NCBI GenBank assembly: GCA_963817725.1
Contig: CAWFPD010000007.1
Coordinates: forward strand, 215,750-279,749
Length of the DNA stretch: 64,000 bases
Direction: 5' to 3'
From: an uncultured delta proteobacterium
GTDB lineage: Bacteria > Myxococcota_A > Polyangia > Polyangiales > Houyiibacteriaceae
Numbering within the stretch: position 1 is the first letter of the stretch; every line of letters starts with the position of its first letter. Under the pieces are notes generated by a model. That model did not search any database, was not told where the DNA came from, and saw nothing but the letters and a program-made list of their open reading frames with translations. Made by a program: the position numbers and the translations under genes. Positions 1 to 64,000 of this stretch are shown in pieces.

Positions 1-738
1 CGAAGCCGGGGTCCTTGGGTCGCGCTCAATGCAGGAGGGCTCACGAGGGAGCTCGTCGAAAGCGAGCTCTTCGGTCACGCCCGGGGTGCATTCACAGGCG
101 CCGTTCAGGCGCATCGTGGCGCATTCGAGCGAGCCCACGGAGGCACGCTTTTTCTGGACGAAGTCGCCGAGCTTCCTCCCGATTTGCAAACTCGGCTGCT
201 ACGGGTCCTCGAAACGTGGTGCGTGCGCCGCTTGGGAAGCGAAGCGGAGCGCCTCGTCGACGTGCGTCTCGTTTGCGCCACGCACCGGGATCTCGGAGCC
301 ATGGTTCGGGAGGGTCGCTTTCGCTCGGATCTGTACTACCGCATCCATCGCCTGGTGGTGGACGTTCCGCCGCTGCGTTCGCGGCCGGACGACGTGGCAT
401 CGCTGGCTCGCCATTTCCTCGGACAGATGCAGGGTGAGCTCGGCTCTCGCGAGCTCGACGCCCAAGCCCTCGAGCGGCTGTGTTCGTATCCGTGGCCCGG
501 GAACGTGCGGGAGCTGCGCAACGTGCTCGAGCATGCGGCGGTCGACTCCGACGCTGCGTCGATCGGCCTTGAGGTCATCGAGCGCGCCCTTCGCCGCATC
601 GGTGATCGCTTGGCGACGAAGCCGTCGATTGATTCGCTCCGAGAGGCGCTCGAACAGTACGGCGGCAACGTCTCGGCCGCGGCGCGTGCCTTGGGCATTC
701 CGAGGTCGACGTTCCGAGACCGACTCCGGGATGAGTGA
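1..738 (+). CDS. sigma-54-dependent transcriptional regulator (NtrC/Fis family), 5' end outside window
   Basis: Frame +1 is open from nt 1. AAA+ sigma-54 interaction motifs ESELFGHARGAFTGA, GGTLFLDEVAELPPDLQTRLLRVLE, WPGNVRELRNV. C-terminal Fis-type HTH GNVSAAARALGIPRSTFRDRL. Confidence 0.9.
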   Translation, partial: RSRGPWVALNAGGLTRELVESELFGHARGAFTGAVQAHRGAFERAHGGTLFLDEVAELPPDLQTRLLRVLETWCVRRLGSEAERLVDVRLVCATHRDLGAMVREGRFRSDLYYRIHRLVVDVPPLRSRPDDVASLARHFLGQMQGELGSRELDAQALERLCSYPWPGNVRELRNVLEHAAVDSDAASIGLEVIERALRRIGDRLATKPSIDSLREALEQYGGNVSAAARALGIPRSTFRDRLRDE

Positions 739-749
739 GCGAGAGGCGC

Positions 750-1463
750 TCAAGCGCTGCGCTGCCTTGATTCCTTGAGCCTTCGAAAACGCAGCTCGAG
801 CAGGTCTTGCGAAACGCCATAGATCCGTTTCAAGCCAGTAGACTTGGATCGCCCCGAGTGCCGAGGCCGGCACTCGATCGTCACCACCGTGGTGGGTACG
901 TGCGCCCCGAGCATACGGATGGGAAACTCGAAGTTCAGAAAAAACGTGTCGGGCCTGAGCGCATCCGGATCGAATCGATCCCGCCGGAACAGGTAAGGGC
1001 CGTCGCTGCGCATCCGCACGCCGTGCACCAGGAGAATGAGGGCGCGAACGCCCGCCGATAGGACTTTGCGGTGCAAACCGTCGTTACGGTGGTCGTACAC
1101 GCTGAACACCACGTCGGCCTGGTCTCTTCGCGCGGCTGCTCGAAGCGTACCAATGGCGTCAGGAGCGATTTGGCCGTCGGCAGGCAGGAAAGTCACCCAG
1201 GTTCCCTTTGCGGCTCGCACTCCGGTCTTGAGGGCCGCGCCAATTCCGCGATTGTGCTCGTGCGCGAGCAGCTGATGGTTGAATCCATCGAGCGCTTTGC
1301 GGGCTTCTGTGGAAGTAGAGTCCGACGAGCCATCGTCCACGAACACCACCTCGGCCGATGGCTCGTGCTCGCTTAGCCAGGCTCTGAGCTCTCGAAGGAC
1401 CGGCGCGATGTTGGCCTCCTCATTGAAGGCAAAGACCACGATGCTGAGATCGGGATCGCTCAT
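750..1463 (-). CDS. family 2 glycosyltransferase (polyprenol-phosphate sugar transferase-like)
   Basis: N-terminus LSIVVFAFNEEANIAPVL...VVFVDDGSSDST is the typical GT2 (DxD-type) fold signature; 237 aa; ATGA overlap with the upstream gene. Confidence 0.85.
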   Translation of the reverse strand: MSDPDLSIVVFAFNEEANIAPVLRELRAWLSEHEPSAEVVFVDDGSSDSTSTEARKALDGFNHQLLAHEHNRGIGAALKTGVRAAKGTWVTFLPADGQIAPDAIGTLRAAARRDQADVVFSVYDHRNDGLHRKVLSAGVRALILLVHGVRMRSDGPYLFRRDRFDPDALRPDTFFLNFEFPIRMLGAHVPTTVVTIECRPRHSGRSKSTGLKRIYGVSQDLLELRFRRLKESRQRSA

Positions 1464-1978
1464 CGAGGACGCTCCCGAGCGATCTTGGCAGGGACCCCCA
1501 CGGCCACGGAGTAAGGAGGCACGTCCTGCGTGACGACGGCTCCCGCGCCGATCTGCGCTCCCCTTCCGATTCGCACACCCGGCAGAACGATGGCGCCAAC
1601 GCCAAGATCGCAGTCGTCCTCGAGTACGACCGGCGCGAGATCGATCGGCGAGTTGAGGATCGGTACGTTGCGGCCGGCCTCACGGTGAAACGAAGTGATG
1701 ATGCGAACGCCGGGTCCGATGCCCACCCGCGAGCCGATGTCGATCCCGCCCGCGCTGTGGAGAAACGCTTGCTGGCCGATCCACGTTTCGTCTCCGATCT
1801 TCATCTCGTTTTGATGGTAGCCCTTGAGGATTGCGTAGTGGCCGACGTACACGTTGGCACCGATCTCGATGCTCTCGGGGTGAAATACGAGGACGCCGGC
1901 TTCGAAAATGCAGTCAGGGCCGCAGCGCGCGAATTGATCCGCGGTGAAGGTTCCGTCGCCGTGGCTGCGGTGGCGCAT
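1460..1978 (-). CDS. hexapeptide-repeat (left-handed beta-helix) acyl/acetyltransferase
   Basis: Repeated [LIV]-G-x4 hexapeptides (IGANVYVGHYAIL, IGSRVGIGPGVRI, LGVGAIVLPGVRIGRGAQIGAGAVV). Confidence 0.8.
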   Translation of the reverse strand: MRHRSHGDGTFTADQFARCGPDCIFEAGVLVFHPESIEIGANVYVGHYAILKGYHQNEMKIGDETWIGQQAFLHSAGGIDIGSRVGIGPGVRIITSFHREAGRNVPILNSPIDLAPVVLEDDCDLGVGAIVLPGVRIGRGAQIGAGAVVTQDVPPYSVAVGVPAKIARERPR

Positions 1979-1981
1979 CGG

Positions 1982-3953
1982 TTACAGGTTATCAGGAGAG
2001 GCGGGTAGGGTCGTAAACTTCGGCTCCACCGGACCGAGCGCCTTCGACCATTCCAAAAAATAGGACGCGAGACGCTTTGCGCCGGTTGCGTTCGCGATGG
2101 TGGCTGCGTAGTGCAGGTTCTGTGCTGGGTGCCCAAGCGCCACACGGGGCCCATACACCGGGTGGGGTCGAAGCGACGGTCGAACCCGGGTGGGCACCGA
2201 GGACAGATCGATGTCGTTGGGAAGCTCGGTTCCGGGCACGCCCTCGAGAAGGGTGCCTATCGCCGCGCGCGCAAATCCCTGCGAATAGAGGTCGTGGCCT
2301 CGATCGAGGGTCATGAGCGCAATCAATCCGTCGGTCCCCGGCGAGCCGGTGCCAAGCGCGGACAGGGTGGCACCGGCATGGCGTGCCAGGCTCGGCTCCT
2401 GCGTTTCGGTCGGGCAGCTCGGGCGCACGTCGAGCAGCCAGGGGCTCGGACAGGTCGGCAGGCCGAGCAGGTCGGCAAGCGCGACGGACTCGACCTGAAT
2501 GGACCGCTCCGCGTTTGCATGGATGAAGCGCCGGACCCTGGCCACGCGTCCCCCGGGGGCGCGGAGCTCGAATCGGGGTCAGTGCTGGATGGCGTCGATA
2601 GAGAAATCGCCAGTACCACTCGGATGCGGAGAGCCCGTACGCCAGCAGCACGACATCGGGACGAACGTGCTCCTGTTCCTGGACGTACCACATGGGCCCG
2701 ATCCAATGATCCTTGGCCACGATGACGACGGCGCCTTCTGGAGCGCTCTGGAGCGCTTCGACGGCGATGTCGTGGGTGAAGTAGTCGAGATTCCGAGTGC
2801 GCTGATGAGGTGCCGGAGGCATGAGCATCACGAAGAGCAGGACCACGGACAGACCTCCCATTCCGAGCCACGCGTTGCGTCCGCCGAGATATGCGATGAA
2901 CAGGCCCATACCCGCGGTGGCGATCCAGATGGGGACGGAAAGATACGCTCCCTGGTCGAGCACGTCCGGTGCAAACATCCCATCGCGGGCAACGAAGGCG
3001 ACGAAAAACACGATCGAGAAATTGAAAAAGAAGCGACCTAGACCGCGACGGCGCGCGTAGAGGGCGTACCCGGTGAATCCTGCGAGCAGTATCGCGAGCA
3101 CGCCGTTGCGAAGCGTCCACAGCATCACCTCGCCCACGTGTCCCCACCATTCGGACCACGATGCAACCGACTTGTAGGTGAAGTCGGCGGCCGTGAAATA
3201 GTGCTCGATCGACTTGGCGTCCGTTGGAGCGCCCCACACCACGACGTCTTGTCGGCCAGCGACGACGAAGACGTACGCATAGGTCATCAACCCACACAGC
3301 CCTCCCGCCATGATCAGCCCTATCGCGCGTCGAGGCAGCTCACGGCGACCGACCCCGATCAGCAATCGTGGCGTCATGGCGAGGGCCACGCCCGCTGCAC
3401 ACACGATGTTGGAGCTCGCAGCGAGGCCGAGCGCAATTCCGGTCGTCAGATAGGGCCGTGGCGCCGGGTTCCGGGCGAGCACGGCGTTGGCGAACCGGGC
3501 CGCAGCCCAAAGCGCAAGTAGGATGGCCAATGGGTACACTTCGATTCGCGTCGAGGGCTCCCAAAGCGCGGGGTGAAGACCGAGCAAGGCGATGGTTGGC
3601 GCGACGAAACGTGAATCCGCGGGAGGGGTATCGGATGGTGAAAGGAGCAAGGCTTCGGCCAAGCTGGTGGCGGGCACGACCGTGAGCGCACCGGCGACCG
3701 CAGACAGAGCGTTGAGCGCGAACAATGGATCGATGCCCGGCACCCGCGTCAAGAGCCCACCGAGCAGGGTGTGCAGCGGCTGGCCGAACGGATGACCGAG
3801 GCCGAGCTGTTCGGCCACCAATGCAAGCTCGGGGCTGTCATACAACGACAGGCTTCTGCTCATCGTGAGGAGATAGACGATGAGCAGGGCAGCGGTGGCG
3901 AGGGCTGTTCCGCGGCGCGAACGAACCGGCAAGCCGAGCAGCCGCTCAGTCAC
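1982..3953 (-). CDS. DUF2723 / GT-C (PMT/ArnT-like) membrane glycosyltransferase, apparent frameshift near 2545-2578
   Basis: N-terminal ~460 aa is polytopic and begins LLIVYLLTMSRSLSLYDSPELALVAEQLGLGHPFGQPLH. After ...EWYWRFLYRRHPALTP the frame turns into Arg/Pro-rich nonsense. A protein-like continuation (RVARVRRFIHANAERSIQVESVALADLLG...) runs in another frame down to 1982. Confidence 0.65.
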
Positions 3954-4929
3954 CCCGTTCTCCGGAAAGCGGCACCATCAAGTTGATGACACCCCCGACG
4001 GCGGCGGTGACTAGCTGGGTCGCCCAGAAGCTCAACGAAGCTGCATATGCGCTTGCTTCGGGCACGCCGACGAAGCCGTAGAGCGCGGCAAATGCCGCCT
4101 CCCGCACCCCTGCACCTCCCACGGTCAGAGGAAAGAACGCGGATGCGGCGATCAAGGGCATCAAGACCGCTGATTGCCCAAAGCTCACGGAGGGCTCCAG
4201 CGAATGGATGATCGCGTGTCCTGCGACGACATTCGCGAAGTGGATCACGATCGAGAGAAGAATGGAGAGGATGAAAGGCCACGCAGAAAATAACCGGGGA
4301 AGCGCTCGGAGCGGCGTGCCGAGCTTCTCGGGCAGCAATGGCGCGAGCCGGGGCGCGATGGCGATGCCGACCAGCGCGCCTGCGGCGACCAGTACCCCGA
4401 GACCCGCCCATAAACCCACGTTTTCCACACCGCGGATGGGCCGGATCAGGTAAGCAATCGCTGCGAGGACGAGTAGCGCGGATACGCCGATCACGCGCTC
4501 GATGAAGACGACCGCGACGCCGCTGGTGGCGCCCGTCCAGTCGAGATTGCCGAACGCTTTGCGCCCGGCCACGCCGCGGATCACGTCGCCACCCACGCCG
4601 CCCGGCGCGTACGTATTGTAGAAGTGGCCCACCAAGTACAGATGGACGATGCGCGGCCAACGCGGCATGTCGATCGCGCCATAGGCTCGCAGAAGGAGCC
4701 GCCACCTGACCATTCCGCAGGAGAGCCCGAACAGCACCAAGGTGATGGCGAGCAATGCGGCACCGGGAGACAGGCGCTTGAACGCCGAAAGCACATCACT
4801 CGGTTGAACCCGGCTTGCCAGGTAGCCGACCGCGGCCAGCGTGAACGTGATCCTGCCCCACTTGAAGTAACGACGCCGTCTCTCGCCGCTCGTCATGCGT
4901 CGTTCCCCCAGCTGCATGTCAGCTTCCAA
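3946..4929 (-). CDS. flippase-like membrane protein (UPF0104 / lysylphosphatidylglycerol-synthase TM-domain family)
   Basis: Polytopic 327-aa ORF with basic N-terminus RRRRYFKWGRITFTLAAVGYL and a family-like pattern (VRWRLLL, HFYNTYAPGGVGGDVIR). Alternative ATG starts at 4917 and 4896. Confidence 0.7.
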   Translation of the reverse strand: MEADMQLGERRMTSGERRRRYFKWGRITFTLAAVGYLASRVQPSDVLSAFKRLSPGAALLAITLVLFGLSCGMVRWRLLLRAYGAIDMPRWPRIVHLYLVGHFYNTYAPGGVGGDVIRGVAGRKAFGNLDWTGATSGVAVVFIERVIGVSALLVLAAIAYLIRPIRGVENVGLWAGLGVLVAAGALVGIAIAPRLAPLLPEKLGTPLRALPRLFSAWPFILSILLSIVIHFANVVAGHAIIHSLEPSVSFGQSAVLMPLIAASAFFPLTVGGAGVREAAFAALYGFVGVPEASAYAASLSFWATQLVTAAVGGVINLMVPLSGERGD

Positions 4930-5545
4930 AGCCTAACCCGTCCCGGATTTCCCGCAGCAGTTCTGGGGTGCTGCCCGCCACCATTTGCTTTAGAGACGGA
5001 AGAAAGCTCCCCACGAGCGGAGATTCCTCCTCGCGCAGGGCCAGCGCGGGTCTGCGCCTCAAGCTGTCGGCGAGCGTCCCCAGTACGAACTCGGGCTCTT
5101 CGTAGTCGCGAGGGACGCCCCAACGGGACAAGCGCATTTGGAGATCGCTGAACGCCGCGCCTCGATCCTGCCATTCGACGCGACCTCGCACATCGATCTC
5201 GAGGGCCGTGAGATAGGCGTCGGCGTGCCTGGGCTCCCGCGCCAGCCAGCCATCGAGAAACAACTCCGTTCCGACGTGCGCCACCGCCCGCGCCGTCCCG
5301 CGCCGGACGCCGAGCCCGACCATGCGCTTTAGCGCACGATCGCACAGCGCAAGGAAGGTGGAGCTACGATGAAACGTCTGATCGGTCTTGTGATGAAGAT
5401 CGATGCCTCGCTGAATGTCCGAATCCCGAACGTGGACCAAGGGCACGCGGACCATCGCTTCGAAGTCGGGCAGCATGCTGCCCAAAAGGTGCTCGGCATG
5501 GTCGTCCGCCCAGGCGGCGACGACTGCGTGTCCAAAGAAATTCAA
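4919..5545 (-). CDS. ACP phosphodiesterase (AcpH/DUF479)-like protein
   Basis: LNFFGHAVVAAW...GSMLPDF...IQRGIDLHHKTDQTFH parallels E. coli AcpH MNFLAHLHLA...GNLLADF...GIHMHRRID. Proposed TTG start at 5545 overlaps the miaA stop (TTGA). The tracked ORF extends to 5611. Confidence 0.55.
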   Translation of the reverse strand: MNFFGHAVVAAWADDHAEHLLGSMLPDFEAMVRVPLVHVRDSDIQRGIDLHHKTDQTFHRSSTFLALCDRALKRMVGLGVRRGTARAVAHVGTELFLDGWLAREPRHADAYLTALEIDVRGRVEWQDRGAAFSDLQMRLSRWGVPRDYEEPEFVLGTLADSLRRRPALALREEESPLVGSFLPSLKQMVAGSTPELLREIRDGLGFGS

Positions 5546-6474
5546 AGCTTCAGATCCTTCGCGATGCGCTCGAGGCTGCGCGGCTCCCGGAGCTCCGCGC
5601 CGTGACTCCACCAGCTTACACCGGGCTCACCGCGGAACCACGTTCGCTGCCGTCGCGCATAGGTTCGCGTCGACTTCCGGATTCGCTGGACCGTTTCGTC
5701 GACGGGAACTGCGTCGCGGACGTGGGCAAGGACCTCCCGATAACCTACGCTGCCAAACGGCCGCACCTCGTCGCCCCATCGTTCCCGTAGCGCTCGCACC
5801 TCGTCGACCCAGCCCGCTTCGAGCATCTGGAGCGTACGGTGCTCGATGACGGCCGTATGCGCATCCCGGTCCATGTCGAGCACCACCAGGACAGTCCGGT
5901 AGCGGGACTCGCCCAACGCATGTTGGGCGCGCAGCGTACCGAGCGGGGTTCCGGTCTGTTCGAAGACCTCGAGCGCACGGATGATTCGAAAGCTGTCGTG
6001 CGGGTGCACGGCGCGGGCCGTCACGGGGTCGACCTCGGCCAGACGCGCATGCAGCGCGACCGGTCCCTCCGACGCCGCCAGAGCCTCCAGCCGTTGCCGC
6101 ACCGTGGGATCGACCCGGGGCACGTCGACCAATCCTCGAACCAGCGCGCGGATCCACAAACCGGTTCCGCCCACCACGATGGGGAGGCGACCACGGACGC
6201 GGATCTCCCGGATCACTTCGTCCGCCATCCTGGCATAGGTCACCGCATCGATTTCCTGGTCGGGATCGATCACATCGATCAGGTGGTGCCGGACGCCGCG
6301 AAGCTCGCTCTTGCTCGGTTTGGCCGATCCGATGTCGAATCCGCGATACACCTGCACGCTGTCGGCCCCGATCAGCTCGCCGTGAAAATGGCGAGCGAGC
6401 TCGATCCCAGCAGCGGTTTTGCCGGTGGCGGTGAGACCCGCGATCACCAAGAGAGGTTCGCGCGGCTCAGTCAT
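5542..6474 (-). CDS. miaA: tRNA dimethylallyltransferase
   Basis: P-loop LLVIAGLTATGKTAAGIELA, then DSVQVYRGFDIGSAKP and HHLIDV. Start taken at MTEPREP (6474), overlapping the mutL stop by 8 nt. Confidence 0.9.
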   Translation of the reverse strand: MTEPREPLLVIAGLTATGKTAAGIELARHFHGELIGADSVQVYRGFDIGSAKPSKSELRGVRHHLIDVIDPDQEIDAVTYARMADEVIREIRVRGRLPIVVGGTGLWIRALVRGLVDVPRVDPTVRQRLEALAASEGPVALHARLAEVDPVTARAVHPHDSFRIIRALEVFEQTGTPLGTLRAQHALGESRYRTVLVVLDMDRDAHTAVIEHRTLQMLEAGWVDEVRALRERWGDEVRPFGSVGYREVLAHVRDAVPVDETVQRIRKSTRTYARRQRTWFRGEPGVSWWSHGAELREPRSLERIAKDLKL

Positions 6475-8131
6475 CGTTCGTCCGATGGCTCGTGGGGGGA
6501 AGCGGAATCCGCCCCGTGATGCACGGTCGATACGCTTCCCGATCGGGCCGGAGCCCCGCCGTGAGACGGCGGGCTGTTTCATCGTCGACAGCCTTCCCGT
6601 TTGGGACCGCTGCGACGTCCGCGAGAGCGCGAAGCGCAGCATCGAGGGAGCCCTTTGCGCCGGCTTCGAGCGCCCCCAACGCCGCCCGCAACAGCGGGGC
6701 AGCCGGTGCATCCGAAAGGAGTGATGGCACCGCCCGAATCACGTACGAGCTTTCGCCGAGTTGGGACCAGTCGAAGCCCAACGAACGCAGCGACGAGGCA
6801 TGCCGATCGAGTGCCCGTCCGCGGTCCGGTGCGAGCTCGAGCCTATCCGGAAAGAGCAAGCTCTGCCGCGAGATGGCGTCGGAATCTGCAGCTCGGCGTA
6901 AACTGTCGTATCGGATGAGCGCATCGGCTCGGGCTCGATCCACGACGAGCACTTCCCGTCCGTTCTCCAAGATGAGCGCGCGATCACCCACCTGCGCAAC
7001 GAAGCGAAGCCCATTGGGTTGCCGCGGCTCGTAGCGAGCTTCGGCTTCCGCAGCGGTGGGCGGGGTCCGGTGCCGCAGGTAAGCATCGGCCGCCTCGGGG
7101 GTGGGCCGACCGCCGCGGATTCTCGACTCCCAATAGGCATCGGCCGATCGAGCGGCCGCAAGCCGCGACGAGATCATGCGTGTGACTTGGTCCAAGAGCT
7201 CGGCGGCTCTTCGGAACCGCACCTCGGTCTTCTGCGGGTGCGCATTGACGTCGACGGCTTCCCCAGGGATGCGAAGAGAAACGACGCCGCGCGGGTAGCA
7301 GCCCGGCGCCAGCCGGTCGCCGTATGCGAATGCGACGGCTCTTGCGAGGCTGCGGTCCAGGATCGGTCGCCCGTTGACCAAGAGGAACAGATGACGGGCA
7401 CCTGGCCGCGCCAGCTCGATCGGGGCGAGCACGGCGTCGAGAATCAGTCCTTCGCGCTCGGAATGGATCTCACGGAGCGCGACCTGTCCGAAGATTTGGC
7501 GAGCGCGCTCCGCGAGGCTCCGCGCCGGCAGGTAGCGACGCGCGAGCCGGCCGTCGGAGGTCACCGAGAGCTGTAGCTCGGGATGGCTCAGGGCCATGCG
7601 TTGACAAATCTCCAAGATTTTCGAGGTTTCCGTTTGACGGGCCCGAAGAAACTTGCGTCGCGCAGGCACGTTGTAGAACAGGTCGGTGACCTCGACCGTG
7701 GTTCCTCGGGGGCAGCCCGCGGGCTCGAATCCCCGAAGGAGCCCTCCCTCCAATACCAGCCGAGTGCCCTCGGCGCTGTCCTCGAGGCGGGTGGTGATCG
7801 TCATTTTGGACACCGATCCGATCGATGGCAGCGCCTCTCCCCGAAAACCCAGGGTCGACACGTGGAGCAGGTCTTCGAAGGACGCGATCTTGCTGGTGGC
7901 GTGGCGCTCGATCGACAGCCTGAGGTCCTCGGCCGACATGCCGGTTCCGTCGTCGCGGACCCGGACCAATGCCCGCCCCCCGTCTTCCAGCGACACCGTA
8001 ATCTCCCGGGCAGCGGCATCGATGGCATTCTCGACGAGCTCCTTGACCAGATTGGCCGGCCGTTCGATGACTTCCCCGGCCGCGATCTGGTCGATCAACG
8101 TTTCGTCGAGCAATCGCACGGTCGGAGCCAC
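6467..8131 (-). CDS. mutL: DNA mismatch repair protein MutL
   Basis: GHKL ATPase N-terminus IRLLDETLIDQIAAGEVIERPANLVKELVENAIDA...DDGTGM; 554 aa; conserved mutL-miaA synteny. Confidence 0.92.
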   Translation of the reverse strand: MAPTVRLLDETLIDQIAAGEVIERPANLVKELVENAIDAAAREITVSLEDGGRALVRVRDDGTGMSAEDLRLSIERHATSKIASFEDLLHVSTLGFRGEALPSIGSVSKMTITTRLEDSAEGTRLVLEGGLLRGFEPAGCPRGTTVEVTDLFYNVPARRKFLRARQTETSKILEICQRMALSHPELQLSVTSDGRLARRYLPARSLAERARQIFGQVALREIHSEREGLILDAVLAPIELARPGARHLFLLVNGRPILDRSLARAVAFAYGDRLAPGCYPRGVVSLRIPGEAVDVNAHPQKTEVRFRRAAELLDQVTRMISSRLAAARSADAYWESRIRGGRPTPEAADAYLRHRTPPTAAEAEARYEPRQPNGLRFVAQVGDRALILENGREVLVVDRARADALIRYDSLRRAADSDAISRQSLLFPDRLELAPDRGRALDRHASSLRSLGFDWSQLGESSYVIRAVPSLLSDAPAAPLLRAALGALEAGAKGSLDAALRALADVAAVPNGKAVDDETARRLTAGLRPDREAYRPCITGRIPLPPTSHRTNDD

Positions 8132-8257
8132 GGCCTGCGCCTATCAAAGCTATCGTGGATTGGCAACGAGGCCGCGGCGGCCGCGCCTCCCTTCGTTGAC
8201 CCTGTGAGAAGCGCGATGCTACCGTGAATTTGGGGAGCTAGCTCGCAATTTGGCGTC

Positions 8258-9850
8258 ATGAAGGTGTGTCCGGCGTGCAGAACCGATTACGGGGGCGGGG
8301 AGGTATTCTGCCCGGTCGACGCCACGCGTCTCGTCACCACTTCGCAGATGAGTCTCGAGGCGGTCGACCCGCACGACCCGCTCATCGGGACCGTGCTCGC
8401 CGGGCGCTACGTCATAGAGAAGCGGATTGGCGAGGGCGGAATGGGCTTGGTCTACGTGGGCGTTCACCGTGACATCGACAAGCGTGTCGCGGTGAAGGTC
8501 CTGCGGGACGACCTGTCGCGGCGGCCGGAGGTCGTGGCGCGCTTCCGCCAGGAGGCCAAGAGCGCATCGAGGATAGGCCATGAGCACATCGTGGATATCT
8601 TCGATTTCGGCGAGACCCCGCGAGGCTCGAGCTACTTCATCATGGAATTTTTGGAGGGTGAAGATCTGGGGAACCTCCTCGGTCGCGAAGTGACGCTTGC
8701 ACCGGCCCGAGCATGCTCGATCGTACTCCAGTGTTGTCGCGCGCTTGCGGCCACCCACGCCAAAGGGATCGTGCATCGCGACATCAAGCCCGAGAACATC
8801 TTCCTGACGAGGCGCGACGGGGTAGAGGACTTCGTGAAGATCGTCGACTTCGGCATCGCCAAGATGAGTGACATCGAAACCGATGGAGCGCCGGGGCGAA
8901 AGCTCACCAAGACGGGGATGATCTTCGGAACGCCGGAATACATGTCCCCGGAGCAGGCCGCCGGCAAAGATCTGGACCATCGCGTCGACATCTATGCGTT
9001 GGGGATCATCCTCTACGAGTGCTTTGCAGGGCGCGTGCCCTTCGAAGGAGACACGTTCATGGGGGTGCTCACCCAGCATCTATTCGCCGAGCTGCCACCG
9101 ATCCATACGGTCAACCCACAAACCCAAGCAAGCGCCGAGCTCGAGCTGGTGATCCGCAAGGCGCTCGCCAAGGATCCCGAGGAGCGTTACCAGGATACCG
9201 AGGAGCTCGCTGAAGCGCTGAGGTGCGCCCTCGAAGGCCGGGTCAGCCCCGCGACGGCGCTCGCGCCGCCGTCCGAGGTCACGCCGAAATCGCTGAGCTA
9301 TCTGGAGACGGTTCCGCGCCGGAAGAGGTCGCGCTCGGTGTGGGCAGCGTCGCTCGCGGCGGCCCTCGCCGTGATCGCATGGGTTGGATACGGCCAGAGC
9401 GCGGGACGGGGAGCCGAGCTCGAACCGAGCGACGCGATTGCGGACGCGCCGGCCAGAGCGTTGGCGGAGCCCCCGCACAGGCCGGAAGAAGCGGCAGAGG
9501 CCGAGCTGCCAGAGGTCAAGGTGGACCGAGTGGTGGCCCCGGTCGCGATTCACGTGGCAACTGAGCCCTCGGGTGCTCGGGTCGTGCTCGGCGATGGATC
9601 CGAGGCGTGCGCGTACACCCCGTGCACGATCCAGGCGACGCCCGGATCGACGCTCGTGCTTCGCGCCAGGCTCGGAAAGCACAGGGGTCGCGTCGCCATT
9701 ACCCCCACTCGAGAAGACACGGTGCTGATCGCCCTTACCGCACGCCCCCCGAGGACGCGAAGCAGGCCCAAGGATGCCCATACCTCGAAGCGCACGAGCA
9801 CGACGCCCGTGCGAGCCTCCGACCTCAAAGTGCCCGAGTGGGCTCAGTGA
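8258..9850 (+). CDS. Ser/Thr protein kinase with N-terminal zinc-ribbon and C-terminal PEGA domain
   Basis: CPACRTDYGGGEVFCPVD; kinase motifs GEGGMGLVY, VAVKVL, HRDIKPENI, DFGIAK, SPEQ; TM segment WAASLAAALAVIAWVG; PEGA-like IHVATEPSGARVVLGDGSEACAYTPCTI. Confidence 0.9.
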   Translation: MKVCPACRTDYGGGEVFCPVDATRLVTTSQMSLEAVDPHDPLIGTVLAGRYVIEKRIGEGGMGLVYVGVHRDIDKRVAVKVLRDDLSRRPEVVARFRQEAKSASRIGHEHIVDIFDFGETPRGSSYFIMEFLEGEDLGNLLGREVTLAPARACSIVLQCCRALAATHAKGIVHRDIKPENIFLTRRDGVEDFVKIVDFGIAKMSDIETDGAPGRKLTKTGMIFGTPEYMSPEQAAGKDLDHRVDIYALGIILYECFAGRVPFEGDTFMGVLTQHLFAELPPIHTVNPQTQASAELELVIRKALAKDPEERYQDTEELAEALRCALEGRVSPATALAPPSEVTPKSLSYLETVPRRKRSRSVWAASLAAALAVIAWVGYGQSAGRGAELEPSDAIADAPARALAEPPHRPEEAAEAELPEVKVDRVVAPVAIHVATEPSGARVVLGDGSEACAYTPCTIQATPGSTLVLRARLGKHRGRVAITPTREDTVLIALTARPPRTRSRPKDAHTSKRTSTTPVRASDLKVPEWAQ

Positions 9851-12225
9851 GCGACGCAGAGCACAAGACCCTGGCCGATCTCGAGTGGGAGCAAGTCGAG
9901 CAGGCCGTCGCCGAACGCTGTCACGGTCCGCTTCGGGAAAGCCTCACGCTGCCTCTGGCCGAGTCGTACGACGAGACCGCCCGGGCGCTCTCGGAGTCCG
10001 AGGAAGCATGGAGGCTTCTCGCGCGTAGCGACCCGATGCCGCTCGAAGGGATTTGCGATATCGCCCGCTCGCTACACCATCTGCAGCGCGAGGGAGTCCT
10101 GGACGGACCGGCGCTCAAGGACATCCGAATGACCTTGCGGGCGGCCGCGGCGCTGCGCCGCTTTCTCGGACAACGCAAGGCCAGCGTTCCGTTTCTGCAT
10201 CACGCCTGCGTCATCGATCCAACGCTCGATGGGCTCGAGGAAGAGATCGGGATGTCCATCGCGGAGGACGGCACGATTCTGGACTCGGCGAGCGCAGAGC
10301 TGGCGAAGGTTCGCGAAGAAGCGGCCAATCTTCGTGCCCGCATCATCCGAAGGCTCGAAGACATCATTCAGAAGCGGGGCGCGATCTTGCAGGATTCGTT
10401 CTATACGATTCGGGAAGGTCGATATGTGCTTCCCGTTCGTGCGGACGCGCATGAGCGCTTTCATGGAATCGTGCATGGCTCGAGCGCCAGTGGGGCCACG
10501 ATCTTCGTGGAGCCGCGCGAGCTGGTGGAGCGAGGCAATCGACTCAAGATGGCGCAGGCCGAGATCGAACGTGAGGAGCGACGGATCCTCGGCGTGCTCT
10601 CCGAGCTCGTGCGGCAATACGTACCCCAGCTGAGATCCGCCGCTGAATCGCTCGATCATGCGGATTTACGGAACGCGAGCGCGCGGCTCGCGGTCGATTT
10701 GCGCGCGTGCTTCGTAGCCCTGTGTGAGGAGCCGAGGATCTCGCTCCGGGGAGCGCGCCATCCCCTCCTCGTCATTCGCGGCCTGCACGTGGTTCCGAAC
10801 GATCTCGAGCTTTCCGGCGGCGAGGCGCTCGTCATCTCGGGGCCGAACGCCGGCGGAAAGACCGTCGCGCTCAAGATGCTCGGGTTGGCGGCGCTCATGA
10901 CCCGAGCCGGGCTTCCGGTGCCGGTGGAGGAGGGCAGCTCTTGCGGCTTCTTCGCGCCCGTCCTGGCAGCAGTTGGAGACGAGCAGAGCCTAGAGCGAGA
11001 CTTGTCGACGTTTTCTGCGCATCTAGTGACGCTTACGAGCATTCTCGAACGCGCCGGGGAACGGGTCCTCGTGCTGCTCGACGAGCTAGCCGGATCGACC
11101 GACCCCGAAGCGGGTGCAGCTCTAGCTTGCGCCGTGGTCAAAGCATTGGTCGATCGGGGAACCGCGGTCGCCGTGACAACGCACTACGAAGCGCTGAAGG
11201 CGCTCGCGGCGGAGCGTGACGACATGCACAATGCCGCGGTCGGGTTCGACTTCGAACGCATGGCACCCACGTTTCATTTGACGATGGGGGTGCCCGGCGG
11301 ATCGAACGCACTGGAGGTTGCGCGCCGCTATGGCATTTCAGAGGCGGTCGTCGAAGACGCTCGCAGGATGTTGCCCGAGCATTCCCGGAGCTTCGAGGCG
11401 CTCGTTGCCAAGCTCGAGGCTGCAACCGGCGCTGCCAATCGGGAGCGGGCAGCTCTGGAACAGGAGCGAACGGTCGCTCGCCAAGAGCGGGCGGCGTTCG
11501 AAGTGCGCCAGCAGGCCTTGGAGGCGCGCGAAGCCAAGGGGCTCGGCCAAGCGGCGCAGCAGCTCATCGATCGAGCTCGAGAGCTTCAAAACAGGCTCGA
11601 TCGAGCCAAAAAGGATCTCCGTAACCGGCCCGAGCGGGAGCAGGTGACCGCTGCAAGTGAGGCTGCGCGCGAAGCGGGCACGCTCCTCGGAGCGCTCGAC
11701 GAGCACCGTCTTTCGCTCGAGCCCAAACCCGTGCAGACGTCGGCCATCGATCCGGATGCCATCAAGATCGGTGATCACGTCTGGGTTGACCGCCTTCGCA
11801 GCGTCGCGGACGTGATCGAAGGACCGGCACGAGGCAAGGTGCGAGTCGCTGCAGGCATGATGAAGCTCTGGGTGGATGTCACAGACCTGCGAGCGCTCGA
11901 GCGAGTTGCTGAGGCACGGGTCCAGGAGCCTGCTGCCGTCTCGGGCGCGCATCCCAAGGTGCCCCATGCCGTCCGCACGAGCGACAACACGCTCGACGTG
12001 CGCGGGTTGCGCGCAGAGGAGGCCGTTGCGCTGACCGAAGCGTTCTTGGATCGCATGTATGGGGCTGCAGAGCCGAACGCATACATCGTCCATGGGGTCG
12101 GTAGCGGCGCGCTGCGCGACGCCATCCGAGAGCTCCTCTCGCGCGACGATACCTACGTCGAAGGTTTTCGCGAGGCCTCGCAGGAAGAGGGCGGACCGCA
12201 AGTGACCGTGGTGTCCTTGAGATAG
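9847..12225 (+). CDS. mutS2: endonuclease MutS2 (MutS-type ATPase plus Smr domain)
   Basis: Walker A GPNAGGKTV, LVLLDELAGSTDP, C-terminal Smr LDVRGLRAEEA...IVHGVGSGALR. GTG at 9847 overlaps the kinase stop (GTGA). The tracked ORF upstream of that lies in the kinase gene. Confidence 0.88.
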   Translation: MSDAEHKTLADLEWEQVEQAVAERCHGPLRESLTLPLAESYDETARALSESEEAWRLLARSDPMPLEGICDIARSLHHLQREGVLDGPALKDIRMTLRAAAALRRFLGQRKASVPFLHHACVIDPTLDGLEEEIGMSIAEDGTILDSASAELAKVREEAANLRARIIRRLEDIIQKRGAILQDSFYTIREGRYVLPVRADAHERFHGIVHGSSASGATIFVEPRELVERGNRLKMAQAEIEREERRILGVLSELVRQYVPQLRSAAESLDHADLRNASARLAVDLRACFVALCEEPRISLRGARHPLLVIRGLHVVPNDLELSGGEALVISGPNAGGKTVALKMLGLAALMTRAGLPVPVEEGSSCGFFAPVLAAVGDEQSLERDLSTFSAHLVTLTSILERAGERVLVLLDELAGSTDPEAGAALACAVVKALVDRGTAVAVTTHYEALKALAAERDDMHNAAVGFDFERMAPTFHLTMGVPGGSNALEVARRYGISEAVVEDARRMLPEHSRSFEALVAKLEAATGAANRERAALEQERTVARQERAAFEVRQQALEAREAKGLGQAAQQLIDRARELQNRLDRAKKDLRNRPEREQVTAASEAAREAGTLLGALDEHRLSLEPKPVQTSAIDPDAIKIGDHVWVDRLRSVADVIEGPARGKVRVAAGMMKLWVDVTDLRALERVAEARVQEPAAVSGAHPKVPHAVRTSDNTLDVRGLRAEEAVALTEAFLDRMYGAAEPNAYIVHGVGSGALRDAIRELLSRDDTYVEGFREASQEEGGPQVTVVSLR

Positions 12226-12228
12226 CTG

Positions 12229-14438
<2,210 letters not shown>

Positions 14439-14446
14439 GCATCGAA

Positions 14447-15589
14447 TCACGCAGCGGCGAATCGCCCAACGGAGCCGCTGTCGTACTGGCCCGCGCGAAA
14501 CGCGTGATTGCTCAAGATGCGGCGCAGTGCTGCTATGTTGGTCGAAAACGGCGCTACACGCATTTCAGCCAACATTCGGTCCATCGACAACAGGGCCGCA
14601 TGACGAATCGGCGCGTGGGCTGAGAGCTTTGCAATCAGCGGTCTGTCGTCGCCCGGAAGCGGCATCCCTACCGTGGCAGACGTAGTGGCCCGAACCCTTC
14701 CTTGGGGAGCTGGGGCGACCGAGTAGGACTCGACCACTGCATCCTGCTGATCGACGGCGAAGACCGAAGCGTCGAGCGCGTGCCCTTTGGGCTCGAGGAT
14801 GCTCAACTCCTCGGAAAGCGGCTCGCCGCACGCAATCCCAAGCTGAAGCGCGACCAAATCGACACCGGTGACCATCTCGACGAGCGTATGATGGCGTGGC
14901 AGGCCGATGCTCACGTTTGCTACCCATGACCGGCCCCGTGGGTCGACCTGGAACACCACCTCGAGGAGGCCAGCGTAACGGAGTGCGGCGACCAGACATC
15001 GCGCGCTTTCGAACAACGCGAGCCGGAATGCCTCTCCGTCCGGCCGGAACAAGAGCTCGGGGGAAGGGGTCTCGTGAATTAGTATTTGATCGGTCGTCGA
15101 CAGGCTGCGGTCACATTCTGCCAGGGCCGTGATCTCACCGTGAGAATCGGCCGCGACCAGCACGGCCAGCTCCCGCGGGCTCGACAGCGCTCCGGCGTCG
15201 AAGACGGTTCGGACGTGGGCGCGGTCCGCGGCCGAATGCACGGTGCTGGGGTCTGCAAGCGCGCTGAGCACGTCGAGGTCCGTGCCGATCACTGCGACCC
15301 CAGCTTGCTCCGCTGCGCTCGCGAGCTCGAACACCGCTGGTTGTCCCTGGTAACCGACGTGCACCGCATCGGCTCCGGCTTGGGCTATGATGTCGGGGAG
15401 CTGGTCGGCCGGGATGACGTCCGACTCGTCGAAGTCGACCGCGATGCGGTGGTCTGCAGCCTCTACGTGACGGCTCACGGGGCCACTCTTAGGCGCGACG
15501 ACCGTCGATTCGATACCGAGCCGCCGGCAGCTCCGCGCGACGCGAGTTGCGGCCTCTCCGCGTCTGAGGATCAGGACCTTCTTGAACAC
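14447..15589 (-). CDS. biotin carboxylase-like ATP-grasp protein, shortened and degenerate
   Basis: N-domain KKVLILRRGEAATRVARSCRRLGIESTVV resembles AccC. ELAVLVAADSHGEITALAECDRSLS and ANVSIGLPRHHTLVEMVTGVDLVALQL parallel PRHIEIQVLAD..ERDCSIQRR and EMNTRIQVEH..TGVDLV, but the catalytic residues are substituted. Confidence 0.6.
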   Translation of the reverse strand: MFKKVLILRRGEAATRVARSCRRLGIESTVVAPKSGPVSRHVEAADHRIAVDFDESDVIPADQLPDIIAQAGADAVHVGYQGQPAVFELASAAEQAGVAVIGTDLDVLSALADPSTVHSAADRAHVRTVFDAGALSSPRELAVLVAADSHGEITALAECDRSLSTTDQILIHETPSPELLFRPDGEAFRLALFESARCLVAALRYAGLLEVVFQVDPRGRSWVANVSIGLPRHHTLVEMVTGVDLVALQLGIACGEPLSEELSILEPKGHALDASVFAVDQQDAVVESYSVAPAPQGRVRATTSATVGMPLPGDDRPLIAKLSAHAPIRHAALLSMDRMLAEMRVAPFSTNIAALRRILSNHAFRAGQYDSGSVGRFAAA

Positions 15590-15674
15590 CGGCCGAGCAT
15601 AGCAACGACCTTGCCGTTGGCACCCCGCATGCCTCGCCTTGACCGACGAGGACCTCGATACCAGGAGCTACTCG

Positions 15675-16118
15675 ATGCCCGTGTGGCTCCGTTCTCGCGG
15701 TCTGACCCGCCGTTCCGTCCGACACGATGCCCTGCGTTGGCGCGCCGAGGCGATGTTGGACGCGCTGGGCTTGAAGGACACCGAGCTTTCGATTCTCCTA
15801 TGCGACGACGAGACCATCCGAAAGCTCAATCGCCAATACCGGAAAAAGGACAAGGCGACCGACGTCCTCGCTTTCCCCATGCAAGAGGGCCCTGGCCCGA
15901 CCGCGCACACCGGCCTGCTCGGCGACGTGGTGATCTCCGTGCCGACTGCGGCACGTCAAGCGGCCGAGGGCGATCGTCCGATCGTCGAAGAAGTGACCTT
16001 TTTGTTGGCTCATGGGTTACTCCATCTGCTGGGGTACGATCACGCCGATGAGCGCGAAGAGCGGGAAATGAGGGCCCGGACGGAGGAGCTCCTCGCCTCG
16101 GTCCAAGCCGCGCGTTAG
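15675..16118 (+). CDS. ybeY: rRNA maturation RNase YbeY
   Basis: Metal-binding motif HGLLHLLGYDH and TDVLAFPM. ATG at 15675 follows AGGAG; the tracked ORF starts at a TTG at 15639. Confidence 0.85.
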   Translation: MPVWLRSRGLTRRSVRHDALRWRAEAMLDALGLKDTELSILLCDDETIRKLNRQYRKKDKATDVLAFPMQEGPGPTAHTGLLGDVVISVPTAARQAAEGDRPIVEEVTFLLAHGLLHLLGYDHADEREEREMRARTEELLASVQAAR

Positions 16119-16413
16119 CTGGTCAGATCATGTGGAAAACCTCGCAAGATAGATCGATTTATCCCCTTCCGATCTTCATAATGCGTGTGCGATTCCCACT
16201 GCAATCACTTGAAACTAGGGTGCTTTTGCCTCGAGGTTGAAAACGGCACAGGTCGCGGGCTTTGGGATCGTGAGCCTTGTGGAAGACTTGTGGGTAACGT
16301 GGACGTGGAGCCGTTTACCAGGCGCCACGATGCGGCGGATGCACGAGGCCCGCTCACTTAACCCCGGAAATTTCTCCGCGAAACCGCACAAAGGCCCTTG
16401 TCAGCAAGGAAAA

Positions 16414-16457
16414 CCCCAGGCATAGATGGCGCCGTGCCTGCCTGGGGGCTTCTTTTT
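16414..16457 (+). terminator. putative intrinsic terminator/attenuator upstream of the HU gene
   Basis: 9-bp stem CCCCAGGCA (16414-16422) pairs with TGCCTGGGG (16439-16447), followed by GCTTCTTTTTC. Confidence 0.45.
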
Positions 16458-16508
16458 CGGGGCCTTTCATTTGGACCGAAGGGCAGGCCACGGAGTTAGG
16501 AGGGAATT

Positions 16509-16823
16509 ATGGCAGGAGCCAAGCGAATGACCAAGGCCCAGATCATGGGCGAGCTGGCCGACAAGAGCGGCCTTACCAAGAAGGAAATTTCCAACGTCTT
16601 CGAGGCGCTTCGAGACCTGGTGAAGAAAGAGCTGGGCCGCCGTGGCCCCGGAGAGTTCGTCATTCCGGACATGATCAAGCTCAAGGTTCGTAAGATTCCG
16701 GCGAAGCCCGCTCGGATGGGACGCAATCCGGCAACCGGCGAGGAGATGATGCTTCCGCCCAAGCCTGCATCCAAGAAGATCCGCGCAACGCCACTCAAGA
16801 AGCTGAAGGACCTGGTCCTCTAG
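16509..16823 (+). CDS. HU family DNA-binding protein
   Basis: MTKAQIMGELADKSGLTKKEISNVFEAL... and beta-arm RMGRNPATGEEMMLPPKP. AGGAGG lies 6 nt upstream of the ATG. Confidence 0.9.
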   Translation: MAGAKRMTKAQIMGELADKSGLTKKEISNVFEALRDLVKKELGRRGPGEFVIPDMIKLKVRKIPAKPARMGRNPATGEEMMLPPKPASKKIRATPLKKLKDLVL

Positions 16824-16846
16824 TCTTTCGAGACGATGGAATCCGC

Positions 16847-16874
16847 AAAAAAGGGGCCTCAGGGCCCCTTTTTC
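16847..16874. terminator. bidirectional intrinsic terminator
   Basis: AAAAAA-GGGGCC-TCAG-GGCCCC-TTTTT hairpin between convergent genes. It overlaps the last codons of the minus-strand ORF. Confidence 0.6.
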
Positions 16875-17737
16875 GCTGGGTTCGATCGGTTCGTCTCGGG
16901 ACGAGGACGCGTTGCGCCGCCGGCTCCTTGCAAACGTCCTTCCGCGTAGCTGAGGAGAAAGCGAATCTGGTCGGCATTGAGCTTGAAGGAGATTTCGACT
17001 CGTTCTTCGTCTGGGGTGAGCTCCATCCGCCGCAGGGTCTTGCCAAAGCCGGCCAGCGTCATGAACAGTTGTTGCGAGTAGAAGGCCGTGACCTTCTTCC
17101 AGTACTCGGCTGCACGCACTGCGTCCTCGTGCGAGGCATACGTTGCGCGCACGGCCACCGTTGCTTCGTTGGGTCCGGTTTCGCGGACAGCGACACGCAG
17201 TCGAGTCGGTACGTGCTTGATGCTTCCGATGACGAAGCGGTGGACCCCTTCGACCTCTAATGAGATGGCTTCCCCTGGACCCATCGATAGCAGCGCATCG
17301 GGTCCATGCGCTTCTACGAGTCCTTCGTCATCGGCGTCGCGAAGCTGGCGTGCTTTGGTCAGCGCGAGCACGCGTCCGAGGTCCTGGCGCCGCATGATGC
17401 TGAAATGATGTGGGCTCAGCAACGCAATGGTACGCCGCGTCTCGTCCCGATTGTTCCATGCCGCGATCGGTACGCCGAAGCGCCGCTGCCAACGAACCCT
17501 CTTGCCTTGGGAGCGGGCTAGCCGACGAGCGCTTTCGCGCGCAAAGCTCGCATCGTGCCGGTGCTTACCAGCGAGCACGAGCCTGGATCGCTCGAGGTTG
17601 GGCGTGGCCACGAGCAATCGATCGAGGTCGGACACCGGGTCGATGCCCGAGCCGTCCAGAAGCAGCTGCCAGTCGGGCACGCCCTGCAAAAACCGGGTAA
17701 CGTCCGGTCCCAGAGGCGATTCACGGATGCGCTTCAT
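16859..17737 (-). CDS. hypothetical protein
   Basis: 292-aa ORF with protein-like composition; ATGA start/stop overlap with the upstream ORF at 17734-17737. No motif recognised. Confidence 0.6.
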   Translation of the reverse strand: MKRIRESPLGPDVTRFLQGVPDWQLLLDGSGIDPVSDLDRLLVATPNLERSRLVLAGKHRHDASFARESARRLARSQGKRVRWQRRFGVPIAAWNNRDETRRTIALLSPHHFSIMRRQDLGRVLALTKARQLRDADDEGLVEAHGPDALLSMGPGEAISLEVEGVHRFVIGSIKHVPTRLRVAVRETGPNEATVAVRATYASHEDAVRAAEYWKKVTAFYSQQLFMTLAGFGKTLRRMELTPDEERVEISFKLNADQIRFLLSYAEGRLQGAGGATRPRPETNRSNPAKKGP

Positions 17738-18222
17738 GTCGATCCGCAGTGCCAGTTGAGCTCCGGGCGGAATTCGGGAGGGGCCGGTGATGGTGGGCGA
17801 GGCGATGGGGATGGAATCGTTGTCGCGTCGTTTCTCGCGTCGGTTTCCGCGTCGGTTTCCGCGTCCGCGTCCGTGTTGGCGTCCGCGTCGGTTTCCGCGT
17901 CCGCGTCGGTGTTGGCGTCCGCGTCCGTCTCCGGCGTGGACGGGACGCCTGCGTCGACGACGGGGGCGGGGAGGTGGGCCCGGGATCCGGGGTTGGCTTT
18001 CGAGGCAGCCAGCGCGGCGCCGGACGGCTGAGGGGGCGCTCCCGCCATCGCCATTTCTTCGGTTAGGCCGAACTCCACCTCCGCCGGCAATACCAGCTCG
18101 AAATCGAAGTCGAAGCTGGAGGTCACGCTCGTTACGTACGCAAAGAGCGCGAGATGCAGCGCGAGCGATGCCGCCATTCCGAACGTCGCAGAAAAGGCTT
18201 CGAGTCGTTGACCGGCACCCAT
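17734..18222 (-). CDS. membrane-anchored hypothetical protein with acidic TDADA(N/E) repeats
   Basis: Hydrophobic segment MAASLALHLALFAYVTSV, then ETDADANTDADAETDADANTDADAETDAETDARND. Start uncertain (GTG 18264, ATG 18222 or ATG 18177). Confidence 0.5.
   Translation of the reverse strand: MGAGQRLEAFSATFGMAASLALHLALFAYVTSVTSSFDFDFELVLPAEVEFGLTEEMAMAGAPPQPSGAALAASKANPGSRAHLPAPVVDAGVPSTPETDADANTDADAETDADANTDADAETDAETDARNDATTIPSPSPRPPSPAPPEFRPELNWHCGST
17825..17932 (-). repeat. tandem coding repeat (6/36-bp periodicity, GCGTC[CG] units)
   Basis: gcgtcggtttcc gcgtccgcgtccgtgttg gcgtccgcgtcggtttcc gcgtccgcgtcggtgttg ... encodes the TDADANTDADAE x2 acidic tract. Confidence 0.8.
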
Positions 18223-18251
18223 GCTAATGACACTCGTAGCAGACCCCGGCC

Positions 18252-19757
18252 GTGCGACGCACACGACGAGCTTTGTTCAGGCGTTGCGGTGTGCCTTTCG
18301 GTGCCATCGTCGCGCTTCTTTTCGTAGGCTGTAGCCTCGACGAGCCTTTGTCCGTGCTCACGGATCCGCACGAGGAGGAACCGCGCGATCTGGGCCCTCC
18401 GCAGCGCGTGTTTGCCAAACGTTTCGTCGCTCCGATCCGGGATGCCCCGAGCCCGAACGGGCAACGCATCGGTTACCTGCGCGCCGGCGCGCTTCTACAC
18501 TCGACCACCACCGAGCCGATCGGGCGCGAAGGATGCGAGGGCGGATGGTACGAGCTCGACACCGGTGGCTACGTTTGCCAGGGCCGCGATGTCATCGTGT
18601 TTTCCGGGGAACGTCTTCCAGAGCTTCGCGCGAAGCAGCCGGACCTCGATGCGGTGCTGCCGTACGAGTATGCCACCGTTCGCAGCAGGACACCCCTTTA
18701 CAGGCGGTTGCCCAAAGCCGACGAAGTCTACGTGCCGCCTGCACAGGGCGCGTCCGAACACGGCGAGGAAGCTCCAGCTGCCGAGCCCGGCGTCGACAAT
18801 CCACTCGTGGTGCGCATTCTCGAGCCGGGGTTCTACGTCAGTCTCGACCGCGCTTTCGAACGCGATGGCGAGACCTATTGGCGCACCCAGCAAAACGGGT
18901 TCGTCGCTGCCAAGGCCCTCCGGCTGCCGAAGTGGAGCGACTTTCACGGCCAAGCGCTCGACGGCGAAGCTTGGGATCTTCCAGTGGCATTAACCAAGCG
19001 GGAGCAGACCACCGCCTACCGTTTGAACGACCGGGGCAAGCTCCGGGCGACTCGCGAGCGGTTTGCGCGCCGAACCTGGCTGTCCGTTCGCTCGCGCCGG
19101 CAGATCGACGATCAAGTCTATTTGCTCGTCGGAGATAACCGGTTGGTTCGCGAAGCCGAGGTGTTGGTCGTCGCCCCGAGCGCACCCCCCGGAGGGGTGG
19201 CCGAGGGCGAACGCTGGATCGACGTCGACCTCACCCATCAAGCCTTGGTCGCATACGACTGGAAGCAGCCGCGTTACGTCACGCTGATTTCCACGGGACG
19301 GCGGAACACGCCGAGCCCCGATCTAGACTACCGAACGCCCAAGGGTCTGTTTCGCATTCGCGGCAAACATCTCACCTCGACCATGGACAGCGATGAGCCC
19401 GGTGCCCCGCCGTACTCGCTCGAAGACGTGCCGTATGTGATGTATTTCGAGGGTGCGTACGCATTTCACAGCGCGTTCTGGCACGACCAGTTCGGGCACC
19501 CACGAAGCCACGGCTGCATCAATCTCGCCCCACGCGACGCCAAGTGGCTCTACAACTGGGCAGGGCCGGACCTGCCTGCGACCTGGCACGGTGGATCGGC
19601 CACGGAGGAAAACCCGGGAACCTGGGTCTATGTACACGGCGAAACGCCGGGAAGGTCGCGCCGTTCCGGGACAGGGGCAGGCACAGCACCAGCGTCAGCG
19701 TCGGCGCCAGCGTCCGAGCCTGCGTCGGCGCCAGAGCCAGCACCAGCGCCCGAGTGA
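18252..19757 (+). CDS. L,D-transpeptidase (YkuD) lipoprotein with SH3-like domain
   Basis: GTG start; lipobox ALLFVGC; catalytic motif HSAFWHDQFGHPRSHGCINL; low-complexity APASASAPASEPASAPEPAPAPE tail. Confidence 0.85.
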   Translation: MRRTRRALFRRCGVPFGAIVALLFVGCSLDEPLSVLTDPHEEEPRDLGPPQRVFAKRFVAPIRDAPSPNGQRIGYLRAGALLHSTTTEPIGREGCEGGWYELDTGGYVCQGRDVIVFSGERLPELRAKQPDLDAVLPYEYATVRSRTPLYRRLPKADEVYVPPAQGASEHGEEAPAAEPGVDNPLVVRILEPGFYVSLDRAFERDGETYWRTQQNGFVAAKALRLPKWSDFHGQALDGEAWDLPVALTKREQTTAYRLNDRGKLRATRERFARRTWLSVRSRRQIDDQVYLLVGDNRLVREAEVLVVAPSAPPGGVAEGERWIDVDLTHQALVAYDWKQPRYVTLISTGRRNTPSPDLDYRTPKGLFRIRGKHLTSTMDSDEPGAPPYSLEDVPYVMYFEGAYAFHSAFWHDQFGHPRSHGCINLAPRDAKWLYNWAGPDLPATWHGGSATEENPGTWVYVHGETPGRSRRSGTGAGTAPASASAPASEPASAPEPAPAPE

Positions 19758-19779
19758 CCGTTTGCGCCCCGCGGCAGCT

Positions 19780-20799
19780 TTACTTGGCGAGTGCGGCTCG
19801 GACGGCCTTCAGCAACTTCACTCCGGCGGGCCCGGTTTGTTTCGCGATGTCCTCGGGAACACCCTTTTCCTTGTCCTTGAATTTCTGGAGCTCCGCGTCG
19901 GTTGGGTCGTGAATGTCGTAACCGTAACGAACGAGGTTTTTCAGCAAGACCGGCTCCATCTTGCGAACCTGCTCACGGCCCCACGTGGTGAGGTCGTAAG
20001 GCACGCTCAAGAGCACCTTCTGGATGTCCGCCGGCAACGTATCAAACCACTTCTTCGAGTACACCACGATGCCCGGTTGATAGGAGTGTTTCGAGAGGAA
20101 CAGGTTGCGCTCACCTTCACCGAGGCCCTGGTACCAGGTCGTGGCCATCGCAAAAAGCGGGGTGTTGTCGAAGCCGTCGACGACACCCGTCTGAAGGCTG
20201 GTCATCGTGTTAGCCACGTCGATGGTCACCGGGCTCGCACCAAGCGCCCGATAGGCCTCGACGTGCGCAATGGCTTCCTGGGAGCGGAAGCGAACGCCCT
20301 TCATGTCCTCGGGCGTGCGAATCGGCCGGCGGCTGAAATACGACCGAAAGCCGTTTTCACCCCACAGCCCGAACACGAGCTGTTGCTTTTCGAGGATCTC
20401 TCGCACCTGCCTTAGCACTTCGGGGTCGTCCAGGGCCTTGTCTGCCTCCTGAACCGTGTCGAAGACGTAGGGGGCCTCGAGCACGTTCACCTCGCGGACG
20501 ATCGAGCTCAGCCCGCCTGCAGACCCGGCGAAGCCCTGCTTGCTTCCCATCTGGGCGCGTCGAGCCAGCGAGCGTTCGTTCGAGCCGCCCAGCCGGAGCT
20601 TCACCTTGACCCTCCCGCCGGTCTCTTCTTCGATGTACTTCTTCAATCTCTTGAGCTGGAGCGCCCACGGGCTGCCCGAGGGGACGACCGTCCCCAACTC
20701 CAATTCGAATTCGTGTTCTTGAGCCGTTGCCGGCGCCAGTGCGGCAAACAGGAGGGAAAGGGCGACGAACGCCGCGACAAAAGGAACGGAATTACGCAT
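19780..20799 (-). CDS. TRAP transporter substrate-binding protein (DctP family)
   Basis: Signal peptide MRNSVPFVAAFVALSLLFAALAPATA. DctP-like pattern GSPWALQLKRLKKYIEEETGGRVKVKL...LEAPYVF...FRSQEAIAHVEAYRALGASPV. Confidence 0.85.
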   Translation of the reverse strand: MRNSVPFVAAFVALSLLFAALAPATAQEHEFELELGTVVPSGSPWALQLKRLKKYIEEETGGRVKVKLRLGGSNERSLARRAQMGSKQGFAGSAGGLSSIVREVNVLEAPYVFDTVQEADKALDDPEVLRQVREILEKQQLVFGLWGENGFRSYFSRRPIRTPEDMKGVRFRSQEAIAHVEAYRALGASPVTIDVANTMTSLQTGVVDGFDNTPLFAMATTWYQGLGEGERNLFLSKHSYQPGIVVYSKKWFDTLPADIQKVLLSVPYDLTTWGREQVRKMEPVLLKNLVRYGYDIHDPTDAELQKFKDKEKGVPEDIAKQTGPAGVKLLKAVRAALAK

Positions 20800-20853
20800 T
20801 GGATTCTCCTCGGGCTAACCTCGTGGACGAGCTCGCAGCCGACACTATTCAGC

Positions 20854-21765
20854 TCAGAAGTACTCGTCGATCTCGGACATCAGCTTCTTGGCCTTGCGCT
20901 GCTCGCACTGGTTCTCCGGCTTGATCGCAGGAATCACGTTGGGATCGCCACTGATGACGTAGTTCAAGAGCTCCTCGAAGAGCGCCTTGTTGTCTTCCTT
21001 GATCGCCCACTCCTCGGCCATGAGGACGCGGGTACCCCAGTAGTTGGGCTGCGCATCGATGGAGACGTTGAAGTGCTTGGCAGACTTCTTCATGTCGCCA
21101 CCGGCGAAACCCGGAGCCCGCGCATAGAAGACGCCAAAATATCGGTCCGGACCCTGATACCAGTAGGTCGGATAACGCTCCAGGCAGAACTCCATGATCT
21201 CGCGGACCTGGTCCTTGTAGGAAAGCAGAGTGGCAAAGCTCTCCAGAGTCGCCCAGCGCCCGAGGTTCGACGAGTACCAATACAGCGCCGGTACCGCGGA
21301 CTTATCGAGAACGCTGATCGCATCCTCGACCAGCGCGCCAGCCGCCATCTCCTTGGCGAACGCGGGGGACAGAGCCGATAGGGCGCGCTCGGCCGCCTTG
21401 GTTCCCTCCTCGTGCGTGTTCTTCCAGAGGTCTGGATTGTCCTCGTCGAAGCGCAAATGACAATCCGCGTAGAAATAGATCGCGTGGGTTAGGTCGGTCA
21501 GCGCTTGCCAGTTCGAGGGGTCTAGATCGGTCGCCGCTTTGTAGTCGTCGACCGCGGCCTTGGCCTGCGTTGGGTCTGCTCGGTTTTCCCACTCTGCTTT
21601 GGCATCCGCCAGCAACTGCGCCACCTGGGCGCGGGTCGCGTCATCGAGCTTGACGGACCCTCCGGTGGTGTCCCAGGCCGTCTCGCGGGTCGAGCCACAA
21701 CTGGCCACCAGGGCAGCCAAGCACATCAGGGCAACCCAGTGCCCGAACTTCAACGAACGCATCAT
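20854..21765 (-). CDS. TatT-like (TRAP-associated, TPR-like) lipoprotein
   Basis: Lipobox LVASCGS, an all-helical repeat protein immediately upstream of DctP. The C-terminal pattern FYARAPGFAGGDMKKSAKHF...PENQCEQRKAKKL resembles the TatT family as I recall it. Confidence 0.65.
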   Translation of the reverse strand: MMRSLKFGHWVALMCLAALVASCGSTRETAWDTTGGSVKLDDATRAQVAQLLADAKAEWENRADPTQAKAAVDDYKAATDLDPSNWQALTDLTHAIYFYADCHLRFDEDNPDLWKNTHEEGTKAAERALSALSPAFAKEMAAGALVEDAISVLDKSAVPALYWYSSNLGRWATLESFATLLSYKDQVREIMEFCLERYPTYWYQGPDRYFGVFYARAPGFAGGDMKKSAKHFNVSIDAQPNYWGTRVLMAEEWAIKEDNKALFEELLNYVISGDPNVIPAIKPENQCEQRKAKKLMSEIDEYF

Positions 21766-21979
21766 GCTTTCCTCCTGCTCCCACGCCCGATCGGGCGGGG
21801 TTACTGGCGGGGCATACCAAGAGCCCTTTCACGCTGTCAACGACGCAAATTTCGCCAGGGGTGGTTTGCTTGCAGGGAGACGGGCGCTGTGGTAGCTGCT
21901 CCGGCGAAAATTGGGTTTGCCTTTTGATGGGTGGGCCGCCGCGGCCCGCCCATTTTTCGTTCGGGGGCGCAGGTCCACA

Positions 21980-22480
21980 TTGACCCACCAAAAAAGACAG
22001 CTGGAAAGCTCGTTGGAGCAACTGATCGACCCGATTTGCCGCGCGCACGGCGTCGAGCTCGTGGACGTGCGCTATTTGCGTGAGCCCGGCGGCGCCGTGA
22101 TCCGGGTCATCATCGACCGGGAGGCTCCCGGACTGGATATCGGTAGCGGGGTGTCGCTGGAAGATTGCACCGCCGTCAGCCGAGATGCCTCGGCGTCCCT
22201 CGATGTCCATGACGACCTGCTTCCGCCGGGCGGGTACCGGCTGGAAGTCAGCTCCCCGGGTCTCGAGCGCCCTCTGGTGAAGCTCACAGACTTCGAGCGA
22301 TTTTCCGGGCGAGAGGTCAAGGTGCGGACCCGGACCCCAATCGAGAGGCAGCGCCGCTTTCGCGGCAGGCTGCTTCGCGTGGTCGATCAAAGCATCGAGA
22401 TCGACCAAGACGGCAAGGTTCTTTCGATTCCCCACGAGGACATCGCCCACGCGAACCTCGTGTACCGATTCTCGAAATAG
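21980..22480 (+). CDS. rimP: ribosome maturation factor RimP
   Basis: [39 protein letters not shown] at 21980 gives 166 aa; the tracked ORF starts at 21911. Confidence 0.85.
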
Positions 22481-22488
22481 GTGGTTGG

Positions 22489-24267
22489 ATGGCAATGCAA
22501 CAAGGCGCGCTTTCACTTCAGCACGTGATTGAACAGGTCAGCCAGGAAAAGGGCATCGATGCCAAGATTCTGGTCGAGGCCACCGAGCAGGCGATTCTGA
22601 CGGCGGCCAAGAAGACGTTCGGTCCCGATCGGGAGCTTGAAGCGAGGTTCAACACCGACACCGGTGCGGTGGACTTGTTTCAGTACATGACCGTGGTGGA
22701 AGACGTCGACAATGCCGAGCAAGAGATCTCGCTCAAGGAGGCGCAGTCGCACGGCCTCGAGGCGGAAATCGGCGAAGAGCTCGGGTTTCAGATCTTTTAT
22801 CTGCCCGAGGACCGCGATAAGGCGAGGGAGCAAGACAAGCAGTTCGGAACGCTCCTGAACCTCGAGCAGAGCCGCAGCCGGTTTGGCCGCATTGCCGCGC
22901 AGACCGCGAAGCAGGTGATCATCCAGCGTGTACGTGATGCGGAGCGGGAGCGGGTCTATGCCGAATACAAGAATCGCAAGGGGGAGATCATCACCGGTGT
23001 CGTTCGGCGGTTCGAGCGCGGCTCGAACATCATCGTCGACCTCGGGCGCGGCGTCGAAGCCGTCTTGCCGCCGCGAGAGCAGACCCCACGCGAAAGCTAT
23101 CGTCCTGGCGACCGGATCGTGGCCTACCTGAAGGACATCGATCGCGAGGCGCGCGGTCCCCAGATCATCCTTTCTCGAACCGATGTCGGGTTGCTCGTGA
23201 AGCTGTTCGAGATGGAGGTGCCCGAGATATACGAGGGCATCGTACGGATCGTCGCCGCGGCGCGTGAGCCCGGCGCGCGATCCAAAATCGCGGTGAGCAG
23301 CCGTGACTCGGACGTCGACCCGGTCGGAGCGTGCGTGGGCATGAAGGGCTCTCGCGTGCAGGCGGTCGTACAGGAGCTTCGGGGCGAGAAGATCGACATC
23401 GTTCCGTGGGATCGCGATCCGGCGCGTTTCGTTTGCAACGCAATCGCGCCGGCAGAGGTCGTGCGAGTGGTGATCGACGAGACGAATTCGAACATGGAGC
23501 TCGTCGTACCCGACCCGAAGCTTTCGTTGGCCATAGGCCGGCGCGGGCAAAATGTCCGACTCGCGTCCCAGTTGACTGGGTGGCGTCTCGACATCGTCAG
23601 CGAGTCTCGCTTCAAGCAAATCGAGGAAGAGGCCATGGCGGCTTTGTCTCGCTTGAGCGCGGACGAGGAGGTTTCGCGGTCGCTCTACCGGATGGGTTTC
23701 CGGAGTCTTGACGAGGTCGTCGACGCCAGCGCGGGTGAGCTGGCATCAGTTCCTGGAATTTCGGCCGAGCAGGTGCCGACGCTGCGCGAGGACGCCGCCA
23801 AAGCCATGGAAGAGGTGCGCAAGGAAGCGCTGGAAGCCACCGCGGATCGTACCGAGGCACCATCGGAGCGCGACAAGCTGCTCTTGGTGCGCGGCGTGAA
23901 TGCGCGGATCGCAGACCTGCTCGAGCAGAGTGGCTACGGGTCGCCCGAGGCAGTGGCGCGCGAGGAGGACACCGATCGTTTCGCGATCAAGTCCGGGCTC
24001 GGTGCGGCGAAGGCGCAGGCGGTCAAGGCTGCCGTTGCGCGATTCTTGGAAACCGAGTGGCCGCCCATCGAAACCAGGATGGAGCAGAGCATCGCAGCGG
24101 CCCGGGCCGAGGCTGCCAAGATCGAAGCCGAGGAAGCGGCGGCAGCAGCGGCCGAGCTCGAGGCGCAGGCCGAGGGTGGGCCTCAGGAAGCCACCTTGGG
24201 ATCCGAGCCTGGCGCAGAGAATGTCACGGCCGCAGGCGTGGAGACCGAGGAGATCAAGCAGGGATAG
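22489..24267 (+). CDS. nusA: transcription termination/antitermination factor NusA (long acidic C-terminal extension)
   Basis: S1 and KH regions ([87 protein letters not shown]). Confidence 0.95.
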
Positions 24268-24274
24268 ACCGTCG

Positions 24275-24883
24275 ATGTTGAATGTGATGGGAAAAGCGGA
24301 GCGAGACAGGTCTTCGAAGCGAATGTGCGCCGGGTGCGGTCGCCGCACCGAGCCCGAGGCGCTCGTGCGTCTGGTGGTCGGGGACATTCCGCCGTTCCTG
24401 GCGGTGGATCTGGGGCGCCGGCTCGGCGGACGCGGCGTGTCCGTCCATCCTGCTCGGGCGTGCATTCGGTCTGCCGCCTTGCGAGGCGGGCTTGCTCGAG
24501 CGCTTCGGGGCGCGGCCCAGGTCGATCCCGAAAGTGTCGAGCGGATGATCGTGCAGCAACTCGATCGGCGTGTGGTCGGATTGCTGAGCTCCGGGCAACG
24601 CAGACGCAGCCTGGCACTCGGCGCCGAAGCCGTTCGCTCGGCCCTGCAGGCAGAACGGGGTTATCTACTGATCCGCGCGAGCGATTCGCGCGGTCGGGTG
24701 ATGGAGCTCTCACGCGCGGCGACTGCGCTCGGTTGCGCAACGGCCACGTGGGGGACCAAGGCAACGTTGGGGGACGCGTTTGGCCGTTCGGATCTCGGTG
24801 TCCTCCTGGTGATGGATCGGGGCATCGCTCGTGCCGTGGCGGATTGCCTGTCACGCATTGAAGCCTTATCGGAGGATGGATGA
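24275..24883 (+). CDS. YlxR (DUF448) RNA-binding domain fused to an L7Ae/YlxQ-like domain
   Basis: RMCAGCGRRTEPEALVRLV...GRGVSVHP (DUF448), then LLSSGQRRRSLALGAEAVRSAL...LLIRASDS...LGDAFGRSDLGVLLV (L7Ae-like). ATGA overlap with infB. Confidence 0.8.
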   Translation: MLNVMGKAERDRSSKRMCAGCGRRTEPEALVRLVVGDIPPFLAVDLGRRLGGRGVSVHPARACIRSAALRGGLARALRGAAQVDPESVERMIVQQLDRRVVGLLSSGQRRRSLALGAEAVRSALQAERGYLLIRASDSRGRVMELSRAATALGCATATWGTKATLGDAFGRSDLGVLLVMDRGIARAVADCLSRIEALSEDG

Positions 24884-27366
24884 GCAAGGTTCGAGTCTAC
24901 GAGGTCGCACGTGAGCTGGGGGTCGATAACCGCGACCTGATTCAGCGGATTGCGACCTTGGGGATCCAAGTGCGCAATCACATGAGCGTTCTCGACCCAG
25001 TTGAAGTGGACCGTATCAAACGATCACTCGAAAAGGACCGAGGGGCGACCATGGTCGAAGAGCGCATTCGACCGACCGTCGTGCGGCGTAAGCGGCGCAA
25101 GGCCGTCGAGCAAGCGGAGCCAGCCGAAGCCGCTGCTCCGCCTCCGGCTCCGACGCCGTCGGCCCCCTCGCCGCAGCCTGAGATCGAACCGGCCCATGAG
25201 CGAGCGGCAGTCGAAGCGCCCGCCGAGACGGAGGCCGCATCGCCACCTGCTACCTCCGAAGCGCTCGCCGAGGAGCCGCGTGTCTCGGAGCCCCCGCCGC
25301 CTCCGGAGCCTACCGAAAAGCCCGGAGAACGGGGACGTTTCTCCCACGACCCGCTTCCGCCTGGGGTCATGCGCCGCGGCAAGGCGAAGGCCCCGAGCGC
25401 CACACCGCTTTCGGAAGGAGCGCGGCGTCGCATCGTCGCGGAGCATGCTGCGCAGCGAGAGCAGGCGCCCCGCCGGCGCGAGATTCGGGGACGTTCCTCG
25501 ATAGGGCCTACTGGCAGGCCGCAAGGACGTCCCGGCAAGAAACGCCTGCAACCCGGCAAGAAGCCGAAACAAACCGAAATTACGGTGCCAGGTGCTCAAA
25601 AGCGCGTGATCCGGATCGAGGACAACATCCAGCTTCAGGCGCTTGCCCAGCGCATGAGCCTCAAGGCTACCGACGTCTTGATGAAGCTGATGGAGCTCGG
25701 TGTCTCGGGAGTCCACATCAACAGCACGCTCGATGCGGATACTGCGTCCGTTCTGGCCAACGAGTTCAACTACGAGGTCGAAAACGTCGCGCGGAGCGAG
25801 GATGAAATCGTCGGAGACGCGCGAGGCCAGTTCGAGGACAAGGCAACCGACCGAGCGCACCGTCCGCCAGTCGTGACCGTCATGGGTCACGTCGACCACG
25901 GCAAGACGTCGCTGCTCGACAAGATCCGCCAGAGCGATGTCGTTGCCGGCGAAGCGGGCGGAATCACGCAGCACATCGGCGCATATCGCGTCGATACCAA
26001 GCAAGGTACCGTCGTATTTCTCGATACGCCGGGTCACGAGGCCTTCACGGCCATGCGAGCTCGGGGAGCACAGGCCACCGACATCGTCATCTTGGTGGTG
26101 GCTGCAGACGATGGCGTGATGCCCCAGACGAAAGAGGCCGTGAACCACGCTCAGGCGGCGGAAGTTCCGATCGTGGTGGCCGTCAACAAGATCGACAAGC
26201 CCGAGGCCAATCCGGAGAAAGTGAAGAACGAGCTCGCAGCGTTGGGGCTGCAGCCCGAGGAGTGGGGCGGAGACACCATCTTCATTCCATGCTCTGCGGT
26301 CACGGGCGAGGGTGTCGATGAGCTACTCGAAAACGTGCTGCTCCAGGCCGAGGTTCTCGAGCTGACCGCCAATCCGCAAATTCCGGCAGAGGGAATAGTC
26401 CTCGAGGCATATCTCGATCGTGGACGAGGTCCTGTGGCGAACGTGTTGATTCGAGACGGTTCTTTGGATACTGGTGACTACGTGGTCGCGGGGGGTGCTT
26501 GGGGTCGAGTCCGCGCCATGACCGATGACCGGGGCAAGCAACTCTCCAGTGCCGGGCCGGCCACACCCGTCGAGGTTCTCGGTTTGGCGGAGCTTCCGGC
26601 GGCCGGCGACCTCTTTTACGAGGTCACCGACCAGCGCAAGGCACAAGAAGTAGCCGGGGCGCGCAAGAAGCCCGGGACCCCGAGCGCCGTGCCAGCCGGA
26701 GGCCTTCGCGGCCTGGATCAGCTTCAGGCCCTCATGCAAAGCGGCGACGTTCAGGAGCTGCGGTTGGTGGTCAAGGCCGACGTACAGGGCTCGGTGGAGG
26801 CGCTCCAAGGAGCGCTCGCGGATCTCGGCACGGAGAAGGTGAAGGTCAACGTCATCCATACCGGCGTGGGGGGCATCACCGAGAACGACGTGATGCTCGC
26901 AAGCGCATCGCAGGCCATCGTCCTCGGCTTCAACGTCCGTCCCCAGGGCAAAGCTTCCTCGACGGCAAAGAAAGAAGGCGTCGAGATCCGGACGTACAAC
27001 GTCATCTACGAGGCCATCGACGAAGTGAAGGCGGCCATGAAAGGCCTCCTCGCGCCGAAGGTGGTTCAGGCCGAGCTCGGCAAGGCCGAGGTGCGGCAAA
27101 CCTTTGGAATCCCGAAGATCGGCACGATCGCGGGCTGCATGGTGCTCGAGGGCAAAATCAACCGCGGCGCCAGGGCACGACTGGTGCGCGACGGCGTCGT
27201 CGTGTGGGAGGGTCCGATGGGCTCGCTCCGCCGCTTCAAGGAGGACATCAAAGAAGTGCAGGCGGGCATGGAATGCGGCATTGGCTTGCAGGGCTTCAAT
27301 GACATCAAAGAGCATGACATCATCGAGTGCTACGAAGAGCAGCAAGTCGAGGCGACACTCGAGTGA
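24880..27366 (+). CDS. infB: translation initiation factor IF-2
   Basis: G domain [30 protein letters not shown]; Pro/Ala-rich N-terminal region; 828 aa. Confidence 0.97.
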
Positions 27367-27390
27367 GCCGAGCACTCTGAGAGCCCAGAC

Positions 27391-27705
27391 ATGGTCGTCG
27401 GCGTTTGCCAGATTTCGCTTTCACTGCCGGGCGTGACCTCGCTGAAGGCGAAACGATCGATCGTTCGAAAAGTGCTCGATCGGGCCTCAAATCGCTTCAA
27501 CGTGTCCGCCGCGGAGGTTGGATATCAAGACGTGCACCGGCGCGCATTGCTTGGCTTTGCGGTGATTTCGGGGGACCGACGGCACGCCAATGCGATGCTC
27601 GATTCGATTGCTTCGTTTGTCGAGTCCTCGTCAGAGGCGGTGGTAATGGATCGCACGATGGAGTTGGTCTCCTTCGGGGAGCCCCAAGCTTGGGTGGGCC
27701 GATAG
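27391..27705 (+). CDS. DUF503 (YlxP-like) protein
   Basis: MVVGVCQISLSLPGVTSLKAKRSIVRKVLDR...; conserved position between infB and rbfA. Confidence 0.8.
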   Translation: MVVGVCQISLSLPGVTSLKAKRSIVRKVLDRASNRFNVSAAEVGYQDVHRRALLGFAVISGDRRHANAMLDSIASFVESSSEAVVMDRTMELVSFGEPQAWVGR

Positions 27706-28089
27706 ATGCCACAGCGGGCTTTTCGTAGGGCAGACCGGGTGGCAGAGCGCATACGAAGCGAGCTGATGGATCTGTTGCTCCGCGGCAGCGTGCGCGATCC
27801 CGCAGCCAGTGACGTGGTGGTCTCGGCCGTGCGTGTGACCGATGATCTCAGCATTGCCAGGGTGTATGTACGCGTGCTCGAGGAGATCGGTCCCGACCGC
27901 CAAGACGCGGTGGTCCGTGCCCTTGGGCGCGCGACGGGCTTTCTTCGCAGGGAGCTCGGACACCGGCTGCAACTTCGTCATGTTCCTTCCCTCGAGTTCT
28001 ACTGGGACGACGTCGTGGATTCGGCGCTTCGCATCGAGTCGATCTTGGACGAAATCCGTGACGAGTCCGGTGGAGGGCCAAAGGAATAG
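27706..28089 (+). CDS. rbfA: ribosome-binding factor A
   Basis: RADRVAERIRSELMDLLLRG...VRVTDDLSIARVYV...LQLRHVPSLEF. Confidence 0.9.
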   Translation: MPQRAFRRADRVAERIRSELMDLLLRGSVRDPAASDVVVSAVRVTDDLSIARVYVRVLEEIGPDRQDAVVRALGRATGFLRRELGHRLQLRHVPSLEFYWDDVVDSALRIESILDEIRDESGGGPKE

Positions 28090-28091
28090 GC

Positions 28092-29072
28092 ATGATTGAA
28101 CGAGCCGTGCAAATCGTCGATGAGGGAAAGCATTTCCTCGTAGCGTGCCACCGCCGGCCGGACGCGGATTCACTGGGTTCGGCGCTTGGTCTGATCAAGA
28201 CACTTCGAGCGGTGGGCAAAGAGGCCACGCTCTTCATGCCCGAATCGATTCCCAACTCCTTGGCCTTCCTCATGACGGGAGAGCAGAGCGTCGATGTGGT
28301 GCCCGACGGAGTGCGCTTCGATGCGACCTGGATCATGGATATTGCGGCAAAGGCCCTCATACCGCCTAGATTTCCGGGGCCCGAGGTGACCGGCCCCGTG
28401 GTGGTGGTGGATCATCACCATGCTCACGACGATATCGGCGACGTGGTCGTCCGGGACACGAGCGCAGCGGCGACTGGCGAGGTCGTGGTTCGGCTCATCG
28501 AGGCCTTGGGTTTGAAATCGATCCCGGAAGGGGCGGCCACTCCGATTTACGCGGCGATCGTATCGGACACGGGCGGCTTTCGTTATGCGACGACTCGGCC
28601 CGAGACCCTTCGACTCGGCGCACGATTGCTGGAAGCAGGCGCCGACCCATGGCAGGTCGCCTCTCATCTGTTCGAGCGGTGGGAGCCGGCGCGGCTTCGG
28701 CTGCTCTCATCGATCATCGCGACGCTCGAGATGGCGTTCGACGACCGGGTGGCGATCATGCGCGTAACCCGGCAGATGCTTCAGATTTGCGGCGCGGACG
28801 ACGACATGGTCGAAGGCATGGTGAATTACGCGCGCAGTGTGGAGGGCGTCGAGATCGGGGCGCTCCTATGGGAGTGGCCGGTGCGGGGTGACGATGGCGA
28901 TCACCTAGAAACGAAGATCAGCCTTCGCTCGAGTGGAAATGCAGACGTGTCCGTCATCGCCGCTGCGCTCGGCGGCGGCGGGCACCGGGCTGCTGCTGCT
29001 ACACAGCTCAATGTCACGATTGACAAGGCGGACGAGTTGTTGCACGCCGAGCTCGCCAAGCACTTCGCATGA
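28092..29072 (+). CDS. DHH/DHHA1 family phosphoesterase (NrnA-like)
   Basis: HRRPDADSLGSALG, VVVVDHHHAHDD, DHHA1 motif GGGGHRAAA. Confidence 0.8.
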   Translation: MIERAVQIVDEGKHFLVACHRRPDADSLGSALGLIKTLRAVGKEATLFMPESIPNSLAFLMTGEQSVDVVPDGVRFDATWIMDIAAKALIPPRFPGPEVTGPVVVVDHHHAHDDIGDVVVRDTSAAATGEVVVRLIEALGLKSIPEGAATPIYAAIVSDTGGFRYATTRPETLRLGARLLEAGADPWQVASHLFERWEPARLRLLSSIIATLEMAFDDRVAIMRVTRQMLQICGADDDMVEGMVNYARSVEGVEIGALLWEWPVRGDDGDHLETKISLRSSGNADVSVIAAALGGGGHRAAAATQLNVTIDKADELLHAELAKHFA

Positions 29073-29980
29073 ATGGCATCGTGGTCGTCGACAAGCCTGC
29101 GGGGTGCACCTCGCACGACGTGGTGCAGCGCGTGCGTCGGACCTTACGCCAGCGGTCGGTCGGTCATGCAGGCACGCTGGACCCCCTTGCGACAGGCGTT
29201 CTCGTGGTCGCCCTCGGCGAAGCCACCAAGCTCGTCTCCTACCTTCAGGCCGACGACAAACGCTATGACGTGACGATCGCCCTCGGTACGGGAACCGATT
29301 CGTTGGACGCAGACGGCGAGGTCGTCGCCACCGCGGAAGTCCCGCCCCTCGACGTGGCCGCAGTGGACCGGGCGCTTCAGCGATTCATCGGGCGTCATCC
29401 GCAAAGGGCGCCGGACTTGAGCGCTGTCAAAGTGGCAGGCACCCCCCTGCACCGCCGGGTGCGCCGTGGCGAACAGATCGAGGCGCCCGTCCGGGAGGTA
29501 GAGCTCTTCGAAGCGACGACCGTGGAAGCCGGCCAAGACGAACTGCGTCTGCGCCTACACTGCGGCAAAGGCTTCTTCGTGCGCGCCCTGGCTAGGGACC
29601 TCTGCACCGAGCTCGGGACCGTCGGGCACGTGACGTCGCTTCGGCGCACCGCAAGTGGGAGGCTTTCCCTCGAAAGCGCCGTCGATGGCGACGACCTGAC
29701 CGCGCTGGGGATCGCCGAGCGCCTCATTCCGCTTCGCGAGGCCTGTGGCGGAATGCGCCGTGTAGAGTTGACCGAAGGGGGCGTCGTCGACGCACGCCAC
29801 GGCCGACCGGTCGTCGCGGAAGTCATCGCCGGGGATACCTGGCGCGATGCTCGGGCCGAGGAGCCGCTCGCGTTGTTTGGCCCCGATGGTGAGCCGGTGG
29901 CACTCGGACGCCGCGTCGATGACGGGATCCGCATCGTCCGGGGGTTCACGACCGCGGCGACCGATGTGGTAAGTCCCTAG
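29069..29980 (+). CDS. truB: tRNA pseudouridine(55) synthase
   Basis: GIVVVDKPAGCTSHDVV...GHAGTLDPLATGVLVVALGEATK; ATGA overlap with the upstream gene. Confidence 0.93.
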   Translation: MNGIVVVDKPAGCTSHDVVQRVRRTLRQRSVGHAGTLDPLATGVLVVALGEATKLVSYLQADDKRYDVTIALGTGTDSLDADGEVVATAEVPPLDVAAVDRALQRFIGRHPQRAPDLSAVKVAGTPLHRRVRRGEQIEAPVREVELFEATTVEAGQDELRLRLHCGKGFFVRALARDLCTELGTVGHVTSLRRTASGRLSLESAVDGDDLTALGIAERLIPLREACGGMRRVELTEGGVVDARHGRPVVAEVIAGDTWRDARAEEPLALFGPDGEPVALGRRVDDGIRIVRGFTTAATDVVSP

Positions 29981-29981
29981 C

Positions 29982-31256
29982 GTGGAGCGCACCCGTACCC
30001 TGATCCTCGGCGCTGGCATCAGCGGTCTTGCCTTTGCGGATTCTCTCGCCGACGGCGACTACCTCGTCGTCGAAGCCGAAGACGAGATCGGAGGCTATTG
30101 CAGGACGATCGAGCGGGATGGCTTCGTCTGGGACTATGCTGGACACTTCTTTCACTTTCGTCATCCGGGAATCGAGCGATACCTGCTCGACCGAATGGGA
30201 GGGCAACGCGTCCTGCGCGTTCAGCGCGAAAGCCGTATCTGGTACGCGGACCGGCTGATCGATTTCCCCTTTCAAAAGAACATCCACCAGCTTCCAAGCG
30301 GCGAGCACGAGGAATGCCTCGAAGGATTGCGCAATAGGCCCCCCGGCGAGACTACCAACTTCAAAGACATGTTGTACTCGCGGTATGGACGGGGCATCGC
30401 CGACAAGTTCCTGATTCCGTACAACGAAAAGCTATACGCGACGGACCTAGAGCGCCTGGACGTCGAAGCGATGGGCCGCTTCTTTCCGCACGCCAGCATG
30501 GAAGAGATCTTGGCCAATGCGCACACTCCGACCAACGAAGGTTACAATGCGACGTTCACCTATCCGGCGGGCGGTGCCATTCAGTACGTCCATGCGCTCG
30601 CGAAGGACGTGCGCACCGATCGCATTGCGCTCGGCGAGCGCGTTACGCGAATCGATCGCGCACGCAAGGTTGTCGTGACGCGCAAGCGCGAGATCGGATA
30701 CGAGATCCTCGTGAGTAGCGCGCCACTCGTCTCCCTGATGGACATGTGCGGGATCGACTACGACTCCAATGTGTTCAGTCACAACAAGGTTCAGGTCTTC
30801 AACCTCGGGTTCGATGCCAAGGGTCTATCGGGCATCCATTGGATCTACTACCCGCAGCGCGACCTGTCTTTTTATCGCGTCGGCTTCTACGACAACATCT
30901 TCGGCGCGAAACGAATGAGCTTGTACGTGGAGGTCGGCCTGGCCCGCGATCAGCGGCTCGCCGACCAGGATCGTGCTCGGCTCGAGTCCAGGGTTTTGCG
31001 CGGTCTCGAACGCTGCGGCGTCGTGACCAACCAGAGGCTGGTGGCCTCGCACGAAGTGATGCTCGACCCCGCCTACGTCCACGTCACCGCCGAGTCCGAT
31101 CGGCGGGTCGCAGAAACCAAGAAGCTGCTCGGCGCGCAGGGCATTCACACCATAGGTCGGTATGGCTCATGGACGTACTGCTCGATCGAAGACAACATCG
31201 TCGAGGCGCGTGAGCTTGCCGCCCGGTTGGGATTGGCAGCTCAATCCCCGTCGTAG
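29982..31256 (+). CDS. FAD/NAD(P)-binding oxidoreductase (amine-oxidase / UDP-galactopyranose-mutase-like)
   Basis: Rossmann motif ILGAGISGLAFADSL...VVEAEDEIGGYCRT; GTG start 2 nt after the truB stop. Confidence 0.7.
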   Translation: MERTRTLILGAGISGLAFADSLADGDYLVVEAEDEIGGYCRTIERDGFVWDYAGHFFHFRHPGIERYLLDRMGGQRVLRVQRESRIWYADRLIDFPFQKNIHQLPSGEHEECLEGLRNRPPGETTNFKDMLYSRYGRGIADKFLIPYNEKLYATDLERLDVEAMGRFFPHASMEEILANAHTPTNEGYNATFTYPAGGAIQYVHALAKDVRTDRIALGERVTRIDRARKVVVTRKREIGYEILVSSAPLVSLMDMCGIDYDSNVFSHNKVQVFNLGFDAKGLSGIHWIYYPQRDLSFYRVGFYDNIFGAKRMSLYVEVGLARDQRLADQDRARLESRVLRGLERCGVVTNQRLVASHEVMLDPAYVHVTAESDRRVAETKKLLGAQGIHTIGRYGSWTYCSIEDNIVEARELAARLGLAAQSPS

Positions 31257-32602
31257 CCGATTGCGATGATCACGCCGGAGGCGTCGCTGGTCACCAAGAG
31301 CTGCCCACTCGCACCGATGCCGAGGCCAACCGGGCGATGCGGCCACTGGGGGTCGGTATCGCCGGGATTGGCAGATTCGAGTAGCGGCACGGGCTCGCCC
31401 GACGGCATGCCGTCGGCCCCGAACGGCACGCGAACTACCTTATACCCGGTGGCCGGCGTACGGTTCCACGAACCGTGGAACGTGATGAATGCGTCGCCTA
31501 CCACGTCGGCCGGGAACGCGTGGCCCGAATAGAACTGGAGGTCGAGCGGTGCCGAGTGGCCCTGCATCACCAGCACCGGCGGGAGCACGTTGTCGGTGTT
31601 CTTGCACCACGCGTCGTCGTGCGTCGTGTTGTCGGGATCGGCCCATTGTGTGCCGGGGCCGCTGCCGGTGTCTGGCAGGTTGAACTCCGACCAGCAGTAC
31701 GGGTAGCCGTAGAAACGACCCGCGTTCTCCTCAAGGAATAGGTTCAGCTCTTCGCCGGGATTGTCCTGGTGGATGTCACCGCCGAGGTCTTCGCGATGGA
31801 GGTTGTCGCGGCCGTTCTCGACGCCCCAGATTCGGCCCTGGCCGTCGAGAGCGAGTCCTACCTCGTTGCGCAACCCGTCTGCGAACAGCTCACCTTGCGC
31901 GAAGGTCGAGCTGGAGCCGAGCGCCTCGGTCGGATAGCGGATGAGGCGCGCGCGGCTCGAATCACCATCGACGTTGCTGGCCGAGCCGACGCTGACGTAC
32001 AGCCTGCCCTGCGCGTCGAACTGTAGGGTCCGCGTGGCGTGCCCGCCGCCCGGAATGCCCGTGACGACTTCTTGTGGATCGCCGAGCGTCCCGCGGTCAC
32101 CCCCGTACGGCCAGCGGTAGACGGTGGTGGGGGTCGAGGCGTACAGATAGCCGTCGTGGATGGCGATGCCGTGGTTCAGTCCGGCCTGCGCCCGAAGCTC
32201 GATGCGCTCGTCCTCGTCGGAGACGCCGTTGCCGTTGTCGTCGTAGAGCAGCACGATGCGGCCATCATCGATGACGAGAACGTCGCCGTTGGCGTCCACC
32301 ACGATGCCGCGTGGGTGATTCAAATCGCTAGCCCACGTGTAAGCGCAGTAGCCCGCCGGTACCGAAGCGCTGCCCAGGGCCATTGCCTCGGGAAACACAC
32401 ACGTATCGAGGGATGCACTGCCTCCCGTGCCCGCGCTACCTCCGGCCCCTGCGAAGCCTCCGGTGCCACCTTCACCGGCCGACCCTCCGATGCCCCCGCC
32501 GGAGCCGCCAGTGCCGTCTGGGCCTGTACCGTCGACAATCGTCTCGCCGCACGCGCCGAGCACGACGACCGCAGCGGCCAAGATCAGTCCACCCGTCTTC
32601 AT
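31241..32602 (-). CDS. PQQ-dependent sugar (glucose/sorbosone) dehydrogenase-like lipoprotein with GGX linker
   Basis: Lipobox VVLGACG and GGSGGGIGGSAGEGGTGGFAGAGG linker. Beta-propeller pattern LNHPRGIVVDANGDVLV, GGHATRTLQFDAQGRLYVSVGSASNVD, NGRDNL, PLDLQFY. Confidence 0.8.
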   Translation of the reverse strand: MKTGGLILAAAVVVLGACGETIVDGTGPDGTGGSGGGIGGSAGEGGTGGFAGAGGSAGTGGSASLDTCVFPEAMALGSASVPAGYCAYTWASDLNHPRGIVVDANGDVLVIDDGRIVLLYDDNGNGVSDEDERIELRAQAGLNHGIAIHDGYLYASTPTTVYRWPYGGDRGTLGDPQEVVTGIPGGGHATRTLQFDAQGRLYVSVGSASNVDGDSSRARLIRYPTEALGSSSTFAQGELFADGLRNEVGLALDGQGRIWGVENGRDNLHREDLGGDIHQDNPGEELNLFLEENAGRFYGYPYCWSEFNLPDTGSGPGTQWADPDNTTHDDAWCKNTDNVLPPVLVMQGHSAPLDLQFYSGHAFPADVVGDAFITFHGSWNRTPATGYKVVRVPFGADGMPSGEPVPLLESANPGDTDPQWPHRPVGLGIGASGQLLVTSDASGVIIAIGYDGD

Positions 32603-32630
32603 GCCCAGATCCTACCGCAAATCAGCGCGC
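32531..32630 (-). repeat. copy A of a duplicated promoter-proximal/signal-peptide cassette
   Basis: About 80% identical by eye to 35691-35790. Shared core ccgcacgcgccgagcacgacga[ct]cgcagc[ga]gccaagatca and, past the start codon, cct[a]acgcaaat. Confidence 0.75.
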
Positions 32631-32820
32631 ATAGGGACCTGTCGAAGCCGGGCACGAACTGTCTCCGGTGCATGGGCGATCAGCCAAGCATGGAGGAGCT
32701 TGCACAAGCGCGCGCCGAGCTCGACCGGCTCCGCCAGCCAAACAACCCCGACCCGAGGGCCGAGGCGCTTCTCGCGGCCGTGCTCTCGAAAGCGGCCTTG
32801 CCCGATGCGCTCGCCTTGTT

Positions 32821-33096
32821 TCAGGTCGAGCGAAACGGCCCGTCCGCCATCTCCCAGCTAATCCGAGAACCGGGATCAACCGACTCTGCCCTAACCGTCA
32901 TGGTGGTCGCCCCGTTGAGCCACACGTTGTAGCCAAGGACGGCAGTGTCGAAGCCCACGATGCGATTGATGCCGCTTGCTTCGAGCTCGAGCGAAACCAG
33001 GTTTGCATTTCCTGTCTTGTTGCAACTGCTGTAGAGAAGCGCAGGAGACAACGCCACCGCCAGCAACATCGGCGACCAGTAGACGGCACGACTCAT
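32821..33096 (-). CDS. small lipoprotein with cadherin-like beta-sandwich-type segment (possibly a fragment)
   Basis: MSRAVYWSPMLLAVALSPALLYSSC lipobox, then NLVSLELEASGINRIVGFDTAVLGYNVWLNGATTMTVRAES. Only 91 aa. Confidence 0.4.
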   Translation of the reverse strand: MSRAVYWSPMLLAVALSPALLYSSCNKTGNANLVSLELEASGINRIVGFDTAVLGYNVWLNGATTMTVRAESVDPGSRISWEMADGPFRST

Positions 33097-33394
33097 GACA
33101 ACCTCCACCGAGAGGACAGGACTCAGATCAAGCAGGCGATGGCCGAACCTACACCTAGGCAAAGGTGAGGATCCAGACCAGATCTAGCTTGGCGAGCCTT
33201 GTGTCACAGCCATGTCCGAAAGCGGCATACGTAATTCTTTACCTACTCACTTTGGAAGTTGACAACGCGAGGCTGCAAGCGCGCCCGAGATCCTATATCG
33301 GCGCCGGTCGGCGTGACGGAGGATCTGCGGAGCGCGGCGGGACCGGGCTGTTTCCGCTTGCTTGCAGAAGCCGGGGCGAGATAGCTTCAGCCTC

Positions 33395-33658
33395 GTGAAA
33401 CACGCTCATTGGGCGTGGCCCTCAGCCTTCGTGTTGCTGTTTCTGTGGGGCTGCGGCGATAGCGCTAACGCCAACTGCGAGGTCCGTAACATCCCCGGCC
33501 ACGCGTACGGCTGCACGGCCGCATTGAGCAGCAAATGCGACCTCTTCGTCGTTTGCTCATACGTATGCTCGGAGGCGGGAGGTGATTCAAAGGGCGCCGC
33601 ATTCTGCGACATCGACACGGCGACATGCGTCTGCCCCTGCCACTACTGCGACGAGTAA
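33395..33658 (+). CDS. mini Cys-rich lipoprotein
   Basis: GTG start; signal/lipobox AFVLLFLWGC; the mature ~65 aa contains about 10 Cys (CEV..C..C..C..C..C..C.C.C..C). Confidence 0.5.
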   Translation: MKHAHWAWPSAFVLLFLWGCGDSANANCEVRNIPGHAYGCTAALSSKCDLFVVCSYVCSEAGGDSKGAAFCDIDTATCVCPCHYCDE

Positions 33659-33760
33659 CACGCGCTCGCCCGATCCGCTCGAACGCACGTGAGAGCCCGG
33701 ACGCCACGAGCCCGTGGTCGAGTATCGGCGGCGGTGCGTGGCTTAGCGTCACGGTGAGGC

Positions 33761-34612
33761 TCATTGCTCGAAGCAGTAGAGGCGCAACAAGGTCGAGCAG
33801 GATGGGGTGATGTTCTGAGTCCAGGTCGAATTGGCCGACGAGCTGGTACCGCAGAGCGCCACGCCAGTGGTGCCATTCGTGAAACCGTCGCAATCGTTGC
33901 TTAGATAGGAAGCGCCCGTGGCGAGGGTTCCGGTCCAGACGTCGCCCGTGCGGGTTTGTCCGCTTGCATCCACATTGATGGGCGCCGAGATGGAACCATC
34001 CACGAGGTCGTCCCAATCGTTGGCGATCACGGTGCCGCCGACCAGGACGTAGGGTCTCGTCGAATGAGTCATCCGATCCGCAACAGAAGACGACGCCGCC
34101 GACAGCCACGCCTTGAAGACGCCTTCGAGTCCTGCCGCGGACGCTTCGTTGGCGCAGAGCTCGTCTGCTCCGGAAATGCCGCCAAAGTCGGCGGTTTGAG
34201 CCCTGTTGGTGATGAAGACGCGGCTAGGCTCTCCATCGCCCGCTCCTGCGGTTCCACCGATCCCGCCAGAACCGGCTTCGCCGCCCATGCCCCCAGCACC
34301 ACCGACACCGCCTACGCCTGCGGTCCCGCCCACACCACCGACACCGCCACTACCGGCAGCGCCACCGGTTCCGCCTTCGCCGCCAGAGCCACCCGTGCCA
34401 GACGCACCACCGCTCCCAGCCATGCCGCCGGAGCCGCCAGTCCCATCCGCATTCACGCACAGGTTTGAAAGGCATTGCAAGCCGGTAAGGCATTGCCCGA
34501 GGTTACAGACACAGCCTTCGTACCCAGGAATGCAGTTATAGCCGCTGCCATCGGTGCCGCACGCGGCGACCAAAGCAACCACTGCGACCAAGACCAATCC
34601 TACTGCTTTCAC
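33761..34612 (-). CDS. lipoprotein: Cys-knot module + GGX linker + endostatin/DUF1554-like C-terminal domain
   Basis: GTG start; lipobox LVAACG; about 70 aa of GGX repeats; C-terminal GGISGADELCANEASAAGLEGVFKAWLSA...DVWTGT...CDGFT...RLYCFEQ. Confidence 0.75.
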   Translation of the reverse strand: MKAVGLVLVAVVALVAACGTDGSGYNCIPGYEGCVCNLGQCLTGLQCLSNLCVNADGTGGSGGMAGSGGASGTGGSGGEGGTGGAAGSGGVGGVGGTAGVGGVGGAGGMGGEAGSGGIGGTAGAGDGEPSRVFITNRAQTADFGGISGADELCANEASAAGLEGVFKAWLSAASSSVADRMTHSTRPYVLVGGTVIANDWDDLVDGSISAPINVDASGQTRTGDVWTGTLATGASYLSNDCDGFTNGTTGVALCGTSSSANSTWTQNITPSCSTLLRLYCFEQ

Positions 34613-34636
34613 GTCTCTTCCTTTCGACTTGGTCCG

Positions 34637-35761
34637 CTACTCCGCCGGGCAGATGACATTGTCACATAACGTCTTTGTGCACGCGCCATCGGTGGCATCG
34701 ACACAGATTTCTACTGGACCGGATCGGTCGCAAATGTAGGTCGCGTTCTGGCCTACGACATTGGACGGCTCCTGAATATTTTCCGTGTTTTCAAAGCTAC
34801 CCCAGAGCGCGCTCAAGGTGAGTTCGAGAGGAAGGGGGAAGCCGTCGGTGTCCTGCCCACGAGTCTGTACCTGCGTTGAGGTTTGGCCGGATGGAATCAC
34901 ACGGGGAATGGCGTTGATGATGAACAGCTGCGGACAGATATTCGCCGGAATATCGCTCGGGCATTGCACGGTGATGCAGCTCGTCTCATTGCACTCAGGA
35001 TCCCCATCATTGGCTTTGACGCAAATCTGCACGGGACCCGAGTCACCGCAGGTGAAGGTCGTATCGCTCGCGAAGCGGTCTTCGAATACGCCTGTCGTCG
35101 CGCTCCAATCGATGCGAAGGGGCACAGGGAAATCGTCTGGATCCGTCGCGTCGGCCGCAACTACGCTCGTCGTCTCACCGAGAGGAATCGCCTGGGGGGT
35201 TGCCGTGACCGATTCGATGATCGGACAGGTGTTTCCGGCGGAGCCACCTGAGCCGCTACCGCCCATGCCACCCGATCCGCCATTTCCAGCAACGCCGCCA
35301 GCGCCAGCCGTACCGCCCGAGCCGCCGCTACCTGCGGAGCCACCGATGCCGCCGCTCCCGCCCGATCCTGCAAAACCGCCTGTGCCACCATTGCCGCCCG
35401 CACCGCCGGAGCCGCCCATGCCTCCACAACCGAACTCGCCTACGCCAAAGCACGCATCGGTCGCCCCGCAGCTGAACGAACCGCCATGGCAGGAACAGAC
35501 CGTCGAGGGGTATGTTTCGCCACAACACGTCTCCGTGCCGTAGTTGCATGCGATGTCGCCCCTACACGGGAAGTCGACGGTAAATGGCTCTTCACTCGGG
35601 CAGTTGCCGTTGATGCCTCCAGCGCCACCCGTGCCGCCTGTGCCCCCGGAATTGCCACCGCCGCCTCCTGTTCCTTCCGGCGGATAGCTGTCAACGATAG
35701 TTGTTCCGCACGCGCCGAGCACGACGATCGCAGCAGCCAAGATCAAGCACACTACTTTCAT
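34637..35761 (-). CDS. lipoprotein with Cys-rich module, GGX linkers and two tandem ~90-aa repeats
   Basis: Lipobox VVLGACG. Repeat 1 CPIIESVTATPQAIPLGETTS...SGPVQICVKANDG...VQCP; repeat 2 CPQLFIINAIPRVIPSGQTST...SGPVEICVDATDG...VICP. Confidence 0.75.
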   Translation of the reverse strand: MKVVCLILAAAIVVLGACGTTIVDSYPPEGTGGGGGNSGGTGGTGGAGGINGNCPSEEPFTVDFPCRGDIACNYGTETCCGETYPSTVCSCHGGSFSCGATDACFGVGEFGCGGMGGSGGAGGNGGTGGFAGSGGSGGIGGSAGSGGSGGTAGAGGVAGNGGSGGMGGSGSGGSAGNTCPIIESVTATPQAIPLGETTSVVAADATDPDDFPVPLRIDWSATTGVFEDRFASDTTFTCGDSGPVQICVKANDGDPECNETSCITVQCPSDIPANICPQLFIINAIPRVIPSGQTSTQVQTRGQDTDGFPLPLELTLSALWGSFENTENIQEPSNVVGQNATYICDRSGPVEICVDATDGACTKTLCDNVICPAE

Positions 35762-35790
35762 GGCCCAAACCCTAACGCAAATTTGTGCGA
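35691..35790 (-). repeat. copy B of the duplicated promoter-proximal/signal-peptide cassette
   Basis: See copy A (32531-32630). Spans the first ~24 codons (MKVVCLILAAAIVVLGACGTTIVD vs MKTGGLILAAAVVVLGACGETIVD) plus ~30 bp of 5' leader. Confidence 0.75.
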
Positions 35791-36060
35791 AGGTGGCACT
35801 CGGAACACGGGATCAGCGCCATGGCTCGCTCTGAACTATCACGCCAGCGCGCCGAACGGCTAGGGCCGACTGCAATGCATGGTCGCGACCTCGGTCAGTG
35901 TCATTCGATCGCGCACACCGAGAAGCGCGCTCGTCGGCTGTCACCCCGCGAAGTGACAGTGCACAACTCGAAATGATAGCGTCGTCGGGAAAAGTACCAG
36001 AAGAGGTACCAGGAGCGTCGAGGGTTTCGGGTGGAGGCGCGTTTCTTCCGGTTTTTTCGG

Positions 36061-36132
36061 AGGCGCCGACTGGATTCGAACCAGCGAATGGAGGTTTTGC
36101 AAACCTCTGCCTTACCACTTGGCTACGGCGCC
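36061..36132 (-). tRNA. tRNA-Cys (GCA)
   Basis: Minus strand reads GGCGCCG-UA-GCC-AAGUGGUAA-GGC-A-GAGGU-UUGCAAA-ACCUC-CAUUC-GCUGG-UUCGAAU-CCAGU-CGGCGCC-U. Perfect cloverleaf, anticodon GCA, discriminator U73. Only CC of the CCA is encoded. Confidence 0.92.
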
Positions 36133-36240
36133 CGACGGCTGCTCCATGTAGCGCTTCTCCAGGCGCTTGTCACGCAGCGATTTCAACCATAGCCGATGAC
36201 CGGGCTGACGTGCCAGAGCGCTCGTGGTAGGCACTGCTCC

Positions 36241-38928
36241 ATGGCATCACAGGACTCCTTCGAGAGCCGTGTCACCATCCAGACAGCCGGCCGTGAGGTC
36301 GTCATTCATCGTCTGGATGCTCTGACCCGGGCAGGCTTCCAGGGTATCGACACACTGCCGTATTCCATACGGGTCCTGCTGGAGAACCTACTCCGGTACG
36401 AGGACGGCAAAACCGTCACTCGAGAGGACGTCGAAGCGGTGGCCAATTGGGACCCAGCAGCGACGCCCGAGACGGAGATCGCGTTTCGTCCCGCCCGCGT
36501 CCTGCTGCAAGATTTCACCGGAGTGCCTGCGGTCGTCGATCTCGCGGCCATGAGAGACCAGTTCGCGAAGATGGGAGGCGACCCCAGCCGCATCAATCCA
36601 CTGCAGCCCGCCGACCTAGTCATCGACCACTCGGTGCAGGTCGATTCATACGGCTTGTTGCGCTCGTTCGAAGACAACGTGAAACGAGAGTTCGAGCGCA
36701 ATCTGGAACGCTATCAGTTCTTGAAATGGGGGCAGAGCGCGTTTCGGAACATGCGCGTGGTGCCTCCGGGCACGGGAATCGTGCATCAGGTCAATCTCGA
36801 ATACCTCGCGAGCGTGGTGTTCACCCGTGAAGTCGATGGCGAGGTGGTCGCCTATCCCGACAGCCTCGTGGGCACCGACTCTCATACGACCATGATCAAC
36901 GGCCTCGGCGTGCTCGGTTGGGGGGTGGGCGGCATCGAAGCCGAGGCAGCGATGCTCGGTCAGCCGATCAGCATGCTCTTGCCGCAAGTCGTCGGCTTCA
37001 AGCTCACGGGGAAGCTTCGGGAGGGGGCCACGGCGACCGATGCCGTGCTCACCGTGACACAGATGCTTCGCCGCAAAGGCGTGGTCGGAAAGTTCGTCGA
37101 GTTTTACGGCGAAGGCATGGAAAGCCTCGCGCTCCCCGATCGCGCGACGATTGCGAACATGGCTCCCGAGTACGGGGCGACCATGGGTTTTTTCCCGGTC
37201 GACAAAGAGACCCTTGCCTATCTGCGTTTCAGCGGACGCGACGAATCGCACGTCGAGCTCGTCGAGCGTGTGCTCAAAGAACAAGGCTTGTTCCATTCGG
37301 CGAGCGCCCCAGAACCTCGCTTTACCGACACCCTGGAGCTCGATCTCGGCGACGTGGTGCCGTCGATCGCCGGTCCCAAGCGTCCGCAGGATCGAATCCC
37401 GCTGACCGAGTCGAAACGCGCGTGGCACGAAGCGCTGCGTTCCTTCGAAGCATCTCCGGACGATTCCGTGGAGGTCACGCGAGGAGATGAGACGTTTACC
37501 TTGCAAAACGGAGCGGTCGTGATCGCTGCAATCACGAGCTGCACGAACACGTCGAATCCCTCGGTCATGTTGGGTGCCGGCCTCGTCGCGAAGAAGGCGG
37601 TAGAAAAGGGCCTTCGCACCAAGCCTTGGGTCAAGACCAGCTTGGCGCCGGGGTCACAGGTGGTGACCGAGTACCTGGACAAGTCCGGGCTGATGGAGGA
37701 CCTCGAGAAGCTCCGGTTCAACCTCGTCGGCTACGGTTGCACCACGTGCATCGGAAATTCGGGTCCTCTCGATCCCGAGATTGCCGAGGGGGTCAAGGGG
37801 AAAGATTTGTTGGTCGCCTCCGTGCTGAGCGGCAATCGCAACTTCGAAGGTCGCGTCAATCCGCTGACCAAAGCCAACTATCTCGCTTCGCCGCCACTGG
37901 TCGTCGCATACGCGCTTGCCGGCACGATGGACATCGATTTCGAGACGGATCCAATCGGTCAGGATGATGAGGGCAACGACGTATTTCTTCGCGACATCTG
38001 GCCCACGCACCGAGAGATCACCGAAACTCTGCGCGCATCCGTGAAAAAGGAGCAGTTCTTGGAACGCTATGCCGTCGTTCTGGACGGGCCTCCCCAATGG
38101 CGCGACGTTCACTTCGCGAAAGGGGATCGATACCGCTGGGACCCCGAGTCCACCTACGTGCGACTCCCACCATTCTTCGAAGGCGTGGAGCCTGGAGACC
38201 CCGAACCACCCAAGGACATCGTGGGCGCACGCTTGCTGTGCATGCTCGGCGACTCGGTCACCACCGACCACATTTCTCCCGCGGGGTCGATTGCGCTCGA
38301 CAGCCCGGCTGCTCGCTATCTGCAAGAGCACGGCGTGACTCCTCGGGACTTCAACAGCTATGGCAGCCGCCGCGGCAATCACGAGGTGATGATGCGGGGC
38401 ACATTCGCCAACATCCGCCTTCGAAATCTATTGGCGCCAGGCACGGAAGGGGGCATCACCCGTTACCTACCCACCGGCGAGCAGATGAGCATTTATGATG
38501 CGGCGATGAGATACCAGGAGGACGGAACTCCGCTGTTGGTCATCGCGGGCAAGGAGTACGGCACGGGATCGTCGCGCGATTGGGCTGCCAAGGGCACGTT
38601 GCTCCTGGGGGTTCGTGCCGTGATCGCGGAGAGCTATGAACGCATCCACCGCTCGAATCTTATCGGAATGGGCGTTCTTCCTCTGGAGCTCGCGGCGGGC
38701 ACCAGCCGGGAAACCCTCGGTTTGACCGGGGAGGAGACGTTTTCGATCTCCGGCATTTCGGAGGGCCTGGCCCCTGGAGCGACACTTTCGGTCCAAACCG
38801 ATACCGGGAAATCGTTCTCGGTGAAGGCACGGGTGGATACGCCGCAGGAAGTCGAATACTACGTGCATGGCGGCATCCTTCAGTACGTGTTGCGTCAGCT
38901 CGCGGCGCGGGAGTCGACCACCGCCTAG
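36241..38928 (+). CDS. acnA: aconitate hydratase A
   Basis: Full-length aconitase pattern: [77 protein letters not shown] at 36241. Confidence 0.95.
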
Positions 38929-38934
38929 GGTGCC

Positions 38935-39927
38935 ATGTCGTTGATCTTCGTCATTTCGCCTCCGCGCGCCGGGTCGACGTTGCTTCAACGAATGATGGGT
39001 GCGCACTCGGAGATCTTTACGCATCCCGAGCCGCATCTGATTACACCGATCGCCCACCTCGGCGTCTTTTACAACGTCGACAAGGCACCGTATGATCACA
39101 TCAACTCCGCCGAGGCGACCAAAGCGTTCATCGAAGATTTGCCCAACGGTGAGCAGGACTATCTGGATGCGCTCCGCTGCTACACCGATACGTTGTACGG
39201 ACGAATGCTTGAGACGAGCAATCGAGCCTATTTTCTCGACAAGACACCGGCCAATGCGTTGGTGCTGCCATTTCTTCAGCGTCTATACCCCGACGCGAAG
39301 TACGTCGTGCTGACGCGGCATCCGCTAGCCGTCTTCAGCTCCTACGCAAACAGCTTCTTCAATGGGGACTGGCAGCAGGCGCATGCCTTCAATCCGATTT
39401 TGGAGCGCTACGTGCCGGCCATCGCGGATTTCCTGGCGTCACGCCCGGTGCCTTTGCTGCAAGTCGCCTACGAGGATCTCGTCTCCAGCCCAGAGTCGCA
39501 GCTGGAGCGAATCTTCGCTTTCCTCGGGCTCGAGCACGAGCCAGAGGCCGTCGATTACGGGCGAGCCGGCCCTTCGAAAAAGGGGATGGGCGATCCCATC
39601 ACCGTCGATCGCCAGGACCGCCCCGTGACTGGGAGCGTGGACAAATGGGCGACTGAATTGGCCAGCGACGCACAAAAACGTGCGATGGCAGAGGACATGA
39701 TCGCACGAATCGAGCGTCGATCGCTCGAGATCTGGGGATGGCCATGGGATGTTTTGTGGGCGCCGGTGGAGGCGGCCGGCGGAGGTCCTGCACCCAAGCC
39801 GCCGCGCAACAGCTACACACTGCAGCGCCGGATCATGCTCGCCCTCAAGAAAGACATTCACAACCGGCCGCACGGAAAATTGGTCAAGCGCGTCAAGTAC
39901 TACTGCGACGTGCTGCTCCGCGAGTAG
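38935..39927 (+). CDS. sulfotransferase family protein
   Basis: PAPS 5'-phosphosulfate-binding motif FVISPPRAGSTLLQRMM and 3'-phosphate-binding region YVVLTRHPLAVFSS. Confidence 0.8.
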   Translation: MSLIFVISPPRAGSTLLQRMMGAHSEIFTHPEPHLITPIAHLGVFYNVDKAPYDHINSAEATKAFIEDLPNGEQDYLDALRCYTDTLYGRMLETSNRAYFLDKTPANALVLPFLQRLYPDAKYVVLTRHPLAVFSSYANSFFNGDWQQAHAFNPILERYVPAIADFLASRPVPLLQVAYEDLVSSPESQLERIFAFLGLEHEPEAVDYGRAGPSKKGMGDPITVDRQDRPVTGSVDKWATELASDAQKRAMAEDMIARIERRSLEIWGWPWDVLWAPVEAAGGGPAPKPPRNSYTLQRRIMLALKKDIHNRPHGKLVKRVKYYCDVLLRE

Positions 39928-40726
39928 GCCGCCGCAAACGTGCCACGATGACCTGTGATTCGGTCGTCGCAGCGATGGGAGTGTCTTCGAAGTCACCGGT
40001 GTGCGATTCGACGATGAACCCATTGTAGTGAAGCAGTGACTCGAGCTCCGCGGGAAAGAATTGCCGCTGAGTCAGTGGAGTACAAAAGGAGCGGGCGTCG
40101 TCGTCGGGATGCTGGAAGTCCATCATCACGGTTTGAATTTGAGTCATCGGGTCGTAGCTGAAGTATTCGCTGTAGAGATACCGCGCACCGTCGCGGGGGT
40201 GGGGGACTCGACCGCCCCGGTAGCGTTTGGACGGATCTCGCCCGAGGCTCGCGGGATCGGGTAGGAGCACGTCGAATACAAAACGCCCGTGTGGTTCCAG
40301 GTGATGTCTCACCGTGGCGAATCCCCGTTCGATTTGCTTGCGCGTATAGAGGTGCATCCACACGTTGAAAGGAGCAATCACCAATGGAAAACGGCGACGA
40401 AGACGGAGGCTTTCCAGAGAGCCTCGCCTGAGCTCTACACGATTGCGCGTCTCATCTGGTACGCGGGCCAATCGTTCCTCCGCCCGTGCCCGCATCGGCT
40501 GCATCGGTTCTACGCAGACGACCTCGATGCCCGATTTGGCAATGGCAAGCGCCACCCGCGCGGTGCCTGCGCCGAGCTCGAGCACCGGCCCGCCCGACTC
40601 TACCGAGAGCGTGGTGTAATACCGAACGTCGTGACGACGGCGGCGATACGCTTGGTCGTAGTACCGTCCATCGCGATAGTGCGCTTCGGATCCAGTCTCG
40701 GAGGGCGCTTTGGTGCGTCTAGGCAC
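39893..40726 (-). CDS. class I SAM-dependent methyltransferase
   Basis: Motif I VLELGAGTARVALAIA, motif II-like IEVVCVE. GTG at 40726 overlaps the HAD gene stop. The tracked ORF extends upstream into that gene. Confidence 0.8.
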   Translation of the reverse strand: MPRRTKAPSETGSEAHYRDGRYYDQAYRRRRHDVRYYTTLSVESGGPVLELGAGTARVALAIAKSGIEVVCVEPMQPMRARAEERLARVPDETRNRVELRRGSLESLRLRRRFPLVIAPFNVWMHLYTRKQIERGFATVRHHLEPHGRFVFDVLLPDPASLGRDPSKRYRGGRVPHPRDGARYLYSEYFSYDPMTQIQTVMMDFQHPDDDARSFCTPLTQRQFFPAELESLLHYNGFIVESHTGDFEDTPIAATTESQVIVARLRRPTRGAARRSST

Positions 40727-41513
40727 GGCCGCCGACCAAGTGCGCGGCAAGCTCGGCAAAGCCAAGACCACGATCCGCGTCGGTGACGTAGCGAGGAGAA
40801 ACCGGGAGTCGGTCCAAATGACGCCGCACGTTGGCGACGCCCACGCTTCGAGGAAAGCGTGCGAACGCCGCGGCGTCGTTCCCGCTGTCTCCGACGAATA
40901 CCCATCGTTCGAGCTCGGTCTCGACGCGACTTTCGAGCACCTCGTCGAGCGCGCGCAAGACTCCAGCCGCCTTGTCCCAGGGTCCCGGAACCGCGTGCGC
41001 GTGTACCGTCGACATCGACGCCCGGCAACCAATCCGCTCGATGATGGTCGTCAAGGCGTCGACGTCTGCGCGAGGAAGAGACACCCATTCCCCGATGTCG
41101 AACGCGAGGTCACATCGGCGCGCGCGGTCGTCTTGGGTGACTTGCACGTGCGGCATGGCTACGTCCACCTCTCGTCGGACCCTGTCGAGGAGCTCGGCCT
41201 GCCGAGCCCGTTCGGGTCCGCTGCTGAAGTAACCCTCGTGCACGCCGCGCCGATCGACCCACGTCCAACCCGCCCCGTTTTCTCCAACCGCAACGCGAAC
41301 CGGCCATTGCCGGGCAATGACGTCCGTCCACCCCAGGGGCCGCCCCGTCACCGCGACCAAGTGAAGGCCAGCGGCAGCCAGTTGGTGCATCGCGCAATAC
41401 GCACCTGGCTCGAGGACGCCGTCTCGGGTCACCGTGTCGTCGATGTCGAAGACCACACCGCGAACGCCCGCGGGATCGAGGTTCCGGTAGCTGTCCATCG
41501 TGCGCCTTCCCAT
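40719..41513 (-). CDS. HAD-IIB family hydrolase (sugar-phosphate phosphatase-like)
   Basis: Motif I VVFDIDDTVT, motif II VTGRP, motif IV FVGDSGNDAAAF. Confidence 0.8.
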   Translation of the reverse strand: MGRRTMDSYRNLDPAGVRGVVFDIDDTVTRDGVLEPGAYCAMHQLAAAGLHLVAVTGRPLGWTDVIARQWPVRVAVGENGAGWTWVDRRGVHEGYFSSGPERARQAELLDRVRREVDVAMPHVQVTQDDRARRCDLAFDIGEWVSLPRADVDALTTIIERIGCRASMSTVHAHAVPGPWDKAAGVLRALDEVLESRVETELERWVFVGDSGNDAAAFARFPRSVGVANVRRHLDRLPVSPRYVTDADRGLGFAELAAHLVGGRA

Positions 41514-41579
41514 ACCACACCGGTGGGCTTGCGGACTCCCGGAGACGGGCGTACCGTGGATCTAAACGGAGGGGAGTAC

Positions 41580-41816
41580 GTGCCCAACCTCGGATTTGGC
41601 GAGTTAGTCATCGTTTTTCTGATCGTGATGCTGATTTTCGGCGCCGGACGGCTGCCGCAAATCGGCGAAGGGATCGGGAAAGCCATTCGTAACCTCAAGC
41701 GGGGTCTAAACACCGATGACGACATCGACGTGACCCCCTCTGATAAGCAGGTGCCGCCCAAGGCTGCCTCGAGGGCGGAGGACGCCGAGGTCGTCGACAA
41801 GGTCGAGACCAAGTAG
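41580..41816 (+). CDS. tatA: twin-arginine translocase TatA/TatE
   Basis: GFGELVIVFLIVMLIFGAGRLPQIGEGIGKAIRNLKRG. GTG at 41580 preceded by GGAGG. The rest of the tracked ORF is antisense to the HAD gene. Confidence 0.85.
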   Translation: MPNLGFGELVIVFLIVMLIFGAGRLPQIGEGIGKAIRNLKRGLNTDDDIDVTPSDKQVPPKAASRAEDAEVVDKVETK

Positions 41817-41823
41817 CGTTCGA

Positions 41824-42600
41824 TCAATCAGGGGCTTGCACGCCGCGGCCGTCGCGTAGCTCCAAAATCTCCTTGCAGCTCAGGCGAAGAGCAGGGCCGA
41901 GATCGGACGCGCTCGCGGCCTCTTTGAGCTCGCCCTGACGGAGTAGCGGCGCAAGAAGCAGGGCAATGTCGATCGGTGTATCGGGGTTGCGCACGATGGC
42001 GTTACGGGGGCGGTAACGCACGACCCAGCGCCGATGATGATAGATGGCTCGCAATACCTCTGGATCGTTGGGGCGCAGGGCGCAGACACGGACCACGTCC
42101 GGCTCGGTCAGTGAAGGGTTGTCCAGAAGAATACGGATGACGTGCGGGTGAGGGTCGCGGACGACGCGCTGAATCAAAGAGCGGTCGTGCGTGCGGGCAA
42201 GCGACTTGCGTTCCCCGAGTGTCAGTGGTCGTCCGCGCCCGAAGTCCGGGATCCGCCGCTTGTCCTGTGCCGGCGAATCGGATTGGAGCGACGGCGCAGT
42301 GAAGTCGGCAACCTGGTGAAGGCCTGCATCGCGTGCCGCCGCACCCAGCATCGGTCGCCTTTTCACGAGGCTCGGTTCGAATAGCGCCCAACCGAGCGCG
42401 AGAAACACCGCTCGACCTTCGGCGGCTCCGAGCGAAGCACTCCGATGGGCTTCGTGAGCGAATGCGATGACTTGCTCGTCCGATAGCAACTGCAGGCGTT
42501 CGCAAATCAGCCCCGCGCGCATTTCGATTTCGTCCACGCGAGCCAGTCGTTGAAACAGCTCCTCGAATTGCGCCGCGCCCGCCACCGCCCTGGACCCCAC
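41824..42600 (-). CDS. hypothetical protein (helical repeat, LRV/HEAT-like segments)
   Basis: 258-aa protein-like ORF with repeated motifs such as VRDPHPHVIRILLDNPSLTEPDVVRV and VRNPDTPIDIALLL. Confidence 0.55.
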   Translation of the reverse strand: MGSRAVAGAAQFEELFQRLARVDEIEMRAGLICERLQLLSDEQVIAFAHEAHRSASLGAAEGRAVFLALGWALFEPSLVKRRPMLGAAARDAGLHQVADFTAPSLQSDSPAQDKRRIPDFGRGRPLTLGERKSLARTHDRSLIQRVVRDPHPHVIRILLDNPSLTEPDVVRVCALRPNDPEVLRAIYHHRRWVVRYRPRNAIVRNPDTPIDIALLLAPLLRQGELKEAASASDLGPALRLSCKEILELRDGRGVQAPD

Positions 42601-42674
42601 CGGTCAGCCTAGCCAGCGAGCCGGAAAGCGCCAGCTTGACGCGGTGCGTCGCCACGCTAGCCTGAATCGTACCC

Positions 42675-43193
42675 ATGGCTGAGACAGAACAGGCTCGCGT
42701 GATCAAGCGCTACGCAAATCGCAAGCTGTACGACACGCGCGATAGCAAGTACGTCACATTGGATCGTATCGCCGAGCTCGTTCGCAGTGGTGAAGAGGTC
42801 AAGGTGCTGGACAACCGGTCGCAGCGCGACATGACCAAGGTCACGCTCGCCCAAATCATCTACGAAGAGCAGAAGAGCGGAAACGCCACGGCGTGGTCCG
42901 TGCAGAGCCTGCGAGACTTCATCCAGCAGGGTCGGGATAGGCTCGTCTCTTCGTTCAAAGACAGCCCAGTCGGACGGTTCGTCGGGCGCGCCGAAGAGCT
43001 CGGTGCGGAGGTGTACAGCGCCGCCGACAATCGTGTCCGCGCAGTGCTGGAGAGCGCCACGGCCCACGTCAGACAGCTGCAGGGCGAGGTGCTCAGGCTT
43101 CAGGCTCGGATCGAGGAGCTCGAGACCAAGCTCAGACACGGCACCCCCAAAGACAGCTCCTCCAAGAGCCAGACGCCCGAAGACGGGGAATAA
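42675..43193 (+). CDS. phaR: polyhydroxyalkanoate synthesis regulator PhaR
   Basis: VIKRYANRKLYDTRDSKYVTLDRIAELVRSGEEVKVLDNRSQRDMTKVTLAQII matches the PhaR N-terminal DNA-binding domain. Confidence 0.85.
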   Translation: MAETEQARVIKRYANRKLYDTRDSKYVTLDRIAELVRSGEEVKVLDNRSQRDMTKVTLAQIIYEEQKSGNATAWSVQSLRDFIQQGRDRLVSSFKDSPVGRFVGRAEELGAEVYSAADNRVRAVLESATAHVRQLQGEVLRLQARIEELETKLRHGTPKDSSSKSQTPEDGE

Positions 43194-43223
43194 AATCCGT
43201 TTTCGGGGGTTGTAGGATCGAGC

Positions 43224-43874
43224 ATGCCCAAAAACCAGAAGGAAATCGCGGCGACACGGCGTCTTTTCGAGGTTGAGGTCCGCCCGCATCTGGACGCGCT
43301 CTATTCGACGGCGTTGCGGCTCACCCGTTCCCCCGTAGACGCGGAAGATCTCGTGCAAGATACACTGGTTCGCGCCTATCGCTTCTATGATCGGTTCGAA
43401 GCGGGCACCAACTTCAAAGCTTGGCTTCTCCGCATTCAAATGAACGCTTTCGTGAATCGATACCGCCGGACGGCTAGGGAACGGCAAGTATTCGAAGGAC
43501 CGATGGCGACGCCGGTCGGCGAAGGTGTGATGAGCCGATCGACCATGCGCGGCCTCGTCGATCCCGTAGGCGACGCGCAGCGGAGAATCATCGCGCAGGA
43601 GATCAATCGTGCTTTCGAGGAGCTCTCGGACGACGCGCGAGCGATGGTCCTGCTCGCCGATGTCGAGGAGCTGTCGTACAAAGAGATCGCCGAGGTAATC
43701 GGTTGTCCCATCGGGACGGTCATGTCCCGGCTGCATCGCGCTCGAAAGCAGCTTCAGAGCTCTTTGCAACAGCACGCCGTCCAACTCGGGATCATCGAAA
43801 CGGAGGACGAGGACCCGGCAGACGATCCGGTTTCACTCGAAGCATTCCGCTCGAGAAAGGCGGTGAAGTCATGA
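43224..43874 (+). CDS. ECF (sigma-70 family) RNA polymerase sigma factor
   Basis: Region 2 AEDLVQDTLVRAYRFYDRFEAGTNFKAWLLRI; region 4 LSYKEIAEVIGCPIGTVMSRLHRARKQL. Confidence 0.9.
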   Translation: MPKNQKEIAATRRLFEVEVRPHLDALYSTALRLTRSPVDAEDLVQDTLVRAYRFYDRFEAGTNFKAWLLRIQMNAFVNRYRRTARERQVFEGPMATPVGEGVMSRSTMRGLVDPVGDAQRRIIAQEINRAFEELSDDARAMVLLADVEELSYKEIAEVIGCPIGTVMSRLHRARKQLQSSLQQHAVQLGIIETEDEDPADDPVSLEAFRSRKAVKS

Positions 43875-44665
43875 GTTGCAAGCTCGTGAGACGTCATCTC
43901 GGCGCCTTTGTGGATGCAGAGCTCGACCCCGCCACGCAGATCGAGTTCGAGCGTCACCTCGAGGCGTGTCCGGGCTGTCAGGAACATTTGACATTCGAGC
44001 GATCTTTCCGTCAGCAGACACGCGACGCGGTCGGTCGGGCGCATGCGCCTGAGCATCTCTGGGTCCGGACCCTTCAACGCTTGGATGAGATCGACGAGGC
44101 GAGGGCGGAGCACACTTCCTTGATCGAAGTGCGCCCGATGCGGTGGCGCCACACTTGGCTGATCGCTGCAGCTGCGGCCGCGCTCCTGATCATCGGTGGC
44201 GTGGTGGGCCTACCGCAGCGCGGAGATTTCCAGAGCGCTGGCATGCTCGAGGACATGGTGAACTTGCACTCGCAGCTGCTTCCCTCCGACGTCCAAAGCG
44301 AAGCGCCGGCCGAGGTCGTACGGTATTTTCAAGGCAAGACCCCATTCCCGGTGAAGCCGGCACAGTTCGAGGAACCCAGCGTCAAGCTCATCGGCGCTCG
44401 GTACATCACGGTTGGTGCACGACCGGCGGCGGCGCTCTACTACAGCCAGAATGGGCGGCGGCTCACCCTACTGGTCTTTCAGTCGCCCGAGATCGTTCGC
44501 AATGCGCAGCACACACATGTCGGGGGACATGAGGTCTACTATCATGATGTCGGCGGCAACGTGATCACGATCCGTCAGCACGGCGGCCTCAACTACGCCT
44601 TTTTCGGAGACCTCGATCGCCCAATGCTGTTCCAGCTCGCTGCGAATGCGCGCGTGGCTTACTGA
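43871..44665 (+). CDS. anti-sigma factor (zf-HC2, single TM)
   Basis: ATGA overlap with the sigma gene; HLEACPGCQEHL zinc-finger motif; TM WLIAAAAAALLIIGGVVG. Confidence 0.8.
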   Translation: MSCKLVRRHLGAFVDAELDPATQIEFERHLEACPGCQEHLTFERSFRQQTRDAVGRAHAPEHLWVRTLQRLDEIDEARAEHTSLIEVRPMRWRHTWLIAAAAAALLIIGGVVGLPQRGDFQSAGMLEDMVNLHSQLLPSDVQSEAPAEVVRYFQGKTPFPVKPAQFEEPSVKLIGARYITVGARPAAALYYSQNGRRLTLLVFQSPEIVRNAQHTHVGGHEVYYHDVGGNVITIRQHGGLNYAFFGDLDRPMLFQLAANARVAY

Positions 44666-44705
44666 GTCACGGGCAGGCCGATTTTTCGAGGGTTTCGTCG
44701 TTGAC

Positions 44706-44736
44706 AGGCCCCACCGCGGGGGCCTATTCTTTTTTT
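44706..44736 (+). terminator. intrinsic terminator after the sigma/anti-sigma operon
   Basis: AGGCCCC-ACCGC-GGGGCCT hairpin followed by ATTCTTTTTTT. Confidence 0.75.
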
Positions 44737-44840
44737 GATGCAGGCATAACTTTGCATGCATTTAGACTGATTTGGACGCACTTTGGTTCAAACGGTGCGA
44801 ACGCTGGTAACCTGGCCGCGGGGATTCAAGGGGAAACCAA

Positions 44841-46526
44841 ATGTCGGATGACGAAATGCCGAGCGATGTGCCAACCAAGAGCGGCGATCCGCAGGGGATC
44901 GACGATGAAATCGATGAGTTTGCAGAAAGCGCATTCGATGCCCTCATGATGGGCGAAGACGGAAAGAAAAGCGTAGAGGAGGCAGTCGCCTCCGAGCCCG
45001 TCGACCGTCAGACCGGCGAATACGAGGATGTGGAGCTCGATGACGTGATCATGGTCTCCGACGTTCCTCCGGAAGAGCTTTCCGCCTCGGCGCCACCCTC
45101 GGCGCCACCGCCCTCGGCGCCACCGCCCTCGGCACCGCCGCCTGCTGCGGCTTCGGAACCGCCGGCCTCCGTGCCGCCTTCGGTATCGGAAGTGCCCGTG
45201 ACGAGCGGCGTCGAGGTGGCTCGGTTGCGTTCCGAGATCTCGGAGCTGAAGGCGAAGCTGGCCCAATCCTCCGGTGGCGTCTCGAGCCGGCAGTTTTTGG
45301 ACCTGCGCGAAGCGCTCAACAAGAAGGACAAGGAGATCCTCGAGCTCCGCGACCAAGTCAGCGCTCGCGACAAAGAGATCCTCGAGCTTCGCGACCAAAC
45401 GATTGAGCTGGAACGTTCGCGCGAAGATTTGAACGAGAGAGCAGCAGGCCTGGAGCGTTCCTTGTCGAAGGCACAGGAAGCAATCGCCAGCCTTTCCGAG
45501 GACAAAGAGAACGCGAGCAAGCGCTATGAAGACGTCAAGAGCCGCTTCGAGCGCGAGAAGACGAAGGCCGACGCCCTCGAAGGCGAGCTCGGACGTGAAC
45601 GTGAGGCGCGCGCCGTCGACATCGAAGCCTTGAAGGGAACGCATGACGCAGCCATGGCCAAGGCGCGCGCGATTCATGAAGAGGCGCTCGAGCTGTCCAA
45701 AGCGGAATCAGCTGCTTCTTTGGCAAAGGCCCGCGAAGACCACGAAGCCGCGCTTCACGCCGCCTCGAGCGAGAAGGAAACCGCATTGGCCGCCCTCCGT
45801 TCGGAGCTAGCAGACGCGCAAGCGGCCGCGTTGACGCAGGCCGCTGCTGAGGCGGACGCAGCAAGGCAAGCGGCGCTTTCGGCTCTGCGCGAAGAGCTGG
45901 AAAGCGCAGCCGCCGGCAAACTGGCGGAAGCCGAATCCGAATGGCAGCGGACCTTGGCCGAACGCGAAGCCGCGCTTCAGGCCGAGAAGCAACTCGAGCT
46001 CGACACGCGCGAGCAGGAGCACTCCAAGCAACTGGCAACCCTCGGGCGAAAGCTTGCCGACACGGAAAGCGAGCTAGCGGGCACCCGCGAGCGCGAGAAG
46101 GTGAACGAAGAGCGCGCCGTCGATCTGGAAAGCCAGCTCGAAACGACACAGGCACGTCTTGCCGCTACCGGCGCTCAACTTGCGGAGACGCAACAGACGC
46201 GCGAAAGGCTAGAGTCGGAGCTCGGGCAGACAACGGAGGCCCGCGACACGCTGCAGCGCGAGCTCGAGTCCAGCCAGGCGAGCGTCCAGACGCTCACCGC
46301 AACCAAGCGCGATCTCGAATCACGCGTGGGCTCCCTCGATGCGTTGAAGTCGCAACTCGAATCGAAGCTTTCGATGACCGTCGAGAAGATCGCAACCGAC
46401 GAGGCCTTGCTGGAACGGGTCCGCAAAGCCATGGCGATCGGGCTCAGCCTCCTCGAAGAGCAACAGAGAAATACGTACGGGGAGCTCAGCCCCGAGAGCG
46501 AAGGCGCTTCCGAGGACGCCGAGTAG
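44841..46526 (+). CDS. long coiled-coil protein with acidic N-terminus and PSAPP repeats
   Basis: 561 aa. PPSAPPPSAPPPSAPPP tract, then ~400 aa of heptad-like E/A/L/R/K-rich sequence with duplicated KEILELRDQ. 3' end overlaps the convergent kinase fragment by 41 nt. Confidence 0.7.
   Translation: MSDDEMPSDVPTKSGDPQGIDDEIDEFAESAFDALMMGEDGKKSVEEAVASEPVDRQTGEYEDVELDDVIMVSDVPPEELSASAPPSAPPPSAPPPSAPPPAAASEPPASVPPSVSEVPVTSGVEVARLRSEISELKAKLAQSSGGVSSRQFLDLREALNKKDKEILELRDQVSARDKEILELRDQTIELERSREDLNERAAGLERSLSKAQEAIASLSEDKENASKRYEDVKSRFEREKTKADALEGELGREREARAVDIEALKGTHDAAMAKARAIHEEALELSKAESAASLAKAREDHEAALHAASSEKETALAALRSELADAQAAALTQAAAEADAARQAALSALREELESAAAGKLAEAESEWQRTLAEREAALQAEKQLELDTREQEHSKQLATLGRKLADTESELAGTREREKVNEERAVDLESQLETTQARLAATGAQLAETQQTRERLESELGQTTEARDTLQRELESSQASVQTLTATKRDLESRVGSLDALKSQLESKLSMTVEKIATDEALLERVRKAMAIGLSLLEEQQRNTYGELSPESEGASEDAE
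45084..45142 (+). repeat. 15-bp tandem coding repeat (PSAPP x3-4)
   Basis: cctcggcgccacc(gc) units repeated in tandem. Confidence 0.7.
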
Positions 46527-47222
46527 GCGCCGGACGCGTCGACGCCAGACCGGGTCCGGCCGAGATGGCGCCGCTTTCGGTTGCGCAACGAACCAATAGG
46601 CCGAGATCCCGATGGGCCAGAGGTGGAGGCCCGACCTCGGCGAGCTGCAGCAGAAAGGCCCGTGCGTGCGGAGGCCGGTCCGCCGGATCGGGACGAAGGA
46701 GCGATTCGACCCCATCGACCAGCGGTCCAGGTGCGTCCGGAGCAAGGGCACGGATCGGTTCGTGTCTTCCGCGCCGAGCACGATCCAAGGTCTGTAACTC
46801 GTTGTCTCCGTCGAAGGGTCGACGACCCGCTAGACACTCATAAAGTAAGACCCCGAGGGAAAACAAATCCGACCTCGGGCTGCAAGCGCGACCAAGCGCG
46901 TATTCCGGCGCCATGTAGGCCACTTTGCCTTTGAGCGCTCCGCTCTGGATGCTTCCGGGAAGGTTCGTGGCCTTGGCGATGCCGAAATCGGCGAGCTTGA
47001 TCTCGCCCGCGTTGCTGAGGAGCACGTTCGAGGGTGAAACGTCGCGATGGATGATCCCGGCGGCATGACCTTCATCGTCGGCCGTGTGCGCGAAGTCGAG
47101 CGCCGAGGCGAGCGCATGGGCGAGGTATGAGGTCAGGCCCGAACCGAGCCTGCGCCCAGATGACTGAAGATGCCGCAGCAGCACGCGCAGATCGGTTCCC
47201 TCGATGAGCTCCAACGTCAGGT
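46486..47222 (-). pseudogene. Ser/Thr kinase gene, C-terminal (C-lobe) fragment separated by element insertion
   Basis: Begins at hinge ...LTLELIEGTDL, then HRDVSPSNVLL, DFGIAK, MAPE. No G-loop or VAIK lysine. Upstream of 47222 the frame runs into element DNA. Confidence 0.85.
47211..47222. repeat. attL core (direct repeat CCAACGTCAGGT)
   Basis: Identical to 60625-60636. Encodes LTL of the kinase on the minus strand. Confidence 0.85.
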
Positions 47223-47343
47223 TTTGAACGGCCTGATCGGAGCCTGCCGAGATCATGGCGCTTTTCCTCCAAAGCCTGCAATTCCAGGCTGTTGGAAGAT
47301 CCGTACTGAACGGCGGAGAAACGCACACTTGCGCGGATAATCA

Positions 47344-47392
47344 GTAGCAGCAATAGTAGCAGCGCAGCTTTTGTAGCAGCAATCGTAGCAGC
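47344..47392 (+). promoter_or_regulatory. four direct GTAGCAGC motifs (candidate recombinase arm-type or regulator sites)
   Basis: GTAGCAGC at 47344, 47356, 47373 and 47385, arranged as two GTAGCAGCAATNGTAGCAGCGCAG units between attL and int. Confidence 0.6.
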
Positions 47393-47430
47393 GCAGGATC
47401 AGAACCGGCGCATAGGTAGTGAGGGGGCAA

Positions 47431-48765
47431 ATGGCACATAAACATCCGGGCGTGACGCTCATGAAGGAGCAGCCAGCACGCGAGTGGGTCGACCCCCAGA
47501 CGGGCCGGAGGCGCCAAAGTGGCGCTATCTATTTCCGGGCGCGCTATCGCGATCCGGCGACGGGTAGATACCGCTACGAGACGCTTCCGCGGGAGTTCGT
47601 CCACGAGAAGCAGGTCTACGACACACGCCTGAAGCATGCGCGGGCGCTGTGGGCAAAGTTGAAGGCGGATAAGCTGCTCGTCGAAGGAGCGAAGCATCGG
47701 GTCAAGCCGTCGCCTGTTGGACAGCACGCGATTCCACTCGCGGACGCGATCGAACGATACTTCGGAGACAAGCCACGATTGAGCGCTAAGACGGTTGAGC
47801 AGAAGCGTCGGAGCCTCAACGATTTTCTCGCATGGTGCGCTGATCATAAGATCCACAGCACGGACGAGCTTACAGCGGCGGCGCTGCGGGACTGGCGAAC
47901 GCATGTCGAGTCGCGCGGCCTTCGCATACCGGCCAAGGGAGCTGGCGTCGGACACACGAAGAAGCAAACCGACAAGCCTCGGGCGGATTGGTCGGTTGCT
48001 ACTGAGATCGGCCACGTGGCGACGGCGCTAAAGCATCTTCGGAGTCAGCGAGAGCTGTTTCGGCATATCGATGCGGACGACTTCGCCGAGCGTCTTAAGA
48101 CCTTCAAGGTCACGACGCGACGGAAGAAGAAGCCGCTTAGTCGGAAAGATCTTCCACGCGTCGTCCAGGCGTGTATTGAGCGTGATGCGGAGACGCAGCC
48201 GAACGGAAGCCCGCGTCATCCGGAGGTCGCACCCTTCTTCGTATTTTTGCTTCTGAGTGGTTTACGACCAGGCGAGGCGTTCGACCTGAAGTGGGACTCG
48301 GTGGAGCTTGACGAAGACGACGAGGGCAAAGGCGTGATCTACGTCCATGCGAGCAAGACCGGCGTCGAACGCATGGTCGAACTCTGGGTGAGTCCCGCGT
48401 GTCGACGCTTGTTGATCGCGAAGAAACAACGGGATGGTGGCGAAGGCAAGGTGTGGTCTCTGACTCCGGTGCAGATCTTGAGCGCCTACACTTCTATCCG
48501 GCGCAAGACGCAGCTGAAGCATTTCAGCCCCCAGGTGTGCCGGGTGACGGCGGGTTCGTATTTAATCAACTCCGCGATATACCCCCGATCTGTGGAGCGA
48601 CGGACGGCGGAGCAGCTTGGCCACGACGAGCGAACCGCGCGCGCGTACTATTGGGGGACGGTGCGAGGTCTCGACCAGGATGCGCGGACGATTGAAGAGG
48701 TCATGGGAATCAAGGCTGAAATGGAGCAGATCCTCGAGTCGATCCAACCGAAAGCCCGGCGATGA
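47431..48765 (+). CDS. tyrosine recombinase / phage-type integrase
   Basis: Catalytic-domain pattern LLLSGLRPGEAFDLKWDSVEL, HFSPQVCRVTAGSYL, LGHDERTARAYYWG. ATG at 47431 after GAGGGGG (tracked GTG at 47419). Confidence 0.9.
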   Translation: MAHKHPGVTLMKEQPAREWVDPQTGRRRQSGAIYFRARYRDPATGRYRYETLPREFVHEKQVYDTRLKHARALWAKLKADKLLVEGAKHRVKPSPVGQHAIPLADAIERYFGDKPRLSAKTVEQKRRSLNDFLAWCADHKIHSTDELTAAALRDWRTHVESRGLRIPAKGAGVGHTKKQTDKPRADWSVATEIGHVATALKHLRSQRELFRHIDADDFAERLKTFKVTTRRKKKPLSRKDLPRVVQACIERDAETQPNGSPRHPEVAPFFVFLLLSGLRPGEAFDLKWDSVELDEDDEGKGVIYVHASKTGVERMVELWVSPACRRLLIAKKQRDGGEGKVWSLTPVQILSAYTSIRRKTQLKHFSPQVCRVTAGSYLINSAIYPRSVERRTAEQLGHDERTARAYYWGTVRGLDQDARTIEEVMGIKAEMEQILESIQPKARR

Positions 48766-49010
48766 CGACGCCGAAGAAGCGACCGACGAAGCGCGCGCCG
48801 AAGAGTGCGAAGGCGAAGAAGGCCGCGCCGAAGAAGCGTGCGCCGAAGAAGGCCCCGGCGAAGAACGGCCCACTATTGCCCCCCGACCATCCTCTGCGAG
48901 CGAAACTTGAAGGCGTGCTGGGATTGGTTTTTATGAGTGCGCACCAAGAGCGCGACCTTGGCCTGCTCGAGCTATACGAAGGACTACGAGAGCTGATTGA
49001 GTCGGATTGA
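48762..49010 (+). CDS. small basic protein with histone-H1-like KKAAPKK tail
   Basis: ATGA overlap with the int stop. TTPKKRPTKRAPKSAKAKKAAPKKRAPKKAPAKNG followed by a short helical domain. Confidence 0.6.
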   Translation: MTTPKKRPTKRAPKSAKAKKAAPKKRAPKKAPAKNGPLLPPDHPLRAKLEGVLGLVFMSAHQERDLGLLELYEGLRELIESD

Positions 49011-49049
49011 ACTTGGGGCTCGCAGAAATGGGGGGAGACTAAACTAGCT

Positions 49050-49490
49050 GTGCACAAGTTCTATGAACGAGTCGACGGCATGGTGGCGACGTTCGTTAAG
49101 GAGGAAGCGAGCGAGCGCAATAAGGTCGGGGCTGATTCGTGGTCGGAGGACCGCGCCAAGATCCGGGGATATATCGCAAACCCAATACGCGTGGCTGAAG
49201 CCTACATAACCCTTCTAAGCTTCTCGGACCTCCGGTTCGGGGTTCCTTTGTCCTGCTCGGGTCACGAGATAGTTGCGGGTCTTTCCGGTGAGGACACCGA
49301 GGCGGCGGAGCGGTTCCGCGTCGCTGTCGACAAGGTGTATACGGAAATCGAGCCGATGCTCAAGGAGGCCTGGACCCCCCAAACAGGCAAGGCGATTATG
49401 CGGGCGGGCTTGCTTGCCTTGGGTCTGCCAAAGAAGCGCAGTGAGTATCTGATCTCTCTCGTGCCCAAAACTGATCCCAATTTGGGGTAG
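49050..49490 (+). CDS. hypothetical protein
   Basis: 146-aa ORF, GTG start, protein-like composition. No motif recognised. Confidence 0.5.
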   Translation: MHKFYERVDGMVATFVKEEASERNKVGADSWSEDRAKIRGYIANPIRVAEAYITLLSFSDLRFGVPLSCSGHEIVAGLSGEDTEAAERFRVAVDKVYTEIEPMLKEAWTPQTGKAIMRAGLLALGLPKKRSEYLISLVPKTDPNLG

Positions 49491-49615
49491 CGGGCTCTTT
49501 GCGTTTTTGCGTGCGCCATTCTCTGCGCATGCGTTTAAGACATAACCAGGCGCGGGACTCGGCCGTCGAAGACACCGACGAGAGTTCCGCAATTGAACAA
49601 CTGATCCGCCCGGCA

Positions 49616-49831
49616 ATGGAGGCCGCCTACCCGGTCAACCTCACCCGGGCGATGCTCAAAGAGGCGCTTCAATGTTCCGATCGGTTCATCGACGAACTGA
49701 CCGAAACGGGGGAGCTCCCATCCATCCAACGCAAGCGCGGTAAGTCCGGTTCTCGGCGCATCTACCCTCGCGAAGGCGTCATTCGATATCAAATCCGTAA
49801 TGCGAAGTCGGAGGGACGCTATCATGCATAA
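49616..49831 (+). CDS. excisionase/AlpA-like HTH protein (start uncertain)
   Basis: LTRAMLKEALQCSDRFIDELTETGELPSIQRKRGKSGSRRIYPREGVIRY resembles HTH_17/Xis-family proteins. In-frame ATGs at 49499, 49529 and 49616. Confidence 0.5.
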   Translation: MEAAYPVNLTRAMLKEALQCSDRFIDELTETGELPSIQRKRGKSGSRRIYPREGVIRYQIRNAKSEGRYHA

Positions 49832-50006
49832 CCCGTCCGACGATCAGCTCTACGAGCTCGTACTCGAAACCCTCGTCACCGATGGCGTCCTCGCGCGCAC
49901 CGCTTGGCGCACACCGGACGGCCACGTGATCTACGTCCTAAGCGAGAGCTTCGATGTAGCCGTCCACGACATGCCGTGCGTGGTCGAAGAGGGGCGGCTG
50001 GTATGA
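49824..50006 (+). CDS. hypothetical small protein
   Basis: 60 aa. Start overlaps the previous stop, and its stop overlaps the next start (ATGA). Confidence 0.4.
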   Translation: MHNPSDDQLYELVLETLVTDGVLARTAWRTPDGHVIYVLSESFDVAVHDMPCVVEEGRLV

Positions 50007-50608
50007 CGATGGTCGCTACCACCGTCACGATCGAGCGCCATGCGCTCCGTGTCGCCGTCGAGACCGCCGCAGTGGCGATGAGCACCGACGATCTTCGGTC
50101 CCACCTCGCTGGTGTCCACTGCGAGTTTCGTGGCGACGCCTTGATCACGTGCGCAAGCGATGGGCACCGACTGGTCCAGACCACCGTTCCGGTCCTCGAG
50201 CTCGAAGGTCAGGCGGCGGCGGCCTTCATCCGACGCGAAGACACGAAGCGCCTTCTGAAGACGTTGCGCTGCAAGAAATCCCAACAGTCCGAGCCGGTCA
50301 GGGTGGAAATCGGAGAGACGGTGAAAGTGACCGGCACCTTCGAGACGGTGGAGCTTGAAAACGGTAATGACGAGCCGACGCCTCCATACGGCAAGGTGAT
50401 CCCCCCACGTCGCGAGCCCGACGACAAAGGTCCAGGTCTCTTCGCACTGAATCCGACGTACTTGGCCGATCTGGGTCTGCTCGGTCGGCTGCTTCCATCC
50501 GCCAACGGCGCTGCGATCAGCACGACGTCAGCACGTGAGCCGGTTCGCATCGACGTCGGCAACAAAGAGATCTCCTCGATCTATCTCATCATGCCGATGC
50601 GGATCTGA
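50003..50608 (+). CDS. truncated DNA polymerase III beta sliding-clamp-like protein (about 1.5 clamp domains)
   Basis: DLRSHLAGVHCEFRGDALITCASDGHRLV parallels DnaN domain II (DVRYYLNGMLFE..L..VATDGHRLA). PPYGKVIP parallels FPDYRRVLP. C-terminus LNPTYLADLG...IYLIMPMRI parallels FNVSYVLDVL...YVVMPMRL. Only 201 aa versus about 370. Confidence 0.75.
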   Translation: MTMVATTVTIERHALRVAVETAAVAMSTDDLRSHLAGVHCEFRGDALITCASDGHRLVQTTVPVLELEGQAAAAFIRREDTKRLLKTLRCKKSQQSEPVRVEIGETVKVTGTFETVELENGNDEPTPPYGKVIPPRREPDDKGPGLFALNPTYLADLGLLGRLLPSANGAAISTTSAREPVRIDVGNKEISSIYLIMPMRI

Positions 50609-50727
50609 TCGTGCCGCACCGGAGCAATCAACCCGACCCACGAACGGCCGCGATTGTCGTGGGCTCGGTCAACCCAGCGGCTGAAGGAGGTGCCCATGGG
50701 CATCATTTTTGAAAGAGGCGGGTCATC

Positions 50728-50931
50728 ATGTTGACGCCCGTCGAGTCAGTGAAACGAGGCGATCGTCTCATGCACCCGCATAGCGGTTGGATGGCGGTCA
50801 ACTACGCACCCGAGCCCGTCTTGGGTCGGGACGCGTGGGAACTTGAGGTCATCGACGACCGGAGTGAGATTCGCGAGCTTTGGTTCTTCGAGGGCGACCT
50901 CATCGAAGTGGAGGAGCGCCATGACGGCTGA
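50728..50931 (+). CDS. hypothetical small protein
   Basis: 67-aa ORF; its stop lies close to the next start. Confidence 0.4.
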   Translation: MLTPVESVKRGDRLMHPHSGWMAVNYAPEPVLGRDAWELEVIDDRSEIRELWFFEGDLIEVEERHDG

Positions 50932-51277
50932 TCGAGAGAGTGGGCTCACCACTACGTCCGGCCTGACGGGGTTCAATAACGTACAGCCAGGCGACGGGTT
51001 CTTGACGATCACCTCACCGACGACCGGCCTACACGCCGTGATCGACGCCGGAGATATTCTCGATATCGAGGAGATGCTTCAGGGCATTCGCCTCACGGTG
51101 AAAACCGCGAGCGGCTCCGAAGCGTTCGAAGTGGACGGCGACCCGCGCGTCCTGCGTGCAAACCTCAACACCGCCTTGGTGTTGGCGAACGCTCGCCGTG
51201 GTCGACGAGAACCGACACAGCTTGGATTTTCAGAGCGTGTGTTGGAGGTGACCTATGCGGAGGACGACGATGCATAG
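50921..51277 (+). CDS. hypothetical protein
   Basis: 118 aa starting from ATG 50921 (MTADRESGL...). Overlaps its neighbours at both ends. Confidence 0.45.
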   Translation: MTADRESGLTTTSGLTGFNNVQPGDGFLTITSPTTGLHAVIDAGDILDIEEMLQGIRLTVKTASGSEAFEVDGDPRVLRANLNTALVLANARRGRREPTQLGFSERVLEVTYAEDDDA

Positions 51278-52025
51278 CCCCAAAAACCAGAAAGGCCGGC
51301 GGAACGCCGACCCAGCTGATGACAAGCTCCCGGTCAAGGAGAATGACTCGAAGGAGTCTACCATACCGGCCAAGGCGTCCAAGCCTAGGTCTGAATACGA
51401 GGCGGCCGTCGATGCGTTCGACGATCTGATCTCGCTCCCGGAAGTCTCCGGAACCGGCCCCATCAAAGGCGTTCCAGAGCCTGTCGAATACTCGATCTCG
51501 ACCTATCTCGACCCGAGTCGCTGGACGATGGTTGATCCTCGGGAGGAATACGCGCGCGTCGTGACGCTCCTGCGAGATCCGAATCGGCTCGCGACACGCA
51601 AAGGCGAGCGAGGTTTCAACCTCTACCTCGTGACCGCCCCCATCGCGCTTCAGCTTTTGGAGACATATCCAAACCTGCGGCGCAATCTTCGCAAGTACGA
51701 TCTCCGGGTTGCCAACTACAGGCACACTCACGAGATCGTCATCTACTGCATCATGCATCCCGTTGACGGGAATGAGATGAGCGAGGCGGCCTACCGGAAG
51801 AAGCTCCTATGCGTCGCCGACTGCCAACGGGATTGGCATATGGTGGGCCCAACGCCCGACGGCGAGATCGGCACATTCCCAACGGAGCTACCGAATCGCG
51901 ACCCGGTCAACTTTGACAAGCTCTATCGCGGAGCGCCTATGAAGGAGATCCTTTACAAGGCGTTTCGAGATCGGGTGATCGACGATTGGGACCACGCCGT
52001 CATTCGAGAGATCCGAGGCGTCTAG
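51255..52025 (+). CDS. hypothetical protein (immediately upstream of the polymerase)
   Basis: 256 aa with a basic, disordered N-terminus followed by a globular domain. No motif recognised by eye. Confidence 0.55.
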   Translation: MRRTTMHSPKNQKGRRNADPADDKLPVKENDSKESTIPAKASKPRSEYEAAVDAFDDLISLPEVSGTGPIKGVPEPVEYSISTYLDPSRWTMVDPREEYARVVTLLRDPNRLATRKGERGFNLYLVTAPIALQLLETYPNLRRNLRKYDLRVANYRHTHEIVIYCIMHPVDGNEMSEAAYRKKLLCVADCQRDWHMVGPTPDGEIGTFPTELPNRDPVNFDKLYRGAPMKEILYKAFRDRVIDDWDHAVIREIRGV

Positions 52026-52028
52026 CTT

Positions 52029-53879
52029 ATGAATCTGGAGGCGCTGCGCCACGAACTCGATCTCGTGGTCTACGACACCGAGTTTCGTGTCGACGAGTCG
52101 GAGGGTGAACGACCCTACCCATGGTGCCATTCGTGGATGAGTCTCCGCGACCGGATACCACACAAGGAATTCCTTGATGGGGTTCATCCTTCGGCTCGGC
52201 GCCATCCGGGCTTTCACACGCGACGTATCCCGGTCGCTTACAACCTCACGGCGGAGGCGAAGGTAATGTTGGTCGAAGGTCGGCCCCTGCCTCCATATGG
52301 GATCGATCTTTATGCGGAGCATCGTTTGCTCACGAATGGCATCGAATGCGGCAACCGCTTGATCGATGCGGCGAACTTCTGGGGCGTCGATTGTATGGAG
52401 TCGATGTACAAGGATCAGTGGCACAAACGTTTCATCGAGACGGAGCCGCCGTTCCCGCAGGAGTGGAAGGAAGGAGCACTCGACTACAACTTCGAAGACG
52501 TGGAGGTCACCACGAGGCTTCTCGAAGTCATGGCGTCTCGGATCGACCTTGGCCATGCGTTGATTCGTGGGGCGTACATGCTTGCGCTCGCCGAGATTGA
52601 GCACCTCGGGTTTCCCGTCGACGTCCCGCTCTACCTTTGGATGCAGGAGCATTGGGACGAGATCAAACAGCGCATGATCGACGCCTGCCCATACGCTGTA
52701 TTCGAGGGCCTTAGCTTCAATCACGAGAAGTTCGAGAGGTTTCTCGAGGAGGAGCTTGGCGTCACGTCATGGAAGCGAACCCCATCGGGTCGGCTGCTCC
52801 TTCAAAGCAGGTACTTCGCGCAAATGGCGTACGAGTATCCGCAGCTCGAAGGCATCCACCGAATCAAACGCCAGCTCGATACCTTCGACACATTCACGCT
52901 CGGCATTGACGTGAAGGATGCACGCAACCGCGCCGCGTGGTGGCCCTTCAAGAGTAAGACCGGCCGCAATCAGCCCAAGGCGCTGAACGTCTTTAGCAAT
53001 CATTCACGGTACGTCCGCGGACTCGGCACGCCACCACCGGGGCGCGCGCTATGCGAGCTCGACTACGAGCAACAGGAGTTCGCAATCGTCGCCGCGCTGA
53101 GCGAAGACCCGAGGATGATCGAGAGCTACCTCAGCGGCGATCCATACATGGCGCTGGCGGTACTGGCGGGAGCCGCACCTCCTGATGCCACGAAGAAGAC
53201 GCATAAGCTGGTTCGAGACCGGTATAAGGTGACAGCGCTCGCGGTTCAGTTCGGTAGCACCGGAGCCGGAATCGCACGACGCCTGGGCGAGCCTCATGCC
53301 GAGGGCGCGATCCTGCTCCGACAGTATGATGAGACGTACGAGGTCTTTCGCGAGTGGCAACGGCTGAAGCGCGCAAACGCTCGGTACGGCGAACCAATGG
53401 TGCTCTCGCACGGATGGCGGCTGTTCGGGGGCGAGGACATCGGCTGGCGCACGATCGACAACTTCTGGGCGCAGGGTTCGGGTAGCGAAATGCTGAGGTC
53501 GGCCGTGGTCAAGATACGGCAGGCAGGGATCGACATCGTGGCGCTGGTCCACGACGCGATCATCATCGAGGCCGAGGTCGACGACATCGAGGACGCGGCG
53601 GCTACAGCCGCTCGGATCATGGGCGACGTCAGCGAGAAGATCCTGCTAGGCCGGCTCCGGCTCCGGACCGAGGCGAAGTTCGTCGGACCCAGCGATCGCC
53701 TGCTTTGCGAGGAGGCCATGTCCATGTGGAACCTCGTCACCGGTCCGTACTTCGCCGAGCTCAGTGGGAACGGCATTCGCCCCGCAGCGCGAATCCCAGG
53801 ACGTTTCAGTGCGAACCTTGGGTCGCCGCAGTGCGAACCCCAGGACGTTTCAGTGCGAACGCCGTTCGCAACAGGGTAG
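52029..53879 (+). CDS. family A DNA polymerase with 3'-5' exonuclease domain (phage/plasmid type)
   Basis: Exo I VVYDTEF; Exo III YNFEDV; TGRNQP; motif A LCELDYEQQEFAIVA; motif B RDRYKVTALAVQFGS; NFWAQGSGSEML; motif C LVHDAIIIEAE. Confidence 0.9.
   Translation: MNLEALRHELDLVVYDTEFRVDESEGERPYPWCHSWMSLRDRIPHKEFLDGVHPSARRHPGFHTRRIPVAYNLTAEAKVMLVEGRPLPPYGIDLYAEHRLLTNGIECGNRLIDAANFWGVDCMESMYKDQWHKRFIETEPPFPQEWKEGALDYNFEDVEVTTRLLEVMASRIDLGHALIRGAYMLALAEIEHLGFPVDVPLYLWMQEHWDEIKQRMIDACPYAVFEGLSFNHEKFERFLEEELGVTSWKRTPSGRLLLQSRYFAQMAYEYPQLEGIHRIKRQLDTFDTFTLGIDVKDARNRAAWWPFKSKTGRNQPKALNVFSNHSRYVRGLGTPPPGRALCELDYEQQEFAIVAALSEDPRMIESYLSGDPYMALAVLAGAAPPDATKKTHKLVRDRYKVTALAVQFGSTGAGIARRLGEPHAEGAILLRQYDETYEVFREWQRLKRANARYGEPMVLSHGWRLFGGEDIGWRTIDNFWAQGSGSEMLRSAVVKIRQAGIDIVALVHDAIIIEAEVDDIEDAAATAARIMGDVSEKILLGRLRLRTEAKFVGPSDRLLCEEAMSMWNLVTGPYFAELSGNGIRPAARIPGRFSANLGSPQCEPQDVSVRTPFATG
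53795..53860 (+). repeat. 22-bp direct repeat x2 (CCCAGGACGTTTCAGTGCGAAC) with a third CAGTGCGAAC copy
   Basis: Copies at 53795-53816 and 53839-53860, with CAGTGCGAAC also at 53829-53838. All lie within the last ~30 codons of the polymerase ORF. Confidence 0.8.
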
Positions 53880-53932
53880 TCCTTCCTAGTCTTTCCATAG
53901 TCCATCCAGAGTCTTTCCCTTTAAGTCTTTCC
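53878..53932 (+). promoter_or_regulatory. iteron-like array: five phased 9-mers AGTCYWTCC
   Basis: Copies start at 53878, 53888, 53899, 53910 and 53924 (spacing 10, 11, 11, 14 bp). The array fills the gap between the polymerase stop and the wHTH gene start. Confidence 0.7.
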
Positions 53933-54349
53933 GTGAGTAAACCAACACCACCTCCGTTCATCGCCAACGCCCCGCTGACCTGGCTCCGCCGGGCCCAGGA
54001 AGCAGGGGGCGAGCATGGGCTTTGCCTCGCGTTGGTGATCTGGAGAGAGTGTCGACTCGGGCACACCCGACGGAGGCACAGCCGAGGGACAATCCCGGGT
54101 TTCGTGAAGCTCCCGTACGGAAGGGCCGCCGCCTTATTCGATCTCTCGCGCCGCACGTTCGGCCGGAAGATCGACCAACTCGAAGAGGCCGGCTTGATCG
54201 CGATCCGACGTCCTGGAGGGAACGCCGCCTATCAGGTGCGGGTTCTGGCGCTCCCCGGCGAAGAGCATTGGACGAACGTGTGGCTCGGTCTGCCACCACC
54301 ACCTGAACAGCTCGACATCGAGTTTGCTGGGCCTAGCGGTCGGAACTAA
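53933..54349 (+). CDS. winged-helix DNA-binding protein (candidate replication initiator or repressor)
   Basis: GTG at 53933. LFDLSRRTFGRKIDQLEEAGLIAIRRPGGNAAY resembles a MarR/Rep-type wHTH. The upstream part of the tracked ORF overlaps the polymerase. Confidence 0.55.
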   Translation: MSKPTPPPFIANAPLTWLRRAQEAGGEHGLCLALVIWRECRLGHTRRRHSRGTIPGFVKLPYGRAAALFDLSRRTFGRKIDQLEEAGLIAIRRPGGNAAYQVRVLALPGEEHWTNVWLGLPPPPEQLDIEFAGPSGRN

Positions 54350-54438
54350 CCGCGTTTCCCAAATTGGGCACTGACGCCTAATCTTGTTGAAGACTCGCTT
54401 CGCGTGGTGGTGCTGTAGAACGGGAGGCTGCGGCGTTG

Positions 54439-55080
54439 CTAGAGCCGTCGATCAAACTTCAAGAAGTAGGGCTCGGGTGGGACGCCCTGCCAGTCGGCGG
54501 GCCACTCCAACGTCTTGATTCCGCAGGGGACCCTAGCATCGCTGCTAGTGTTGAAGGGCTCTGAAATCTCAAGGCAGTTATCTCCGATTTTAGCGCTGAA
54601 GATAGTCACATCAGGCCCCTCAATGCCGTTGAATCCGTAACGGACGGTGTTGGGCTGGTAGGTCCCAAACGGAGAAACTGGCTGCCACGGCAGCGTGGAT
54701 GGGTCTGGATGTTCGGGTATCGCTTCGTCAATGCACGCGCCGTCGTCGGCTAGGTAGACGGGCTCGCCTTGGCAACCAGGTTCGAGGAAAAAGGCAGGGA
54801 TGGGGGGTGAGCCTTCGGAGGGCGTTGGGTCGATCCGCGTGAACTGCCACGGCTGCTCATAGCGCGGGTCGTCAGACTTGATCACCTGGACGTGCACAAC
54901 CCAATCAAACTCGGGCATGTAGAAAGAGGCGCTGGTCCCACTGAAGTCCAGTACCTCCCATTCGGCACCGCTGCCATCGACGATGTAGAGCCCGCTCCGT
55001 TCAAGCGGCCTCGGCCGTACGTCACAGGTGTAGCCAACGATCGCGATCAGCCCGATCAGAAGAACGACTCTTCGTAGCAT
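54439..55080 (-). CDS. secreted/lipoprotein-like hypothetical protein
   Basis: N-terminal MLRRVVLLIGLIAIVGYTC; AGGAGG upstream; 213 aa. No recognisable domain. Confidence 0.6.
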   Translation of the reverse strand: MLRRVVLLIGLIAIVGYTCDVRPRPLERSGLYIVDGSGAEWEVLDFSGTSASFYMPEFDWVVHVQVIKSDDPRYEQPWQFTRIDPTPSEGSPPIPAFFLEPGCQGEPVYLADDGACIDEAIPEHPDPSTLPWQPVSPFGTYQPNTVRYGFNGIEGPDVTIFSAKIGDNCLEISEPFNTSSDARVPCGIKTLEWPADWQGVPPEPYFLKFDRRL

Positions 55081-55358
55081 CTCAACCTCCTGTCGCAGCC
55101 TGCGCCCGGAGCTGGGGACTGCTCACGGTTTCAGCGGAGTCTCCCTTGAATCACGAATCGGGGGTCACTGTCTAGGGCCGGACGAGTGGATATGATGACA
55201 CTACGCGCCCGTGACTGCCGAAAGCTGTAATATTATCATCATAGATACAGCGACAGTGCACGATGCGGAGTGGGACTGGTCGCGGAGCCAGCACGGAGCA
55301 CGTCGCGCGCTCGGGTTCTCTCACGCGTGTGCCGATCCGAGCCCGGAGCGAGCCCGGA

Positions 55359-55379
55359 GTAGCAGCGTTTCGTAGCAGC
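55359..55379 (+). promoter_or_regulatory. internal pair of GTAGCAGC motifs
   Basis: GTAGCAGC at 55359 and 55372 (13-bp phase) inside a 630-bp non-coding gap. Confidence 0.5.
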
Positions 55380-55710
55380 ACGCCGTGTTCGGCAATGATT
55401 CCGGGTGATTCCGAGCCCGGACCACCACCCTCAATAGGTAGAGACCCACCCCGGTCTAGGCAAAAGGTACCGAAATGTGGGTGGCGGTGGTCACGAAACG
55501 CACCAAATTCCGTCCAAATAGCGCCCCATCCCCAAATGGGGTCACTGCTCCCTCCCAGATTCGCCATAACGGCCCCTAGCTGCCCGTCTGAGGCGTTTAT
55601 CCGGTTCGCAGGTACCTGACTAGCGTCTAGTACCGTTTAGGGACCGTCTGGTTGACAGGATGTAAAGTTGGCCGCCGCCTACGGCTGCACCTCAAACGCA
55701 CCCACGTCGC

Positions 55711-56214
55711 TCAGAACACGAATCGCGATCGTGCAAGGTCCCATTGCACGCGGTGCGGTGTCGCGTTGTCGTGCGCTCGCTTCAGCTCGCGCACCTGTCG
55801 CTTGCGGGCGCGCCATCGGCCGCCTGAGATGGCCATCCCCAGGACACCTCCGAATCCTACAAAGCCCCCTGCCAGCGCAACGCTGGCCCCGGCGACGCCC
55901 CGGTCTAAGTCAGACCAAGGATCGCTTCCGATCGACGCTGACGCCATGGTCGCGCCGCCGGCTATCATAAGTACTGCCCCCACACCGAAAAGAACGGAAG
56001 AACCGACAAGGCCGTTTCTTGCTCGCTGGACGCGAAGCTGCATCTCCTCAAGCGTGAACCCATCGCCTGTGCGCGGCGGACTCGGCTCAACCTCAACTCC
56101 AGCAGTGTACTGCTCGAGCTTCAGCGCACGATTGGTATCTTCTTTTGCTTGTGCGCTCGCGCCTTGGGGCAAAGCCGCCACCATCACACACAACACGCTT
56201 CCCAGACGCCACAC
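55711..56214 (-). CDS. secreted membrane protein, hypothetical
   Basis: Signal peptide MWRLGSVLCVMVAALPQGASA and two Gly-rich TM segments (SSVLFGVGAVLMIAGG, ALAGGFVGFGGVLGMAI). Confidence 0.55.
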   Translation of the reverse strand: MWRLGSVLCVMVAALPQGASAQAKEDTNRALKLEQYTAGVEVEPSPPRTGDGFTLEEMQLRVQRARNGLVGSSVLFGVGAVLMIAGGATMASASIGSDPWSDLDRGVAGASVALAGGFVGFGGVLGMAISGGRWRARKRQVRELKRAHDNATPHRVQWDLARSRFVF

Positions 56215-56297
56215 GACAACCTCCCGATATGGCTCGGCATTGGTCTAGCGAGTCTACATCAACGATTACCGGGAGTGGAAGGCGGGTGTCACCGGCG

Positions 56298-56629
56298 ATG
56301 AAACCAATTGTCGGCTCACTGCTCTGTCTCGTTCTGGGTTCACTCATCGTCGTGGGGATGCGGGGATTCCAACGGTACAAACGGCCTTGGCGGCGATCTT
56401 GTCTGCGCCTCAGACGACCCCGAGTATGGCAACACGATCCCCTGTCCGGGTGGAACGGAAACCCTCGACTTCTGCGTCAATACCGGCAATGGCGACTGCT
56501 ACTACGTGCTCGGTGGAGACCAAGGTCGGCTGCGGCAACTGCATAGAAAACAACTTCAACCTCGGCAGACTGCGGCTCGCGCAAAGCAATGGGGGCGCCA
56601 GCGCGGAAGGCTGTAGCCGCCGGTGTTGA
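56298..56629 (+). pseudogene. possible twice-frameshifted Cys-rich lipoprotein gene
   Basis: Signal peptide MKPIVGSLLCLVLGSLIVVG in one frame. CGDSNGTNGLGGDLVCASDDPEYGNTIPCPGGTETLDFCVNTGNGDCYYVLGGD in the next. VGCGNCIENNFNLG...EGCSRRC in the third. Confidence 0.3.
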
Positions 56630-56690
56630 CGCAGTTGTTCCGGTTGACTCTGTTGACACAATCGGCGAAAATTACCTACAGGCGCGGACC

Positions 56691-56885
56691 TTGGCGAAGC
56701 GACTTATCAGCTTTCGAATTGACGACGAGTTAGCGGCCGAGCTCGACCGCGATATGGCACACGCCAAGCGCGAAGCCGAGGCACGGGATAGCGAGTTTTC
56801 GGAGCCGATTTACCTCCGGATGCTGCTCCGCAAAGGCCTCCGGTCGCGCGAGCGCCAACGCAAGGTCCGCAAGAGCAAACCTTAA
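56691..56885 (+). CDS. ribbon-helix-helix (CopG/Arc-like) protein, start uncertain
   Basis: KRLISFRIDDELAAELDRDMAHAKRE has an RHH beta-strand/helix pattern. Tracked start at 56589; TTG at 56691 avoids overlap with the upstream ORF. Confidence 0.5.
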   Translation: MAKRLISFRIDDELAAELDRDMAHAKREAEARDSEFSEPIYLRMLLRKGLRSRERQRKVRKSKP

Positions 56886-56908
56886 TCAAAACCCCCAATA
56901 GGATCCCG

Positions 56909-57244
56909 ATGATCAAAGCCCCAGATGGTTTCAACTATCGCTTTACAGCAGCAGCGCCGGTCACCATCACCGATTACGTTCTGCCCCACCGCACCGACAG
57001 TGCGAAGCACCAACGGATAGCGGACAAGCTCGACACCATGATCGCGAAGATAGCCGAGCTACATCAAAGGTTCCTCGAGATCGAGGAGCAAGAGCGCAAA
57101 GATGCCTTCGGCACTTGGTGGCGCGAGGAATGCGACCCAAGCACGATGAAGCCGGAGAAGCTGCGTAGGTCCAGGCTTGACGCGTTTGCAAAGCGAATCG
57201 CGAAGAGCGCCAGCTTCCGGCAGCGTTTGCTGGAGGACGCATGA
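56909..57244 (+). CDS. hypothetical protein
   Basis: 111-aa helical ORF. ATGA overlap with the next gene. Confidence 0.5.
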   Translation: MIKAPDGFNYRFTAAAPVTITDYVLPHRTDSAKHQRIADKLDTMIAKIAELHQRFLEIEEQERKDAFGTWWREECDPSTMKPEKLRRSRLDAFAKRIAKSASFRQRLLEDA

Positions 57245-57678
57245 GTCAGCCGGTCACTGTGCGCGAAACGGGGAAAGCCTCGACTCCTAGGAAAGCGGTC
57301 CCGCCGAGTAAACTAACTACTGCCGCGTTTGAGGTTCCAGATCCGGCTGAGCCGCGAGCGGTCGCCACGTTGAACCCACGAACCAAGCTCGATCGTTTCA
57401 TTGCAGCTCTTGATTCGGTTCCGTGTCTTACGCCGCTGCTCGAGCGAACAGGCTATCCGGTTGTTTCAATTGACGGGCGGGGTCCTGGCGTTGTCGGCTT
57501 TCGCTGTCCCAAGTGCGGAACGAGCGTCATCAGCGCAAGCGGCCATCCCAACGTTCGGCTTACGAGCGGGCGTTATGGTACCGACCTTCAACCCCAACGC
57601 CTCGTCTGTCTGGTCTGCCGGTGGGATGCAACAGCTTCAACCGTAGCGCCGATCGTGCTTGGCGGAGACGCAGTATGA
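57241..57678 (+). CDS. zinc-ribbon hypothetical protein
   Basis: CPKCG...CLVC four-Cys motif. ATGA overlaps at both ends. Confidence 0.5.
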   Translation: MSQPVTVRETGKASTPRKAVPPSKLTTAAFEVPDPAEPRAVATLNPRTKLDRFIAALDSVPCLTPLLERTGYPVVSIDGRGPGVVGFRCPKCGTSVISASGHPNVRLTSGRYGTDLQPQRLVCLVCRWDATASTVAPIVLGGDAV

Positions 57679-58091
57679 CTCAGTACGAAACTTTGCGAAT
57701 GGTTGCGCCCGAAGCTGAGCCGAAGCTGAGCCGATTCACTGCAGCACGTTACGACGGTACGATCGCGGTTGACGTTTTGGCTGAAGAGGCATTGGAAAAG
57801 ATCCTACCGGCAGAACACAGCACAACGGCCGACCTGCTATTGATCGAAGCCTTCGACCTTGGCCAAGCCGTTGTGATCGCCAAGAGCGGTGACGAACGGT
57901 TGCCGTGGCGCAGGACGCGGATCACACGCGACGGTCAAGTGGCTGAGAAGTGGCACCGGCAGCCGATGAATGCGACGGAACGAAGCCGACTCGACAGGGT
58001 GCTACGGGCCGAACGCTTGAAGCGCGAGGACCAGCTACGGCGCGAGGTTATCTCGTTCGAGCAGCAGCGACGTGCCGAGCTTGGTTTGTGA
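57675..58091 (+). CDS. hypothetical protein
   Basis: 138 aa from ATG 57675. GTGA overlap with the next ORF. Confidence 0.5.
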   Translation: MTQYETLRMVAPEAEPKLSRFTAARYDGTIAVDVLAEEALEKILPAEHSTTADLLLIEAFDLGQAVVIAKSGDERLPWRRTRITRDGQVAEKWHRQPMNATERSRLDRVLRAERLKREDQLRREVISFEQQRRAELGL

Positions 58092-58279
58092 CGCACCCTT
58101 GGCAGAACCAGGACTACGCGCAGTCGCAGCTCCTCGACATCATCGCGCAAGTGCTAGGAGCTCGACCGGACGAAACCGGGGAGACTGCGTATCCCGAAGA
58201 GAGCATCAACGAGGCAGTCATTCGCATTGCGGACGCTCTCGAGCGTATTGCTTCGGTGATGGACAAACAGCCGGACTGA
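58088..58279 (+). CDS. hypothetical small protein
   Basis: 63 aa, GTG start overlapping the previous stop. Confidence 0.4.
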   Translation: MTHPWQNQDYAQSQLLDIIAQVLGARPDETGETAYPEESINEAVIRIADALERIASVMDKQPD

Positions 58280-58520
58280 TCACGGACAGGTTGAAGCGCC
58301 AGGGAGAATTCGTGGCATTGGTGCCACCTTGGGCGCGGCTTCCTGACCCAGAGCTAGCGTTTCCCTCCACTCTTGTGCGGTTAGGATCGCGGGCTCCGAC
58401 GTAGCCAGGTTCGTTTGGGTTTCCTTTCCCTGAGCGAGCCTGTGCTAGGTCGTTTTCCCTTTGGCTTACCGATTTTCGCATTCTGCCGTGGGGTCCCTTA
58501 CCCTGTGTGATGGGGGCACC

Positions 58521-58856
58521 ATGGGAAGTTGGTTCCGGCTGTTTCTGTTTGTCGTGTGTCTGGCGGCATGTGAGACGGAACCAGACGCGCCAGAGCCGCC
58601 GAAAGAAGCATCGAGCGGGGAAGAGAGTCTGTGTCGCACACTGCAGCACGAGCGCCTGATGGAAGATCTCGGCCCAGGCGACGTTCTTCTTTGGCCTGCG
58701 CGCCCGAGAATGCCCCCCCAGCGAGAAGGCGATTGTCGCATAGGGCTGGATGGCCTTCAGGCCACGCCGACCCCAACGGAACGGGCCACCCCTGTCCTGG
58801 AGCAGGACAAGCCGTCTCGAACCGCTCACTCAAGGACCAGTAACGCAGAAGAATAG
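58521..58856 (+). CDS. small lipoprotein, hypothetical
   Basis: MGSWFRLFLFVVCLAAC lipobox. Confidence 0.5.
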   Translation: MGSWFRLFLFVVCLAACETEPDAPEPPKEASSGEESLCRTLQHERLMEDLGPGDVLLWPARPRMPPQREGDCRIGLDGLQATPTPTERATPVLEQDKPSRTAHSRTSNAEE

Positions 58857-58905
58857 GGTGTTGGAGATGATCTGTCGCAGTGAAACAAGCGAGCCGAATC
58901 GAGTC

Positions 58906-59475
58906 ATGGGACGGGGGTTGATGAATGTGATCGCGCCCTTGACCTTCCTCGTGCTCTCAACCGCGTCCATCGCAAGCTCGCAATCACTCAGTGCGCTTGT
59001 CCAAAAGGAGGTGGCACAGCACATCAAGAATGCCGAGCTGACGATCGGATCGACTCGTTCGTTCTTCATGGAAGCGGCGATGGCGGCCGATATGTCCTGC
59101 CAGAATCTCAACGACGAGGCTACGGCGGTCGCTTGCTTCCCATCAGGGGCAAAGGGTTTAACGTGCAACACGGCACGGTTCGGCCCCAAAGATCTGATAG
59201 CTTCATACTCGCTCGACTTTGGCCTGCAGAGAATGTGCTCGGTTGCTAAATCCTACATGTTTTCCAAGTATGGGAAGCCTCATCGCTCGGAAACTGCCGG
59301 CGGTGGCTCATCCGTATTCTATTGGAGTTACCCGCAATTAAAGAACAGACTGCTTAGCTATCAGGAGTTCCCACCCGTCACTCGCACGACGCAATGGGGA
59401 ACCACCGAAGTCGCACAATGGTGCCATGTAACATACGGCGTCGGTCAGCTTGTCCGCCCCTTGCGGCTTCCGTGA
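58906..59475 (+). CDS. secreted hypothetical protein
   Basis: Signal peptide MNVIAPLTFLVLSTASIASSQS. Start at 58867, 58906 or 58921. Confidence 0.55.
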   Translation: MGRGLMNVIAPLTFLVLSTASIASSQSLSALVQKEVAQHIKNAELTIGSTRSFFMEAAMAADMSCQNLNDEATAVACFPSGAKGLTCNTARFGPKDLIASYSLDFGLQRMCSVAKSYMFSKYGKPHRSETAGGGSSVFYWSYPQLKNRLLSYQEFPPVTRTTQWGTTEVAQWCHVTYGVGQLVRPLRLP

Positions 59476-59512
59476 GTGAGTTTTGCGCCTTCGATGCTGC
59501 GCGCTAGTTGAA

Positions 59513-60202
59513 TCATCGCTCCAACAATCGCTCGAAAGTTTGCCACGCTGCATAAAGGGCCCCGGCGACAAAACCAAATATGATCCATCCAATCGGACCT
59601 TTGTTGAGTAGGCCGAAGAAACCGTCCGAAAACAGGCCGTCGCGCGATTCAACCGGTTCCGCCTTCCTTGGAGGGGGCGCCGACCGCTGTGCTTCAAGGC
59701 TCAACTCTCCACCCACACGGATCAACTCCTGGAGTCTGCCGATCGCGGTGCCCCGAGCCTCTCCGTTCCCTCGCTTGTATCCGATACATGTGGCTGACTC
59801 GTAGGAAACTTCGCCGCGGTCCAGCATCGTAAGCGCGGTCTGTTGTTCCGCACTCATACGATCGACATCGCTGCTGGCGATGATCAACACCAATGGAGCG
59901 CCGACGCCGGACTCGTCAGTCGCCTTCGAGATAAGCGCGCGCGCTTCGTCGGCGTTTCGGGCCTTCGTGCGCCAGATCGTCGCGAACTCCAGCTCGCTCC
60001 TCAAAGGATCGCGACCGCTGGGGAAACCCTTCCTCAACACCGTGTAGTTGGAACGCGAAGCCTCGGGCAGACCCCTCAGGGCAGCGACACACACAAACGG
60101 CCGCCCGTCCTTTTGGAGCTTCTTATTCTCAAAGTAGCCGATGAGGGTCCAACCGAGCCCAAAGAGCAGGAAAACACCAGAAAGCACCAAGAAATATTCC
60201 AT
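59513..60202 (-). CDS. membrane protein with N- and C-terminal TM helices, hypothetical
   Basis: MEYFLVLSGVFLLFGLGWTLIGYF ... IGWIIFGFVAGALYAAW flank a ~170-aa soluble domain. Confidence 0.55.
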   Translation of the reverse strand: MEYFLVLSGVFLLFGLGWTLIGYFENKKLQKDGRPFVCVAALRGLPEASRSNYTVLRKGFPSGRDPLRSELEFATIWRTKARNADEARALISKATDESGVGAPLVLIIASSDVDRMSAEQQTALTMLDRGEVSYESATCIGYKRGNGEARGTAIGRLQELIRVGGELSLEAQRSAPPPRKAEPVESRDGLFSDGFFGLLNKGPIGWIIFGFVAGALYAAWQTFERLLER

Positions 60203-60532
60203 GGCTCCTCGCGGCAATGGGCGAGCCTACCAGACATGATGGGAAAGGGCGTGTCAACCGCTTGCTTCAGTCGCAGAGTGAATCAATCCGGTAATTCCGG
60301 AGACTCACACCGAGTGTGCGGACTCGAGCACGTGGGAGCGGCCGCCGTACTCATGGAAGCTCAAAGAGCTGCGCAAGCAATACCGCAATGCCGACGCCGA
60401 TAGTCGAGCTCGAATCGTGCAAGTTGGCAGAGCGATACGACGGATGCAGGCGGAGTGGCCAGAGCGCGCGACCGATCACGTCCGGTGTGTTTTAGAAGCG
60501 GTTCACAGATTGTGATGGCTAGCGTGAAAACG

Positions 60533-60553
60533 GTAGCAGCAAACAGTAGCAGC
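60533..60553 (+). promoter_or_regulatory. pair of GTAGCAGC motifs near attR
   Basis: GTAGCAGC at 60533 and 60546 (13-bp phase), about 72 bp from the attR core, in the same orientation as the attL cluster. Confidence 0.6.
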
Positions 60554-60619
60554 GCCGGATGTGGTCTCAGCCAAGTATTTGGAATCGTAAGATTATATTG
60601 CCTAGGATAACCAGGCATC

Positions 60620-60901
60620 CTATACCAACGTCAGGTAGTGAGCGCCATCGGTCACGCCAAAATCGAGGACGCGCGCGATGTGGCCATGGTGTAGGAGCGC
60701 AGACAACCGAGCCTCCCGCAAGAACATCTCCACGAAATCGGGGTCGCCTGCGAATGCCGGTAGGATGCGCTTGAGGCACACACGCTGCTCGAAGCCCTCG
60801 GGCCCCCGCTGCACGGCCACGAAGGTCTCGGCCATCCCACCGATCCCGAGCCGCTCAATCAACTCATAGCTGCCGAAGCGGCGTGGGAGCGGTGAAGACA
60901 T
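60620..60901 (-). pseudogene. Ser/Thr kinase gene, N-terminal (N-lobe) fragment
   Basis: YELIERLGIGGMAETFVAV (G-loop), VCLKRI (catalytic Lys), FLREARL (helix C Glu). Ends ...DGAHYLTL, then V-stop as the frame runs into element DNA. Confidence 0.85.
60625..60636. repeat. attR core (direct repeat CCAACGTCAGGT)
   Basis: Identical to 47211-47222. Confidence 0.85.
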
Positions 60902-60949
60902 CCGCTGGGCAAGGTACCACAGCCCGGAGCGCCTCGACTCTCAGGACGT

Positions 60950-62044
60950 TCACCGGAGCGCGTCTTGGAGCGCGTCCAGGCAGAGCTTCACGTGTCCCGG
61001 CGTCGCCGAAGCGCCCATCAATCCGATTCGCCATGCCTTTCCTTTGAAATCACCCAAGCCCCCGCCAATCTCGAGACCGTGCTCTTCGAGCAACCGGGCT
61101 CGCACGACGCGGTCATCGACGCCCTCTGGAATACGGACCAGGGTGAGGGGAGGGAGGCGCACTGAAGGCTCGACGGGAAGTTCCAAGCCGAGCGCGCAGA
61201 GACCCTGCCAAAGCGCCTCTGCCTGCTCCCGATGACGGGCATAGCGATGGTCGAGCCCTTCATCGAGGGCTAGTTGCAGCGCCTCGTGCAATGCGAAGAT
61301 CATGTTGACCGGGGCGGTGTGGTGATAGACACGATCCCCGCCGAAGTACTGGCCGATTAGATTCAAATCGAGATACCAGCTCTGCACGGATGTCTTACGC
61401 TGTGACAAGACGCGGCGGGCACGCTCCGAAAACGACACCGGAGAGAGCCCGGGAGGGCACGAGAGACACTTCTGCGTCCCCGAGTAAGCGGCATCGATGC
61501 CGAACCGGTCGACCTCGACGGGCACTCCGCCAAGTGAGGTCACGGTGTCGACAATCAAGAGCGCACCGCACGAATCCGAAATGGCGCGAAACGGAGTCAG
61601 GTCTTGGAGCACGCCCGTGGACGTCTCGGCATGGACCAGTGCGAGCACCTTGAACGAATGCCCCTTGGCAGCCTTCGCGACCTCGTCGGGATCGAGGGCC
61701 TCTCCCCACGGCGCATCGACGAGGGTGACGTCGGCGCCGCAACGGCGCGCAACCTCCGCCATACGTCCCCCAAAGACTCCGTGACGACAGATCAGCGCCC
61801 GGTCTCCAGGCTCGATCAGGTTCACGAAGCAGGTCTCCATGCCCGCAGAGCCCGTCCCCGACATGGGAAGCGTCAGCGCGTTGTTCGTGCCGAACACCTT
61901 CCGCAGCATGCTTTGCGTATCGTCGAGAATCTGCAGGAAGACGGGATCGAGGTGACCGATGGTCGGCAGCGAGAGCGCTTCGAGCACCCGCGGCGGGACA
62001 TCGGAGGGGCCAGGCCCCATCAGCGTACGCTTGGTCGCTTTCAC
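60950..62044 (-). CDS. class V aminotransferase (serine-pyruvate / alanine-glyoxylate type)
   Basis: [42 protein letters not shown] (PLP lysine). Confidence 0.88.
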
Positions 62045-62061
62045 CCGCGCAACCGAGAGCC

Positions 62062-62712
62062 TCAGTGAAGGCGGCGATAGACGCCCACCACGACGCCGAG
62101 CACCTGGGTGCTACGCCAATCGTTCTTCGGAATCAGAATCGGGGCCATGTCCCTGTTCGCAGGCTGGAGCCGAACGTGCTCCCGCTCGGGATAGTAGTAC
62201 TTGCAGGTGGCTTCCTCACCGACCAGGGCGATGATGATCTCACCCCGATTGGCCGTGAGTTGCTTTCGAACGAAGACGAAATCGCCGTCGAAAATTCCCG
62301 CCTCGATCATCGATTCTCCGGTCACCCGCAGGCCGAACACGTCGCGCTGGCCGCCGATCAGCATGCGATCGATCTGGACCGTGTCTTCGGGATGCTCGAT
62401 CGCCTCCGACAGAGCGCCGGCGGCAACGCGCCCGATGATTGGAATTTCGATCAGATTGTCATTGGCAGCCGGTGGGCGGCTGCTGGGCCTGCCATCCGCG
62501 GTCTTCATGAGGCGCAGGGTCCGCGACTTCATGTCCTCTCGTGTGAGATATCCCTTGCGCTCAAGCGCCCTCAGGTGATCATTGACCCCGTTGGTGCTGC
62601 GGATGCCCAAGTGATTGCCGATTTCCCGTAGGGTAGGCGGATATCCCCGGGCATGGATCGAGTCCGAAATGTACTCGAGAACCGCCTTTTGCCGTGCTGT
62701 CAGCTTCTGCAT
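62062..62712 (-). CDS. lexA: SOS repressor LexA
   Basis: [12 protein letters not shown]...[10 protein letters not shown] wHTH, cleavage site GRVAAGA, catalytic VTGESM and FVFVRKQ. ATG at 62712 after GGGGGAGAG. Confidence 0.93.
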
Positions 62713-62775
62713 GCTCTCCCCCGCTCGCATATCTCACCGTCCTTGGCTTGTGGTCGAATCCTGCACAAATGTCCC

Positions 62776-62791
62776 CTGTAAAACTGGACAG
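62776..62791 (-). promoter_or_regulatory. putative LexA operator (CTGT-N8-ACAG) upstream of lexA
   Basis: CTGTAAAACTGGACAG lies 64-79 nt upstream of the lexA ATG and is the only such palindrome in the intergenic region. Confidence 0.6.
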
Positions 62792-62850
62792 GTGGGATAA
62801 AGGTACAGATTGTAGCCAAGGTTGTCAAAGAACAGGCGACCGAGGTGCTT

Positions 62851-63885
62851 TTAGCCGCTGGGGTCTGGGTCTTGCTCGTCGTCTTCGTCGTCCGATGCGC
62901 GGTCATCGGCCGAAACCCTGTCCAGCGCCTCCGAGAGGACTTGCGTCGGCGAAAAGCCGAGCAGGCCCTCCAAGCCCCTGCCGTCCGTCAGTCCTTTCCA
63001 GAAACCCTGCGCAACGCTTGCGATTTCCTCCGAATCCACCTGTTCGAGGGCGTGGAGCATTTGCTGGGCGGCGCCTCCGACCACATCGAGGCCCAGGGCC
63101 GCCCCGGCGAAGGCTGCCAGAGGATGGATCAGCAGATCCCGGGCCATGAACGCCATCGCCCAGTCTCCGGCCCTCTGGCCCCTGAGCAGCCTTTGCGCGG
63201 TGGGAACCTCCATGAAGAGCCCGAGGTGAACCGGACCGAGCTCTCGCGCGATCGATCGCACCAGCACGCGATGGTCGCGACGCCACTCTCCGCCGAGCGG
63301 ACCTGCCCATTGCGCCATCGCGAGCGGGCCTGCCAACACGTCCATCTCGCCCGCCTCCCGGTGGAGCACCGCTCCCGTCCAGAGATCCCCGTCCGCCGTG
63401 AAGACCCCGAGCACGATGCAGTGCCCGCCAGGCAGCAGCCAATCGATAGCGGGTTTGGCGATGGGCACGGCCGAGAGAAACAGGTCGGGCAAGGGATTCG
63501 GCCAAACGCGAAGCCAGTTGCCGTTCCCGAGCTCCTGCACGACGCGAACAAAGCGCATCACGCGCGTCACGAAGTCTTGGTTGGAGTCGAGAGGCTCGGA
63601 CAGATAGAGCTCGACGCGCGCCATGGCCCGCTCACGCATCACGATGCAAGCCGCCGCTTGCTGGGTTGCGCAGAGCGATTTCAGGTCGGCCACCCCGGGC
63701 GTCAGCGTTGCCGGGTCGATCGACCCTTTCGCCGTGTGGAAGCTTGCGACCGGCGCGCCGGCCGCGTCGACCACCACGATGAGCACGCCTTGCGAGCCTT
63801 CCAGGTCGTCGCCCAAGAACAGCGACACGAGGCTGCTCCAGGAGGCATCGTCGAAGCCGAAAAAGGCAAAGTCTTCGCTGATCAC
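62851..63885 (-). CDS. hypothetical protein (acidic C-terminal tail)
   Basis: 344-aa protein-like ORF ending DDRASDDEDDEQDPDPSG. No motif recognised. Confidence 0.6.
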   Translation of the reverse strand: MISEDFAFFGFDDASWSSLVSLFLGDDLEGSQGVLIVVVDAAGAPVASFHTAKGSIDPATLTPGVADLKSLCATQQAAACIVMRERAMARVELYLSEPLDSNQDFVTRVMRFVRVVQELGNGNWLRVWPNPLPDLFLSAVPIAKPAIDWLLPGGHCIVLGVFTADGDLWTGAVLHREAGEMDVLAGPLAMAQWAGPLGGEWRRDHRVLVRSIARELGPVHLGLFMEVPTAQRLLRGQRAGDWAMAFMARDLLIHPLAAFAGAALGLDVVGGAAQQMLHALEQVDSEEIASVAQGFWKGLTDGRGLEGLLGFSPTQVLSEALDRVSADDRASDDEDDEQDPDPSG

Positions 63886-63910
63886 GCGGTGGACCTTAGC
63901 ACGCTCTCAC

Positions 63911-64000
63911 TAGGGCAGCGTGTCCGTCGCGGCCGGGTAGGCGTCGACCATGAGGTACGCGCGAAGGCTGGCGGGAACATCGGCCACGTCGGTCAAATGG
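63911..64000 (-). CDS. 3' end of an unidentified gene (rest outside window)
   Basis: Minus-strand frame open from the window edge to TAG at 63911-63913 (...HLTDVADVPASLRAYLMVDAYPAATDTLP*). High GC3. Confidence 0.3.

Follow-up and report, generated by a model that had tools for sequence, protein, structure and literature searches.

A 13,402 bp segment that splits a Ser/Thr kinase gene in an uncultured soil myxobacterium, a relative of Polyangiales MAGs, was found to be an integrative element belonging to a rare and so far undescribed family. The explanation that we consider probable is that of a small, self-replicating element of such a family, inserted site-specifically into the kinase gene and still mobile. 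All positions given below refer to the window, which is the whole stretch of 64,000 nucleotides analysed.

The split kinase gene and its insertion site

The features of the insertion site and its upstream neighbours are the following:

46486-47222 (-): kinase 3' part (residues about 90-333, with the HRD, DFG and APE motifs plus the tail)
47211-47222 (no strand): attL core copy CCAACGTCAGGT; on the coding strand ACCTGACGTTGG, codons LTL plus one base
47223-60624 (+): integrated element, 13,402 bp
60620-60901 (-): kinase 5' part by translation, N-lobe (residues 1-92, followed by a V and a stop codon supplied by the element)
60625-60636 (no strand): attR core copy, 12 bp
60950-62020 (-): class-V aminotransferase (conserved upstream neighbour)
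62062-62730 (-): LexA (conserved upstream neighbour)

Translation of the region 60620-60901 (-) yields 93 aa ending in ...DGAHYLTLV*, which bears out the placement of the N-lobe, ending in DGAHYLTL, by an earlier reading of the same DNA (the sequence-only reading). The C-lobe is contained within ORF 46486-47328 (-); it had been assigned to 46486-47222, correctly as regards its content but with a coordinate one base off for translation, because the frame has a codon starting at 47223. Gene callers start the C-lobe at an ATG inside the element (47256), producing a 256-aa product that begins with MISAGSDQAVQN-LTLELIEG.

As that reading had also noted, the identical 12-mer CCAACGTCAGGT is present at 47211-47222 and 60625-60636, and these are its only copies in the window, the chance expectation being zero occurrences (100 shuffles). 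The identity between attL and attR ends at both edges of these 12 bp, so the element is bounded at both ends by a direct-repeat core, and the empty site of the relatives holds one copy of the homologous codons. The GC content of the element is 59.7%, versus 63.4% in the flanks. Insertion would have occurred by recombination of the element's attP with kinase codons 90-93 at the 12-bp identity. The kinase would thereby have been inactivated, with an N-lobe fragment that stops after LTLV and a C-lobe fragment deprived of its start and of the ATP-binding lobe.

When one core copy and the 13,402 bp were removed in silico, a seamless 333-aa Ser/Thr kinase was obtained, as had been predicted, with one unbroken Pfam Pkinase match (residues 12-272, E 8.8e-34). 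Among 112 orthologues, 124 positions reach a conservation of at least 97%, and the joined protein retains 121 of these; 18% of the orthologues themselves score no better. Decay of the fragments, which would have spoken against a restorable gene, was thus looked for by this comparison and found in neither of them, and precise core-to-core excision would regenerate the kinase gene, in agreement with the earlier proposal. The insertional inactivation is real and clean, and probably reversible.

The search for intact orthologues that had been suggested revealed more than 100 database orthologues of exactly 333 aa matching the reconstructed kinase, and the gene was uninterrupted in 22 fetched loci (61-84% identity). 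Both flanking gene sets fell within the fetched DNA in six of these 22 (L004, L012, L016, L018, L021 and L033), whereas in L001 the upstream set was only partly covered. The neighbours are the same as here (LexA, aminotransferase, kinase and a coiled-coil gene), and the junction peptide HYLTLELIEGTDLR is kept in nearly all fetched orthologous loci. LexA, the aminotransferase and an intact kinase are also present in the closest database orthologue (83%), and the kinase sits directly downstream of lexA, in the same orientation, in every relative whose sequence covers this part. No interruption at this kinase site was detected in the 22 orthologous loci or in the more than 100 database orthologues.

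The attL and attR junctions recur, with 99.9-99.98% identity, in contig_25640 of ERZ25039500 (ENA) and in GCA_049288685.1, so that the same junctions are found in three assemblies, and they were seen in a long-read assembly, a short-read MAG and Logan contigs. The presence of the same junctions in two other assemblies therefore indicates that the insertion is not an assembly artefact. Misassembly, which is favoured by nothing beyond its general possibility in metagenome assemblies, and the existence of two naturally separate kinase-fragment genes are effectively refuted and keep a negligible probability: both junctions are reproduced across the three kinds of data, and the gene is in one piece, beside the same neighbours, in all orthologues. 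The halves were not found as separate genes in different places in any of 80 loci, the opposite of what separate genes with different neighbours would have given. Hence, the description of a 13.4-kb element splitting a Ser/Thr kinase gene holds, as a site-specific integrative element in an otherwise conserved, contiguous gene.

Gene content and relatives of the element

From left to right, the element contains the following features:

47344-47392 (+): P-arm with GTAGCAGC four times, as two pairs spaced 12 bp; distance to the core 121 bp
47431-48765 (+): tyrosine integrase, 444 aa (phrog_1, E 9e-26)
48762-49490 (+): gene for a lysine-rich 242-aa product; overlaps the stop codon of the integrase
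49529-49831 (+): HTH protein, 100 aa, weak candidate excisionase/RDF, 2.3 kb in
50003-50608 (+): DNA polymerase III beta-clamp-like protein, truncated, central domain only (PF02767, E 6e-10)
51270-52025 (+): 251-aa protein, just upstream of the polymerase
52029-53879 (+): family A DNA polymerase, 616 aa (PF00476, E 1.8e-18; phrog_17, E 5e-37)
53933-54349 (+): small HTH protein (weak), in a segment variable between copies
54439-55080 (-): 213-aa protein, secreted-looking, cargo
55081-55710 (no strand): non-coding stretch of 630 bp, with the third GTAGCAGC pair at 55359 and 55372
55711-56214 (-): 167-aa membrane protein
56589-59475 (+): seven small genes (98, 111, 145, 138, 63, 111 and 202 aa), none matching a known family
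59513-60202 (-): 229-aa membrane protein, just inside attR, in the same orientation as the kinase
60533-60553 (+): P'-arm with GTAGCAGC twice; distance to the core 71 bp

The tyrosine recombinase gene had been placed about 200 bp inside attL, and its start at 47431 lies 209 bp in. The PF00589 match of the integrase (27.9 bits) is just over the cut-off of 27.1; its catalytic residues R279, K309, R371, H398 and Y407 (the R-K-R-H-Y set) are invariant in a family of only three known members, with Gln replacing the first His of HxxR. No relative of it was found by sequence in the PDB, nor any variant integrase in the database able to supply a different element at the same site. Its N-terminal segment (HPGVTL...RARYRDP) looks like an arm-binding domain. 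The octamer GTAGCAGC was observed 13 times versus 1.03 expected, with eight of the 13 copies in the element, all on one strand (four in the P arm, two in the P' arm and two internal), a layout repeated in the related elements L084 and L086. These repeats are candidate arm-type integrase binding sites. An excisionase-like HTH protein about 2 kb in had been proposed as well; its position stands (2.3 kb), while the excisionase call is weak, as the only matches, HTH_69 (E 0.001) and HTH_17 (E 0.009), are below the family cut-offs. The AF2 model of this protein (pLDDT 60) was too low for use.

The polymerase carries an N-terminal DxE exonuclease motif and is about 25% identical to mycobacteriophage Pol I; together with the clamp-like protein it would replicate the element. 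No gene of the family is better conserved than that of the 251-aa protein (92% and 80% identity in relatives), and only three related clusters were found among 1.84 billion representatives. The 630-bp non-coding stretch is conserved in L086 and is a candidate regulatory site or origin. Pfam, PHROGs and NCBIfam matches in the element were limited to the integrase, the clamp-like protein, the polymerase and weak HTH domains. Capsid, portal, terminase, tail and lysis genes were absent from these scans of all called genes, and ten small ORFs have no family match, so a very divergent virion is possible. Profile scans of the called genes gave no match to a relaxase, a coupling protein or an FtsK-like translocase, and no relatives of the element were found in IMG/VR.

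The insertion is limited to one strain lineage, with 99.9-100% identity. The nearest relative of the element, L084, has an integrase 76% identical and abuts the 3' fragment of a tRNA gene; the more distant L086 is a free contig. Thus, the element family is not tied to the same target gene across strains or species.

The architecture is best matched by pipolins and pSAM2-type integrative plasmids, with no sequence relationship to either. The pSAM2-like plasmids of actinomycetes combine a tyrosine recombinase with their own replication enzyme, usually target tRNA genes and also occur as free circles. However, pSAM2 has a RepSA-type initiator and transfer genes, whereas the element described here has no recognised transfer gene. 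Pipolins (PMC5695915, PMC7385651) are likewise small and integrative, with a tyrosine recombinase and their own DNA replication enzyme; tRNA genes are their usual target, which is echoed here by L084 beside its tRNA fragment, and free circular plasmids are also found. In contrast, their polymerase is a primer-independent family B enzyme, whereas here a family A polymerase accompanies a truncated clamp-like protein. Membership among pipolins or self-synthesising elements was rejected for this reason, the architecture being analogous.

Free forms and probable empty sites

Two free closed contigs of the element were found in long-read assemblies, contig_25639 of ERZ25039500 (13,385 bp), the same assembly as an integrated copy, and contig_75785 of ERZ25039549 (13,412 bp). 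In both, the right end is joined to the left end, and both lack 32 bp at the junction (TCCTATA, the core and TTTGAACGGCCTG), so neither shows the attP predicted by core-to-core excision. The search for the circle junction thus came back without an intact attP; the shortened junction may belong to a genuine episome that has lost the core, or stem from the long-read assembly graph as an artefact.

In the short-read Logan run ERR11594398, contig L099 ends at the last base common to attR and attB (window 60625), and contig L095 starts (47193) exactly 30 nt before the first attL-specific base. Since Logan assemblies use k = 31, these break points are those expected where a de Bruijn graph forks into an occupied and an empty site. 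The attL contig of this run shows no branching as it crosses the core in the direction of the element, which means that an attP circle was not detectable there. No contig with the repaired attB (...CACTACCTGACGTTGGAGCTCATCG...), whose detection had been proposed as a check, was retrieved from the databases, and the empty site is deduced from the contig break points matching the attB branch. Similarly, no intact kinase allele above 83% identity and no full-length repaired allele was retrieved. Taken together, these findings are indirect evidence that the element departs from the chromosome and that some sites are empty.

A quite different account, which we regard as improbable, is that of a dead-end insertion: the element could no longer move, the kinase would simply be a recent pseudogene, and strain mixture together with assembly would have produced the free contigs and the break points. 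This account would fit with the core needed for integration being missing from the free contigs, with the lack of a repaired allele in the databases, and with co-occurring element variants that break assemblies (53917-55504 and 57009-58538, with breaks at 55809, 59320 and 60377; segment 57009-58538 is only 85% identical in variant L105). However, a contig joining the right end to the left end is impossible from integrated single copies alone, and two independent contig ends match the attB branch points to the base. The window copy also has a premature stop in the 242-aa gene beside int (codon 83, TGA, with the T at 49008), but the codon is CGA in five other assemblies, where the gene is open, and no damage is seen in the integrase, the putative arm sites or either half of the kinase.

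Still-active mobility in nature therefore seems the better description. Recombination of attL with attR mediated by Int would restore the kinase gene exactly, because the crossover is conservative. We infer that living cells undergo excision at the 12-bp core and that this, rather than cells that never carried the element, accounts for the empty sites. If the element is still mobile, the population would then probably comprise both kinase-off (occupied) and kinase-on (empty) cells.

Mobile element or regulated switch

The sequence-only reading had likened this arrangement to regulated switches of the skin/sigK or comK type, and had taken the host for a developmental bacterium, which is an assumption. 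In a rival account of this kind, the host, or the element together with the host, would excise the element under a defined condition (starvation, development or SOS) to turn the kinase on, and the element would then re-integrate or be lost only in terminal cells, with the logic of skin/sigK, SPbeta/spsM and the Listeria comK prophage. Exact in-frame reconstitution from undecayed fragments, the intact integrase and putative arm sites, an element that exists off the chromosome and the likely empty sites all agree with such a switch; the kinase lies directly downstream of lexA on the same strand, which makes an SOS link conceivable, and no lysis or virion genes were detected, so excision need not kill the cell. 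These points are opposed by the confinement of the insertion to a single, nearly identical lineage and by the intact site in all 22 orthologous loci and the more than 100 database orthologues, with no sign of the long-standing partnership between element and gene behind the known switches. Furthermore, the nearest relative sits beside a tRNA gene fragment instead of the kinase and the more distant one is a free contig, intact attP was not seen, the excisionase call is weak, and the element has a polymerase of its own, which suggests that it excises in order to replicate and that the benefit goes to the element first. The regulated switch is thus not supported, and we consider it unlikely, although somewhat less so than a trapped element.

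Comparison with known systems revealed both likenesses and differences. The nifD, fdxN and hupL elements of Anabaena (10-55 kb) also interrupt genes in a multicellular, developmental bacterium and are removed by an element-encoded site-specific recombinase at short direct repeats; they differ in that their excision is heterocyst-restricted and irreversible, and that they are ancient and widespread in their lineage. In skin/sigK (PMC5025042), SPbeta/spsM (PMC4191935) and gin in gerE (PMC5595907), the last of which illustrates that such an element need not be a prophage, a short att repeat likewise lies inside the split ORF, a regulatory or developmental gene, with a recombinase gene at one end and reconstitution by excision. 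However, excision there takes place in a terminally differentiating cell through developmentally controlled expression of the recombinase or RDF, and those elements are vertically fixed. The element described here also encodes replication functions and turns up in free form.

Listeria phi10403S in comK (active lysogeny; PMC7397523) and S. aureus phiSa3int in hlb (PMC6597384) are, as here, elements with a site-specific integrase inside a protein-coding gene, whose precise excision restores the gene and whose occupied and empty states can coexist. In contrast, both are complete prophages with virion and lysis genes, none of which were detected here; their partnership is widespread across strains, whereas here it is found in one strain lineage; and their excision under defined conditions was proven experimentally. 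SpyCI in mutL of Streptococcus pyogenes (PMC4129442) is similar as a small capsid-less chromosomal island that excises, replicates as an episome and toggles a host gene by its integration state; it differs in that it sits at the 5' end of mutL, blocks an operon, is of the phage-inducible island type and has a demonstrated growth-phase-dependent cycling.

In conclusion, the most economical view is that of an insertional polymorphism which is reversible and which the element's own life cycle drives, and no sign of host timing of excision was found in the sequence data examined. That this capsid-less, polymerase-encoding element acts as a reversible on/off switch for the kinase, which is conserved across the clade and lies downstream of lexA, moving between chromosome and episome upon stress or development in a Polyangiales-like myxobacterium, is a doubtful proposal; if true, Myxococcota would have their first gene switch of the active-lysogeny type, and the switch would be operated by a plasmid-like replicon and not by a prophage. 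In sister species, this kinase gene may also receive insertions of a second, unrelated family, which would make it a dedicated docking gene for mobile DNA.

The split kinase gene and its orthologues

The element has inserted into a Ser/Thr kinase gene, and the insertion is in principle reversible. Two copies, and no more, of the 12-mer CCAACGTCAGGT are present in the 64-kb window, at both positions where the sequence-only reading had placed them, with none expected by chance; immediately beyond the 12 bp, the identity between the two sites ends on either side. The split gene comprises the following features:

46486-47328, minus strand: kinase C-lobe ORF, 35 codons of foreign sequence preceding the C-lobe
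47211-47222: core copy of attL
60620-60901, minus strand: kinase N-lobe, 92 kinase residues, then V and a stop
60625-60636: core copy of attR

The lobe content assigned in that reading stood, while its left coordinates proved to be off by one base with respect to the reading frame. Core-to-core joining of the halves yields the claimed 333-aa kinase, with one continuous Pkinase match (residues 12-272, E 8.8e-34). Decay of the fragments, named in the same reading, together with missing excision junctions, as evidence against it, was examined as well: of the 124 positions conserved to at least 97% among 112 orthologues, the reconstructed kinase keeps 121, its three departures are conservative, and 18% of the orthologues depart at least as much.

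An orthologue scan, performed with one genome per species, returned 80 loci, and the intact orthologue that was to be expected in related genomes was found uninterrupted in 22 of them (61-84% identity); genes of the insert were absent from all 80. In six of these 22 loci (L004, L012, L016, L018, L021 and L033), the gene order within the fetched DNA is that of the window around both halves, namely a 344-aa gene, LexA, an aminotransferase, the kinase, a coiled-coil gene and a 320-aa gene; in locus L001, the upstream gene set is present in part only. The lexA gene (62062-62730, named from its Pfam matches PF01726 and PF00717) is the second gene upstream of the kinase and shares its strand; its identity in relatives is 89-94%, and the LexA-aminotransferase-kinase order is conserved there. 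The protein collection contained more than 1000 kinase homologues, nearly all of the best 120 being exactly 333 aa long. The closest one (83%), from JGI samples 3300038470 and 3300038408, is again intact and flanked by LexA and the aminotransferase, and carries ACCTCACCTTGG in place of the window's ACCTGACGTTGG. The junction peptide HYLTLELIEGTDLR is kept in nearly all orthologues, with single conservative substitutions only.

The uninterrupted orthologues, the shared gene order, the conserved junction peptide and the retained conserved positions thus identify the two pieces as halves of one conserved gene. Both the splitting of this gene by an integrative element and the possibility of its precise repair are well supported, and the gene has either been split recently or its halves are maintained under selection. 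Elsewhere in the window, a paralogous Ser/Thr kinase (8402-9124, plus strand, 33% identity to the split kinase) and the sole tRNA, tRNA-Cys(GCA) at 36059-36132, have no connection to the element.

Gene content and relatives of the element

The insert of 13,402 bp has a GC content of 59.7%, versus 63.4% in its flanks, and contains the following features:

starting 209 bp inside attL: integrase, 444 aa (phrog_1 E 9e-26; PF00589 barely over the cut-off)
48762-49490, next after the integrase: lysine-rich 242-aa gene
after the 242-aa gene: 100-aa HTH protein, excisionase-type matches sub-threshold
55081-55710, mid-element: non-coding stretch of 630 bp, with a third GTAGCAGC pair at 55359 and 55372
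next after the HTH gene: clamp-like protein, whose match to the beta sliding clamp is limited to the central domain
after the clamp-like gene: 251-aa protein, very conserved, three related clusters among 1.84 billion representatives
after the 251-aa gene: family A DNA polymerase, 616 aa
remaining genes: small or membrane proteins without family match
GTAGCAGC octamer: 13 copies in the window versus 1.03 expected, eight of them in the element on one strand
GTAGCAGC, integrase side: four copies, 121 bp from the core
GTAGCAGC, opposite end: two copies, 71 bp from the core

The tyrosine recombinase had been claimed about 200 bp inside attL, and the gene found there agrees with this. Only two relatives of it were present in 5.8 billion clustered proteins (76% and 30% identity); R279, K309, R371, H398 and Y407 are invariant across the three integrases, the first His of the HxxR box being Gln or Lys, and a sequence search against the PDB gave no match. 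The gene described as an excisionase-like HTH encodes the 100-aa HTH protein (pLDDT 60 in a single-sequence AlphaFold model), a weak excisionase candidate whose matches of that type lie below threshold. In the 242-aa gene, T at window position 49008 turns codon 83 into a TGA stop, the position being C (CGA, Arg) in five other element copies (L087, L088, L089, L091 and L092); the stop is either a real inactivating variant of the window's copy or a consensus error.

The GTAGCAGC repeats, whose layout is shared by two related elements, are candidate arm-type integrase sites, and the 630-bp stretch with the third pair is a possible regulatory site or replication origin. This third pair is also kept in the distant relative L086 (616, 629).

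In searches of phage and plasmid databases, the polymerase matched mycobacteriophage Pol I and cellular PolA on megaplasmids at no more than about 22-25% identity. No element gene resembled a capsid, terminase, tail, lysis, relaxase or translocase gene, and none of the integrase, polymerase and 251-aa protein had a relative in IMG/VR. From this gene content, the divergence of the polymerase, the absence from IMG/VR and the rarity of the 251-aa protein, the element is best classed as an integrative, plasmid-like replicon belonging to a rare and hitherto undescribed family. Its architecture is nearest to that of pipolins (PMC5695915, PMC7385651) and actinomycete integrative plasmids, which combine a tyrosine recombinase with their own replication enzyme, and the likeness extends to a relative beside a tRNA fragment and to free molecules; it differs from them in having a family A polymerase, and there is no sequence relationship.

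Two relatives of the element were retrieved. The first, L084, is a 6-kb JGI contig (Ga0436466_0040630; sample 3300038469, a sister of those that gave the closest kinase orthologue) with an integrase (76%), an HTH gene, a clamp-like gene, a 251-aa gene (92%) and four arm repeats as in the window. Its flank is not a kinase and reads TGGTAGGCACGGGCGGGATTGAACCGCCGACC..., antisense of a tRNA 3' end, with the tRNA part at 62-108 (T arm GGCGG-TTCAATC-CCGCC, then the acceptor strand). From this reading and an antisense-tRNA-like Rfam match, L084 appears to adjoin an antisense tRNA 3' half; no whole tRNA, as expected for a displaced half, was found in the flank. The second, L086, is a free 12.3-kb contig with an integrase 29% identical and a polymerase 83% identical to those of the window, in the order two arm repeats, core region, four arm repeats and int. 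As L084 adjoins an apparent tRNA fragment and L086 is free, integration by this element family is not restricted to the kinase gene.

The P' arm of the window's element and the L084 tRNA fragment correspond in position in a MAFFT alignment, at similar distances to the arm sites. That this arm is a decayed tRNA 3' half like that of L084 was rejected, as the best local alignment, of GTCA-GGTTTT with GTCAAGGTTTT, was equalled in 668 of 2000 shuffles.

Free element contigs, junctions and break points

The identical insertion is present in three assemblies at 99.9-99.98% identity, namely the window's 1.14-Mb contig, ERZ25039500 contig_25640 and GCA_049288685.1. In addition, the same assembly as contig_25640 contains contig_25639 (13,385 bp), a circular permutation of the element in which 55518-60617 is directly followed by 47236-55516, so that it closes to within one base. 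A variant contig of 13,412 bp from ERZ25039549 (contig_75785), 85% identical over 57009-58538, presents the same junction of right and left ends. As such a junction is impossible from single integrated copies, circles or tandem copies of the element exist.

The attachment sites read ...GATGAGCT-CCAACGTCAGGT-TTTGAACGGCC... for attL and ...GGCATCCTATA-CCAACGTCAGGT-AGTGAGCGCC... for attR, which predict ...GATGAGCT-CCAACGTCAGGT-AGTGAGCGCC... for attB and ...GGCATCCTATA-CCAACGTCAGGT-TTTGAACGGCC... for the full attP. The search for the circle junction proposed in the sequence-only reading was borne out in part: end-joined contigs were found, but in place of the expected core-bearing attP both carry the junction J, ...GATAACCAGGCA-ATCGGAGCCTGCC... 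(position 5100 of contig_25639 and 9585 of the variant contig). In J, 60617 is joined to 47236 without 32 bp, consisting of TCCTATA, the core and TTTGAACGGCCTG, and beside it lie an ATC repeat of 3 bp and an inverted repeat of 5 bp (CAGGC/GCCTG). The two free-contig variants have no private markers in common besides J, and each diverged segment abuts its own contig ends. J may be a real core-deleted episome or the result of trimming by the repeat graph of the long-read assembler.

The element copies of the different assemblies are nearly identical save at 53917-55504 (33 differences in contig_25639) and 57009-58538 (the 85% identical segment of the variant contig), which indicates mosaic variants of the element in the environment. 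Short-read assemblies break in the same part of the element, at 55809 and 59320.

No full-length repaired kinase allele was present in the protein collection. A scan of JGI metagenome contigs, a collection from which the window's organism is absent, for the four att junctions with CCAACGTCAGGTWKTGARCGSC gave one match, L081, which was discarded as a chance match, being otherwise dissimilar to the window and having no integrase nearby.

Short-read runs bear on the empty site. In ERR11594398, one contig, which carries the aminotransferase and the N-half of the kinase, stops at the final base common to attR and attB. The integrase contig sets in exactly 30 nt ahead of the first position at which attL and attB differ; the Logan assembly uses k = 31. 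A branch between the occupied and the empty site would give such break points. As the integrase contig is unbranched on the element side of the core, an intact attP is not detectable in this run. Two other explanations were rejected. A scar-leaving excision with J as its reciprocal product cannot account for ERR11594398, as the branch there lies right after the core (47222/47223) and not 13 bp further (47235/47236). Neither does a variant element at the same site account for the break points, as no variant integrase was present in the protein collection and the integrase contig, L095, is unbranched through the integrase gene.

Other breaks were also observed. Logan contigs of two runs (ERR11523667 and ERR11594398; L107 and L108) both begin at window position 60377, in the non-coding right arm, and a search for a repeat accounting for this found none, which suggests a second sequence variant beyond this point. 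Finally, a Logan contig of SRR28002690 (L102) ends within the core at 47217; the base that follows, 47218, occupies the third position of a Leu codon (CTG, but CTC in many orthologues), and the sample may also contain a strain whose core differs.

Possible excision of the element and a probable second insertion type in the kinase gene

On the account with most support, the integrase, acting on arm and core sites, recombined attP with a 12-bp match in the kinase gene, formed by the codons of one of the kinase's most conserved segments, so that the gene was split and attL and attR arose. The N-fragment keeps its own promoter and terminates after 93 residues, and the C-fragment is left without glycine loop, catalytic lysine and helix C. 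The reverse reaction would repair the gene exactly, and the excised element could replicate by means of the polymerase and the clamp-like protein that it encodes. Support for excision in vivo is indirect; host control of excision is unsupported.

That excision serves as a regulated gene switch, as the sequence-only reading had proposed, seems to us improbable. Such a switch would fit the pristine state of both gene halves, an element that is non-lytic as judged by its gene content, and a clade-wide single-domain kinase beside lexA. Nevertheless, the insertion is limited to one strain lineage, the element family uses other targets, and none of the orthologues examined contains the exact 12-mer, from which the nearest depart by one or two synonymous changes. 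Active-lysogeny elements that disrupt genes and gene-intervening elements of spore formers offer a functional likeness. The conserved partnership of element and gene, the one feature examined in the comparison with the comK, hlb, mutL, sigK, spsM and gerE systems (PMC7397523, PMC6597384, PMC4129442, PMC5025042, PMC4191935, PMC5595907), was not found in our case. Events of this type are well known, but here they involve a new element family and a new host group, and a search of the literature turned up no gene-splitting element reported from myxobacteria.

Four related MAGs contain, beside this kinase gene, one to several truncated 5' copies of it, up to three or four per genome. The positions concerned are:

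L002: 74-90
L003: 387-922
L006: 1872-2623
L020: 3870-4079, 5670-5686 and 9908-10608
L022: 10001-10608
L023: 10001-10591
L041: 1407-1829

Each copy consists of the promoter region and residues 1 to about 193, and all end at one codon (...KGKVPY/IN and a stop, PY/MAPEYA in the intact gene), followed in every case by a conserved 60-bp sequence, AAACTGACNGACCAGAATCATTGAGAAATCCCCGCAAAAC..GGGGAACCTGTTTCC; the cargo genes between the copies differ. Since in L003 and L006 an intact kinase is found 1.7-2.6 kb downstream of the truncated copy, these insertions, in contrast to the element of the window, restore the kinase gene. They look like a second, gene-restoring insertion family at another conserved kinase segment. 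Within this clade, foreign DNA inserts at two different conserved segments of this small gene.

In conclusion, even without a switch, the locus provides a clean natural protein-coding att site whose empty form is displayed by relatives, an undescribed and very rare element family combining a tyrosine integrase, a family A polymerase and a truncated clamp, and one small kinase gene used by two insertion types in related species. Myxobacteria have very large kinase repertoires and multicellular behaviour; if true, the switch would extend regulated, excision-driven gene reconstitution from Firmicutes and cyanobacteria to myxobacterial signalling kinases.

Follow-up and report, generated by a model that had tools for sequence, protein, structure and literature searches.

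A 13,414-bp integrative element in a myxobacterial kinase gene encodes its own family A DNA polymerase and belongs to a very large element family

A Ser/Thr kinase gene of a myxobacterium was found to be interrupted by a 13,414-bp insertion (47223-60636) in the window, the 64,000-nucleotide stretch of DNA analyzed here. The insertion is an element that excises and forms a circle. The best reading, which we hold to be fairly probable, is that it is an integrative, plasmid-like element; we infer that it would replicate with its own family A DNA polymerase (PolA).

The insertion carries a 12-bp duplication, CCAACGTCAGGT, at both ends, which represents the att core. The left copy is at 47211-47222, placing the start of the element proper at 47223, and the right copy is at 60625-60636, its last base being the end of the element. 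Both parts of the host kinase gene lie on the minus strand, with the 3' part (..LELIEGTDLR.. onward) at 46486-47225 and the 5' part, 93 codons ending in ..HYLTLV and a stop codon, at 60620-60901. When rejoined in translation, the two halves share 70 to 78% identity with intact orthologs over residues 1 to 333, and uninterrupted orthologs (n = 7) read across the junction with HYLTL followed directly by ELIEG. Related Myxococcota represent the empty site, as their kinase is intact and no element genes were found at the loci of these uninterrupted orthologs. In metagenome sample ERZ25039500, both an integrated copy (L204) and a circular contig of 13,385 bp (L206) are present. The circular contig has exactly the element's sequence, circularly permuted and with its end joined to its start, minus 32 nt at the junction that include the core. 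An earlier note, made from the sequence alone, had proposed a discrete integrase-bearing mobile element and a search for extrachromosomal circles; the exact boundaries, the empty site in relatives, and the circle found alongside an integrated copy bear this out. The circle could be a mere excision product.

The left end of the element encodes, on the plus strand, a tyrosine integrase (47419-48765; 444 aa from the probable start ATG at 47431) that matches Pfam Phage_integrase (E 2.4e-6) and the PHROG 1 integrase family (E 9e-26). Two GTAGCAGCAAnnGTAGCAGCGCAG repeats upstream of int (47344-47396) are candidate integrase arm sites (P' arm), their position being conserved in a relative, L001, and a pair of GTAGCAGCAAACAGTAGCAGCGCCG repeats close to the right end (60533-60557) is a candidate P arm site. 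Both sets of arm repeats are adjacent in L001, in an attP-like arrangement. A plus-strand gene of 242 aa with a Lys/Ala/Pro-rich N-terminal tail follows (48762-49490), with no family match in Pfam or PHROGs. In the window copy it is split by a TGA at 49008-49010, where four other copies have CGA; this nonsense mutation in one element gene counts against the replication model proposed below. The open reading frame (ORF) singled out earlier at 49050-49490 is only the 3' part of this gene. Next in order on the plus strand are a small helix-turn-helix (HTH) protein (49529-49831), which may be excisionase-like on weak evidence (Pfam HTH_69, E 1e-3; HTH_17, E 0.011) and has a homolog of 45% identity at the same position in L001, and, farther along, two small ORFs of 67 and 118 aa that are also conserved in L001 (50728-51277).

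The polymerase gene (52029-53879, plus strand) encodes 616 aa, including a 3'-5' exonuclease domain, and matches Pfam DNA_pol_A (E 1.8e-18) and PHROG 17 (E 5e-37). In an alignment of 30 sequences, the exonuclease residues (Exo I D16/E18, D93, and Exo III Y153/D157) and the polymerase residues of motif A (D345/E350) and motif B (R396/K400, with Leu404) are invariant, so that the exonuclease and polymerase motifs reported earlier were all recovered and decay of the enzyme, raised as a possible objection, was not seen. The unusual VHDA of motif C had also been read correctly; however, since H508-D509-A510 is invariant across the aligned family, it is a real, family-wide trait and a hallmark of the whole family rather than an oddity or decay of the window copy. 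The window PolA belongs to a divergent branch with about 35% identity to the bulk of the family. Horizontal spread is supported by PolA identities of 95% between Hydrogenophaga and Roseateles and of 55 to 62% across phyla, and by a chromosome with three copies.

Directly upstream of PolA is the gene for C1 (51255-52025, plus strand; 256 aa, or 251 aa), which the earlier note had listed as an unknown and which is now placed in a conserved family always found upstream of PolA. The window protein matches the 214-aa C1 family with an hhalign probability of 97.3% (E 2.4e-11), and this family comprises 4,458 clusters at 50% identity. An AlphaFold2 model of residues 78 to 256 reached a pLDDT of about 93, and the suggested structure search with it gave no significant match in PDB or BFVD. 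Since C1 has no recognizable fold, the role assigned to it below is a guess.

Two repeat arrays lie between the conserved part of PolA and the winged-helix gene that follows, where a single phased array had been noted before. In the first (53785-53876), which is iteron-like, CAGTGCGAAC occurs four times in direct orientation every 22 bp (53785-53860) and then once inverted, all within the nonconserved 3' tail of the PolA ORF. In the second (53877-53935), AGTCTTTCC occurs five times at intervals of about 11 bp (53879-53932), directly before the GTG start (53933) of the gene for C2; this array is a candidate unwinding or operator region, with a GC content of 0.44 versus 0.60 for the element. L001 carries TAGTCTTTCCA, the same unit as these 11-bp repeats, and repeats of 10 to 13 bp occupy the same position after PolA in other loci. 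Arrays of 21 to 24 bp at the 3' end of the PolA gene were found in 14 to 15 relatives, an enrichment of about 16-fold, as the surroundings of the PolA stop codon make up 2.35% of the sequence but contain 14 of the 37 arrays with a period of 20 to 24 bp. A common repeat unit is used in the window and in L001, the C2 proteins of which share 76% identity; loci farther removed have different units. C2 itself (53933-54349, plus strand; 138 aa) is a single winged helix, aligned here with 31 relatives, and is a candidate iteron-binding initiator or regulator. The window protein has weak Pfam matches to HTH_20, HTH_28, and Crp-like families, and matches across the family members are to MarR, Crp, GntR, and HTH_36-type families. 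The repeats could serve as operators for autoregulation.

Upstream of C1, the element encodes a 201-aa beta-clamp homolog (50003-50608, plus strand; Pfam DNA_pol3_beta_2, E 6e-10; TIGR00663 dnaN, E 1.7e-10). Alignment with solved structures placed residues 8 to 136 clearly on domain II (beta-clamp residues about 131 to 253) and, weakly, residues 172 to 201 on residues 340 to 368, the C-terminal strands being kept with their MPMR motif (YLIMPMRI versus YVVMPMRL). Its previous description as domain II plus the last half-domain is thus a fair one, with about 1.5 domains compared to the three of DnaN. It also matches, over its own full length, the short phage homologs PHROG 3007 and 12598, as well as PHROG 947, although the PHROG label "RusA-like resolvase" is at odds with the clamp homology. 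The clamp had been counted as part of the replication module; it is present in the window, but it is restricted to the window's copies and L001 and so does not belong to the conserved core.

The right half of the element begins with two minus-strand ORFs (54439-56214), encoding a secreted protein of 213 aa and a membrane protein of 167 aa, with a GTAGCAGC repeat pair between them (55359-55379). An operon of seven small plus-strand ORFs without family matches follows (56589-59475), in which a zinc-ribbon gene is split in two (57241-57678 and 57675-58091) and which also encodes one protein with a lipobox and one with a signal peptide. The last ORF, on the minus strand (59513-60217), encodes 229 to 234 aa with hydrophobic segments at both ends. 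Searches of the element ORFs against Pfam, PHROGs, NCBIfam, and PADLOC identified no capsid, portal, terminase, tail, lysis, or conjugation genes and no helicase or primase, in agreement with the first inspection; the sole exception in the family is one relative that encodes a Prim-Pol.

Recurrence of the module with variable cargo, which had been proposed for checking, was found on a large scale, with hundreds of genomes sharing PolA, C1, the repeat arrays, and the winged-helix gene. The C1-PolA-C2 core was identified in no fewer than 532 genome loci from about ten phyla of bacteria and some archaea, usually in the order C1-PolA-C2, then a recombinase, then a tRNA or tmRNA gene. Among 78 PolA loci the gene order was fixed: 64 encode C1, 55 encode C2, and 45 encode a tyrosine integrase, and about 20 loci have a tRNA or tmRNA gene beside the integrase. 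Delimiting att repeats give element sizes of 8.1, 9.2, and 13.5 kb.

Excision from the kinase and the resulting circle are observed; in the replication model, the tyrosine integrase, probably aided by the small HTH protein, carries out this excision at the 12-bp core. On the circle, C2 would bind the 22-bp iterons in the 3' tail of the PolA ORF, the adjacent AT-richer 11-bp repeats would then open, and the proofreading polymerase would copy the DNA with its universally linked partner C1; in the window's subclade, the short clamp homolog may raise processivity. Because the element encodes no helicase or primase, fork opening, and perhaps priming, would be supplied by the host, and the scheme depends on host factors. 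Alternatively, and speculatively, C1 and PolA might self-prime, as CcPol-MP does in SCCmec.

An unlikely alternative is that the element is a phage satellite or degraded prophage, which would excise, replicate, and spread in helper-phage virions, with some uncharacterized ORFs serving packaging or helper interference. A size of 8 to 14 kb, with an integrase, an excisionase-like HTH protein, a replication block, and then small genes, would suit this. P4-like and PICI-type satellites have a layout of integrase, excisionase, replication block, and small-gene block. The phage families matched by the clamp-like protein, the RecE-like exonuclease and ParB-like nuclease of another relative (L002), both common in phages, and the near-identical PolA of different genera (95% identity between Hydrogenophaga and Roseateles) with no conjugation genes nearby point the same way. 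However, Pfam and PHROGs gave no match to capsid, portal, terminase, head-size, or packaging families in the window element, L001, or L002, nor among 97 neighbors in more than 60 loci, and no close PolA relative exists among 50,697 phage records (best identity, 25%). This alternative is also compatible with the replication model, to which it only adds a transfer route.

It is improbable that C1-PolA-C2 is instead cargo, an auxiliary repair, mutagenesis, or defense polymerase cassette of integrative islands with C2 as its mere repressor, acting on operator repeats. The likely subfamily of the polymerase, CHEAP, has been published as a "cellular auxiliary" polymerase coexisting with Pol I (PMC10201439); helicase and primase are absent; the palm region alone has a weak PADLOC match to RTasPolA (DRT) (E 4e-12); and the repeats immediately precede the C2 start codon, an operator-like placement. 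Against this, C1-PolA-C2 is the only constant part besides the recombinase, and it stays constant while the recombinase swaps between tyrosine and serine types, which is the behavior of a replication core and not of cargo. In other members of the family the cargo varies (MmeI-type restriction enzyme, oxidoreductase, PIN, and Mrr proteins), the element also occurs as a free circle, and the proofreading residues are kept, unlike in mutagenic polymerases. Very doubtful is a small capsid-less virus, pleomorphic and membrane wrapped, with particles formed by the right-half secreted and membrane proteins: signal peptides, lipoboxes, or transmembrane segments do occur in 5 of about 11 right-half ORFs, a genome that is circular, measures about 13 kb, and encodes an integrase is comparable to those of plasmaviruses and pleolipoviruses, and the family has spread between genera without recognizable transfer genes, but no similarity to viral protein families (PHROGs) was found, the right-half genes are conserved only within the window's close kin, and envelope proteins often occur simply as cargo or exclusion factors as well.

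Returning to the plasmid-like reading, the polymerase probably belongs to CHEAP. In Czernecki et al. (NAR 2023), CHEAP is cluster #15, with its type enzyme from Ideonella dechloratans, and it has a published name and biochemistry as a group of cellular enzymes (PMC10201439). Shared features are a length of about 580 to 620 aa, preservation of the 3'-5' exonuclease and polymerase motifs, Leu at position 3 of motif B, and coexistence with Pol I in Proteobacteria and Methanomicrobia (in this family, the Methanoperedens locus L080); the nearest curated models, an actinobacterial "bifunctional exonuclease/polymerase" family, fit the APEX/CHEAP supercluster. The CHEAP paper makes no mention of integrases, C1, C2, or iterons, and its phylogeny puts CcPol closest to CHEAP (PMC10201439). 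The SCCmec CcPol-MP-Cch2 operon and the PolA-SSB primases of Bacillota mobile elements likewise place a family A polymerase on an integrative element, beside site-specific recombinases and the small gene of an obligatory partner. However, CcPol has mostly lost the exonuclease domain that is complete here, the downstream gene for MP specifies a small OB-fold protein whereas the gene for C1 is upstream and its product of 200 to 250 aa lacks a significant OB match, and SCC elements always have a helicase, absent here, and use serine recombinases rather than mostly tyrosine ones.

The analogy with self-synthesizing elements drawn in the earlier note holds for the element's own polymerase, integrase, direct repeats, and circle, whereas replication by PolA is only inferred. 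Pipolins and casposons (PMC5695915, PMC11551731) are likewise small and integrative, with direct-repeat flanks, often at tRNA genes, and with their own DNA polymerase, variable cargo including defense genes, and possible circular episomes; their polymerase is of family B instead of family A, casposons have a Cas1 that the window element lacks, and neither kind of element has an equivalent of the C1 and C2 proteins or of the iteron arrays. Iteron plasmid replicons resemble the element in their phased direct repeats of about 22 bp beside an AT-richer stretch, adjoining a gene for a winged-helix DNA-binding protein, but classical initiators have two winged-helix domains, compared to one in C2 (about 135 aa), and recruit host polymerases, whereas this replicon would bring its own. 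The statement that no such element had been described stands for this architecture, as no description of a C1-PolA-iterons-C2 family was found in the searchable literature; it fails for PolA modules on mobile elements in general, and because PolA-based replication and priming modules are known from SCCmec (PMC7581432, PMC10061031), novelty is confined to the architecture. The window element is a member of a very large family of 8- to 14-kb elements, thousands strong, whose conserved core is C1-PolA-iterons-C2 together with a recombinase.

Between 47 and 61 kb the G+C content falls to approximately 59 to 60%, from approximately 63 to 65% for the window, and a string of plus-strand genes headed by a tyrosine integrase gene (47419-48765; Pfam E value 2.4e-6, PHROG 1 E value 9e-26) runs through the region that had been flagged. 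Host genes flank the element, encoding aconitase, a sulfotransferase, TatA, PhaR, an ECF sigma factor with its anti-sigma factor and a coiled-coil protein upstream, and an aminotransferase and LexA downstream. Two minus-strand pieces of a Ser/Thr kinase gene border it directly: a 93-codon ORF (60620-60901) carries the kinase start and ends in HYLTLV*, while the remainder (46486-47225) resumes at approximately 47225 with LELIEGTDLR. A 12-bp direct repeat, CCAACGTCAGGT, is present at 47211-47222 and 60625-60636. When rejoined, kinase residues 1 to 333 share 70 to 78% identity with uninterrupted orthologs in Polyangiales and Sandaracinaceae-like Myxococcota genomes; in seven of these orthologs, near which no element genes were found, the sequence HYLTLELIEGTDLR runs unbroken across the junction. 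The repeats, the split kinase and the uninterrupted orthologs thus define the element as a 13,414-bp insertion (47223-60636) that inactivates the host kinase gene. Pairs of a further repeat, GTAGCAGCAAnnGTAGCAGC, lie inside both ends (47344-47396 and 60533-60557), at positions expected of integrase arm sites, for which they are candidates. A third pair of arm-type repeats, GTAGCAGC, is located inside the element at 55359-55379, distant from the ends, with an equivalent at 579-600 of L001, the metagenome contig encoding the closest foreign polymerase. The only tRNA gene in the window, a tRNA-Cys beside the aconitase gene (36059-36132, minus strand), is unrelated to the element and was rejected as an attachment site, since host genes and 11 kb of sequence separate it from the integrase. 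In another Myxococcota contig (CAVOVB010000004.1; L104 and L105), the initial 192 residues of this kinase are encoded twice, approximately 16 kb apart, with no element genes in the flanks examined.

A look-up of the 251-aa form of C1, the protein encoded just upstream of the polymerase, returned six contigs. In ENA sample ERZ25039500, the element is present both integrated, on a 414,888-bp contig (L204; contig_25640), and as a separate contig of 13,385 bp (L206; contig_25639). Positions 1-5100 of L206 correspond to window 55518-60617 with 100% identity and positions 5101-13385 to window 47236-55516 with 99.6% identity, and the last base of the contig abuts the first, bar one base in an A-run. 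As the right end of the element is joined to its left end and the contig ends abut, L206 is a circular permutation, i.e., the excised circle. Its junction (5095-5105; window 60617/47236) lacks 32 nt, TCCTATACCAACGTCAGGTTTTGAACGGCCTG, including the 12-bp att core; this gap either is a consensus error, the assembly being visibly noisy, or reflects a genuine deletion, which would leave an episome unable to reintegrate. The element therefore integrates into the kinase gene by its 12-bp core and also exists as a circle. With 12-bp repeats, an empty site in relatives, an integrase and a circular form found alongside an integrated copy, the integrase-bearing island of the earlier note, for which extrachromosomal circles had been suggested as a check, stands. 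In L001 (12.3 kb), both sets of arm repeats lie side by side upstream of the integrase, which is an attP arrangement. No end overlap indicative of circularity was seen in L001, of which the first 37 nt are missing, or in L002, the contig with the next nearest polymerase; L002 begins within a tRNA-Glu gene and is thus integrated.

No helicase, primase, capsid, portal, terminase, tail, lysis or conjugation families were found among the ORFs of the window element using Pfam, PHROGs, NCBIfam and PADLOC, in agreement with what had been read from the sequence; NCBIfam and PADLOC returned only generic PolA, DnaN and HTH matches, far under their cutoffs. L001 and L002 likewise contain no helicase, primase, virion, lysis or conjugation families, and additionally encode a Dam methylase, a RecE-like exonuclease and a ParB-like nuclease. 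A conserved helicase or primase upstream of C1 was also rejected, as the 97 immediate upstream neighbors of C1, drawn from over 60 loci, comprised no virion protein and only one Prim-Pol and one ResIII domain. The sole element-borne primase seen is a 548-aa Prim-Pol encoded directly upstream of C1 in L082 (7497-9143), a 9.2-kb element located at a tRNA-Arg gene. An alternative that is compatible with autonomous replication is that the element is a phage satellite dependent on a helper. Virion, packaging or capsid-redirecting genes were not detected by Pfam or PHROGs, while divergent versions of these may sit among the unmatched ORFs; overall, we regard a satellite as unlikely. Proteins encoded in the right half of the window element are small and have no relatives; a signal peptide, a lipobox or transmembrane segments occur in five of them. 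Other members carry as cargo an MmeI-type restriction-modification enzyme (at 1511-4702 of L009, from Caenispirillum bisanense), PIN, Mrr and NACHT-associated nuclease domain proteins and an oxidoreductase, and by virtue of the restriction-modification and nuclease cargo these elements may act as small defense islands. In the window, a 242-aa gene (48762-49490) whose product has a tail that is rich in Lys, Ala and Pro and resembles histone H1 is split by a C-to-T change at 49008 that converts a CGA Arg codon to a TGA stop; elsewhere, in L204, L205, L206 and L208, the element has kept this codon intact. A zinc-ribbon gene (57241-58091) consists here of two ORFs with an ATGA stop/start overlap (57675-57678), and its counterpart in L001 and L002 is a single ORF of 253 to 268 aa.

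Profile matches to Pfam and PHROG identified the 616-aa ORF at 52029-53879 as a family A DNA polymerase (PolA). In an alignment of this protein with 29 homologs, the exonuclease residues D16 and E18 (Exo I, DxE), D93 (Exo II) and Y153 and D157 (Exo III, YxxxD) are invariant in all 30 sequences, as are the polymerase residues D345 and E350 (motif A), R396 and K400 (motif B) and H508-D509 (motif C). Position 3 of motif B is Leu (L404) in all 30. The Glu of the motif C HDE is replaced by Ala in every sequence, with the vHDA of the family pairing with the vHDe of Pol I in a profile search of solved structures; VHDA is thus a family character and not damage to the window copy. Accordingly, the exonuclease and polymerase motifs listed in the earlier note, VHDA included, were recovered in a formal alignment, and decay, which had been named there as an outcome that would overturn the reading, was rejected since all catalytic residues are present. 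As judged from the alignment, PolA keeps every residue required for synthesis and proofreading. The deposited gene call (537 aa; P0001, in L205) begins at an internal Met, omitting the region at 52029-52268, and lacks the D16 and E18 of Exo I, a motif conserved across the family.

Immediately upstream of PolA, the 256-aa protein encoded at 51255-52025 is a homolog of the C1 proteins of related loci (hhalign probability 97.3%, E value 2.4e-11). C1 has no family match in Pfam, NCBIfam or PHROG. In an AlphaFold2 model based on 41 sequences, residues 78 to 256 are predicted with confidence (pLDDT approximately 93, pTM 0.70), and the model has no significant neighbor either in the PDB (best E value 0.17; TM 0.17 or less) or among the viral models of BFVD (best E value 0.009; TM 0.34 or less); a cryptic primase, terminal protein or helicase, all of which had been proposed as things to look for here, did not emerge from these searches. 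Along residues 79 to 167 the model runs through three strands, one helix and two further strands, and the best PDB matches include OB proteins, at E values of 0.5 to 2 and TM of 0.16 or less, which hints at an OB-like barrel in this part of the predicted structure.

The 201-aa ORF at 50003-50608 matches domain II of the beta-clamp (Pfam E value 6e-10; TIGR00663 E value 1.7e-10), with residues 8 to 136 aligning to approximately residues 131 to 253 of clamps in the PDB. The match of its final 30 residues to the terminal clamp strands is weak (YLIMPMRI versus YVVMPMRL). The 1.5-domain fragment originally described is therefore clear in its domain II and weaker in its C-terminal MPMR strands; nothing beyond domain II and these approximately 30 residues aligns, and the three-domain architecture of the dimeric DnaN ring is absent. 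A structure model from the single sequence had a pLDDT of 33, too low for use. As the clamp homolog was found only in the copies of the window element and in L001, it is an accessory of that branch. PHROG 3007 and PHROG 12598, both labeled RusA-like (Holliday junction) resolvase, match it from end to end, and given this full-length match to a beta-clamp homolog the label is probably wrong.

Two repeat arrays separate the conserved part of PolA from the next gene. The first consists of four copies of CAGTGCGAAC at a 22-bp spacing (53785-53860) followed by an inverted copy, and lies in the nonconserved 3' tail of the PolA ORF; the second (53879-53932) consists of five copies of AGTCTTTCC at a spacing of approximately 11 bp, has a GC content of 0.44 and reaches the start codon of a winged-helix gene (53933-54349), the product of which aligns with the C2 proteins of relatives. 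Both arrays and the winged-helix gene were thus located where iterons and a wHTH protein had been reported. Across all loci, Tandem Repeats Finder detected 37 arrays whose period is 20 to 24 bp; of these, 14 fall within -200 to +150 of the PolA stop codon, an interval comprising 2.35% of the sequence (approximately 16-fold enrichment), so that the repeats are a feature of the family. Many of the repeat units contain a short palindrome, and 10- to 13-bp AT-rich repeats often come next. A TGCGAAC core and a TAGTCTTTCCA unit are common to the window and L001, which share 76% identity in C2; more distant loci have other units. Mean minimum GC around the PolA stop codon is 0.37 compared with 0.45 in random stretches of the same loci, a weak point as intergenic regions tend this way in any case. 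Scans of the element and the putative origin region for Rfam families, promoters and terminators gave no matches. Phased direct repeats adjoining a candidate initiator gene, as here, are a trait of iteron replicons. A polymerase cassette with no replicative role appears distinctly improbable.

Neighboring genes were clustered in 82 loci, with frequencies given per 78 loci. The fixed core consists of C1 of approximately 214 aa (64 of 78 loci), PolA, C2 of approximately 135 aa (55 loci) and a tyrosine integrase of approximately 400 aa (45 loci), the last being replaced by other tyrosine or serine recombinases in some loci. A tRNA or tmRNA gene is directly beside the integrase in approximately 20 loci, and att repeats bound elements of 8.1 kb (Stieleria marina), 9.2 kb and 13.5 kb; such genes are the target in most relatives, as opposed to the kinase gene used here. 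PolA has more than 160 database relatives and at least 532 loci in collections with one genome per species, with hosts including Planctomycetota, Acidobacteriota, Myxococcota, Alpha-, Beta- and Gammaproteobacteria, Nitrospinota, Desulfobacterota, Verrucomicrobiota, Elusimicrobiota, Methanoperedens and a Thermoplasmatota genome. An exhaustive profile search for C1 yielded 4,458 clusters at 50% identity, 2,962 of them with E values of 1e-10 or better. Most relatives share approximately 35% identity with the window PolA, the only close ones being the metagenome contigs L001 (83%) and L002 (51%). Among Betaproteobacteria, Gammaproteobacteria, Myxococcota and Planctomycetota, PolA sequences are 55 to 62% identical, and those of Hydrogenophaga flava and a Roseateles genome (L210 and L211) are 95% identical, which suggests recent intergeneric transfer; three PolA loci are present on a single Bryobacterales chromosome (OZ252030.1; L035, L045 and L281). 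Together, these identities across genera and phyla and the triple copies on one chromosome indicate frequent horizontal movement. What stays constant across this large family of small integrative elements is the arrangement C1-PolA-repeats-C2, and the module recurs with cargo that differs between members, a point that the earlier note had put forward for checking. An origin of PolA from known phages or plasmids was rejected, the best matches, to mycobacteriophage polymerases and chromid polA genes, having 25% identity, and no match above this value was found in cultured phages and plasmids. A virus without a capsid is very improbable.

The PolA family was compared with CHEAP (cluster #15), a subfamily of bacterial, mainly proteobacterial, and Methanomicrobia PolA enzymes that coexist with Pol I (Czernecki et al., PMC10201439). 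CHEAP enzymes keep all exonuclease and polymerase motifs, with Leu at B3, and have a "broken thumb" that rests on a C-terminal helix; they are the closest relatives of the CcPol of SCCmec, and the enzyme of Ideonella dechloratans (WP_151124575) is a fast polymerase with a strong exonuclease (PMC10201439). That study terms them cellular and does not mention a mobile context (PMC10201439). The present family resembles CHEAP in its invariant L404, its retained exonuclease domain and its loci in many Proteobacteria and Methanoperedens. No Ideonella locus was among the best 80 matches of two genome scans. All features tested fit the published description, and on this comparison the present family is quite likely to be CHEAP. 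The PolA-SSB primases of Bacillota elements (Rice) are truncated polymerases with OB partners and helicases (PMC10061031). These enzymes, represented by CcPol-MP, have a truncated exonuclease, an adjacent replicative helicase and a small OB-fold partner, whereas the PolA described here has a full exonuclease domain with its catalytic residues and no helicase family was found in the element. As for an OB-fold partner, the C1 model gives the hint described above, with OB matches at E values of 0.5 to 2. Pipolins and casposons are functional analogues, being, like the present element, integrative elements with flanking direct repeats and a recombinase, but their polymerase belongs to family B rather than family A. 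In the literature searched, no description was found of PolA-encoding integrative elements with the present architecture. The earlier impression that no such element had been described therefore holds, within the literature searched, for this architecture and not in general, as integrative elements that bring a polymerase of their own are a known concept and the enzyme subfamily has probably been named. The element itself is real and precisely bounded, excises, and is a member of a very large PolA-carrying integrative family for which no description was found in the literature searched.

As a model for replication, C2 would bind the 22-bp repeats, which would act as the origin and probably double as the C2 operator, and the adjacent stretch of 11-bp repeats would melt. 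PolA and C1 would then copy the circle, the short clamp would boost processivity in the branch that includes the window, and a helicase, perhaps also a primase, would be supplied by the host. More speculatively, C1 may enable PolA to prime its own synthesis, similar to the action of MP on CcPol in SCCmec (PMC7581432, PMC10061031). A broader reading combines these points and is offered only tentatively, as a possibility that we consider somewhat doubtful as a whole. Under it, C1-PolA-C2 elements would constitute a major unrecognized class of self-replicating integrative elements built on a family A polymerase, with CHEAP enzymes as their replicases, C1 as a partner with a new fold and the 1.5-domain clamp as a new type of ring. 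The class would parallel pipolins and casposons, with PolA as its polymerase, and would be present in thousands of lineages from Planctomycetota to Methanoperedens; C1 would let PolA start or sustain synthesis with neither primase nor helicase from the element; and the clamp of the myxobacterial branch might form, for example, a ring of four subunits giving six domains.

As no curated family matches C1 or C2, the module has gone unannotated, and the combination of C1, an HDA-type PolA, C2 and iterons provides a marker set that flags small islands with restriction and other defense-type genes. Two mechanistic questions follow, namely how an element with no helicase or primase of its own would initiate replication and what role a 1.5-domain clamp plays. 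If the element is a replicon, family A with proofreading would be a third polymerase solution among integrative elements that bring their own replicase, on a scale of more than 500 genomes and thousands of C1 lineages. A biochemically characterized polymerase subfamily would then shift from host auxiliary enzyme to mobile-element replicase, and the compact replicon of three genes and an origin, occurring across very distant phyla, could serve as a broad-host vector backbone.
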